A stretch of 42,825 nt of DNA from Myxococcota bacterium (GCA_049322255.1 JBMORE010000001.1:1-42825); one strand, 5' to 3'. Counted from the first letter of the stretch, positions 1 through 42,825 are shown. Numbers and translations: made by a program. Notes: generated by a model from the letters alone, not told the origin.

Positions 1-739
1 TGCGCACCTTTCACACCCGCACGCAAGAGGAGCTGGCGGCCCTCACCCTCAGCCTTCCCGGTGGCAAGGTGCAGGTAGGCAGCCTCGCCGACGTCGGCGT
101 GCCCAAAGAGCACACCTTACGGGTGGGTTTTTTGCGCGGCAGCGTCACTCCGCCTGACGGGAAGTACCTCATCGACGAGGCGGGCAGCATTCAGTACCTG
201 GTCGACCCCGGCATCGGAGGCCGTGTCTCGGAGTATTTGGGCAAGAAGCTGACCCGCTACGACGCCCCCAAGGCGCGGCTGTTCTCGCTCATCATCGACG
301 GCATTCTCACCCAGAAGCTGCCCTGGACCCTGGTGCTCTTGGGGGTGTTCATTCGCGCTGATGCCGGGTGCCCATCTTCTGCGGGGGAATCGTGCGCTAC
401 ATCATCGACAAGGTGCACGGCGCCAAGGAGAGCGAGGCGGAGTTCTCACCCGGCGTGCTTCTCTCCTCGGGCTACATCGCCGGCGGCGCCATCGCCGGGG
501 TGGTGTTGGCGATGCTCGCCATCCCGCGAGGAGGAGCGTTCTTGTCGGCGCTCAACCTCCCCGAGCTTTTGGGCACCGACAACCCGGTGGGCCGCTTCCT
601 CAACATGGTGGGCGAGAGCGAGCACGCGCACCCGGTGGTTTCGGTGCTGTGGGGCCTGCTTTTCTTCATCGGACTCGCCGCGCTGCTTCTGCGCGTCGGC
701 TTGAGGAAGGAGAGCGCCGCGGTGAGCGGCAAAGGTTGA
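1..739 (+). pseudogene. OPT family oligopeptide transporter, 3' part (5' truncated by window edge); frameshift plus apparent internal deletion at ~350-368
   Basis: Frame from nt 3 reads ...APKARLFSLIIDGILTQKLPWTLVLLGVFI; a different frame (368-739) continues PIFCGGIVRYIIDK...SPGVLLSSGYIAGGAIAGV. Both are typical OPT C-terminal motifs. The usual intervening 'ELxGxxSLPFAVGxYLP' segment is absent. Could be a real lesion or a sequencing/assembly error. Confidence 0.7.
565..610 (+). repeat. Direct repeat copy 1 (inside OPT 3' region), pairs with 1435-1479
   Basis: gcttttgggcaccgacaacccggtgggccgcttcctcaacatggtg; first 26 nt identical to copy 2, then one 1-nt indel and two substitutions. Confidence 0.9.
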
Positions 740-764
740 CCTTGATGGTGCACCTCAATAGGTT
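736..764 (+). promoter_or_regulatory. Sigma70-like promoter of the TA operon, with a palindromic operator in the spacer
   Basis: TTGACC (736-741), 17 bp, TAGGTT (759-764). The spacer ttgatggtgcacctcaa is a near-perfect inverted repeat. The ATG at 771 lies 7 nt after the -10 box with no Shine-Dalgarno, suggesting a leaderless mRNA. Confidence 0.55.
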
Positions 765-770
765 ACTTGC

Positions 771-1031
771 ATGGGTCGAACCAAGCAGAAGGCGGTGATC
801 AGCGCTGGGAAGGAGCAACTCGAGGAGGTGAAGGGGCTGATTCGCGCGCGCCGGTATCGCACGGTTTCCGAGTTCGTGTCCGAGGCGATCGCCGAAAAGC
901 TGGAGAAGCTGCACCGAGAGGAATTATCCGAGCAGGTAGAGCGCTACTGCGCGAAAGGACATGCTTGGGAAGACACAGACCTCATCGACGCGCAGGCGTT
1001 CGAGCCGGAGCGCCGTCGTGCGAAGAGGTGA
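771..1031 (+). CDS. Putative antitoxin, ribbon-helix-helix-like
   Basis: 86 aa; 'YRTVSEFVSEAIAEKL' resembles an RHH helix; acidic C-terminal half; overlaps the toxin start. Confidence 0.7.
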   Translation: MGRTKQKAVISAGKEQLEEVKGLIRARRYRTVSEFVSEAIAEKLEKLHREELSEQVERYCAKGHAWEDTDLIDAQAFEPERRRAKR

Positions 1032-1362
1032 GCTCTGGTGGGGCAGCCCTCGGCTGCCCGGTGGGTCAGGGAAGCGGCGACCTTTTCTCATCGTGTCCGA
1101 CGACGCGTTCAATACAAACGACCGTTACCCCAAAGTGATGGTGGTCCACCTCACCACCGTTCGGCGCGGGGGTGGTCCTTTTGCCTGGGAGGTCGAGCTC
1201 CCGGGTGGCACGGCGGGTCTACCTCGAACGAGCACCATCAAATGCGGCGAGGTCTACACGCTTTTGAAAAATCATCTGAGCCAGCTGGTGGGCACCCTAC
1301 CCACCGAGGCCATGCACCGGGTGGATCGGGCCCTGGCAGTCGCTCTGAGTCTTCGGATGTAA
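1018..1362 (+). CDS. mazF: Type II toxin, PemK/MazF family endoribonuclease
   Basis: GTG start after GGAG; 'RRGELWW...GKRRPFLIVSDDAFN...VMVVHLTT...VGTL...MHRVDRALAVALSL' is a classic MazF/PemK pattern. Confidence 0.9.
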   Translation: MRRGELWWGSPRLPGGSGKRRPFLIVSDDAFNTNDRYPKVMVVHLTTVRRGGGPFAWEVELPGGTAGLPRTSTIKCGEVYTLLKNHLSQLVGTLPTEAMHRVDRALAVALSLRM

Positions 1363-1434
1363 ACTTCCCGGCTACCGCCGCCGGCCGTGCGTCCTTCTCC
1401 CGCGCCACCGGTGCCCGTGCCGGCGAGGAGCCGT

Positions 1435-1479
1435 GCTTTTGGGCACCGACAACCCGGTGGCCGCTTCCTTAATATGGTG
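1435..1479 (+). repeat. Direct repeat copy 2 (non-coding remnant of OPT 3' region)
   Basis: gcttttgggcaccgacaacccggtggccgcttccttaatatggtg matches 565-610. Confidence 0.9.
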
Positions 1480-1511
1480 AGCGGCCGAGGCGATTCGCCC
1501 GGGACGTGATT

Positions 1512-1881
1512 TTAGAGCGAAGGAGGAGCGATGAATGGGATGACCTGCCGGTCATTTCGGCGGTAGGTGGCGAGATCGACAGTGAGAACCTGGCATCGAG
1601 CGTAGCGTTCGCTCATCGCGACGAGGCAGGAGGGTCTGTATGCGAGACCCGTGGGCTGTCAGATTGAAATCGATGCGAAGCGAGCCTCGATCGAGCATCG
1701 CCAGGAGTGGCTCGACCTTCATTCCGTCTTCTCGGAGGTAATAGGCGGCTTCGGTCAGTACCGCTTCGCACGTTCGCATCGGTGCGCGCACCTGGCGCAT
1801 GAGCGCTACCGCCCAAGGGTGGTAGGGGTCGTTGCGGTTCGGGTATGCGACCAGTGGCCCGGTGTCACAGAGAGCAATCAC
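1512..1881 (-). pseudogene. PIN/VapC-family toxin, frameshifted by an internal deletion
   Basis: N-terminus VIALCDTGPLVAY..D.YH.WA...TCEAVLTEAAYYL. After RIQTLL (~1628) the PIN-like tail CLVAMSERYARCQVLTVDLATYRRNDRQVIPFIAP continues in another frame to TAA at 1512. The usual 'MDLADA' acidic motif is missing. Confidence 0.75.
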
Positions 1882-2102
1882 GGGCGACGAAACTTGGGTC
1901 GTGCGTTGGTTGCGGACCGCCGGCTTCCAGCGAGGCATCCAGCCAAGTCGGATGCCAGAGCATGCACGGACTTCGCTTCGCCTTCGTGCGCTTCCTCCAG
2001 CCGCTCACGAACCAAAGCCGCGACGGCACGCCCGGTGGCTCGAGCCTGCTGTTTGAGGCGCTCGAGCGTTGCCTCCGGAAGTTTGATGGTCAAGGTCTTC
2101 AT
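1878..2102 (-). CDS. Putative antitoxin, CopG/RHH-like (VapB-type)
   Basis: MKTLTIKLPEATLERLKQQARATGRAVAALVRERLEE; 74 aa; GTGA overlap with the PIN gene. Confidence 0.8.
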   Translation of the reverse strand: MKTLTIKLPEATLERLKQQARATGRAVAALVRERLEEAHEGEAKSVHALASDLAGCLAGSRRSATNARPKFRRP

Positions 2103-2122
2103 GGAAATACCCGTGAATGCGC

Positions 2123-2884
2123 TCAGAAGTACCCACGGCGAAGTGCCAACCGGTGCTCCACTCGGTGCTTGTCCTCGAAGAGCTTGATGCCCAGGACGCC
2201 TGCGGCAAAACCTCCCACGTGCGCCCAAAAGGCGACCCCGGCGGAGACGGCGGGCTCCTCGGACAAAAGCTGAGGCAACCCGGCGAGCACCTGGTAGGCG
2301 ACCCACCACAGGAGCACCACGTAGGCGGGTAGAGAGATGACGCGGATGAGAAAGACGAGGATGAATAGCAGACGCACCCGTGCTCGTGGGTAGAGCACGA
2401 GGTAGGCGCCGAGCATCCCCGAGATGGCGCCAGACGCGCCCACCGTGGGCAGGGGCGAGGCAGGTTCCACCGCCACGTGCACCGCCGCCGCCGCCAGGCC
2501 ACACAAGAGATAGAAGGCCAAAAAGCGCAGGCGCCCCATGCTGTCTTCCACCGCCTTGCCGAACACCCAGAGGAAGATGCCGTTGCCCAACAGGTGCCCC
2601 CAGCTGCCGTGGAGGAACATCGAGGTCAGCGGGGTGAAGGGGTTGATGAGCTCTTCGTCCACCACGCACAGCAGCTCCGGGCCGAGATGGACGGCGGTGC
2701 CCACCTTCAACCGGTGGGTCAGCTCCGCCGGCACCATGCCCCAGTTGCACACGCTGGAGGCCAAGGTCATCGAATCGGCCCCCGCGCCCTGAAGAAGAAT
2801 CCACGCCCCCGCGAGGAGAACCAAAAGAGCGGTGACCATCACCGGCCGCCGCAGCATGGGAATGTCATCGCCGAGCGGAAACAC
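2123..2884 (-). CDS. Rhomboid family intramembrane serine protease
   Basis: 'LTSMFLHGSWGHLLGNGIFLWVFG..VED', catalytic 'VGASGAISG' and 'VAFWAHVGGF'; GTG start after GGGAGG. Confidence 0.93.
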   Translation of the reverse strand: MFPLGDDIPMLRRPVMVTALLVLLAGAWILLQGAGADSMTLASSVCNWGMVPAELTHRLKVGTAVHLGPELLCVVDEELINPFTPLTSMFLHGSWGHLLGNGIFLWVFGKAVEDSMGRLRFLAFYLLCGLAAAAVHVAVEPASPLPTVGASGAISGMLGAYLVLYPRARVRLLFILVFLIRVISLPAYVVLLWWVAYQVLAGLPQLLSEEPAVSAGVAFWAHVGGFAAGVLGIKLFEDKHRVEHRLALRRGYF

Positions 2885-2894
2885 GCGCCTCCCG

Positions 2895-3488
2895 TCAACG
2901 CAGAGAGCGTCGCCGGGGCGGCACCCGGGCCGGGTGGGCCTGCACGTGGCGCACGCGCTCCATGAAGTAGCGCGCGTAGTCGGCGCCCGCCTCATCGGCG
3001 AGGAGGCGCGAGACGTGGTTGACGTCGATTCGACCCTGACGCACGAGGGCCTCCACGTCGGCGCGCTGCTTGGCCTCCGCGCCTGGGCTGTCCACCGCGG
3101 CGATGACCTTCATCGCGGTCAAGTCGTTGGCCCCCACGACCCGAATGCGTCGCCCGCGTACCCTGGCCGGCACCGGAGAGCTGCAGGCAGCCAAGGAGAT
3201 GGAATCGAAGGGCACCAGGATGTCCACGTCCACTGTCGTTTCCGGGTCACGGAACACCACCAGGGTGTCCAGGTCTTCCTGGAGCGTCAGCTCCATCGAG
3301 AGGTGCCGAAGGAGCGCCGCCTTGTCCTCCGGGTGCACCAACAGGTCGATGTCCTTGGTCATGCGCTCGATGCCGTGCGCGGTGAGCGCCAGGGCGCCGG
3401 CAAACGTACCGCGGGCCCGGGCGCGCCGAAGCAGCTTGAGGAGCTTCTCGAAGGTGTGCCAGTAGCCTCGCGGCCGTTCACCGCCCAT
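2895..3488 (-). CDS. Nucleotidyltransferase (pol-beta/AbiEii-like fold), no evident partner antitoxin
   Basis: 'FAGALALTAHGIERMTKDIDLLV...VDIL...DLTAMKVIAA...KQRADVEAL'; ATG after GGGAGG. Confidence 0.75.
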   Translation of the reverse strand: MGGERPRGYWHTFEKLLKLLRRARARGTFAGALALTAHGIERMTKDIDLLVHPEDKAALLRHLSMELTLQEDLDTLVVFRDPETTVDVDILVPFDSISLAACSSPVPARVRGRRIRVVGANDLTAMKVIAAVDSPGAEAKQRADVEALVRQGRIDVNHVSRLLADEAGADYARYFMERVRHVQAHPARVPPRRRSLR

Positions 3489-3600
3489 CAACCCCTCCCA
3501 AAAATCCACCGCCGCGTCCAGGGACGACACGGCAGAAGAATAACCGGCTCCCACGCCCATCACACGGTCTGCTGAAGCGACTTCGGCAGGCTGCCCGGAG

Positions 3601-4677
3601 TCATCCGCCCGAAGAGGAGCCCCCGGGCGCAGGGGGTGGAGCCGGAGGAGAGCAAGAGCCCGTCCCCCCGCCTCCTTCGTCACAGTCGCAAGTGCATGGA
3701 GGGCAGCTTTCGCCCGGAGGACACGCGGCGCACGCACACACGCAGCCGCTCCCACTGGAGGCTGTCTGGCACACGCCCCCGGGGCACGGCTGGCCCTGCT
3801 GACAAGGCACGCCGAGCGCGTACCACACGCAGCCCGGTTGGGCCGTGCACGCCGGCTCGGAGGTTTGGCTCGTGCAAGGGTCGGTGCTGCCGGCGTCGGC
3901 CCCGTCGCACACGCAAGGGCAGGCGCCTCCGTCGATGTCCGCGCACGCCGGACACATGCAGGGCATCGAGCCGCCTCCGCTGGAAGGTGGAGCCGTTCCT
4001 CCTCCCGACGCGACGCTCCCGGATCCGGCGCAATCGCACTCACAGGGTGGACAGCTGGTGGAGGAGGGGTCACACGAAGGACAAGCGCAGGCGCACGTTC
4101 CTCCCTCCACACAGCCGCCATCGACGCCACCGCTGGGCTCGCACCGGCATTCGCACGGGGGGCACGTCTGGCCAGGAGGGCAGTCGGGGCACGCACAGGT
4201 GCAGGTTCCACCGCCGGAACCGCCTCCTCCAGAGCAGTCGCACTCCATGGAGGGACAGGCGCCCTCCTGCAAGCAGTAAAGGGGCGTGGCGCACGCACAG
4301 CCGGTCGCTCCCGCGGTGTGACAGAAGCCGTTCACGCTGCAGTTCGCGCCCAGCGGGCAGAGGGTTTCGAGCGTCGACCAGGCACACCCCGCGTGAGAGC
4401 GGCAGCTCGCCTCCGAATCGTCCTGGGTACAGTCATCGACCGTCGCGCAAGCGCCCGACGGACAGCTCACTCCCTGCGGGCAAGGGGCGCCCAGCGCAAT
4501 CCATGCGCATTGGTTGGCCGCATCCGCGGTGCAATCGGCCTTGGTGGTGTGCTGGGCGCACTCGCTGGAGGAGATATACGCAGGGAGCTTCCCGTAGTCC
4601 GAAGCGTTCTTGCTGTCCTTGGGGTTGCAGCCAACGGCGGCGAGCGCCAGCAGCACCGGCCAGATTGTCATTCTCAT
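3601..4677 (-). CDS. Cys-rich lipoprotein with two types of internal Cys repeat
   Basis: Lipoprotein signal 'MRMTIWPVLLALAAVG-C'; GGAGG RBS; about 57 Cys in 358 aa by hand count; CxCACxxC..CPPCxCxC repeats. Confidence 0.85.
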   Translation of the reverse strand: MRMTIWPVLLALAAVGCNPKDSKNASDYGKLPAYISSSECAQHTTKADCTADAANQCAWIALGAPCPQGVSCPSGACATVDDCTQDDSEASCRSHAGCAWSTLETLCPLGANCSVNGFCHTAGATGCACATPLYCLQEGACPSMECDCSGGGGSGGGTCTCACPDCPPGQTCPPCECRCEPSGGVDGGCVEGGTCACACPSCDPSSTSCPPCECDCAGSGSVASGGGTAPPSSGGGSMPCMCPACADIDGGACPCVCDGADAGSTDPCTSQTSEPACTAQPGCVWYALGVPCQQGQPCPGGVCQTASSGSGCVCACAACPPGESCPPCTCDCDEGGGGTGSCSPPAPPPAPGGSSSGG

Positions 4678-4787
4678 GGGAAACCTCCGGGGATCCACCA
4701 GGACGTTGCAGGCATTGTGCCGCATTGTTTGCCTCTTGGGGTTGGCTTGAGCGCGGAGCTCGCTGCGGCCCGCCGCCCGAGCCCGGT

Positions 4788-4816
4788 TTGACATAACAGA
4801 ACACTTTTCATTATAT
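4788..4816 (+). promoter_or_regulatory. Sigma70-like promoter of the sulfate assimilation operon
   Basis: Perfect TTGACA at 4788-4793, then AT-rich ttatat 17 bp later, in an AT-rich patch of the divergent intergenic region. Confidence 0.5.
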
Positions 4817-4833
4817 CGACGAATGCCCCGGTC

Positions 4834-5580
4834 ATGACCGCCTTCGCCGAACAGCTCTCTGACGAGGCGCTCGCCGCGCACAGCAGGGCCCTCGAGGGCG
4901 CTCCCCCCCAAGAGGTCCTCGCCTGGGCGTGGCGCCGCTTCGGCACGAAGCTCACTTTTGCCACCGGCTTTGGAGTGGAGGGCTGCGTGCTCATCGACCT
5001 CCTCGCGCGGCACCAGCTGCCCATCGATCTGTTCACCCTCGATACCGGGGTGCTTTTTCCTCAGACCTACGCGCTGTGGAAGCGCTTGGAAGAGACCTAC
5101 GGCGTCACCATTCGCCCGGTACGCGCCGAGCTCACCCTGGAGGCGCAGGCGCAGGCGTTCGGAGACAAGCTGTGGGAACGCGACCCCGACCGGTGCTGTG
5201 AGCTGCGCAAGGTGGCTCCGTTGAAGAAGGAGCTCGCCGGTTTCTCGGCATGGGTGAGCGCCATTCGCCGCGACCAGACCCCCGATCGCGCCTTCGCTCA
5301 GGTGCTCGAGCGGGACGCGAAGTTCGGCTTGGTGAAGGTGAACCCGCTGGTGACGTGGACCCACAAGGCGGTGTGGGACTACGTGCACGCGCACCAAGTC
5401 CCCTACAACCCGCTCCACGACCAGGGCTACCCCAGCATCGGGTGCCTGCCGTGCACCTCTCCGGTAGCCCCAGGAGAAGACCCTCGTGCCGGCCGCTGGC
5501 GGGGGCGCACCAAGACCGAGTGTGGTCTCCACGCCCGCGATGCGGCCGACCCTTCAACCAAGGAAACCACCCCACCATGA
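4834..5580 (+). CDS. cysH: APS/PAPS reductase, [4Fe-4S]-type motifs
   Basis: 'FTLDTGVLFPQTY', 'RCCELRKV', 'GYPSIGCLPCT', 'RAGRW', 'KTECGLH'. Confidence 0.95.
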   Translation: MTAFAEQLSDEALAAHSRALEGAPPQEVLAWAWRRFGTKLTFATGFGVEGCVLIDLLARHQLPIDLFTLDTGVLFPQTYALWKRLEETYGVTIRPVRAELTLEAQAQAFGDKLWERDPDRCCELRKVAPLKKELAGFSAWVSAIRRDQTPDRAFAQVLERDAKFGLVKVNPLVTWTHKAVWDYVHAHQVPYNPLHDQGYPSIGCLPCTSPVAPGEDPRAGRWRGRTKTECGLHARDAADPSTKETTPP

Positions 5581-7367
5581 GCACTCCTGTTGCGCCGCAC
5601 GGCGGCTCCCTCGTTCAACGCACGGTGCACGGGCCGCAGGCCGACGTCTTGCGCGCCCGCGCCGCCTCACTTCCCCGCCTCACCCTCGATGCTCGAGAGC
5701 TTTCCGACCTCGAGCTCATCGCCACGGGCGCGATGAGCCCCTTGACCGGCTTCTTGGGCGCGGGGGACTACCAGAGCGTGCTCGAGCGCATGCGGCTGTC
5801 CGACGGCACGGTGTGGCCGCTGCCCATCACCCTGGCGGTGGACGAGGCGACAAAGGCGCAGCTGACGGTGGGCCAGGAAGCCGCGCTCCATGACACCTCC
5901 GGCCGCCTGTGGGGAGTGCTCGCGGTGAGTGAGCTGTACGAGCGCGATCCGCTCCACGAGGCGAAGTGGGTCTACCGCACCGAGGAGAGCGCGCACCCCG
6001 GGGTGGCGTACCTGCTCTCACGCCCGCGCCATTTGGTGGCTGGCGAGGTGACGGTGCTGCCCCTGCCCGAAGACCTGCCCTTCGCCCACCACCGGCTCAC
6101 CCCACGCGCGCTGCGGGAGGAGATTGCCCGGCGCGGTTGGAAGCGGGTGGCGGGCTTTCAGACCCGAAACCCCATTCACCGCGCGCACGAGCACCTGACC
6201 AAGCTGGCGCTGGAGGTGACCGACGGGCTCGTCATTCACCCGTTGGTGGGAGAGACGAAGAACGACGACGTCCCCGCGGCGGTGCGCTTCCAGGTCTACG
6301 AGGCGCTCCTTTCGCGCTACTACCCGCCGCAGCGTACCTTGCTCGCCGCCTTCCCCGCGGCGATGCGCTACGCCGGACCCCGTGAGGCCCTCTTCCACGC
6401 GCTGGTGCGAAAGAACTACGGCATCTCCCACCTCATCGTCGGCCGCGACCACGCCGGGGTGGGCAAGTATTACGGCCCCCTCGAAGCGCAGGAGATGTTC
6501 GACCGCTTCACCGTGGAGGAGCTCGGGGTTTCCCCACTCAAGTTCGAGCCCACCTTCTTCTGCAAGGACTGCGACAACCTGGCCTCGGTTCGCACCTGCC
6601 CGCATAGCTCGGAGTCGCGGGTGGAGCTGTCGGGCACCAAGGTGCGGGAAGTCTTGCGCGCGGGTGGTCAGCTGCCGCGAGAGTTCACTCGCCCGGAGAT
6701 TGCCGAAATCCTGCGCGCGCACTACCTGGCGGCCACCCAGGAGCCGCCGCTGTCCATCGGAGCGCCCGCCGCCGCGCTCAAGGCCGCCGCCGACGCGATG
6801 GACCCCAAGCGGGTCGACGGCGGCAAAGGCTTCATCCTCTGGTTCACCGGGCTCTCCGGCTCGGGCAAGAGCACCCTGGCGCAGGCGGTGCGCTTGAAGC
6901 TGGCCGGCGAGCGCGCGGTGGAGATTCTCGACGGCGACGAGGTGCGCACCTACCTCTCCAAGGGCTTGGGCTTTTCCAAGGAAGACCGCGACCAGAACAT
7001 CCGCCGCATCGGCTACGTCGCCCGCGTGCTCGCGCGCAACGGGGTGGCCGCCATCACCGCCGCCATCTCCCCCTACGCCGAGGTGCGGGAAGAGGTGAAG
7101 AGGCTCGCCGCCGAGCAAGGGGTGACGGTAGTCGAGGTCTACGCCCACGCCGAGCTGGACTCGCTGGTCGCCCGCGACGTCAAGGGCCTCTACAAGAAAG
7201 CCCTCGCCGGGGAGATTCGAAACTTCACCGGGGTGAACGACCCCTACGAGCCGCCGAACAGCCCTGACGTATTGGTGCGCAGCGACCAGGAGTCAGTGGA
7301 GGAGAGCACGCAGAAAATCATCGAAGTCCTCCGGACCAAGGGCCTGCTTCCGGAGGCGAGGGGATGA
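5577..7367 (+). CDS. sat: Bifunctional sulfate adenylyltransferase / APS kinase (Sat-CysC fusion)
   Basis: Start MSTPVAPHGG (ATGA overlap with cysH); 'FQTRNPIHRAHE', 'MRYAGPREA', 'IVGRDHAG'; C-terminal 'WFTGLSGSGKSTLA', 'LDGDEVR', 'RDVKGLYKKA...FTGVNDPYE'. Confidence 0.95.
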   Translation: MSTPVAPHGGSLVQRTVHGPQADVLRARAASLPRLTLDARELSDLELIATGAMSPLTGFLGAGDYQSVLERMRLSDGTVWPLPITLAVDEATKAQLTVGQEAALHDTSGRLWGVLAVSELYERDPLHEAKWVYRTEESAHPGVAYLLSRPRHLVAGEVTVLPLPEDLPFAHHRLTPRALREEIARRGWKRVAGFQTRNPIHRAHEHLTKLALEVTDGLVIHPLVGETKNDDVPAAVRFQVYEALLSRYYPPQRTLLAAFPAAMRYAGPREALFHALVRKNYGISHLIVGRDHAGVGKYYGPLEAQEMFDRFTVEELGVSPLKFEPTFFCKDCDNLASVRTCPHSSESRVELSGTKVREVLRAGGQLPREFTRPEIAEILRAHYLAATQEPPLSIGAPAAALKAAADAMDPKRVDGGKGFILWFTGLSGSGKSTLAQAVRLKLAGERAVEILDGDEVRTYLSKGLGFSKEDRDQNIRRIGYVARVLARNGVAAITAAISPYAEVREEVKRLAAEQGVTVVEVYAHAELDSLVARDVKGLYKKALAGEIRNFTGVNDPYEPPNSPDVLVRSDQESVEESTQKIIEVLRTKGLLPEARG

Positions 7368-8731
7368 GCCCCGCGCTGTTCCCGCTCTTCTTGAAGCTGG
7401 CCGGTAAGCGGGTGCTCCTGGTGGGCGGAGGACGGGTGGCAGCGGCGAAGCTGCCCGCGTTGCTCGAGGCGGGAGCGGCGGTCCACGTGGTGGCGCCCAA
7501 GGTGCGCGCGGAGCTTTTGGGCAGCGGCGTGCCCATCGAGCACCGGGCGTTCGTCCCCGAAGATGTCGACGGCGCGTGGCTGGTGGTGGCGGCGGCGCCA
7601 GGGGAGGTGAACCGCGAGGTGGCGAGGGCCGCTGAGGCGCGGGGCGTCTTCGTCAACGCGGTGGATGATGCGGCAGTGGGCAGCGCGTACACCGGGGGAG
7701 TTCTCCGTCGGGATGGAGTCACCGTGGCCATCGGCACCCAAGGGTCGGCACCCGCGTTGGCGGGCCTTCTGCGACAAGGGCTCGATGCGTTGCTGCCCAA
7801 GGAGCTGGGCGCCTGGGTGGAGCTGGCCGTGACGCTTCGCCGCCGTCAGCGTGCCCAAGGGGTGCCGATGGAGGAGCGAAGACCGCAGCTGCTTTTGACG
7901 CTCAACTCGCTCTATCCCCACTCCTCCCTCTCCCGCTGGGAGAGGGTAAGGGTGAGGGAACCCGGCTTCGTCTCCCTCGTCGGCGCCGGGCCCGGAGACC
8001 CGGGGCTACTCACCCTCCAGGCGGTGCGGGCGCTGGAGCGGGCCGACCTCATCCTCTACGACGCGCTGGTTTCCCCCGAGGTGCTCGCCCTCGCTGTGCG
8101 GGCGAAGCGCTTCTTCGTGGGCAAGCGCGCGCGCCAAAAATCGGTGAAGCAAGAGACCATTCACCGCTTGATGGTGCGCGCGGCGCGGCGGGGCGAGCAC
8201 GTGGTGCGGCTCAAGTGCGGAGACCCCTTCGTGCTCGGCCGTGGCGGCGAAGAGGTGCTTGCGCTCTTGGAAGCGGGGGTGCCTTTCGAAGTCGTTCCCG
8301 GTGTCAGCTCGGCGGTGGCCGCGCCCGCTCTGGCCGGCATTCCCCTCACCCATCGCGGGCTGTCGTCGTCGTTCGTGGTGCTCTCCGGGCACGCGGAAGC
8401 CTCGTACGGCCCGGTGCTCGATTCGCTCCTCCCGGGCTCGATGACGGTGGTGGTGTTGATGGGGCTGGCCCACCGGTCGGAGATTGCGGCGCGGCTTGTG
8501 CGGCGCGGCTGGCCGCCCAACACCCCGGCGGCGGTGTGTCTGGCGGCGTCGACGGAGCGCTCGGTCACCTGGGTGGGGACGCTGGGGGAGCTCTCGCCCC
8601 TCACCCCGGCCGTCTCCCAAAGGGAGAGGGAGGGGGAGCCGGGGGTGCTGGTCATCGGAGAGGTGGTGGCGCTGGCCCAGGCAACGCGTCTTCCTTTTGC
8701 GCAAGGAGCTGTCCATGGCCGCGGTGGATGA
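7364..8731 (+). CDS. cysG: Siroheme synthase (precorrin-2 dehydrogenase/ferrochelatase + uroporphyrinogen-III methyltransferase)
   Basis: 'LLVGGGRVAAAK', 'VFVNAVDD', 'VSLVGAGPGDPGLLT', 'VVRLKCGDPFVLGRGGEE', 'VVPGVSS', 'GIPLTHRG'. Confidence 0.93.
   Translation: MSPALFPLFLKLAGKRVLLVGGGRVAAAKLPALLEAGAAVHVVAPKVRAELLGSGVPIEHRAFVPEDVDGAWLVVAAAPGEVNREVARAAEARGVFVNAVDDAAVGSAYTGGVLRRDGVTVAIGTQGSAPALAGLLRQGLDALLPKELGAWVELAVTLRRRQRAQGVPMEERRPQLLLTLNSLYPHSSLSRWERVRVREPGFVSLVGAGPGDPGLLTLQAVRALERADLILYDALVSPEVLALAVRAKRFFVGKRARQKSVKQETIHRLMVRAARRGEHVVRLKCGDPFVLGRGGEEVLALLEAGVPFEVVPGVSSAVAAPALAGIPLTHRGLSSSFVVLSGHAEASYGPVLDSLLPGSMTVVVLMGLAHRSEIAARLVRRGWPPNTPAAVCLAASTERSVTWVGTLGELSPLTPAVSQREREGEPGVLVIGEVVALAQATRLPFAQGAVHGRGG
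7926..7958 (-). repeat. 33-bp hairpin repeat, copy A (in cysG inter-domain linker)
   Basis: + strand ccctctccc-gct-gggagaggg-taagggtgaggg; read in cysG as SLSRWERVRVRE. Confidence 0.9.
8598..8630 (+). repeat. 33-bp hairpin repeat, copy B (in cysG C-terminal region)
   Basis: ccctcaccccgg-ccgtctccc-aaa-gggagaggg; read as PLTPAVSQRERE. Confidence 0.88.
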
Positions 8732-10550
8732 CCCCAAGACGCTGGGCCGGGCCCGCCTCTCCTTCGCCAGCGAGGCGGACATCGACGAGCTCGCCGAGGT
8801 GCTGGCGAAGTTCGAGCGCGGAGAAATCAGCGCTGACCAGTGGCGCGCTTTCCGCCTGGTGCGCGGCACCTACGGGCAGCGGCAGAACGGCGACCTCTCG
8901 ATGCTCCGGGCGAAGATTCCCCAAGGGGTGCTCACCGCCGAGCAGCTTTTGGCGCTGGCCCGGGTGGGAGAAAAGTACTCGCGCGGCTTTGGGCACATCA
9001 CCACCCGGCAGAACATGCAGTTTCACTTCATGAAGCTTGGCGACGTCGAGCCGGCGATGCGTGAGCTGGCCGCCGCCGGGCTCACCACCCGCGAAGCGTG
9101 CGGCAACTCGGTGCGCAACATCACCTGCTGCCCCTACGCCGGCGTCAGCGCCGACGAAGTCTTCGACGTCACTCCCTATGCCGAGGCGCTCACCCGCTAC
9201 CTCTTGCGCCATCCTTTGAGCTCCTCGCTTCCGCGCAAGTTCAAGATTGCCGCCGAGGGCTGCCGCGAAGACCATGTCCTCACCGCCATCAACGACCTGG
9301 GCATCCGGGCCGCGCTGCACGAGGGCCAGCGCGGCTTTCGCATCACCGCCGGCGGCGGCACCGCCATCAAGTGCCAAAGCGGCAACCTCCTCCACCCGTT
9401 CCTTCCTGCCGGGCAGCTTTTCGAGGTGGCCGAGTCCCTCTTACGCGTCTTCCATCGCATGGGCGACCGTGAGCACCGCCAACGCAACCGGATGAAGTTC
9501 CTCGTCGCTCAGCTCGGGTGGGACGCCTTCCGCGCCGAGTACGAGAAGGCGCGCGCGCGAGTCATCGCCGAGGGCGCTCCCACGCTCCCCTTCCCTCCTC
9601 AAGCTCCTCCCGAGGAAGCGGCGCCGAGCTGGGTAAGGCCGCCGGCGCCTGCTGCGGAAGCCTCGGCCGCCCGCGCCACCCAGACGCCGGTGAAGGGCCC
9701 GGGCCTGGTTCCGGACATTCAACCGGCGCTCGAGCTCGACCCCGAGGCACATCGACGGTGGCGACGCTTCAACTTGCGTCCGCAGAAGCAGCCCGGCTTC
9801 GTCATGGTAGTGGCCACGGTGCCTTTGGGCGACGTGACCTCCTCACAACTTTTGGTGCTCGCCGACCTCTGCCGCTCCTACGGGGACGGGCAGGTGCGCG
9901 TCACCACCGAGCAGGATTTGCTCTTGCGCTGGGTGCGCGAGGAGGACGTGGAGGCGGTGCACCGCCAGCTCTTGGCCATCGGGTTGGGCCTGCCCGACGC
10001 GGGGACGGTTTCCGACGTCACCAGCTGCCCCGGCGCCGAGTCGTGCAAGCTGGCCGTCACCCAGTCACGCGGGCTGGGCAAGCTCTTGGGTGACTTCTTG
10101 CGCGCCCGGCCCGAGCTGGTGGCGGCGGCCCCGGACGTGAAAATCAAAATCTCCGGCTGCCCCAACGGGTGCGGGTTGCACCACGTCGCCGGCATCGGCT
10201 TTCAGGGCAGCATTCGCAAAGTGGGCGCCAAGGTGGTGCCGCAGTACTTCGTGATGCTCGGTGGCGGCGTCACCTCAGAGGGAGCAGGCTTCGGCCGCAT
10301 CGCCGCCAAAATTCCCGCGCGGCGCATCCCCGAGGCGCTCGAGCGGCTCCTTCGGCTCTATCAACGGCAAAGACACGTGGAGGAGTCGGGCACCGGCTTC
10401 TTCCGCCGCGTCGAGCTGGGTGAGGTGAAGGCGATGCTCGCCGACCTGGAGGTGATGACTCCTCAGAGCGCCGTTCCCGATGACTACGTCGACCTGGGCG
10501 AGACGCAGGAGTTCAAGCCGGAGACGACCGAAGGCGAGTGCGCCGCTTAA
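8715..10550 (+). CDS. sir: Sulfite/nitrite reductase hemoprotein (siroheme, [4Fe-4S])
   Basis: AAGGAG RBS; 'GTYGQRQ', 'HITTRQNMQ', 'LPRKFKIA', 'TSCPGAESC', 'ISGCPNGCG'; operon context indicates sulfite. Confidence 0.9.
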   Translation: MAAVDDPKTLGRARLSFASEADIDELAEVLAKFERGEISADQWRAFRLVRGTYGQRQNGDLSMLRAKIPQGVLTAEQLLALARVGEKYSRGFGHITTRQNMQFHFMKLGDVEPAMRELAAAGLTTREACGNSVRNITCCPYAGVSADEVFDVTPYAEALTRYLLRHPLSSSLPRKFKIAAEGCREDHVLTAINDLGIRAALHEGQRGFRITAGGGTAIKCQSGNLLHPFLPAGQLFEVAESLLRVFHRMGDREHRQRNRMKFLVAQLGWDAFRAEYEKARARVIAEGAPTLPFPPQAPPEEAAPSWVRPPAPAAEASAARATQTPVKGPGLVPDIQPALELDPEAHRRWRRFNLRPQKQPGFVMVVATVPLGDVTSSQLLVLADLCRSYGDGQVRVTTEQDLLLRWVREEDVEAVHRQLLAIGLGLPDAGTVSDVTSCPGAESCKLAVTQSRGLGKLLGDFLRARPELVAAAPDVKIKISGCPNGCGLHHVAGIGFQGSIRKVGAKVVPQYFVMLGGGVTSEGAGFGRIAAKIPARRIPEALERLLRLYQRQRHVEESGTGFFRRVELGEVKAMLADLEVMTPQSAVPDDYVDLGETQEFKPETTEGECAA

Positions 10551-10567
10551 GGTCGAAACGAGCCGCC

Positions 10568-10601
10568 CCGGGCGAGCACCGCGATGGCGATGCCCGCCCG
10601 G
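10568..10601. terminator. Imperfect GC-rich hairpin between convergent genes
   Basis: ccgggcg...cgcccgg arms with inner cgc/gcg pairing; no clear U-tract. Confidence 0.3.
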
Positions 10602-10615
10602 AAGTCTTCAAAACG

Positions 10616-11206
10616 CTACTTGATTCGCTGCTGCATCGGCTCGATGGGTGACTTTTCCTCCTCCATGGGAGAAGGCTCTACCTCGCCCGCGCCGCCCACG
10701 CCCATCTGCGAGGGCTGCACGTATTGGTAGGAGCGCACGTCGAGCGCCTGCCACAGCTTTCCTTTCTTCTGCAGGAGAGCGACGACGTGGAGCTTCTGCT
10801 CGCCGACGGGGCGGCCTTCGGGCTTCATCCCCTGAATCGTCTCCTCCGCGTCCACCAAGGCGAGGTCGCTGGGCAACAGGCGCACCGTGGTCACATTCAA
10901 CGTGAGCTTGGTGCCCTTCATTGTCTGCTGATGTTCCTTGGCGAAGTGGCGCTCGATGTCCTTGCGCCCCTTGGCTTGTTCACCTGCGGGGTCGATGAGT
11001 GTTGCGTCCTGGACGAAGTGTTCCGCCATCTTCGCCGGGTCGCCCGCGTTCCACGCCTGTTCGTACTGTTTGGCCCTCGCCCGAATCGCATCCACCTCGG
11101 CCTGCTGGGCCTTGCTCATCTTCGCCTGCGGGCTTTTCTCTTCCTGCGCGAACACCGGGGCGGCCAAAAGGACCGCCGCGATGCACCACGGCCGTGCTAC
11201 TCGCAT
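10616..11206 (-). CDS. Secreted SnoaL/NTF2-like protein (SgcJ/EcaC, DUF4440-like)
   Basis: Signal peptide ending 'PVFA-Q'; 'YEQAWNAGD...F..DATLIDPAG...KGRKDIE...VRLLPSDLALVD'. Confidence 0.8.
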   Translation of the reverse strand: MRVARPWCIAAVLLAAPVFAQEEKSPQAKMSKAQQAEVDAIRARAKQYEQAWNAGDPAKMAEHFVQDATLIDPAGEQAKGRKDIERHFAKEHQQTMKGTKLTLNVTTVRLLPSDLALVDAEETIQGMKPEGRPVGEQKLHVVALLQKKGKLWQALDVRSYQYVQPSQMGVGGAGEVEPSPMEEEKSPIEPMQQRIK

Positions 11207-11312
11207 CTGGTTCCCCTCCTGCCGACCGCGACAGGCGATCGGTGGAAAGAACGGTGCGGACGCTCGCGCCATCGGCAAGCACCGCCTGCTCGGTCTTCTG
11301 TGGGACAGGCGC

Positions 11313-13823
11313 TCAGACGTCGACGTTCGCCCGGGGGCTGTGGGCCAGGCTCTTCTCCCACCGGGTCACCGCTTCCTCGCGTTCGGGCGCTGGGCCATCG
11401 GCGAAGTAGCCCAGGTTGTCGTTGAACACCTTGGAGAGCTCTTCGATGGCGGAGAGCCGAATGTCGAGCTCCTTGTGGCGAAGCGCGGCCACCAGCCACT
11501 CCGCCCGGCGGCGGTGCCGGTTCTCCGCCCACCACGCCGTCCACTGGCGCGGCTGGGTGCCGAAGGAGGCCTTGGTGATTTCGCGCAGGGCCTCGGCGGC
11601 GGCTTGAGCACACAGCTGGTCGTCCGATCCGGTGAGGCCAATCAGCCCGTCGATGCTCTCGCGGTCGTGCAGGTTGCCCAGCGCACGCGCGGCGAGCGAG
11701 CGGCGCAACGGGTCGCGGGCGGCCAGCTCCTGGCGCAGGTCCTTCATCGCCGCGTCGAAGCGGGGCAGCCGCCGCAACGAGGTGGCGGCCACCCGCGCCG
11801 CGGAGGAGATGTCCGGCTCGAGGTCGAACAACCCGCGCAGCACGCCGTCCACCAGCTCGGGGTAGGGCAGGTTGCCCGCCGTGAGCAGCGCCAGGTAGCG
11901 CACGTCGGGTTGGTCGCTGTCGAGCAGCGGGGAGAGCGCCTGCGCCCCCGGGCGGCCCAGCCGCGAAAGCGCCGCGGGAATGGGGCCCAGCTCGTCGGCC
12001 TCCGGCAGCTCCACCACCGGCAGCCGCGACCAGGCGGTGGGCCCGGGAAAGGCCTGGGCCAAGACGCGCGCCGACGCCTCGGGAGAGCGCGACAGCTCGG
12101 CCATCGCCCGCGCGCGCTGGGCGGCGTCGGGGCCCACCAAGCGTTGCAGCACTGGGCCGAAGTCCGGAGGCGGTCGCTCCTCCTCGGACGAGGCGACGCC
12201 CGGCAGGCCCGCGGCTCGGCCGACGGCAGCGGTCGAACCGGTGGCGGACGGGCTCCAGCTCGAGCCGCGCGCTTGCATGCCTGAAGGCGCTGAGTGGCTG
12301 GCCAGCGCGGCGCTCATCGCCGACAGCTCGGCCACCGCGGGCTCGTCGGCCAGGGCGGAGCTCACCTTGCGCTTGCGCAAGACGATGAGCTCTTGGAAGG
12401 CGCCCGCCAGGTCCTGGCAGAACAGCAACAGGTCGGAGAGCTTGCGCTGGCTCACCGGCTTCTGCCCGCTGTCGCCGTAGAGAATCGCCACCAGCCGCCC
12501 CTTCACCTCCACGGGAAAGAGGAACACCGTGCGCGGGGCGCGGCCAAGCATGCCCAGGAAGTGCTGGGTGAGCGAGTCGGCCGGCACCGGGCCTACATAG
12601 CTGCCGCGGGTCATCGCCACCGTGCGAAACACGCTGGCCGCGTCGAGGGGAATCGACACCTGGCTCACCCACGCAGGGTCGGCTCCCTCGCCGCGGGCGT
12701 CCCACCCCAGCGCCGCACCACGCACGGTCGCGAAGGCCGCGGTGAAGTCGAAGGTGCGCCGGGCATAGCGCAGCGCCACGTCGACGATGCGGTCGCGATC
12801 GCGCACCGCCGCTTGGAGCGCCTCGCGCGCTTGCGAAAGCGACCAGTCGGGCACTTCGCCCACCGGTACTTCTCGGGTGGAGGTGCCAGGCGCAGTCTCG
12901 GGGGAGGGAGTGGACGCCACAGCAGGCTTCACCGCCCGCATCTCCTTCACCGTGGGCACCTCGTGCACCAAGTCGCTGGAGGGAAGAGGCAGCTCGCGCT
13001 CGGGCAGCGGCGACGGCGGCGGGGTGAACGCGGCCTTCGAGGGGGGCACCTGCCACGCATCCTGCTGCCGGCCGGGCACCGATGGGGGCACGGCCGGCAT
13101 CGAGGTGGCCTCGCGGGCGAAAGCGGCGTACCCCTTGGTGTCGAGCACCACCGTTTCCATCCGCTCGTGAATGCCGGGCGAGGTCAGGGGCGTCTTCTTC
13201 TTCACCTCGAGGGGAATCGGCTCTTCGAGGATTTGGCCGAGCGACTCTTCCAAGGTGGTGCTCTCCACCAGGTTGCTGGGGGCGCGGCTTCGAGGGGCGG
13301 CGTTCTCCGCCGGCTGGGAAGGCTTGGGCGCAGGGGTGACGGGGAGTGGTCGGCTGGGGTCGATCGCTGCCAAGAGGTTGGCAAAGCGCGCCGGGAGGGG
13401 CTGCTTGTAGATGTGCGCCACCCAGTCGCGCACTCGGCACTCGAGGGCAATCCACAGCTCGAGTCGCTTGCCGAGGAGAAAGCCCACCTCTTGTAGCTGC
13501 TGCAACGGCACCGGGTAGCTGCAGGCGACGTGCAAGACGTCGGACTCCACCGAGAGGGGCGTGACAGAGAGCCGGTCTGCCAGCTTGGGTGGAATCAAGG
13601 CCGCCATCTCGGGGTTCGGCTCGAAGTCGGAGAGGTTGACCAGACGAATGCCCGAAACGTCTGCGAGCGCCTGCAGCATGCCCGCCTCGGAGATGACGCC
13701 TTGTTCGAGCAGCACCGTGTCCAGCGCCCCCCCGGCAATGGCTTGACGCCGCACCGCCTCCTCCACGCGATCGGCGGGGAGCAGACCCCGCGCAATCAGG
13801 TGCTTTGCCAGCCGGGTGGGCAT
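11313..13823 (-). CDS. frgA: FrgA-like protein: degenerate MshEN/GSPII_N domain, Pro-rich linker, GAF-like region, HEAT repeats
   Basis: N-terminus 'MPTRLAKHLIARGLL...ALDTVLLEQG...DFEPNPEMAALIPPKLADRL' and C-terminal HEAT repeats; resembles Myxococcus FrgA as recalled, not searched. Confidence 0.6.
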   Translation of the reverse strand: MPTRLAKHLIARGLLPADRVEEAVRRQAIAGGALDTVLLEQGVISEAGMLQALADVSGIRLVNLSDFEPNPEMAALIPPKLADRLSVTPLSVESDVLHVACSYPVPLQQLQEVGFLLGKRLELWIALECRVRDWVAHIYKQPLPARFANLLAAIDPSRPLPVTPAPKPSQPAENAAPRSRAPSNLVESTTLEESLGQILEEPIPLEVKKKTPLTSPGIHERMETVVLDTKGYAAFAREATSMPAVPPSVPGRQQDAWQVPPSKAAFTPPPSPLPERELPLPSSDLVHEVPTVKEMRAVKPAVASTPSPETAPGTSTREVPVGEVPDWSLSQAREALQAAVRDRDRIVDVALRYARRTFDFTAAFATVRGAALGWDARGEGADPAWVSQVSIPLDAASVFRTVAMTRGSYVGPVPADSLTQHFLGMLGRAPRTVFLFPVEVKGRLVAILYGDSGQKPVSQRKLSDLLLFCQDLAGAFQELIVLRKRKVSSALADEPAVAELSAMSAALASHSAPSGMQARGSSWSPSATGSTAAVGRAAGLPGVASSEEERPPPDFGPVLQRLVGPDAAQRARAMAELSRSPEASARVLAQAFPGPTAWSRLPVVELPEADELGPIPAALSRLGRPGAQALSPLLDSDQPDVRYLALLTAGNLPYPELVDGVLRGLFDLEPDISSAARVAATSLRRLPRFDAAMKDLRQELAARDPLRRSLAARALGNLHDRESIDGLIGLTGSDDQLCAQAAAEALREITKASFGTQPRQWTAWWAENRHRRRAEWLVAALRHKELDIRLSAIEELSKVFNDNLGYFADGPAPEREEAVTRWEKSLAHSPRANVDV

Positions 13824-13899
13824 GCGCGCGGCATCTTACGGGGCGGGTGCGCCTCGTCCAGCGGATCTAGGAAGTTGGGCGAGCGTCGGCCTGCGAGGT

Positions 13900-15132
13900 T
13901 TAGGTCAGCTGCACCACGAACGTGGAGGTGAGCTTGTCGTGGAGCGTCTGCCCTTGGCGGTCGAAGAGGGCGAGCCAGAAGCCGCCGAGGAAGAAGGCGA
14001 AGGAGAAAGTGGAGAGCAGCGCGCGCACCAACGCCCGGGTGGGAGTGGGGGCCGTGCCGGAGCGATCCACCAGACGAATGCGGAACACCCAGCGCCCCGG
14101 CGTGCGTCCTTGCCAGAGGAAGGCGAAGAGCGCGCAGTAGACCAACGCCAGCAGCGCGGCGAGGACGACGCCGGGCACCACGATGGCTTGATGGGTGCGT
14201 ACCCGCGTCACCAAAGCGTCGAGCCAGCCGAAGTCACTCGCGGGAACTTGCGCTCCGCTGATGGCCGAAGCCACCAAGAGGTAGAGCCCCACCACCAGCC
14301 CGACGGCGAGCACGTCGACCAGCCAGGCGCCGAGGCGACGCCACAGCGCGGCGGGACGGGCGCGAACCTCTCCCTCCGGCAGCGCTTCGGTAGCCTCGGA
14401 TCGGGCCTCCAAGTCCAAAGGCAGCGAGTCGGGCGAAGGCGCGCCAGGGGCGTCGAGCTTGAGGGTGGGGCGCTCGTGGAAGGGCAGCTCGGAGGGCGCC
14501 TTCGCCGCCGTCGGCGTGCCCGGATTCACGGGGGGCGCGAAAGGAGGAACGCGTGGTGCGGCGGAAGGCGGAGGCGGAGGAGGAGACACCGGTGCGCGGG
14601 GAGCAGCGGAAGGAGCCGGAGGAGACGTCGACGCGCGGGGCGCGGCGGAAGACATCGGAGGAGAAACCAGCGTGTGAGGCGCGGCGGAAGGTGCAACCTG
14701 AGACCCCGGTGCGCGAGGCACGGCGGAAGGCGGCGGAGGAGACACCGGCGCGCGGGGCGCGGCGGAAGGCACAGCCGGAGATGATGTCAGCGCGCGCGGC
14801 GGAGAAACCGGTGGCCCGGGGCGTTGGCCGACGGGGGCTCCTCCAGAGGGGGGAGCAGGCGGCAGCGGCATCGTCGGACGCTGGCCTTCAGGCAAAGGCC
14901 GAGCCGCCGACGGGTACTGCGGCGGCGCGCCGCCTTTGCGGGACAGGTCGGCGAAGCTGGGGACGGGCCGCTGCGTGGCAGGCGCGGGGGGCCGCGCGGG
15001 CGTCTGCCGGCGGTCCATGTGCAGCTCCTTTTCCAGCAGCTTGGGAGTGATGCCTGGAACTTGGCCGGCGGCGCACGCGGTGCACTCCCCTACCGGGGGA
15101 AGCTCGGCGCCGCAGTGAAGGCACTTGGACAC
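13900..15132 (-). CDS. RDD family membrane protein with N-terminal CxxC..CxxC and Pro-rich tandem repeats
   Basis: 'PAALWRRLGAWLVD', 'GRTPGRWVFRIRLVD', 'FDRQGQTLHDKLTSTFVV'; N-terminal 'CLHCG...ECTAC'. Confidence 0.88.
   Translation of the reverse strand: MSKCLHCGAELPPVGECTACAAGQVPGITPKLLEKELHMDRRQTPARPPAPATQRPVPSFADLSRKGGAPPQYPSAARPLPEGQRPTMPLPPAPPSGGAPVGQRPGPPVSPPRALTSSPAVPSAAPRAPVSPPPPSAVPRAPGSQVAPSAAPHTLVSPPMSSAAPRASTSPPAPSAAPRAPVSPPPPPPSAAPRVPPFAPPVNPGTPTAAKAPSELPFHERPTLKLDAPGAPSPDSLPLDLEARSEATEALPEGEVRARPAALWRRLGAWLVDVLAVGLVVGLYLLVASAISGAQVPASDFGWLDALVTRVRTHQAIVVPGVVLAALLALVYCALFAFLWQGRTPGRWVFRIRLVDRSGTAPTPTRALVRALLSTFSFAFFLGGFWLALFDRQGQTLHDKLTSTFVVQLT
14530..14770 (-). repeat. In-frame 39-bp tandem repeat, about 6 units (PSAAPRAPVSPPP)
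   Basis: A gcggcggaag-like core recurs near 14558, 14603, 14642, 14681, 14720 and 14759 (spacing 45, 39, 39, 39, 39). Confidence 0.85.
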
Positions 15133-15183
15133 GCGCCTAGGAGACGACGAAGGCGGCGCGCGATCAAGATTTGATTCGACGGG

Positions 15184-15447
15184 TCAGGTGACTGCTCGTC
15201 TCTTTCCGACGAGGCCGACCAGCGCCAGCACGAGGAAGGCGCCCACCACCGACAAGATGAGCCCGCTCGCCTGCAGCCTGGCCACTCCTCCTTCCCCGAA
15301 CAGCGAGCCGATGAGCCCTCCGATGAGCGAGCCGGCCATGCCCAGCAAGGTGGTCGCGATGAGCCCCATGGGCTGCTTGCCAGGCATGACGGCCCTAGCG
15401 ATGAGTCCGGCAATCAAGCCGATGAGGATGAACGTGATGATTCCCAT
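15184..15447 (-). CDS. GlsB/YeaQ/YmgE (transglycosylase-associated) membrane protein
   Basis: 'IITFILIGLIAGLIARAVMPGKQPMGLIATTLLGMAGSLIGG...SVVGAFLVL'. Confidence 0.9.
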   Translation of the reverse strand: MGIITFILIGLIAGLIARAVMPGKQPMGLIATTLLGMAGSLIGGLIGSLFGEGGVARLQASGLILSVVGAFLVLALVGLVGKRRAVT

Positions 15448-15561
15448 CTTTTGCCTCCGACGGTGATTTGCCCCAAGGGTGGGACGCTGGCGGTCGATTC
15501 GCCCGGTTGGCCGGGCGCGCGCCTTCGAAGCCGAACGGTGGCTTGCCCGCCCGAGCGCTCC

Positions 15562-16299
15562 TCAGCCGAGCTCACCGTCCAAGTGGAGCAAAAGCGCCAG
15601 GGCCGCCAGCGAAGCAGTCTCGGTGCGCAGCACCCGTGCGCCCAGCGTCACCGGCACCCCGCCCAAGGAGGCGAGCGCCTGCCGCTCCTCGTCGTCGAGG
15701 CCACCTTCGGGTCCCACTACCAAGGCCACCGGCGCTCCTTCTGCGCGCACGGAGGTAAAAGCCTGCGAGAGGGTGACCGCGCGGGCCGCCTCGTCGAGCA
15801 CCAGAATGCGAGTGCCCGCGGGCAACGCGCGCACCGCTTCGAGGAGCGGCCGCACCGGCAAGACGTCGGGAATGTCGCTGCGCCCGCACTGGCGCGCTGC
15901 CTCCTCGGCGATGCGGCGCCAACGTGAAAGCCTGCTCGCCGCGCGCTCATCCGACAGGCGCACCACGCTGCGCGCCGTCGTCACCGGGGCAAAGGAAGTC
16001 GCGCCCAGCTCGGTGCCGTGCTGCAACACCCGCTCCAGCTTGTCAGCCTTGGGCAACCCCTGCACCAGCACGAGGGGGCGGCGCGGGGGAGCGGCGCGGG
16101 GGCTTCCCAGCGCGAGCTGGGCGTGGTCCTCGCTGGCGGCGGCGATGTGCGCCTCGAAGGCTCGGCCCCGGCCGTCGAAGACCTCGAGGACGTCTCCCTT
16201 CGCCACCCGCAAGACGCGAGCGAGGTAGTGCCAGCGCGCGCCCTCCACTCGGAGCTGCGCGGGCACCTCTTCGGGCACGGGTAGGAAAAGCCGCACCAT
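15562..16299 (-). CDS. rsmE: 16S rRNA (uracil1498-N3)-methyltransferase
   Basis: 'HYLARVLRV', 'GTELGA', 'EAARQCGR', 'VGPEGGL', 'LGARVLRTETA'. Confidence 0.95.
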   Translation of the reverse strand: MVRLFLPVPEEVPAQLRVEGARWHYLARVLRVAKGDVLEVFDGRGRAFEAHIAAASEDHAQLALGSPRAAPPRRPLVLVQGLPKADKLERVLQHGTELGATSFAPVTTARSVVRLSDERAASRLSRWRRIAEEAARQCGRSDIPDVLPVRPLLEAVRALPAGTRILVLDEAARAVTLSQAFTSVRAEGAPVALVVGPEGGLDDEERQALASLGGVPVTLGARVLRTETASLAALALLLHLDGELG

Positions 16300-16301
16300 G
16301 G

Positions 16302-17171
16302 CTACCCGCGCTCGAAGTCCAGCCGCACCCAGTCGTCCTGGGAAGGCGAGGGGAGCGGGCGCAAGCCCTGCGCGACATAAGCCGCCTCCACCTCGGCGCG
16401 CTGGTGGGCGAGCACCCCGGCCAACACCAGCCGGCGGCCCACCTTCTTCGCGAGGGCGGGAGCGAGCTCCACCAGGGTGTTGGCGAGGATGTTGGCCAGC
16501 ACCAAGTCGAAGGTGCCCTCCACCTGGTCGAGGGTGCGGCCGGAGAGCTCCAGCTCCCCGACGCCGTTCTCGGCGGCTGCCTCTTGGGCGAGGGTGACCG
16601 AGAGAGGGTCGTTGTCCACTCCCACCACCCGGGCGGCGCCGAGCTTCTTGGCGGCGATGGCGAGCACGCCGGTGCCGGTGCCCACGTCGAGCACGCTCGC
16701 CTGGGGGTGCGCGGCCAGGTACTCGTCGACGGCGGCGAGGCACAAGGAGGTGGTGGGGTGGTCGCCGGTGCCAAAGGCCATCTTCGGCTCGATGACGATG
16801 CGCTCTTTGTCTTGGGGAGCGGCGTCCTTCTCCCAGGGTGGCCCCACCCACAGGCGGCCCACCTGCACCGAGCGGATGAGGGCTTTCCACGCGTTGGACC
16901 AATCTTGCTCGGGGACGTCGGCGAGCACCATTCGCGCGTCGGGAAATTCGGCGGCGACTTGCTGGCGCGCCTGTTCGGCAGCCGCCTGCGAGTCGAAGTA
17001 GGCGACCACGATGGCTTCACCCGGAAGCGGGCCGCGCACTCCGGGCATGGGCGGAGCTTCGGCGTCGCGCACCTCGAGCCCCAGCGCGCCCAGCTCGTGC
17101 AAGAGCGCCTCGAGAAGCTCGGCGCTCTGTTCGTCGAGGTCGACGGTCAAGGAGACAAAGTGCCCGGCCAT
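16302..17171 (-). CDS. prmA: Ribosomal protein L11 methyltransferase
   Basis: 'QDWSNAWK', 'IEPKMAFGTGDHPTT', 'VLDVGTGTGVLAI', 'ANILA'. Confidence 0.95.
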   Translation of the reverse strand: MAGHFVSLTVDLDEQSAELLEALLHELGALGLEVRDAEAPPMPGVRGPLPGEAIVVAYFDSQAAAEQARQQVAAEFPDARMVLADVPEQDWSNAWKALIRSVQVGRLWVGPPWEKDAAPQDKERIVIEPKMAFGTGDHPTTSLCLAAVDEYLAAHPQASVLDVGTGTGVLAIAAKKLGAARVVGVDNDPLSVTLAQEAAAENGVGELELSGRTLDQVEGTFDLVLANILANTLVELAPALAKKVGRRLVLAGVLAHQRAEVEAAYVAQGLRPLPSPSQDDWVRLDFERG

Positions 17172-17191
17172 GACCTCCTTTTAGCCCGGCC

Positions 17192-17575
17192 GTGAGTATT
17201 CTCCACAGGGTGCGAATCGGCCCATCGCTCACGTGGCTCGTGCTGGGACTGTCGGCTTGTGGGGGAAAGGCCGCCCCCGACGCCGACGTGTGCCGCGACC
17301 TCGTGCACCGGCTGTGTCTTGCCCCGCGCTGTCCGCTGGTGGACGAACGGCTGTCGGTGGTGGACGACTGCGAAGCGACGCTCCTTGCGCGCACCGGGTG
17401 TGGCGCCGACGAGTTCGCCTTTGAGAGCTTGAGCCGCCGCCGGTTTCTCGACTGCCGTGCCCCGGTGCTGCGTTCCGGCTTGGGGCCGGAGGTGCGACCC
17501 GCATGCGAGGACGTGGCCGAGTCCTTCGACGAGTGCCCGGACCTGGTGGGCTTTTTGCGCACGGGGGCGCCATGA
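17192..17575 (+). CDS. Small Cys-rich lipoprotein, unknown function (start codon uncertain)
   Basis: Lipobox 'LGLSA-C'; 8 further Cys; ATGA overlap with the next gene. Confidence 0.7.
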   Translation: MSILHRVRIGPSLTWLVLGLSACGGKAAPDADVCRDLVHRLCLAPRCPLVDERLSVVDDCEATLLARTGCGADEFAFESLSRRRFLDCRAPVLRSGLGPEVRPACEDVAESFDECPDLVGFLRTGAP

Positions 17576-18831
17576 GGAGATGGGTGGCGGTGTTGGCGGC
17601 GAGCGTCGCCGGTTGCGTGCACGTGGAGCGCGTCGAGCGGGTGGAGAAAGGGCCGCTCCTGCGCACCCACGAGCGTCGCACGGTGGTGGAGGGCGGGCTG
17701 GCGGGCGACATCGAGGTGGCGTGGCCGAAGCTGACGGCGAAGGTGGCGCGCTTTCAACTGTGCCGCACCGAGCAAGTCGACGAGTACGCCGAGGAGCACG
17801 TCACCGAGCGTTCGGTTCCCTCCGCGGGACCTGCGCTGGGCATGGGAGTGTCTACTACCCTGGTGGGAGGCGGTTTGCTCGCGGCGCGCTCGGCCTTCTC
17901 CGCCGAGCCGAACCGTTCGGTCATCGACGAGTCGGGGCACTTCGGCCCCAGCAGCCGCGAGCTGGCCACTGCGTGGAGCATCGGCTTGCTCACCGTAGGC
18001 GTGCCCGCTTTGGTGGTGGGGCTGTGGGGCGCGGCGCACTCGGGCGAGGAGGTAGAGGTGCGAAAGTCCGAGCTGGTGGTGGGCGTGCGCGACGAGCGCT
18101 GCGAGAGGAAGCCGGCCGCTGGAAGCTTGGCCCTGGTCGATGGCACCGGGCGGGTGCTGGCCAGCGCGTCGCTCCAAGAAGGCGTCGCGGGGGTGGAGGC
18201 GGGCGCCCTCGCGGCGGATGAGCTGGCGGCGCTGGTGGTGGACGGCCAACCGGTCGAGCTGGGAGAGGAGTCATGGACGAAGCTGCACGCCTTCGAAGCC
18301 TGCGCCCATTTGTCCAAGCTGAGCGCCGCCGAGCTGCAGACGCAGCCGACATCGCGGGTGCGCGCGTTGTTTGAAGAAGCGCGCCGCTGCAGAGCCATCG
18401 AGAACGGTCCAGGAGCGGAAGCCACGCGTCTTTTCGAAACCGAGCTGGAGCGCCGGCGCACCGCCGCCGAGCTGCCGGAAGGAATGAGCCGCCCCGGGCC
18501 GCGCATCGAGAGCTTCGAAGACGCCCTGGCCGCGTACTCGCCCACGCTACGCTGGACGAAGGAGAGCCCCGACCTGGCGCGTGCCTCCGAAGTGGTGGGC
18601 CAGCCGGTGTACCTCGCGGGCATCCTCACCCACCGGGTGGAGCCGAACATCGCCGTGGTGCAGGTGGGTGCCCACCCGGTGCTGGTGTTTATTGCTCCCG
18701 AGGAATTGTGGAGCGCCGCGGTGCAGGAGGGCTCGCGGGTGGAGGCGGTGGCGGTGGTGATGGGCGAGCAGACGCTGGGGAAAGTCAGCGGCCCCTTGGT
18801 GCGCGCGGTGTGGCTGCGCCCGGCGCTGTAA
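17572..18831 (+). CDS. Hypothetical lipoprotein with two internal hydrophobic segments
   Basis: 'MRRWVAVLAASVAG-C'; long GC-biased ORF filling the space between neighbours. Confidence 0.7.
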   Translation: MRRWVAVLAASVAGCVHVERVERVEKGPLLRTHERRTVVEGGLAGDIEVAWPKLTAKVARFQLCRTEQVDEYAEEHVTERSVPSAGPALGMGVSTTLVGGGLLAARSAFSAEPNRSVIDESGHFGPSSRELATAWSIGLLTVGVPALVVGLWGAAHSGEEVEVRKSELVVGVRDERCERKPAAGSLALVDGTGRVLASASLQEGVAGVEAGALAADELAALVVDGQPVELGEESWTKLHAFEACAHLSKLSAAELQTQPTSRVRALFEEARRCRAIENGPGAEATRLFETELERRRTAAELPEGMSRPGPRIESFEDALAAYSPTLRWTKESPDLARASEVVGQPVYLAGILTHRVEPNIAVVQVGAHPVLVFIAPEELWSAAVQEGSRVEAVAVVMGEQTLGKVSGPLVRAVWLRPAL

Positions 18832-18859
18832 CCTTCTCCCAGTGGGAGAGAGGTTAGGG
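18832..18859. repeat. Eroded copy of the 33-bp hairpin repeat between convergent stop codons (possible terminator)
   Basis: ccttctccc-agt-gggagagag-gttaggg; abuts TAA at 18829-18831 and contains the opposite-strand stop at 18854-18856. Confidence 0.65.
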
Positions 18860-21460
18860 ACCGACGGTGGCGATGGCGCGTCGCTCGAAGTCGATGACTC
18901 GGCGGGCGACTTCTTGCACGTCCTCGGCGGTCACCTTTCCCACCTGGTCCGCGTAGGCAAGAAAGTCGTCGGCGCCCAAGCCATAGCAGTGGTCGAGCGC
19001 CATCAGCGCCGCACGGGCGCCGTTGCGCTGCAAGCCGATTTCGTGCGTGCCGATGAGGTGCTGCTTGGCGCGCTCCAGCTCGGCGGGCGTCACCTTCTCC
19101 TCGCGGATGCGGGAGAGCTCGGCGCGAATGCCCTCCAGCGCGGCGGCCGTTTTTTCGGGGCTGGTGCCCATGTACACGGCGAAGTAGCCAGGGTCGACGC
19201 CTTCCATCGACAAGCTCGACACGCTGTACGCCAAGGAGCGTTTGTCGCGTAGCTCGACGAAGAGTCGCCCGCCCTGCCCAGACAAAACGGTGGAGAGCAC
19301 CTCGAGCGCCCTTCGCCACGGGTCGGTCACCCGCGCTCCGGCAAACCCCAAGACGAGATGGGTCTGCGCCCGCGCCAACGTCTTCTTCTCCTGCCGCGGA
19401 CCGGAGAGGGGAGGCTCGAGGGGCACGGTGGGGGCGGCGGCGGCTTTTCCCCGCGACTGGCCAAACGCCTCGTGCGCGAGGGCCAACACCCGGTCGACCT
19501 TTACGTCGCCCACCACGCACAGAGTGAGCTGCGAAGGGTCCATGAAGCGGGCGTGGTAGCGCGCCAACGCGTCGGGGTCGAGGCGCTCGACGGCGGCAGT
19601 ATCGCCCAGGGTGCTCAGCCGGTAGGGGTGCACCTGGAAGAGCGTGCGCGCGAAGAGGTCGAAGGCGACGCTGGAGGGTTTGTCTTCCCGGGTGTGGATG
19701 TCCTGCAACAGGAGCTGCCGCTCCCGGGCGAGCTCGCTTTCGGGGAAGGTAGGGTGCGACAGGACATCGGCGAACAGCTCGAAGGCGCGCTCGAAGTGCC
19801 GCGAGAGAAATTCCCCGCGCAAGGACACCGAGTTGCGGCCTCCGGCGCCCGAGAGCGAACCGGCGAGGTCGTCGATGAGATTGGAGATTTCCTCCGCATC
19901 GTGCCGCGGAGTGCCCCGGGTCAGCATGCGCGCCAAGAGGGTGGTGAGCCCGTTTTCCTCCTCACGCTCGTAGCGCAGCCCGCCGGGGAAGACGGCGCGC
20001 AGGGCGAAGAGCGGCACCGCGCTCTCCGGGCGCACGATGATGCTTGCTCCCGAAGGCAGCCGTTCGACCACGATGCCCGAAGCGCCCGAGCGGGCGGCCA
20101 GCGGCGCGGTCACCCGCATCGGCGCCGGAGTGGTCGGCTTGGGTAGGCGGCGCTCTGCCCGCGCGGCGTGCGTCTTGCTCTCCACCCGGTCGAGAATGTC
20201 TTCCGCTTGCGTGGACGAAAGCTGCGCTCCGGGCGGCAACAGCGCGGTGAGCACGCAGCGGTCGAAGGTGAGGTAGCGCCGGGCCACGTCCTGCAGTTGC
20301 TCGGCGGAGAGGGAGGCAATGCGCTCGTAGTAGCGCGCCTCCTGTTCGATGCCGCCACCCGCTGCCTCGTAGTAGCCCAGCTTGCGCGCCAGCCCCTGCA
20401 CCGTCTCCCGCTGGTAGACCGCCTCCGACTCCACCAGCGCCTTCACCGTCGAAAGCTCCCCGGAAGTCACCGGTGCCGCCTTGAGCTCGGCCAAAACCCG
20501 CGCGCTCTCCTCCAGCGCGGAGGCCAGCGTCGAGGCGGGCAGGGTCATCGACAGCCCGAGCAGCCCCGGGTCTTTGGGGGTGTACGCGTAGGTGTGAACT
20601 TCGTTGACCAGCGCGCGCTTGCGCTTGACCTCCATCACCAGCCGCGAGGCTTCGCCCTGGCCGGCAATCATCGCCAAGAGGTCGAGCGCCGGCGTGTCCT
20701 CGTGCTCCACCGCCGGAATGGGGAAGCCGAGGTTGAGGTAGACCTCCTTGACGTCGTCCTCGCGCAAAAGAATTCGCCGCCCGGAGAGCGCCGGCTCGGG
20801 CGGGCGTGTCACCGGGCCTGCGTAGGGCCGGTTCCAGTCGCCGCCCAGGGATTCCTCGACCCAGGCGCGCAGCTCTTTTTCCGAAAAATCCCCCGCCGCG
20901 GCGAGCACCAGGTTCTGGGGGCCGTAGTGCCGCGCGTAGAACTCGAGCACCTTCTCGCGGGCGAAGCTCTTCACCGACTCCTCCCAGCCAATCACCGGCC
21001 GGCGGTAGGGGTGGGTGTGGAAGGCGGTGGCGAACAAGTCTTTCGAGGCGCGGCGGGCGGGCAGGTCGAGGCTGCGCTTGATTTCCTCGCACACCACCTC
21101 GATCTCCCGCGCCAGCTCTTCGGGGTCGAAGGCCGAGTGCCGCACCGCGTCCGCGAGAATGTCGAGCCCGTGGCGGGCGAACTGGCTGGCGATGACCACG
21201 TGGTAGACGGTTTGGTCGAACGAGGTCCAGGCGTTGATTTCGCCCCCGTGCGCCTCGATGTCGTGGGCGATCTCTCCCGGCCCACGCCGCTGGGTGCCCT
21301 TGAAGAGCATGTGCTCGTGCAGGTGGGCGAGCCCCGCTTGGTCCTCGCGCTCGTCGGCGCTCCCCACCTTCACCCAGAGCTGAAAGGCAGCCACCTTGGC
21401 GGCGTGCTGCTCGTCGAAGACCACGGTGAGGCCGTTGTCGATGCGCCAGCGCTGCGTCAT
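18854..21460 (-). CDS. M16 (pitrilysin) family zinc peptidase, two-module
   Basis: Start MTQRWRIDNGL; 'GLAHLHEHMLFKGT' (HxxEH), 'GGEINAWTSFDQTVY'; second module 'RLFVELRDKRSLAY'. Confidence 0.93.
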   Translation of the reverse strand: MTQRWRIDNGLTVVFDEQHAAKVAAFQLWVKVGSADEREDQAGLAHLHEHMLFKGTQRRGPGEIAHDIEAHGGEINAWTSFDQTVYHVVIASQFARHGLDILADAVRHSAFDPEELAREIEVVCEEIKRSLDLPARRASKDLFATAFHTHPYRRPVIGWEESVKSFAREKVLEFYARHYGPQNLVLAAAGDFSEKELRAWVEESLGGDWNRPYAGPVTRPPEPALSGRRILLREDDVKEVYLNLGFPIPAVEHEDTPALDLLAMIAGQGEASRLVMEVKRKRALVNEVHTYAYTPKDPGLLGLSMTLPASTLASALEESARVLAELKAAPVTSGELSTVKALVESEAVYQRETVQGLARKLGYYEAAGGGIEQEARYYERIASLSAEQLQDVARRYLTFDRCVLTALLPPGAQLSSTQAEDILDRVESKTHAARAERRLPKPTTPAPMRVTAPLAARSGASGIVVERLPSGASIIVRPESAVPLFALRAVFPGGLRYEREEENGLTTLLARMLTRGTPRHDAEEISNLIDDLAGSLSGAGGRNSVSLRGEFLSRHFERAFELFADVLSHPTFPESELARERQLLLQDIHTREDKPSSVAFDLFARTLFQVHPYRLSTLGDTAAVERLDPDALARYHARFMDPSQLTLCVVGDVKVDRVLALAHEAFGQSRGKAAAAPTVPLEPPLSGPRQEKKTLARAQTHLVLGFAGARVTDPWRRALEVLSTVLSGQGGRLFVELRDKRSLAYSVSSLSMEGVDPGYFAVYMGTSPEKTAAALEGIRAELSRIREEKVTPAELERAKQHLIGTHEIGLQRNGARAALMALDHCYGLGADDFLAYADQVGKVTAEDVQEVARRVIDFERRAIATVGP

Positions 21461-21560
21461 GGGGAAGGACCCTGGCACTCCCCCTGGACGGGCGCAACAG
21501 GCAGGTGGACGAGCGGCAAGCATTGGGCGATTCACCTCTGACGCGCTAGTGTTTGCCTCC

Positions 21561-23327
21561 GTGCCCCCGCCGGACGAAGCGGATCCACTCTCGGATCTTC
21601 GCCACAGCTTGGATGAGGACGAGCCGTTTTTCCCGGCGGCGAAGGCTTCGCCGCCCCCTTCCGCGCGCCCGGCCGCTCCTCCTCCTTTGCCCGCGCCGCC
21701 GCCTTTGCCCAAGAAGGCGCCCACCACCGGGAAAAACGCACCCGCCGCGCCCATTCCCAACCACACCGGTACCTTCCCCAATCCGATGGGCAGGGTTTCC
21801 GCGCCGGCCGCTTCGCCGACGTTGCCTCCCTCGGTGAATCGTCCTCTCCCCGGGCAGGACCCGTTCGGCGAGCCCCCCGAGCCCCGCCCACCCCGCGGCG
21901 GCAGCCCGGAAGAGAAGCTCGAGTTCTTCCGCGCGGTGCTCAAGCAGAAGGAAGAGGCGCTCGCCAGGGGGCGCTCTCTCTACTCAGCGGTGGAGCAGGA
22001 GGCCACCCAACTGCGCCAGGCGGCCACTCTCCTCAAGGCCCAGCTCGACGAGACCGCCGCCAACCTGGCTCGCCACGCCGAGCTGCCCGAGCAGATTCTG
22101 CAGCTCAAAGACATGCTGGAGAAGGACACCGTTCGCGCCGATGAAGCCGAGCAGAAAATTGCTGCTCTGGAGATCCAACTGAGCCAGAGCGACGCCGAGC
22201 GCAAGGACCTCACCTTGGCGCTGGCCGAAGTCGAGTCGCAGCTGCCGCCGCTCAAAGAGGCCCTCGAGGCCGAGCGCACCGCGCGCGCCCAGGAGGCCGA
22301 AGAGCTGTCGGGCGCCAAGGAGGCACTTCGGCTGGCGCAAGAGCGCGTGTCCGAGCTGGCGGCGGAGCACTCCGAGGCGCAGGGCTCGCTCGAGGCCACC
22401 ACCGAGCAGTACCAGGCGGTGGCTCAAGAGAACGAGCGTCTCACTGCCGAGGTGGAGCGACTCCAAGAGGAGACGCAGACGGTGGGCGCCGAGCGCGACG
22501 CCGCCCGCGCCGAGCTCGAGGCAGCGCAACAAGAGGCCCAAACCGCCACCGCCCGCGCAAGCGAGCTGGAAGAGAAGCTCGCCGAACAGAGTGGCAAGCT
22601 TCAGGCGCTGGAGGGAGAAGGGGCGTGGGCGAAAAGCTCGCTCGAAGAAGCGCAGGAGCGCGTGCGCCACTTGGAGGAGGCCAAGGACCAGGCTGAGGCG
22701 AAGACGGCGGAGCTCAGCTCCAGGCTGGCCAGCAACGCGGCCGAGTCTGCGGGGCAGCTGGAAGCCGCCCAAGAGGCGGCCGAGGCCGCTCGCGCCGAGG
22801 TCGAGCACCTCACCCAAGAGCTGGAGGAGGCCCGGCGCGCAGGGGAAGAGAAAGCGTCGGACGCCGCGGCCAGCGTACGTGCGGTCAAGGAGAAGCTCGA
22901 GGCGGAGCTGGCCAGCACCCAGGCCAAGCTGCGTGAAAGTCAGGCCGAGCTCTCCAAGCTGGGTGCGGACAGCGCGGCGTTGCGCAAGGCCCGCGACGAG
23001 CTCACCGCAGCGAACAAGAAGGCGATGGAAAACCATGCCGCGCTACAGAAAGAGAAGCGGGAGCGAGAGGACGCCCAGCGGCGCATCGCCGAGCTGCAAG
23101 GCGAGCTGTCGGCGGTGCAGGAAGAGCTGGAGAAGGCACAAGCGGCGCCCGTCACTGGGGCTCCTCCAGCAGAGCTTGTCGCCGAGCGGGACAAGCTGAA
23201 AGCCGACGTCACCGCGATGAAGAAGAAGTTGGTGCAGGCCGAGAGCGCCATCGAGGCCGCGGCATCCCTCAAGGCCAAAGTCGCCAAGCTCGAGGCCCAG
23301 CTGGCCGCGACGCGAAAGTCGAAGTAG
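21561..23327 (+). CDS. Long coiled-coil protein with Pro-rich N-terminus (start uncertain)
   Basis: Several hundred residues of A/E/L/Q/K-rich heptads; probable GTG start at 21561. Confidence 0.75.
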   Translation: MPPPDEADPLSDLRHSLDEDEPFFPAAKASPPPSARPAAPPPLPAPPPLPKKAPTTGKNAPAAPIPNHTGTFPNPMGRVSAPAASPTLPPSVNRPLPGQDPFGEPPEPRPPRGGSPEEKLEFFRAVLKQKEEALARGRSLYSAVEQEATQLRQAATLLKAQLDETAANLARHAELPEQILQLKDMLEKDTVRADEAEQKIAALEIQLSQSDAERKDLTLALAEVESQLPPLKEALEAERTARAQEAEELSGAKEALRLAQERVSELAAEHSEAQGSLEATTEQYQAVAQENERLTAEVERLQEETQTVGAERDAARAELEAAQQEAQTATARASELEEKLAEQSGKLQALEGEGAWAKSSLEEAQERVRHLEEAKDQAEAKTAELSSRLASNAAESAGQLEAAQEAAEAARAEVEHLTQELEEARRAGEEKASDAAASVRAVKEKLEAELASTQAKLRESQAELSKLGADSAALRKARDELTAANKKAMENHAALQKEKREREDAQRRIAELQGELSAVQEELEKAQAAPVTGAPPAELVAERDKLKADVTAMKKKLVQAESAIEAAASLKAKVAKLEAQLAATRKSK

Positions 23328-23360
23328 ACGAACCCACTTTGCACGTTATGAAGGCAGGGC

Positions 23361-24551
23361 GTGCCTTCTCCCGTCGCCCCCCTCGATTCACTTACCGGCC
23401 TGAGCGCCGCGCGCTTCGGCGTGTACGTGCACTTTCCCTATTGCCTCTCCAAGTGTCCGTACTGTGACTTCGCCAGCACGGCGGCCAAAGAGGTGCCGCA
23501 GGAGCGCTACGCCCGCGCGGTGCTCGCCGAGCTCGATCAGAGGCTCGAGGGCCTGGCCGCCCGTGAAGTGCACTCGGTGTACTTCGGCGGCGGCACCCCC
23601 TCGCTGTGGGAGACGCGGCAGGTGGCGCGGGTGCTGGAGGGCCTCGCCCAACGGCTGCCCATCGCCCAGCGAGCCGAGGTGACGCTCGAGGCCAACCCCG
23701 ACGCTGCCGACGTGGCGCGCTTTGCCGGCTTTCGCGCCGCGGGCATCAACCGCCTCTCCATCGGGGTGCAGTCCTTTCAACCCTCCACGCTCGCCGCCCT
23801 GGGCCGCGCGCACGATGGACCGACGGCGATGCGCGCCTTCCACTCCGCACGGGCCGCGGGCTTCGACAATGTCTCCTTGGACTTCATCTACGGCGTGCAC
23901 GGCCAGAGCCGGGAGCAAGCGGTGACGGACGCGAGGACGGCGGTGGCTTTGGCCCCCGAGCACTTGTCGGCCTACGCGCTCACTTTGGAGAAGGAGGCCC
24001 TCGCCGAGGAGGTGCCGTTGGCCAAGCAGCTGGCCCGCGGGGAGGTGCGCTTGCCCCCGGAAGAAGAGACGGCGGCGATGGGCCACGCGGTGCGGGAGGT
24101 GTACGAGGCAGCTGGGCTAAAGCGGTACGAGATTTCCAACTACGCCCGTGCAGGTTTCCACTCGCGCCACAACGCCCTCTATTGGACGGGAGGCGAGTAC
24201 CTCGCGCTGGGGGTGGGAGCCACCGGCACCGTGGGGAGGGTGCGCTACTCCAACCTGCGCTCCGCCGAGCAATACCTCGCCGCCGTCGAAGCCCGCCAGC
24301 TCCCGGAAGCGTCGCGCGAGCAACTGGGCCGGGCAGAGCTCTTCGCCGAGCGGGTGGCGATGGGGTTACGCCTGAGCGAAGGCGTCGACCTCGAGGCCGC
24401 CTGCCGCGTCTTCGACGTCCCGTACGGCGAGCGTGGGCGCGAAGTCGAGCGGCTCCTCGCCCATGGAATGGCGCGGAAGGTCGATGGGCGGCTGGTGCTC
24501 ACCGAGGCGGGCGCCGACCTGCACAGCTCGATCAGCGCCGCGTTGATATGA
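23361..24551 (+). CDS. hemW: Radical SAM heme chaperone HemW (HemN-like)
   Basis: 'YVHFPYCLSKCPYCDF', 'YFGGGTPS', 'NRLSIGVQSF', 'YEISNYA', 'HNALYW'. Confidence 0.9.
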   Translation: MPSPVAPLDSLTGLSAARFGVYVHFPYCLSKCPYCDFASTAAKEVPQERYARAVLAELDQRLEGLAAREVHSVYFGGGTPSLWETRQVARVLEGLAQRLPIAQRAEVTLEANPDAADVARFAGFRAAGINRLSIGVQSFQPSTLAALGRAHDGPTAMRAFHSARAAGFDNVSLDFIYGVHGQSREQAVTDARTAVALAPEHLSAYALTLEKEALAEEVPLAKQLARGEVRLPPEEETAAMGHAVREVYEAAGLKRYEISNYARAGFHSRHNALYWTGGEYLALGVGATGTVGRVRYSNLRSAEQYLAAVEARQLPEASREQLGRAELFAERVAMGLRLSEGVDLEAACRVFDVPYGERGREVERLLAHGMARKVDGRLVLTEAGADLHSSISAALI

Positions 24552-24624
24552 CCAGCGGGTGTGCGTGGGGTGAGATTCGGTTCGGCTACCACGCGGCTGA
24601 ACACTTCGGGCAGGATGCGCGCCC

Positions 24625-25389
24625 ATGTTCGACTTCAGCGTCTTCGCCACCGCCGAGGCGTGGATTTCTCTGCTGTCCTTGTCGCTGATGGAAATCGTCC
24701 TCGGCATCGACAACATCATCTTCATCACCATTCTCACCGCCAAGCTGCCCGCCGAGCAGCAGCCGCGCGCGCGCACTTTGGGCCTGAGCCTGGCGCTCTT
24801 CATGCGCCTGGGGCTGCTCTTCACCATCTCCTGGATGATGCGTCTCACCGAGCCGCTCTTCACTGTGCTTGAGAAGCCTTTCAGCGGGCGGGACTTCATC
24901 CTCCTGGGTGGCGGCCTGTTTTTGCTGGGTAAGGCGGTGTACGAAATTCACGACAAGCTCGAGGTGCAGCACGAGGAGGGAAAGGCCACCAAGGGCGCCG
25001 GCTTCGCCGGAGTGCTGGTGCAGATTCTCCTCTTGGACATCGTCTTCTCTCTCGATTCGGTCATCACCGCGGTGGGCATGGCTCCGGCGCTGGTCATCAT
25101 GATGCTCGCCATGGTCCTCGCGGTGGTGGTGATGCTCGTCTTCGCCGGGCCGGTGAGCGGCTTCGTCGAGCGTCACCCGACGATGAAGATTCTCGCGCTC
25201 TCCTTCCTGCTCCTCATCGGGGTGATGCTGGTGGCCGAGGGGTTGGGCCAGCACATTTCGAAGGGGTACATCTACTTCGCCATGGCCTTCGCTCTTTTGG
25301 TCGAGCTCATCAACATGCGCTTGCGCAAGGTGCATGCGGCTCCGGTGAAGCTGCACCACCGCTTCGAAAAAGGGGCCCCGGTGGCCTGA
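24625..25389 (+). CDS. TerC family membrane protein
   Basis: 'MEIVLGIDNIIFI', 'LDIVFSLDSVITAVGM', 'HPTMKILALSFLLLIG', 'KGYIYFAMAF'. Confidence 0.93.
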   Translation: MFDFSVFATAEAWISLLSLSLMEIVLGIDNIIFITILTAKLPAEQQPRARTLGLSLALFMRLGLLFTISWMMRLTEPLFTVLEKPFSGRDFILLGGGLFLLGKAVYEIHDKLEVQHEEGKATKGAGFAGVLVQILLLDIVFSLDSVITAVGMAPALVIMMLAMVLAVVVMLVFAGPVSGFVERHPTMKILALSFLLLIGVMLVAEGLGQHISKGYIYFAMAFALLVELINMRLRKVHAAPVKLHHRFEKGAPVA

Positions 25390-25395
25390 CGCCGT

Positions 25396-26991
25396 TCATC
25401 CGAGCCGCTGCAGCCCCTCCGACAATGCCTCTGCTGCTTGGCGCACCACCTCGAGGACGGCTGGGACGGGCTTCGGTTCGTCAGCGAGGAGAAACCCGAT
25501 GCATCGACCGTGGAGCACCACCGGCGCCACCCATGCTTTCCCGCCAGGAGCCAGCGCGCCGAAGAGGGCGACATCGGGGTCCTCTCCACAGGAAGTCGCT
25601 TCGAGGGCGGTCATTTTGATTGCGGCATCGGTGAGCGCGGACACCGAAGAGAGGTCTACCCGCAGCGCCCACACCGCTGGCGCGTCCGCGTCGGGGCCCG
25701 CGGAGCGCCACACCTTGGCCTCACCGAGAAACTCGACGAGAAAGAAGACGCGGCGAGCTGACGAGGCGATGAGGGTGAGAGCTTTTTCCACCGCGAGGGC
25801 AGCGCTCCCCGCGGAGGCGATGCTTTCGAGCGCCGCTTTGTCCGGCCCCGCGGCCACGGCAACGTCGGCCAGTTGGTCCCAAATACTGATTGGCTCCATC
25901 GAGCCGGCCTGCTCCGGGTCGGCCATCGGTAGCGCCTCAGCGGGCGGTTGGCTCCACTGAACGAATTCCCAAGCCTGAGCCAGTTGCACGGTGCCTGCCG
26001 TATCCACTCCATCGCCAACGGCCGGGGGAGGCTCCTCCGGAATCGGGATGGGCAAGGGAGCCTGGTCGCTCGGGCTCAGCTCCAGCACCGGGAGAATGGG
26101 AAGGTTCTCCTCAGGTGGCTGGGTCTTCTCGGCTGGCTCGGCGACAGCGCTCGGCACCGGCTCTCCTGGGAGGATGCTGGCTGCGATTTCCTCTCGAGCA
26201 GCGACCGCTTGGGTGGCTCCGGCCTCGACAGAGGCTGGGTCTGACGGGCGCGCGGGCGAAGGAACTGCAACGCCAGGCAGGTCAATGCCCATTCCGTCGT
26301 CCGCGGGGGGAAGGACCGGCGGGGGGGCGACCGTCGCGGTAGGCGTCTGTGGGGGCTGAACGGGGGGAGCAGTGGTTGGCCCGTCCCACGCGGCCTGCGG
26401 CGAAGAGAGCTCGTCGTCGGCGGCGCTGAGCTGTTCGTTTTCCCCGAGCCGGCCGAAGATTTGCGCTTTGACGCTGTCTTGCGGCGAGGCCGGAGGAGGG
26501 GCTTTGGGGGCGGGAGTGCCCGAAGGATGTTCGGGGGCCAGCCGGATGTAGCGTTGCGCGCGCTCGATGCCGTAGTGCCGTTCCAAATAGAAGAAGAGGC
26601 GCAGCTCGGGAAGGACATAGGGAACCACGCGGAGCCCGGTGATGAAGGCGATGGCCGAGGTCGCCTCCGGGTCCCACGGGCTGGCCATGGCGAGCTTGAC
26701 GCGCCGGCCTTCGACGGCGAAGGGGAAGGCGAGATACTTGAGCGCTCGCTCGGGCGTCAGCAGCTCGAGGGCGGCCTTGGTCGCGCCATCCAGCTCTTCT
26801 GTGGTGGCCAACTGGCACCGGCGTTGTTCAGCCAGCAGCTGTCCAAGGTCCTCGAGCCTCAACAGCCCGAGCTCGACGAGGTTGGTGCCCAAGCGGGCTC
26901 CGTAAATCATCTGCGCCTTGAGCGTCTCTTCGAGCTGCTTTGGACTGATGAGCCCTTTTCTCACCAGCAGTTCGCCGAGCCTTTCGTGCAT
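25396..26991 (-). CDS. MshEN (c-di-GMP-binding)/GSPII_N domain protein with Pro-rich linker
   Basis: Tandem 'RLGELLVRKGLISPKQLEETLKAQ' and 'RLGTNLVELGLLRLEDLGQLLAEQ'; 'LAMASPWD...LERHYG'. Confidence 0.8.
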   Translation of the reverse strand: MHERLGELLVRKGLISPKQLEETLKAQMIYGARLGTNLVELGLLRLEDLGQLLAEQRRCQLATTEELDGATKAALELLTPERALKYLAFPFAVEGRRVKLAMASPWDPEATSAIAFITGLRVVPYVLPELRLFFYLERHYGIERAQRYIRLAPEHPSGTPAPKAPPPASPQDSVKAQIFGRLGENEQLSAADDELSSPQAAWDGPTTAPPVQPPQTPTATVAPPPVLPPADDGMGIDLPGVAVPSPARPSDPASVEAGATQAVAAREEIAASILPGEPVPSAVAEPAEKTQPPEENLPILPVLELSPSDQAPLPIPIPEEPPPAVGDGVDTAGTVQLAQAWEFVQWSQPPAEALPMADPEQAGSMEPISIWDQLADVAVAAGPDKAALESIASAGSAALAVEKALTLIASSARRVFFLVEFLGEAKVWRSAGPDADAPAVWALRVDLSSVSALTDAAIKMTALEATSCGEDPDVALFGALAPGGKAWVAPVVLHGRCIGFLLADEPKPVPAVLEVVRQAAEALSEGLQRLG

Positions 26992-27041
26992 CGCCCGTCC
27001 TTTTTACTGCGAACAGAGCCATTGGCTATGCTGCGTTCGAC

Positions 27042-29009
27042 ATGCCAGGTCCCATCCGCGGAAGACGGAGTCCTCCCCCGGGAGAGAGCGGAAGCACGAC
27101 CGACACGACTGCTCCCGCCTCCGCGGACACGCCCGCCTCCAACGCCTGGGGGCCCACTCCCAGCAGCTCGCCGAGATGGAAAAGTCCGGCGGCTCGAAAT
27201 CGCCCCGCGCTGAGCACCGCCGACTCGCTCTTCAACCCGGCGGGGGTGGGCAACGTGAGCGGCCAGGCCAAGGTGCTGGGCAACCTGCCCATGCTCAACG
27301 ACGGCAGCCAGCGCCCTGGAGCCGACCGAGGTGGGCTCATCGACGACCCCAACTCGGTGATGACCCAGGCCAGTGACGCCAGCGGTGCCGCCGACATTCG
27401 GCGCATCGTCACCATGCGCGAGGGGGCTCCCAAGACCGCCGAGCTGGTGGCCCAGAAGCTCGCCGAGCTCTACGGGCCCTTCACCGCGGCGAACACTCCG
27501 GAGAACCGCGCCGCCATCCTCGCCAACCTCACCTGGATTGCCGACACCAGCAAGGGCATCGCGTACGACGACTCACGTGCCAGCTTGAGCGACCCGACGA
27601 CCCAATCGCCCAACGAGACACTCTCCTCCCGCTCCGGGGTGTGCCGCGACATTCACACCACCACCAGCGCCGTTCTGGCTTCCCTCGTCAATGCGCGGCA
27701 GGTGAACGGCAAGTGGGTGCCTGGCTCGCCCGATGGCCAAGAGGCCAACGTGCAGACGATTGAATTCAACAACCCCACCGAGCACCACGCCTTCATGGTG
27801 TACCGCGACCCGGTGACGGGCGGTTGGAACGCGCTGGAGTACGGCAAGCATTACAAGCTCGACGCTCCCAACGCCGTCGACGCCTTTCGCTCCTTGCCCG
27901 GGTACATCTCCGGGTACACCCGCTACACGCTGAACGGTTGGGACGGCAAACCCTTCGTCAACAGCCGCGGAGCGGTGGGCGCCAACCGCTCGAACGCCTT
28001 CTTCAAGGAAGATGCGGGCGTGGGGGAAAAAGGCGAGGTTCGGTTCCAGGTGGGGTCCAACCAGCTGGGGACCACCGCTTTTCTCACCGAGCGGCTTTCG
28101 CTGAGCGCGGCGGTCGACCCCAGCGAGCTGAAAAACGGCTTACGGGGAGGCATCAAGGTCAACTACCACGACGATTTCGAGACCGTGGACCGCAAGGGGT
28201 ATCTCCGGGTGGCGGGGGGCGTCACCGCCGACTTCTTCGAAGCCAGCCAACGAATTGGCCAGCGGGGCAAAGCCGAGCGCGGCCAATACCAAACCTACGT
28301 CCTCGGCCTCAAAGTCGATGGACGCCTCGAAGGCAAAGAGCGCGAGCTGCTCCGGCAGCACCTCAAGGCCAGCTACGGCGTCGACCTCGACACCTTGGTC
28401 GGGTTGCCGGTCTCCACGGGCGACGGGATTCAAGGCTTCGTGGTGCCGGTAGGAGCGCTCAGCGACTACGCGCTCAACAACCTCGGGGCCGATGCTCGGC
28501 TGTCTGGCCAGGAAAGGCTGAGCGACAACCTCACCTTGGACTGGGCGGTGCGGCTGCGCTACCAGGCAGACCTCATCAACGCCGGCAAAGAGCTTCGAAC
28601 CAGTGGACGAAGCACCGCCGCGCGCAGCCTGCTCAAAGACCCGCCGCGGGCCGAGTTCGGCATGGCGCTCACCCACCGGGCTCCTGGCGGATTGGTGACT
28701 CGCTTCGAGGCGGGGGGCACGCAGCTTTTGGCGCGCCCCTACGACCCGAAGACCTCCCCGCAAGAGCTCCACCAAGCGGTGCTCACCGTCTCTCCCGAAA
28801 GCGGGCTTTTGAACTTCGGCTTGGTGGCCAAGGGGGAAACCATCGACCAGAAATTCATTCCGGTGAACGGCCTGGGAGTCGCCCTCGACTACAACCCCAG
28901 CCGTCACGTCTCGGTGGGGGCGGGCGTGCAGAGCGTCTTCCCCGACGGAAACGTTCGGGACATCGGCCAAAACGTGCAGGTCACCGGAAACGTCAGCGTG
29001 CGTTTTTGA
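27042..29009 (+). CDS. Hypothetical protein: transglutaminase-like motif plus beta-rich C-terminal region
   Basis: 'SPNETLSSRSGVCRDIH...HHAFMVY...WNALEYG'; alternating-residue strands ending 'VQVTGNVSVRF'. Confidence 0.65.
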   Translation: MPGPIRGRRSPPPGESGSTTDTTAPASADTPASNAWGPTPSSSPRWKSPAARNRPALSTADSLFNPAGVGNVSGQAKVLGNLPMLNDGSQRPGADRGGLIDDPNSVMTQASDASGAADIRRIVTMREGAPKTAELVAQKLAELYGPFTAANTPENRAAILANLTWIADTSKGIAYDDSRASLSDPTTQSPNETLSSRSGVCRDIHTTTSAVLASLVNARQVNGKWVPGSPDGQEANVQTIEFNNPTEHHAFMVYRDPVTGGWNALEYGKHYKLDAPNAVDAFRSLPGYISGYTRYTLNGWDGKPFVNSRGAVGANRSNAFFKEDAGVGEKGEVRFQVGSNQLGTTAFLTERLSLSAAVDPSELKNGLRGGIKVNYHDDFETVDRKGYLRVAGGVTADFFEASQRIGQRGKAERGQYQTYVLGLKVDGRLEGKERELLRQHLKASYGVDLDTLVGLPVSTGDGIQGFVVPVGALSDYALNNLGADARLSGQERLSDNLTLDWAVRLRYQADLINAGKELRTSGRSTAARSLLKDPPRAEFGMALTHRAPGGLVTRFEAGGTQLLARPYDPKTSPQELHQAVLTVSPESGLLNFGLVAKGETIDQKFIPVNGLGVALDYNPSRHVSVGAGVQSVFPDGNVRDIGQNVQVTGNVSVRF

Positions 29010-29031
29010 GGCTCGCGGCAGTCACCACCAA
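28989..29031 (+). repeat. 43-bp direct repeat, left copy
   Basis: aacgtcagcgtgcgtttttgaggctcgcggcagtcaccaccaa; 41/43 identical to 30054-30096. Confidence 0.95.
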
Positions 29032-29137
29032 CGAACCCACCGATGGAATGGTTCGTTCCTGTCCACGGAAGGGAATATCGACCGCTTCGTATGGGACTGG
29101 AAGGTGAGCTACTGTCATGGTGGTGATGGAGGCCTAG

Positions 29138-29347
29138 GTGTTGAAGCGACCCGCAAGGCTGCCGTTCTTGGAAGCGCTCGCTTGGCAACGTGGGGCAATT
29201 GAGCATTTGACGCCCGAGGAGCATCTGAGCCTCTACGAACGTAACTGGCGGCTCCGTGGCGTCGTCGCCGAACCGAGCTCCGAAGAGCTTCGCTACATTC
29301 GCGAACTGGCGCGAGCTTTCCAATCCGACCTCTGTGTCTCCGTATAA
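29138..29347 (+). CDS. Putative antitoxin partner of the AbiEii-type toxin
   Basis: GGAGG RBS; 69 aa 'LPFLEALAWQ...LSLYERNWR'; overlaps the toxin start. Confidence 0.65.
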   Translation: MLKRPARLPFLEALAWQRGAIEHLTPEEHLSLYERNWRLRGVVAEPSSEELRYIRELARAFQSDLCVSV

Positions 29348-30074
29348 GCGCCCGTACCATCAGCGGCTTGCACGCGTCATCGACCGCCTCGATTCGGCGC
29401 GTCTGCGCGAGTGCGGAGCCCTTTTCGGTGGGGGTACTCTTATCTCGCTGGTGCTCGGCGAATTTCGCGTCAGCCGCGACCTGGATTTTCTCTGTCCCGT
29501 GGGCGAGGGTTACCGGCGTCTGCGGCAACTGGTCGACGAGCAGGGCGCCCAAGGGCTTTTCCAGAATACCGAAGGCGTGGGGTTGCCTCGACCGGCACGC
29601 GCAGATCAGTACGGGGTCCGGTTTCCGATTGCCTTTGAAGGCGAGCTGATCAAGCTGGAGATCTTCTGTGAGGCCCGAATCGCGCTCGATCCTCCCGAAA
29701 ATGTTCCTGGGCTCTCTGTCGGCTGTCTCTCCACGGGTGATCGCTTCGCAGAGAAGCTATTGGCCAACGCGGACCGGTGGGCCGACGACTCCATCGAAGC
29801 ACGAGACTTGATCGACCTTGCGATGATGCGGCGCAAAGGCCCCATTCCACATGCGGCGGTGGCGAAGGCCGCGGCGGCATACGAAGTCGAACCAGCACTC
29901 AAGCGCGCCCTCGAAGCGTTCGGCCGGCGTCCTGGCTTCCGAGCGCGTTGCATCGAAGCTCTCGAGATTCATCCACCACACCTGAGCGATCTCTACGAGG
30001 GACTGAACCTGCTCGCGGGCGATCTCGGACTTCCTCGTCTGGAGGGTGTCGGCAACGTCACCGTGCGTTTTTGA
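29334..30074 (+). CDS. Nucleotidyltransferase, AbiEii/AbiGii toxin family
   Basis: 'FGGGTLISLVLGEFRVSRDLDFLC', 'ADQYGVRF', 'IKLEI', 'EKLLANADR', 'RDLIDL'. Confidence 0.88.
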   Translation: MSPYKRPYHQRLARVIDRLDSARLRECGALFGGGTLISLVLGEFRVSRDLDFLCPVGEGYRRLRQLVDEQGAQGLFQNTEGVGLPRPARADQYGVRFPIAFEGELIKLEIFCEARIALDPPENVPGLSVGCLSTGDRFAEKLLANADRWADDSIEARDLIDLAMMRRKGPIPHAAVAKAAAAYEVEPALKRALEAFGRRPGFRARCIEALEIHPPHLSDLYEGLNLLAGDLGLPRLEGVGNVTVRF

Positions 30075-30096
30075 GGCTCGCGGCGGTCACCACCAA
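30054..30096 (+). repeat. 43-bp direct repeat, right copy
   Basis: aacgtcaccgtgcgtttttgaggctcgcggcggtcaccaccaa; contains the stop codons of both the toxin (+) and the TPR gene (-). Confidence 0.95.
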
Positions 30097-33000
30097 GTCC
30101 CGGGCCTGAATCAAGTCGACCTCTCCGGCGAAGGCGGCGAAGGCTTCGTACTGCTCGGGGCGTATTCGCGCCATCTGCAGCCGGTACTCCTCTTCGATGA
30201 GAAGCTGGTTCTTTGACCACTTCTCCTTGCGAAGGAAGCTGCCGAAGGGACTGGTGGAGGCCAGCTCAGGCACCACCTCGGCCACGGTGAAGCCCGGCGG
30301 CAGCGTCAAGGTGGCGCGGGTGCGGCTGTGCTCGCTGGCGGAGATGAACAGCGGCGTTTTTCGGCTGCCCACCTGCACGAAGCGGCGGCCGAGGTAGGCG
30401 GGGAAGGTGACCGAGGGCATCATCAACCTTCCTTCGCCCTCCACGCGGGCGAAGCGGGGCGCGGTGAACTGGTAGCGCACCTTCACCGGGGCGCCCACTG
30501 CGCGCTCCATCGAGAGCGTCAGCTGAGTGAGCTCGGCTCCGCTGAAGTAGCGGGCGAGCGCGCTTTGCAGTGCCTGGTCTCGCTGGTCGGGGGAGAGTGA
30601 CTCGAGCGCCTCGGCCAGCTGCGCGCCCTCGAAGCCCTGATAGGTCTCTTCGCCCGTCCCGGTGAGCTTGCCGTCTTCGCGGAGCGTCAGAGAAAGCGAC
30701 ACCTCCTTGCCCGCGCGGCCGGAAGAAGGAGGGGTGCGCACCTTGATCAGCGGCCGGTTGGGCTCGGGCAACAGGTACGCCTCGCGGTCCACGGCCTGCT
30801 CGGGCAGCTCCCCGAACGGAGCGAAGCGCACCACCGGGTCGAGCCACACGCTTCCCCCTTCGGGTAGCTCCACCCGAAGGCAGAGGTAGGAGAGCAGCGC
30901 CTCGTTGGGGAAGCGGTAGGGCGCCGGGTCGGCGGAGAAGGTACGCACCGCCGCCAGCCGGGTGGGCAGCCCCGCCGCCTCCAGAGAAGCCTTGAGCGCC
31001 CACAGCCGGCTGCCACGGTCTTGCGCCAGCGAGGCGGCCGCGGAGACCGACAGCCCGCCGTCACGTCCTTTGAGCTTCTGGTGCACTGCCTCGTAGATGG
31101 CGCGCACCGCGGAAAGGCCGGTCTTTCCCTCGGCTGCCTTTTTCGAAAACTCCACCACCTCGTGGGTGAGAACGCCGCGTTCCAAGAAGGCGTCGGCGTA
31201 GGCAGCCACCACCCCCTCGTTGCCCTCGGCGCCCGCTCCCACCTGCACGAAGGGCAAATATTCGTTGCTGTTGGGTGGCCCATCGGGCTCGGGGATGTAG
31301 GGGGGCGAGTGGCGCACCTCGTGGAAGAAGACTTCGAGGTCTCCTTCCACCTTGGGCGGCGGGGCGGTCATGTTGTGCGCGTCGACCTTCAGCCCCGCTC
31401 CCTTGGGCGCCAGCACCCGGTAGGTGGCCCAGTGGTCGGGCTGGCGGAAAATCTGGAAGTAGAAGCTGGAAGCGGTAAAGCCCGGTTGGGCCGGCCCGCG
31501 CGCGCCGTGGGCGAGCAGGTACTCCGCCTCCACGTAGTCTCCCACCTGCACTCCAGGAAGGCTGATCGCGTCTTTCCCCTCGATGCTTTCCGGCTCGAGC
31601 ACGCTGCCGTCGGCCTTCACCGTGCGCAGCTTCAAGACGTACGCGCCTGCGGGGAGGTCGACCTCCGCCACCTGCTGCACCCCCGCCTGGTCGAGCACCT
31701 TTTGCACGGTGTGGATACGGTCGAGCACCGAGCCGTCGGGGTAGGCACGCACGGTGGCGGCGTCGAGCACGTAGGTGCTGGTGGCGTCCTCGGTACCCGG
31801 CTGGGCTTCGTAGGCGGCGATCGCTTCCCGGCCATCGACCGCATAGGGCTGCAGAGGCTCCGCGCCCGTGCGAGCGCGCTCCACCATTCGCCGCAGAGCC
31901 AAATCACTTCCGTCCAAAGCCAGCGCTGCTTCGCGCAAGGCGAGGGCCTTGTCCTTGTCCCCGGCGAATTCGTGCACGTCGGCCAGGCGTTTGAGCAGGG
32001 CGGCGTTGCGCGGCCACCGCGCTCTTTGGGCCTGAAGCTCGGTCAGGGCGGGCTCGAAACGCCGCAGCGCCACCCACAGGTTCACCAGGGCGTAGACGCT
32101 GGAGAGGTCGGCTGGCTCGCGCGCCACGAGCGCCTGGTACTGCTCCACCGCTCGTTCGAGCTGGCCCCGGCTTCGTTCATGCTCGGCGGCGCGGGCGAGC
32201 GCTCTGGGGCAAGTGGAGAGCTCCTTCAGAAGCTCGTCGGCGGCCTGGGCGGCGTCACGCCGGCGGGCGAGGTCGTAGCGCAAGGAGAGCGCCTCGCACA
32301 GGGTGGGTTGCAGCGCGAGCGCCTCGCGGGCGAGCTCCTCGGCTTTGGCGTCGGCCCCCATCGCCAGCGCCACCCGCGCTTCCAGGAGCGGCACCGGGTA
32401 GCTGAGCGGCTTGGCGGCGCCGCGCGCCTCGGCCAAGAGAGCCAGGGCGTCGGTGTGACGGCCGTCGTCGAGGGCCAGGTCCGCTTGCCACAGGCGGGCA
32501 CGCACATCGCCTGGGTCCTTCTCCAGGGCGGCCTCGAGGTCACGGGTGGCGTGGCCCCGGGCCACCTTGGCGGGCAGGGTGCGGTCGTGCAGCGCCAGCT
32601 CGGCGCGCAAGGAGCGCAGCGCGGGCGACTCGCCCTGAAGCGAGGCGGCCAGCGCTTTGGCTCCGTCGCGGTCGCGGGACATGCCGTCTTTCGCGGCGAG
32701 GAAAGCGGCCAGGTACCCCCCTGCTTCGTCCTCGAGGGCGCGGGCGAAGTCAGCGGCATCGGGGTACACCGACGGCGGCGAAGCTTCTTCGGGCGGCGGG
32801 GGGCTCCACCGAGGCGCCGGCCCGGTCGCGGGGGTGAAGGTGACCACCGAGGGGTTGCCGTCGGCGCGCATCACCGCCAGCGAGAGGGTGCCCTGGCGGT
32901 CGCCCTGAGACAGCCGTACCAGCAGCCGGTGTGCCCCCGGGGCAAGGCGCACCGCCGCCGCGCTCACCGTCGACTCTGGGCGCGCGAAGCTGCGGCGCTC

Positions 33001-33858
33001 GAACAGCAGCGCTCCGTCGAGGTAGAGCTTGTGCGCGGAAGAGGAGACGGTGCGCAGCACGTAGAGCTCTTCGTCAGGAACGTGGACGTCCACCGCGACC
33101 AGGTAGCCATCGCCCTGGGAAGGTTCTCCCGCCAACGAGAAGCGCCCGTCGGGAAAGCCCAAGGTGCGCGCCCGTGTCTCGCCGAAGGGGCCGGCGAGCG
33201 AAGCGGGCACATGGCCGGTGCGCTCGGGGTAGGTGGCCTCGTCGAAGGAGAGCACTTCGTAGGGGGAGAGGGGGCCGAGGAGGGTGAGGCGCACCGGCAC
33301 ACCCATCTCCGCCAAGGTTTTGGCGAAGGACACCGTCTTGCCGTGCTGCTGGTAGATGAAGACGAGCGCGCTGCGCCCCAGCTGGGCCGCGTCGCCGGGC
33401 AGCCCAGCCGCCAGCGCCGAAGGCACGCGCTGGAGAATGAGCTCGTCGGTCTTTTCCGCGCTGCCCGCGGCCTCGAGCACCGCCCGTGCCGCCGCACAGG
33501 CCAGCGGGTGGGCAGGGGCGCGCTCCAAGAGGTCGAGCGCTGCCTCGAGCTTGTGCACCGGGTTAGCCGCCCGCTCGGCCAGAAGCAGCTGGCCGTGCAG
33601 CGCGTAGGGCTCGCTGGGGTTTTCGGCCAACGCCTGCTCGAACCGCTCCTTGGCCCGGGCGGCGTCGCCTTCGAGGAGCAGCGCATGGAAGCCGGAGAGC
33701 GATAGCTGCCGCGCGGAGGCGGCGCCGGCGTTCGCCGCGTGGTCGGCGGTCTCCAGGGCCTCGGTGGGAGAAGGAGCGCGGCGCGTGCAAGCGCTCGTCT
33801 CCAGCAAAAGGCAGAGGGCGATGGACAGGAGAAGTCGGAAGGTGGGTGCGGTCCCCAT
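30058..33858 (-). CDS. Large TPR lipoprotein with DUF3857/transglutaminase-like C-terminal region
   Basis: Lipobox-like 'LLLETSA-C'; TPR helices; 'LRTVKADGSVLEPE...LPGVQVGDYVE' and 'VWLDP'. Start is ATG 33858 or a GTG slightly upstream. Confidence 0.75.
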   Translation of the reverse strand: MGTAPTFRLLLSIALCLLLETSACTRRAPSPTEALETADHAANAGAASARQLSLSGFHALLLEGDAARAKERFEQALAENPSEPYALHGQLLLAERAANPVHKLEAALDLLERAPAHPLACAAARAVLEAAGSAEKTDELILQRVPSALAAGLPGDAAQLGRSALVFIYQQHGKTVSFAKTLAEMGVPVRLTLLGPLSPYEVLSFDEATYPERTGHVPASLAGPFGETRARTLGFPDGRFSLAGEPSQGDGYLVAVDVHVPDEELYVLRTVSSSAHKLYLDGALLFERRSFARPESTVSAAAVRLAPGAHRLLVRLSQGDRQGTLSLAVMRADGNPSVVTFTPATGPAPRWSPPPPEEASPPSVYPDAADFARALEDEAGGYLAAFLAAKDGMSRDRDGAKALAASLQGESPALRSLRAELALHDRTLPAKVARGHATRDLEAALEKDPGDVRARLWQADLALDDGRHTDALALLAEARGAAKPLSYPVPLLEARVALAMGADAKAEELAREALALQPTLCEALSLRYDLARRRDAAQAADELLKELSTCPRALARAAEHERSRGQLERAVEQYQALVAREPADLSSVYALVNLWVALRRFEPALTELQAQRARWPRNAALLKRLADVHEFAGDKDKALALREAALALDGSDLALRRMVERARTGAEPLQPYAVDGREAIAAYEAQPGTEDATSTYVLDAATVRAYPDGSVLDRIHTVQKVLDQAGVQQVAEVDLPAGAYVLKLRTVKADGSVLEPESIEGKDAISLPGVQVGDYVEAEYLLAHGARGPAQPGFTASSFYFQIFRQPDHWATYRVLAPKGAGLKVDAHNMTAPPPKVEGDLEVFFHEVRHSPPYIPEPDGPPNSNEYLPFVQVGAGAEGNEGVVAAYADAFLERGVLTHEVVEFSKKAAEGKTGLSAVRAIYEAVHQKLKGRDGGLSVSAAASLAQDRGSRLWALKASLEAAGLPTRLAAVRTFSADPAPYRFPNEALLSYLCLRVELPEGGSVWLDPVVRFAPFGELPEQAVDREAYLLPEPNRPLIKVRTPPSSGRAGKEVSLSLTLREDGKLTGTGEETYQGFEGAQLAEALESLSPDQRDQALQSALARYFSGAELTQLTLSMERAVGAPVKVRYQFTAPRFARVEGEGRLMMPSVTFPAYLGRRFVQVGSRKTPLFISASEHSRTRATLTLPPGFTVAEVVPELASTSPFGSFLRKEKWSKNQLLIEEEYRLQMARIRPEQYEAFAAFAGEVDLIQARDLVVTAASLKNAR

Positions 33859-33875
33859 GAGGGAGAGTTCGTACC

Positions 33876-35726
33876 TCACTTCCGCTTTGACACGCGCTTC
33901 TTCAGAGCCGAGGTCTTGGAGCCGCCCGACTTTTTCGGCTGGGTTTTGCCTGCCACCGGCTTGGGGGTGACCTTGGCCACCGTGGTCTTCTTTTCCTCTT
34001 CGACCACCACCACCGGGGGAGGAGGCTCGACGTCGGCGATGTAGCGCACCTCGGCGAAGGCGCACGAGGCATTGAGACAGCCCACCGCGGCGCGGGGCAT
34101 CTCGCCGAACTCCTTCTTCCAGCTCGCCCCCAGGCTCAAGGGGTCGCCGAGCATGCGGCGGTCACGGTCTTTTTTCTCGCCCAGGTAGGCGGTCAAATCG
34201 CCCGTCTCGTCGTCGATGGTCAGCTCGAGGTCCAAGGGCCCAGGATCGACATTGAGCGGGCTGCTCATGGTGCCGCGCCGCTCACCCAGCGCCCACTCCA
34301 AGGTGGGTGGGCTGACGCCGCCCGAGACGATGAGCGCCACGTAACGGTCGTTCTTTCCCAGGAGCATGAGCGCCGAACGGGGCTCGGGCGCCGGCCCTGA
34401 GAACCACTCGCGCAGGCGGGAAAAAGCGGTTGGCTTGGAGACCAGGGTACGCACTTCGGCGCGGAAGGAGAGCCCGGTGACGTTTTGCTCGCCGTCGAGA
34501 TCCACGTCGAGCACCGCGCGCCCAGCGGTCGCATCGTCCTCGGGGCGGCCGAAAAGGATCTTTCCTTCGGAGAGGCTGGGCTTTCGCCCCATCGCCACCA
34601 CGGGAACGGTGTCGGGCCCGTCGCCCAAAGAGAGGTCGCGGCTCTTGGGGCGACGTTCGATGCGGCCGGGCGTGGTGAGCGGCCACTTGGTGCCGAAGTC
34701 GGTGGTGAGCTCATCGCCCGCGGGCTTGCGCAGCTTGGGGGAGCTGCCGCGCAAGAGCGACACCGCCAGCACCAAGGTGGCGGCCACCACCAAAGTGACG
34801 GTGCCCACCCGGGCGACGCGGCGCACCACCCGGCGTGCCAGCTCCTTGGCGCGGGCGGCGGGGCTCGAGGGTCTTCCCGGCAGCGAGTGGCTGGTGGCGG
34901 GCAGCAAGGGCTCGAGGTCGGCGAGGAGGTCGGTGACTTTCTGGTAGCGGTCTTGGGGCAGGGGCTTGAGGCAGCGGGCGACGATGGCGTCGAGTCGCTT
35001 GTCGACGCCGGGCTTCTTCTGCGAGGGAGGGTCGTACGTGCCCACGGGCAGCTCGCCCACCAGCAGCTCGTAGAGGATGACGCCCAACGAGTACACGTCG
35101 GCGCGGTGGTCGACCGACTTGGCGTCGACACGCTGCTCCGGCGCCATGTACGAAGCGGTGCCCATGGAGACGTGCGTCTGGGTGATGTTCAAGTTGGCGG
35201 CGAGGGACTGCTCGTGGGCGAAGCCCGCCAGCCCGAAGTCACTCACTTTGGCGATGCCGCCCGCCTGCTCGTCGAAGAGGATGTTCTCGGGCTTCAAGTC
35301 GCGGTGAATGACTCCGCGGTTGTGGGCGTAGTCGATCGCCCGGCAGACCTCGTGGATCATCCGCAGCGAGCTGGTGCTGTCGAGCAAAGGAGAGCGCATC
35401 ACCTCGCGCATCGAAGGCCCGTCGACGAATTCCATCACCAGGTAGTAGGTGGACTCGGTCTTCCCCTTGTCGACGATGGAGACGATGTTGGGGTGGGAGA
35501 GGGTGGCGAGCGCCGCCCCCTCTTTTTCGAAGCGGGCGACGAAGGTCTCGTCCTTGGCCAGCTCGGTGGCGAGAATTTTCACCGCCACCGTTCGGCCCAA
35601 AGACAGCTGAACCGCCCGGTGCACCTCGCCCATCCCCCCCTTGCCCACGAGCTTCTCCAGCCGGTAGCCGGGGATGAAGTCCGGAGGCCGCAGCCGGCTG
35701 ATGGCGGTTTTCTCGACGGTGGCCAT
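33876..35726 (-). CDS. Membrane-anchored Ser/Thr protein kinase (Hanks type)
   Basis: 'GKGGMGEV', 'VAVK', 'HRDLKPEN', 'DFG', 'GTASYMAPE', 'DVYSLG'; one transmembrane helix, then an extracytoplasmic domain. Confidence 0.95.
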   Translation of the reverse strand: MATVEKTAISRLRPPDFIPGYRLEKLVGKGGMGEVHRAVQLSLGRTVAVKILATELAKDETFVARFEKEGAALATLSHPNIVSIVDKGKTESTYYLVMEFVDGPSMREVMRSPLLDSTSSLRMIHEVCRAIDYAHNRGVIHRDLKPENILFDEQAGGIAKVSDFGLAGFAHEQSLAANLNITQTHVSMGTASYMAPEQRVDAKSVDHRADVYSLGVILYELLVGELPVGTYDPPSQKKPGVDKRLDAIVARCLKPLPQDRYQKVTDLLADLEPLLPATSHSLPGRPSSPAARAKELARRVVRRVARVGTVTLVVAATLVLAVSLLRGSSPKLRKPAGDELTTDFGTKWPLTTPGRIERRPKSRDLSLGDGPDTVPVVAMGRKPSLSEGKILFGRPEDDATAGRAVLDVDLDGEQNVTGLSFRAEVRTLVSKPTAFSRLREWFSGPAPEPRSALMLLGKNDRYVALIVSGGVSPPTLEWALGERRGTMSSPLNVDPGPLDLELTIDDETGDLTAYLGEKKDRDRRMLGDPLSLGASWKKEFGEMPRAAVGCLNASCAFAEVRYIADVEPPPPVVVVEEEKKTTVAKVTPKPVAGKTQPKKSGGSKTSALKKRVSKRK

Positions 35727-35845
35727 GGGCGAAGACGTTCCTTTTGAACGCTATCGGAAGCCCGCCCTCTTGGACAACGAGATGAGGGCCGCGCCGTCTC
35801 TCCGTGCTTGCGTTCTGGGCGCATATCTGCACGCCTTGGGCTCGC

Positions 35846-36475
35846 ATGGCAGTCGCCTCCCAGCTTTGCGCGTTGCACCGCGAGCTTGCCGCTTGCCGCG
35901 CCTGCCCGAAGATGGTGGGGCCGGTGGTGCACGGACCTCCGGTGGTAAGCCCGGTGTTCCTGCTCGGTCAGGCGCCCGGACCGCGGGAGGGAAGCTTCGG
36001 CCGCCCTTTTGCGTGGACGGCGGGGCGCACCCTCTTTCGCTGGATGGAGCAGGCGCTGGGCCTTTCCGAAGAAGCCTTCCGCGCCCGGGTGTACATGGCG
36101 GCGGTGGCGCGCTGCTTTCCCGGCAAGGCCAAGGGCGGCGGCGACCGCAGGCCCGACGGAGAGGAAATCTCCAACTGCCGCCGCTTCCTTTCGCGCGAGG
36201 TGGAGCTGCTGCGGCCCCAGTTGGTGTTGCCGGTGGGGACGCTGGCCATCGAGCAGGTGTTGGGGGAAAAAGCGCCGCTGGCGGAGGTGGTGGGGCAGCT
36301 TCGCCGCCGTCGATATCACGGGGTGGAGGTCGACGTGCTGTGCCTGCCGCACCCCTCGGGAGCCTCCACCTGGCACAAGAAGGAGCCGGGGAAGACGCTC
36401 CTGGCGAAGGCGCTGCGCCTTTTGGGAGCGCACCCCGTGGCGCGACGGCTGTCAACGCAGCGGGAGGTGGGGTGA
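35846..36475 (+). CDS. Uracil-DNA glycosylase superfamily protein
   Basis: 'CRAC', 'LGQAPG..E...GRPFAWTAG', 'RCFPG', 'LPHPSG'. Confidence 0.88.
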   Translation: MAVASQLCALHRELAACRACPKMVGPVVHGPPVVSPVFLLGQAPGPREGSFGRPFAWTAGRTLFRWMEQALGLSEEAFRARVYMAAVARCFPGKAKGGGDRRPDGEEISNCRRFLSREVELLRPQLVLPVGTLAIEQVLGEKAPLAEVVGQLRRRRYHGVEVDVLCLPHPSGASTWHKKEPGKTLLAKALRLLGAHPVARRLSTQREVG

Positions 36476-37737
36476 TGCGGCTTTTCAAGCTGGCCGTGCG
36501 CAACCTCACCCGCAACCGGCGACGCACCGCCATCACCCTGGTGGCCTTGGTGGTGGGAGTGGGGGCGATGGTCACCTTGCGCGGCTTCATCAACGGCCTG
36601 CAGCGGATGATGCTGGAGAACATCGTTCACGGGCAGCTGGGCGCCCTACAGGTGCACCGCGCCGGCTACTTGGCCAACGTGCTCTCCTCCCCGCTGACCT
36701 TGGACATGGAGGACTCGGGAGATTTGCGCGCGCGCATTCGCGCGGTGCCGGGGGTGCGGGCGGTGGCGGGACGCATTCAGTTCGGGGCGATGGTGTCGAC
36801 CCCCGACGTGGGCGAGGCGCCGGGGAAGACCTCGTTCTTCCTCGCCACCGCTCTCGAGCCCGAGGCGGAAAAGGAGGTTTCTCCCAAGCGCTGGGAGTGG
36901 GTGGCGCAAGGCCAGATGCCCGCAGCGGCCGATGCGCGCGCGCTGGTGCTTGGCGCCTCCTTTGCCGAAGGACTGGACATCCCTCTCCCTCAGGGAGAGG
37001 GCAAGGGTGAGGAGGAAGAGCAATGGCCGGCACTGCTTGCAGCCGACAGAGACGGCATCCTCAACGGCGAGGCGGTGGTGTTGGCGGCTACCCTCCACAA
37101 CGCCACCCCGGGCGACAACCGGTTCGGCTTCGTCCCGCTGGTCACCGCGCAGCGGCTCTTGCGCATGGAGGGCCGCGTCACCGAATACGCCGTGGGCATC
37201 GAACGCATGGAAGACGCGGCGGTGGTGCGCGATGCGCTCGCCTCCACCCTGGGGCCCGGGTACGAGGTGCATACCTGGAGCCAGCTGTTTCCCTTCTTGA
37301 CCGAGCTCACCGGCACTCAGGACTTCATCTTCTCCGTCGTCTCCTCCATCTTTCTGGTGGTGGTGCTCTTGGGCATCGTCAACGCGATGCTGATGTCGGT
37401 GCTCGAGCGAGTGAGGGAGATAGGCACCATGCTCGCGGTGGGGCTGCGGCGGCGGCAGGTCGTTTTTCTCTTCTTGCTCGAGGGGCTGGTGCTGGGCGCC
37501 GTGGGCGGCGCGCTGGGAGTGGCGGTGGGCTTTGCCGCCGTGCAGTGGATGCAGGCGGCCGGCCTCCACCTGCCCGCACCTGGGGCGGAAATCGACTCCC
37601 TCATTCGGCCGTTCGTCTCCTCTCTCTACCTGGCGCGGGCGCTGACGATGGCAGTGGCCGGCTCGACACTGGCGGCGCTGTGGCCGGCCTACCGGGCGAG
37701 CGCGCTTCGACCGGTGGAGGCGCTGGCGCACGTATGA
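36475..37737 (+). CDS. ABC transporter permease, MacB/LolE (FtsX) type
   Basis: 'LAVRNLTRNRRRT', 'GIVNAMLMSVLERVREIGTMLAVG', 'PAYRASALRPVEAL'. Confidence 0.92.
   Translation: MRLFKLAVRNLTRNRRRTAITLVALVVGVGAMVTLRGFINGLQRMMLENIVHGQLGALQVHRAGYLANVLSSPLTLDMEDSGDLRARIRAVPGVRAVAGRIQFGAMVSTPDVGEAPGKTSFFLATALEPEAEKEVSPKRWEWVAQGQMPAAADARALVLGASFAEGLDIPLPQGEGKGEEEEQWPALLAADRDGILNGEAVVLAATLHNATPGDNRFGFVPLVTAQRLLRMEGRVTEYAVGIERMEDAAVVRDALASTLGPGYEVHTWSQLFPFLTELTGTQDFIFSVVSSIFLVVVLLGIVNAMLMSVLERVREIGTMLAVGLRRRQVVFLFLLEGLVLGAVGGALGVAVGFAAVQWMQAAGLHLPAPGAEIDSLIRPFVSSLYLARALTMAVAGSTLAALWPAYRASALRPVEALAHV
36981..37013 (-). repeat. 33-bp hairpin repeat, copy C (in periplasmic domain of permease)
   Basis: + strand ccctctccc-tca-gggagaggg-caagggtgagga; read as PLPQGEGKGEE. 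Confidence 0.9.
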
Positions 37738-38975
37738 GACCCCCCCGCTTTTTCACGATGGCTTTTCGCAACGTCCGTCGCAACCGGCGCCGCAGCCTCA
37801 TCACCTTGGCCGCCATCGTTCTGGGGGTGACGATGGTGACGGTGATGCGTGGCTTCATGGAGGGTGCCCAAGTGCTGATGGTGGACGACGCGGTGCGGGG
37901 CAAAAGCGGCGCTCTCCAGATTCACCGCAAGGGTTACTTGGCCAACGCGGCTTCCGACCCCACCGCGCTGGCGATGCGGCACGGCGGGGCGCTGGTGGAG
38001 CAGATGCGCGCGGTGAAGGGCGTCACCGCGGTGGCCGGCCGCCTGCGTTTCAGCGGGCTGGTGAGCAACGGGGTGTCGCAGACGATGTTCTCCGGGCGCG
38101 GAGTGGACCTTGCCGAGGAGCCGAAGGTGTGCCCGCGCGCAGTCGCCGGGGTCGCCGACGGCGGCGAAGCGTTGCGCGAAGGCGACCAGGGGCAGGCGCT
38201 GCTCGGCTTCGAGCTGGCGCGGAGCTTCGGTCTGGCCGTTGCCGTCGACAAGCGCCCCACGGTGAACCTTCAGTCCTCCAGCCCCGAGGGGCGCGCCAAC
38301 TCGCTCGAGGTGCAGGTGAAGGGGCTCACCGTGTCCAACCTGCCCTTCGAGAACAAGCGGGTGGTGACCGTGCCCTTGGCCACCGCCCAGTCGCTCTTGG
38401 GCATGGAGGAGCAGGTCACCGAATACGTCCTCGCGGTCGACGACCTTTCGCGGGTCGACCGGGTGGCCGAGTCGCTGCGGGCGGCGTTGGGGCCGGAGTA
38501 CGAGGTGCACACCTGGAAAGAGGTGATGCCCTTCGTGCGCGACGTGGTGAATCGCCAGAATTTCGTCTTGGGGACGGTAGCGGTGGTGCTCTTCGTCATC
38601 GTCCTCACCGGCATCATCAACACCATGTTGATGAGCGTCTTCGAGCGGGTGCGGGAGATTGGCACCATGCTCGCGGTGGGGGTGAGGCGGCGGCAGGTGC
38701 TTTGGCTCTTCGTGCTCGAGGCCGGTGTGCTGGGTGTCGCCGGAGGGTCGGCGGGCGCGGCGCTGGGGAGCGCAGCCGTGGGGGTGTTGGGCGCGGTGGG
38801 CTTGCCCGTGCAGCTGTCCGGTACCTCGGGCAGCTCGATGCTGCGGCCTTCGGTCTCGGCGGTTTTCGTCGCCGTCGCGGTGCTCATCGCCTTCATCGGC
38901 GCGCTCCTCGCCGCCGCCTATCCCGCCTACCGCGCTTCCCGTCAGAACCCCGTCGATGCCCTGAGGTCCGCATGA
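37734..38975 (+). CDS. ABC transporter permease, MacB/LolE type (paralog)
   Basis: 'MAFRNVRRNRRRS', 'NTMLMSVFERVREIGTMLAVG', 'PAYRASRQNPVDAL'. Confidence 0.92.
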   Translation: MRPPRFFTMAFRNVRRNRRRSLITLAAIVLGVTMVTVMRGFMEGAQVLMVDDAVRGKSGALQIHRKGYLANAASDPTALAMRHGGALVEQMRAVKGVTAVAGRLRFSGLVSNGVSQTMFSGRGVDLAEEPKVCPRAVAGVADGGEALREGDQGQALLGFELARSFGLAVAVDKRPTVNLQSSSPEGRANSLEVQVKGLTVSNLPFENKRVVTVPLATAQSLLGMEEQVTEYVLAVDDLSRVDRVAESLRAALGPEYEVHTWKEVMPFVRDVVNRQNFVLGTVAVVLFVIVLTGIINTMLMSVFERVREIGTMLAVGVRRRQVLWLFVLEAGVLGVAGGSAGAALGSAAVGVLGAVGLPVQLSGTSGSSMLRPSVSAVFVAVAVLIAFIGALLAAAYPAYRASRQNPVDALRSA

Positions 38976-39718
38976 GACTGTTCTTGTCGATGTTGCTGTT
39001 GGCGGCGCCGGCCTGGGCCGCCGAGCCCACCGCCGCCGAGATTTTGGCCCGCTACGACCAGGTGATGGGGCCGCTCAGCTTCGACGCCAAGATGTCGATG
39101 ACCGCTCGCCGCGAGGACGGCAGCGAGCGCACCTACGTGATGAAGGTGCTCAAGAGCGGCCAGGACAAGCTACGCATCTGGTTCCTCGCCCCCTCGGCGG
39201 TGAAGGGCCAGGAGATGCTGCGCAACGGCGACAACCTCTGGGTGTACCTGCCCAACTTGAAGCGGGCCACCCGCATCGCCAACCGCGACAGCTTTCAGGG
39301 AGGAGACTTCAACAACGCCGACGTCCTCCGGGTGAACTACCAGGCGGATTATGAGGCCAAGTTGGTCGCCCCTCACCCCAACCCTCTCCCGGAGGGAGAG
39401 GGGGCGGAGGCGGAGATGTATCAGCTGGAGCTTCAGGCCAAGCACGGCGCCACCGCGTACGACGTCATCAAGCTGTGGGTGCGCAAGAAGGACCTGATGC
39501 CGATGCGGGGCGAGTACTACGGCACCAGCGGACAAATGATTCGCTCCGCCGAGTTCTCCGATTTTCAGGAGCTGGACAAAGGCTATGTGCGTCCCGCACG
39601 GGTGGTGATGAAGAACGAGCTGGTGAAGGCCCGCCGCTCGGAGATGCGCGTGGAGTCGATGCGCCTCTCGGTGGATGCACCACCGCAGCGCTTCACCCAG
39701 ACGGACTTGGGGCGGTAG
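38972..39718 (+). CDS. Outer-membrane lipoprotein-sorting (LolA-like) periplasmic protein
   Basis: Signal peptide 'PAWA-A'; 'FLAPSAVKGQEML...LWVYLP..KR..RI...SFQGGDFNNAD'. Confidence 0.85.
   Translation: MRLFLSMLLLAAPAWAAEPTAAEILARYDQVMGPLSFDAKMSMTARREDGSERTYVMKVLKSGQDKLRIWFLAPSAVKGQEMLRNGDNLWVYLPNLKRATRIANRDSFQGGDFNNADVLRVNYQADYEAKLVAPHPNPLPEGEGAEAEMYQLELQAKHGATAYDVIKLWVRKKDLMPMRGEYYGTSGQMIRSAEFSDFQELDKGYVRPARVVMKNELVKARRSEMRVESMRLSVDAPPQRFTQTDLGR
39370..39402 (+). repeat. 33-bp hairpin repeat, copy D (in LolA-like gene)
   Basis: ccctcaccccaa-ccctctccc-gga-gggagaggg; read as PHPNPLPEGEG. Confidence 0.93.
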
Positions 39719-41152
39719 GTGCGCAGCCTCTTCGCGCTGATGCTGGCGGCGAGAGCGGCGATCGCCGCCGAGGTGAACGGCTACGCCGAGTCGCGCAGCC
39801 AGCTCTCCCGTGCGCGGGTGCAGGGACTTCTTCCCACCCACGAGCTTCCCCAGTTGCTCCAGCTCGTCGAGCTCAACACGCAGGTGCGGCACGCCTACGT
39901 CGAGCGCGGCTTTTTCTACGGCGACCTCTCCCTCTTGTTGCAGGTCGCCGGCAGCTACCGGGGGCTCGACGCCCAAGGGGCGGAGGTGGGCCTGCCCGAC
40001 CGCGACTTGGCGCAGAACCACCCGGTCGTCTCCCTCAACGAGCTCTATGCGAGCCACGAGGTACGGCCCGCGCTCCACGTGCTGTTGGGCAAGAAGCGGG
40101 TGGTGTGGGGCAGCGGTTTGGCCTTCAACCCCACTGACCTCTTCAACCCGCGCAAAGACCCCACCGACCCTACTTTCCAGCGTGCGGGAGCGTGGATGGC
40201 GAGCATCGAAGCGCCGTTGGAATCGGTCGCCTTCACCTTCGCCGCCAGCCCCGCGGTGCTCCGGCAGGACAGCGGCCTTCCCTATCAGCTGCTCCTCCAC
40301 CCGAGCTGGGACGTGCAAGACTCGCAGTACCACTACCTCCTGGCGGCGCGCGCCTACGCCCTGGTCCGGGAGAGCGACCTCAACTTGATGCTCTTTTTCG
40401 GCAACCGCTACGGCGACGACTTCGAGAACAAGCTGCGGGTAGGCGCCTCGTTCTCCCGCTACTTCTTCACCGACTACGAGCTGCACGTGGAGGCGTTGGT
40501 GCAGGCCGGCTCCACGCGCGCGTACGTTCGCTCGCCTTGCGTGGAAAGCGCCCTGGCCGCGCTTCAGTGCCAGGCCGAGGGCACCCCGTTCGCCTCCCAG
40601 GCGCTGCTCGACGACGGGCGCCTGGTGCCCAAAGTCTTACTTGGCGCTCGTACCCAGCTCGCCGACGAGTCCATGCTTTCGCTCGAGTACCTCTACCAGG
40701 GCGATGGTTTCAGCCGCGCGCAGATGGCCGACTGGGTGAGCGGGCTCGATTTGCTCCGGCAAGCGCGGGAGCTGGGCGTTCCTTCCGAGCGCCTGCCCTC
40801 CACCGGCTCGCTCTTGGGAGGCGCGGTGGACGAGGGGGTGCCGCAGAAGTTCAGCTTCGAGCCTTTGGGGAGGCACTACCTCTTCGCCACATTCCAGAAG
40901 CCGAAGATTCGCGACGACTTCACCGTATCGGCTTCGCTGGTGGCCAGCCTCACCGACCTCTCCTCGATGCTCGCTCCTTCCGTCAGCTGGAGCGCGAGAG
41001 AGTGGCTTCAACTCTCGCTCTTTGGCTTTCTCCCCCTCCCCGGGCCGCGCGCTTTGGCCACCACGGTGCCGCGCACGGGCGAGGCCGTGAGCGAGCACAC
41101 CTTGCTTCCTGTGCAGTACCGCGCGCTCTTCTCCGCCCGCGTCTTCTACTAA
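39719..41152 (+). CDS. Probable outer-membrane beta-barrel protein
   Basis: Signal peptide; 'LNELYAS...LGKKRVVWGSGLAFNPTDLFNP'; C-terminal 'FSARVFY' resembles a beta-signal. Confidence 0.72.
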   Translation: MRSLFALMLAARAAIAAEVNGYAESRSQLSRARVQGLLPTHELPQLLQLVELNTQVRHAYVERGFFYGDLSLLLQVAGSYRGLDAQGAEVGLPDRDLAQNHPVVSLNELYASHEVRPALHVLLGKKRVVWGSGLAFNPTDLFNPRKDPTDPTFQRAGAWMASIEAPLESVAFTFAASPAVLRQDSGLPYQLLLHPSWDVQDSQYHYLLAARAYALVRESDLNLMLFFGNRYGDDFENKLRVGASFSRYFFTDYELHVEALVQAGSTRAYVRSPCVESALAALQCQAEGTPFASQALLDDGRLVPKVLLGARTQLADESMLSLEYLYQGDGFSRAQMADWVSGLDLLRQARELGVPSERLPSTGSLLGGAVDEGVPQKFSFEPLGRHYLFATFQKPKIRDDFTVSASLVASLTDLSSMLAPSVSWSAREWLQLSLFGFLPLPGPRALATTVPRTGEAVSEHTLLPVQYRALFSARVFY

Positions 41153-41161
41153 AGACCGACC

Positions 41162-41866
41162 ATGAACCAGCCCCTCATTCAGCTTTCCGGCATCGAGAAG
41201 CACTACCAGCTCGGCAAGACCACGGTGACCGCGCTGCGCGGAGTAGATCTGAAGGTGCATGGCGGCGAGTTCACCGTGGTCACCGGCCCCTCCGGCTCGG
41301 GGAAGACCACCCTGCTCAACATCATCGGCTGCCTCGATCGCGCCAGCGGGGGACGGTACCTGCTCGACGGCGAGGACGTGAGCGCGCGCGACTTCGACGA
41401 CTTGGCCGAGGTGCGTAACCGGAAGATTGGCTTCATCTTCCAGAGCTTCAACCTCATCCCGGTGCTCGACGTGGCGGAGAACATCGAGTTTCCCTGCGCG
41501 GTGCGCGCCCAAGGAGAGCCTCCCCAAGCCCTGCGCAAGCGAGTCGAAAAGCTCGCCGAGGCAGTGGGCCTTTTCCCTTTCCTTCGCCACAAGCCCGACG
41601 AGCTGTCCGGAGGGCAACGGCAGCGGGTGGCGATTGCCCGCGCGCTCATCACCGAGCCGCGGTTGGTGCTGGCCGACGAGCCGACCGCCAACTTGGACTC
41701 GCAGACCAGCGACCAAATCATCGACCTGATGGTGAAGCTGAACCAGGAGAAGGCGGTGACCTTCCTCTTCTCCACCCACGACCCGCGGGTGGTGCGCCAC
41801 GCCAAGCGTGCGCTGCACATTCAGGACGGGCATATCGCCCAGGGAGAAGAGGCGCCCGATGAGTGA
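41162..41866 (+). CDS. ABC transporter ATP-binding protein, LolD/MacB type
   Basis: 'GPSGSGKTT', 'IGFIFQSFNL', 'LSGGQRQR', 'LADEPTANLD', 'STHD'. Confidence 0.95.
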   Translation: MNQPLIQLSGIEKHYQLGKTTVTALRGVDLKVHGGEFTVVTGPSGSGKTTLLNIIGCLDRASGGRYLLDGEDVSARDFDDLAEVRNRKIGFIFQSFNLIPVLDVAENIEFPCAVRAQGEPPQALRKRVEKLAEAVGLFPFLRHKPDELSGGQRQRVAIARALITEPRLVLADEPTANLDSQTSDQIIDLMVKLNQEKAVTFLFSTHDPRVVRHAKRALHIQDGHIAQGEEAPDE

Positions 41867-42825
41867 GCCTCGACGGTTCGCCGGCCTCGACGCCGCGCGG
41901 TCTCTCGCCGTGGTGGCGATGGTGATGGGGCACTCGCTCGATGCCGTGCTCTCTTCCGCCGGGCGGGAGAGCTTCGGCGGTCAGCTCTACTGGGAGTTTC
42001 GTGCCTTCACCGCTCCGCTCTTTCTCTTGGTGAGCGGGTGGGCGGTGGTGATGAGCGCTCAGCAGCGGGGGCTCGTGGGAGTCAGGGTGCTGCGCCGGTA
42101 CCTGCCCCGCGTGGGGCTGCTCTTTCTTCTCGGCTTTGTCTTGCGTTTCCCCGCCTGGAACTGGCGGGGCCTGGTGCACGGCGACGAGTCGGTGTGGCGG
42201 CACTTCCTTGCCTTCGACGCGCTGCACGTCATCGCGGCGAGCCTGCTGGTGGCGCTGGGCGTCTTGGCCGTCGTGCGTGACGAGCGGGTGCGGGCGCTGT
42301 GCTTTGGCCTCGCCGCCGTCGGCATGCCGTGGGCCACCCCGTGGGTGTGGAGCACTCTTTCCCACGCTCCGTCATGGGCGCAGCAAACCCTGGGCGGAGG
42401 TGATGCGCCCTTCCCCCTCTTCCATTGGGCCGGCTATTTTTTCATCGGTGCATTCCTCGGTGTAACCCTCTCCCACTGGGAGAGGGCAAGGGTGAGGGGC
42501 GTCATCGCACTCCTAGCGCTCGCCGCCTTGGCGATGCTCGCCGCCGGACCGACCCCCGCGGCCCAGATGGCGCTTGCCAGCTGGACCAAGTTCGTCTGGA
42601 GGCTCGGGGGAACGCTCATCCTCTTGGCGCTGGCAATGGCGCTACCGGAGCGGTGGGCCAGAGCGCTCGCTCCAGTGGGGCGCGCCTCGCTGTGGGTCTA
42701 CGTCATCCACCTGCCCATCGTGTACGGGTGGGCGCTGTGGCCGGGCTTGTCCACGCTGGTGGGGCCGACGCTTTCACCGTCCGTGGCCGTGGCGACGGCG
42801 CTCGGGGTGACCGCGGTGAGCGTCA
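41859..42825 (+). CDS. Membrane acyltransferase (HGSNAT/DUF1624/Acyl_transf_3-like); runs off the window end, so absent from the ORF track
   Basis: Hand translation: MSEPRRFAGLDAARSLAVVAMVMGH...APLFLLVSG...DALHVI...FPLFHWAGY...GRASLWVYVIHLPIVYG; no stop found in the translated stretch. Confidence 0.8.
   Translation, partial: MSEPRRFAGLDAARSLAVVAMVMGHSLDAVLSSAGRESFGGQLYWEFRAFTAPLFLLVSGWAVVMSAQQRGLVGVRVLRRYLPRVGLLFLLGFVLRFPAWNWRGLVHGDESVWRHFLAFDALHVIAASLLVALGVLAVVRDERVRALCFGLAAVGMPWATPWVWSTLSHAPSWAQQTLGGGDAPFPLFHWAGYFFIGAFLGVTLSHWERARVRGVIALLALAALAMLAAGPTPAAQMALASWTKFVWRLGGTLILLALAMALPERWARALAPVGRASLWVYVIHLPIVYGWALWPGLSTLVGPTLSPSVAVATALGVTAVSV
42466..42498 (-). repeat. 33-bp hairpin repeat, copy E (in acyltransferase loop)
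   Basis: + strand ccctctccc-act-gggagaggg-caagggtgaggg; read as TLSHWERARVRG. Confidence 0.92.

Follow-up and report, generated by a model that had tools for sequence, protein, structure and literature searches.

By its sequence pattern, the 33-base element that recurs inside genes of a Myxococcota genome is the known BoxC/PIT/TM intrastrand-triplex repeat. We give an even chance to the view that its five in-frame copies in the window are non-autonomous offspring of an arm-DUF559-arm cassette, spread by a predicted DUF559 cut and host repair. The window is the whole stretch of DNA analysed (42,825 nucleotides), an entire contig of a 4.85 Mb genome with 66% GC and 99.6% completeness. The repeat family itself is already published (PMC4666352); what is new here is the count of outcomes and the ortholog evidence for overwriting.

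Five near-identical copies (0–1 mismatch in the scan) are present exactly where a sequence-only reading had placed them. As that reading stated, all five lie inside open, intact genes. These are recognisable by Pfam, with Pfam or NCBIfam matches flanking or spanning each repeat site. The gene cysG (7364..8731, + strand) carries two copies and encodes an intact siroheme synthase of 455 aa (PRK10637, 398.7 bits against a cut-off of 400). The first copy (7926..7958, − strand; residues 188–199, SLSRWERVRVRE) occupies the inter-domain linker, falling between the NAD_binding_7/cysG_Nterm and TP_methylase domains, and the second (8598..8630, + strand; residues 412–423, PLTPAVSQRERE) a loop near the C-terminus of the CysG methyltransferase. 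The third (36981..37013, − strand; IPLPQGEGKGEE) is in a variable periplasmic loop of an intact FtsX/MacB-type ABC permease (36475..37737, + strand; Pfam FtsX and MacB_PCD). The fourth (39370..39402, + strand; residues 133–144, APHPNPLPEGEG) forms a turn joining two strands of an intact LolA-like protein of 248 aa (38972..39718, + strand; Pfam LolA_like), and the fifth (42466..42498, − strand; TLSHWERARVRG) is in an acyltransferase-3 family protein whose gene (41859..42825, + strand; Pfam Acyl_transf_3) is open to the contig end. We reproduced the peptides and the four strand and frame combinations reported earlier, as well as the placement of the window sites in loops or linkers, seen at the CysG linker, the permease loop and the LolA-like turn. 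In a structure model of the LolA-like protein, built from a 15-sequence alignment, the repeat peptide is modelled as coil between predicted strands 127–132 and 149–156, with a local pLDDT of ~67 against a mean of 86. The list of five was incomplete: an overlooked, degenerate sixth copy (18832..18859, − strand), beyond the reach of a 3-mismatch scan, lies between two convergent genes, its hairpin end adjoining the TAA of the + strand gene and its tail containing the TAA of the − strand peptidase-like gene. A sequencing-run contig agrees without difference over 36400–41458, including the permease and LolA-like copies; as a possible source run, it is not independent of the assembly.

Shuffling and synonymous recoding ruled out a chance or peptide-driven origin of the motif. 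No match was expected in the window over 100 shuffles, against five real ones. DNA rather than peptide is conserved, as had been proposed, because synonymous recoding of all called genes in the genome, which preserves the peptides, removes the motif: no match was left at ≤1 mismatch in 5/5 replicates against 76 real ones, and 3–9 were left against 87 real ones at ≤3 mismatches. In hairpin predictions, three of the five window copies form the 9-bp stem and two adopt partly alternative pairing (z −1.1 to −2.5). An Rfam search of the window returned no match at the gathering threshold.

A resemblance to BoxC had been guessed from the sequence, and the pattern proves identical to that of BoxC/TM. 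The reverse complement of the element fits the published TM(ECO) pattern, CCCTCNCCC N3-6 GGGNGAGGG N3 GGGNGAGGG, and a corresponding pattern scan of E. coli K-12 gave 23 matches, the published number (23/23 by count). Because the published pattern fits and the K-12 count is identical, the repeat is taken as already known. The class II triplex motif is present (a C-rich stem, a loop and two G-rich stems), and the third-strand tail accompanies 185 of 200 perfect hairpins in the genome. TM(ECO), for which BoxC and PIT are older names, adopts an intrastrand triplex fold in vitro (PMC4666352). In the accessible text of the same paper, Holder et al. describe no triplex protection in vivo and no tie to mobile elements, both of which we count against the cassette explanation, and the K-12 copies are strictly intergenic (PMC4666352). 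BoxC is also listed without a coding role in the accessible text of a further source (PMC2267715).

With ≤1 mismatch allowed, the genome contains 250 copies; at ≤3 mismatches the number rises to 275 non-overlapping copies (277 before overlapping opposite-strand matches were dropped), a density of ~1 copy per 18 kb. The coding versus intergenic count that had been suggested was made with our own hexamer gene caller, which is not a standard tool (4375 genes, 89% coding): 134 of the 275 copies overlap called genes (46 run across a stop, 25 fall within the final 30 codons, 44 are mid-gene and 19 lie at a start or close to one) and 141 are intergenic. Mid-gene copies, 44 of 275 on a loose definition and 25 of 275 on a strict one, are depleted relative to the ~70% found for random positions. 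The window, with five of five copies mid-gene, is therefore atypical, since copies genome-wide lie mostly outside gene interiors. Those copies that do lie in coding sequence are survivors of a family found mostly outside genes or at their ends. The loop differs in each copy within the window, as had been observed, but genome-wide the first base of the hairpin loop is A in ~90% of copies.

The earlier claim that the stop-containing frame is never used is likewise true of the five window copies and of mid-gene copies, but fails genome-wide. There, copies at gene ends most often use the frame that contains the TGA: 43 of the 46 stop-overlapping copies supply both tail and TGA and give a PSPxGRGxG-type protein tail. 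Twenty of the 46 stop-overlapping hosts were scanned, and 14 had NCBIfam matches at 1e-40, mostly extending up to the start of the tail; hosts with such matches include PurB, FolD, Udk, RimK, RibD and CheB. Strict mid-gene hosts outside the window have a Pfam match in 17/20 cases and include MurD, TsaB, MoaA, BioD, PilQ, Lhr, RqcH and LolA. Among the open frames, the 25 copies that are mid-gene by the strict rule showed no significant preference (chi-square p 0.14).

The positions of the intergenic copies bear on the suggestion that the repeat is selected for a host function, as terminators, mRNA-stabilising hairpins or peptide tags. Of the 80 intergenic copies in one orientation, 57 have a stop codon no more than 10 nt away, and 9 of 139 copies fall in divergent (promoter) gaps, against the 28% of intergenic length that these gaps represent; both findings would suit such a role. 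Against it, 111 of the 139 copies lie in gaps between co-oriented genes, no U-tract follows the hairpin in the genome copies, and PIT elements have neither promoter nor terminator activity, as cited in the accessible text of PMC4666352. Coding use also takes in both orientations and five reading frames, plus the stop-supplying sixth. Orthologs, furthermore, are without the repeat peptides; the proposed ortholog check found the same peptide without the DNA element in none of them. We consider selection for a host function very improbable.

The copies form a dispersed repeat with inverted pairs. Forty close pairs (80 copies) are present where ~0.2 were expected, all with hairpins outward and with spacers of 8–29 nt. 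The outer end of the element is sharp (2 conserved nt), and the inner end is ragged, with a weak ~10-nt extension. Target-site duplication had been reported as not visible, and we found no excess of flanking direct repeats for 195 singlets and 40 pairs, the longest shared flank word being 3.43 against 3.25 ± 0.14 in shuffled sequence for pairs and 3.45 against 3.39 ± 0.06 for singlets. Among 24 family members, copy number is 0 in 17 and 164–329 in four.

Coding junctions were judged against other-genus orthologs that are 45–75% identical, a distance at which a replacement could also be an insertion followed by later deletion. Read in this way, the view of the five window copies as insertions stands for one of them: the LolA-like site (39370–39402) shows a clean net insertion of +9 to +11 aa, mostly +10, against 14/14 orthologs. 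Three others replace host codons. The second CysG site (8598–8630) is a net +3 to +6 aa longer than in 8 orthologs, with ~6–9 host residues replaced; the permease site (36981–37013) is a replacement with a net change of ~0 (−1 to +3 aa against the 5 closest of 10 orthologs); and the acyltransferase site (42466–42498) is an equal-length replacement, with no net gain against 22 covering orthologs of 23 aligned. The remaining copy is in the variable CysG linker (7926–7958), where the linkers of orthologs are between 7 aa shorter and ~4 aa longer. Elsewhere in the genome, TsaB gains +10 aa against 5/5 orthologs, MoaA +15 to +17 aa, BioD +14 to +15 aa, and Lhr, which carries a pair, +17 to +26 aa against four element-free orthologs. 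MurD differs from its orthologs by −3 to +5 aa, an epimerase by +2 aa and RqcH by −27 to −35 aa in a poorly aligned region. Over 12 mid-gene sites the net length change is thus about −30 to +26 aa, and in PurB and Udk the last 2–6 codons and the stop have been lost to the element; we count both observations in favour of the cassette explanation. Two orthologs carry their own copies at the same sites: a ninth CysG ortholog (genome G020) has an opposite-orientation copy and a longer loop at the second-site loop, and lhr of genome G015 has a single arm at the same site and in the same frame as the pair here, for which shared ancestry is possible. The description of a tiny mobile element that remodels proteins therefore survives insofar as the repeat is dispersed, patchy among lineages and remodels proteins, and is corrected in that most events are not simple in-frame insertions.

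Direct traces of movement were sought in two places. In this organism, neither a movement event nor an empty allele came to light, which weighs against the cassette explanation; the only run with the region may be the source, and no RNA run with it was listed. In E. coli, four of eight K-12 sites were compared with shorter, unpolarised alleles, and two look like replacements: ilvC-ppiC, where a 50-bp element block stands against 9 bp in the shorter allele (unpolarised, in favour of the cassette), and adk-hemH (also unpolarised). Of the remaining two comparisons, one has an 8-bp direct repeat at its boundaries and the other shows only pair decay, results that count against the cassette.

The search for a nuclease or transposase gene flanked by copies, as had been suggested, found a DUF559 gene and no Y1_Tnp/RAYT match. 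A RAYT/HUH partner is excluded by the missing PF01797 (Y1_Tnp) match in this 99.6% complete genome. DUF559 is represented by one full gene (PF04480, E 1.6e-37), which encodes a stand-alone 117-aa protein, and by two weak partial matches. The full gene is bracketed by inverted copies with hairpins outward, oriented like all 40 close pairs; the two arms are only 33 and 24 bp away from its Pfam match, in a genome where copies average ~1 per 18 kb, which favours the cassette, and the right arm provides the TGA of the convergent neighbour. A candidate for the enzyme that had been supposed to be encoded elsewhere is thus at hand, and from this architecture we infer that DUF559 mobilises the element.

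Inverted flanks are also common at the DUF559 loci of relatives. In 36 DUF559 loci from two genome samples (L012, a weak match, and L021, a partial one, having been dropped), the inverted-repeat flank score is at least 20 in 25/36, against 0/185 control genes drawn from this genome (control maximum 12). Below that threshold are 11/36 loci, this genome's own (score 17) among them, which counts against the cassette. A strict generic detector, which overlooks visible arms (one at this genome's own locus included), found both arms in 14/36 loci and 0/185 controls. The arms vary by locus, with longer loops or an extra hairpin in the tail linker, yet match on both sides. The order was covered with 151 genomes, of which 16 contain at least 10 copies of a relaxed pattern, and DUF559 occurs in 7/16 of these repeat-rich genomes against 8/134 others, a comparison in which kin are not independent and the unpublished genome G064 is left out. 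In six of the eight repeat-poor genomes with DUF559, the DUF559 genes have inverted flanks. Two negative results weigh against the cassette: DUF559 was not detected at E ≤1e-15 in 9/16 repeat-rich genomes, nor at 1e-10 in G007 (255 copies) or G017 (164 copies).

The DUF559 protein is a predicted Vsr-like PD-(D/E)XK nuclease. Residues E24, D53, E64 and D66 are invariant in 36/36 loci and H70 and D79 in 35/36 (locus L064, from G064, was left out of the alignment), and the protein matches structure 3HRL (E 1.9e-23). DUF559 has been grouped with Vsr (PMC3424549), and, from their spacing, the conserved residues probably correspond to those of Vsr and I-Bth0305I. No strand-transfer domain is obvious in DUF559, a point against the cassette.

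E. coli has a DUF559 gene of its own, ycjD. In K-12 the 3′ end of this gene bears a degenerate arm, with a full copy lying 170 bp beyond; no upstream arm was found, which speaks against a cassette, and strain B1.H1.1 has an intact arm at the 3′ end. The ycjD region is present in 3343/5426 E. coli genomes. We tried the fabI-sapF region of ycjD-less E. coli as a clean empty site and rejected it, a TetR-led block occupying the region.

Spread might also proceed independently of the enzyme, the triplex or hairpin stalling replication and being copied by template switching or gene conversion, with DUF559 as a captured passenger or a user of the arms as regulatory sites. Triplex formation in vitro and local instability, both published (PMC4666352), fit this idea, as do the repeat-rich genomes with no detectable DUF559. 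We nevertheless judge it distinctly unlikely: it leaves unexplained the matched, locus-specific inverted arms of one gene family across genera, absent from all 185 controls, and the all-or-none copy numbers among kin, and K-12 has ycjD and 23 copies where Nissle has no DUF559 match and 2 copies (n = 2 of 11 records, anecdotal).

We favour the cassette explanation because of the pattern identity, the K-12 count of 23/23 and the 40/40 pairs in cassette orientation; because of the patchy copy number among kin, the mid-gene depletion and the sharp outer and ragged inner ends; because of the inverted flanks in 25/36 against 0/185, the locus-specific arms and the presence of DUF559 in 7/16 against 8/134 genomes; and because of the invariant nuclease-type residues and the grouping with Vsr. 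In this scheme the unit would be arm-DUF559-arm, with pairs and single arms as reduced forms. The Vsr-like nuclease would recognise the folded arm (hairpin and third strand) in transiently single-stranded DNA and nick at its sharp outer end. Host repair would then patch the freed arm, ragged at its inner end, into a distant break, at the cost of a target segment of variable length. Selection would retain harmless outcomes, namely copies that are intergenic, that lie over stop codons with their own TGA, or that are in frame in surface loops and linkers.

The same reduced forms could arise in another way, if a whole cassette or pair inserts and singlets, including the five in-frame copies, are what is left after deletion, replacement then being insertion plus deletion. 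The ragged inner end and spacer-like remnants on singlets are compatible with this, as are the interpretation of REP singlets as leftovers (PMC3116915), the lhr site with its pair here and single arm in G015 in the same frame, and the DUF559 matches of several relatives that sit within long open frames of 549–1896 aa. Singlets, however, outnumber paired copies (195 against 80) and show scarcely more decay (0.54 mismatches against 0.49), so that neither the doublet predominance nor the singlet decay of REP is seen, and a decayed partner (≤8 mismatches) lies beside only 5/194 singlets. The identical +10 aa gains in the LolA-like protein and TsaB are consistent with a single step, and the cell would have to cope with a 450-bp intermediate inside murD or tsaB. 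We hold such scars to be an unlikely origin of the five copies.

Returning to a cut by DUF559 and patching by host repair, we propose a broader claim tentatively, at somewhat below even chance: BoxC/TM repeats may be the termini of a kind of mobile DNA not described before, in which a Vsr-like DUF559 protein would recognise a three-stranded end and drive a 'cut-and-overwrite' spread of 33-bp arms that leaves no target duplication and alters loops and C-termini of ~100 proteins in a single genome, essential ones included (MurD, TsaB, PurB and FolD). The orphan status of BoxC dates back to the 1990s, and published E. coli K-12 work on it found no function, partner or coding copies. A literature search covering few subscription papers found none that ties DUF559 or ycjD to these repeats or reports coding copies. 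With a homolog of the candidate enzyme, ycjD, in 3343 of 5426 E. coli genomes, the origin of BoxC becomes directly testable in a laboratory strain. If DUF559 does move the arms, a PD-(D/E)XK nuclease with a folded DNA end and host repair joins the DDE and HUH chemistries. The genome also offers a measurable source of protein change, in overwritten loops and in the PSPxGRGxG tail common to ~40 proteins, and in annotation such peptides are better taken as repeat-derived than as functional motifs.

Compared with BoxC/TM as published, the element here shares the sequence pattern, the inverted pairs and the patchy copy number among kin. It differs in overlapping genes in 134/275 cases, where E. coli copies are always intergenic (an observation, not a definition), in its fixed 3-nt loop as opposed to N3-6, and in having arms that bracket a DUF559 gene, whereas the E. 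coli repeat is unlinked to mobile elements in its published description. Rickettsia palindromic elements, which are ~150 bp long and encode a conserved peptide, are likewise palindromes that sit in various unrelated metabolic genes and are translated in frame (PMC10969869), but the element here is 33 bp, is read in several frames and in many cases takes the place of host codons. Vsr and EDxHD homing endonucleases such as I-Bth0305I share the fold group and similarly spaced acidic and histidine residues (PMC3239194); DUF559 here, in contrast, is stand-alone, with no NUMOD DNA-binding part and no intron or intein, and its gene is itself bounded by the repeat. Classical MITEs have terminal inverted repeats in common with this system, in which gene-less pairs have the arms and orientation of the DUF559 cassette (the putative autonomous element), but the element here lacks a target-site duplication. 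REP/REPIN-RAYT systems also consist of short hairpin repeats, present as singlets and inverted doublets at hundreds per genome, with the enzyme gene between inverted copies of its cognate variant (PMC3116915). They differ in having an HUH tyrosine transposase where a Vsr-like PD-(D/E)XK fold is predicted here, and the present element has a triplex-type third strand, many coding copies, replaced target sequence and dominant singlets that are no more decayed. By this analogy, the system is likely RAYT/REP-like with a different enzyme.

Across the Myxococcota genome to which the window belongs (G000), about 40 proteins end in an element-encoded PSPxGRGxG tail, with the TGA of the element serving as the stop codon; examples are purB (L172), folD (L173) and udk (L174). 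In the window, a degenerate sixth copy (18832–18859, −) sits between the convergent stop codons of two genes, and its tail contains the TAA of a minus-strand peptidase-like gene. Two related genomes carry element copies of their own, in cysG (G020, L027) and in lhr (G015, L128), each placed in the same protein loop as the copy in the corresponding G000 gene, and these shared positions suggest that permissive sites are reused.

At the contig start, what we take to be a transporter-like gene (3–739) seems to shift frame at approximately 300–370, giving two overlapping open reading frames, which appears to be a frameshift or an assembly error. Small genes at 771–2000 and 29256–30074 are presumably toxin-antitoxin-like: a putative MazF-like gene (961–1362), a putative degenerate PIN-like pair and a putative nucleotidyltransferase-like gene. 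A frame at 3601–4700 (−), absent from the gene calls of the codon model used, encodes a predicted protein very rich in cysteine, glycine and proline, with repeated C-x-C-x-C-x2-C motifs.

Some arm variants have an extra hairpin between the tail and the stem (L007, L013, L019 and L020 in G009; copies in G228), as one would predict were the tail to fold back and act as a third strand. A TGTCAG-like word recurs at the inner side of arms and directly upstream of genes for the predicted nuclease DUF559 (L007, L013 and L018–L021 in G009; L016 in G025; L106), as well as in the pair spacers of G000, and is possibly a binding or regulatory site.

DUF559 matches also lie within open frames of 549–1896 residues (L146; L139 in G111; L140 in G228; L141 in G098), possibly as in-frame cassettes inside larger genes. 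The E. coli DUF559 gene, ycjD (L106), has the TGTCAG-like word upstream, within a palindrome. Between fabI and sapF, E. coli strains lacking ycjD (L154, L155) have a TetR-led block in its place, so the ycjD and TetR alleles are alternatives, rather than filled and empty states of one site.
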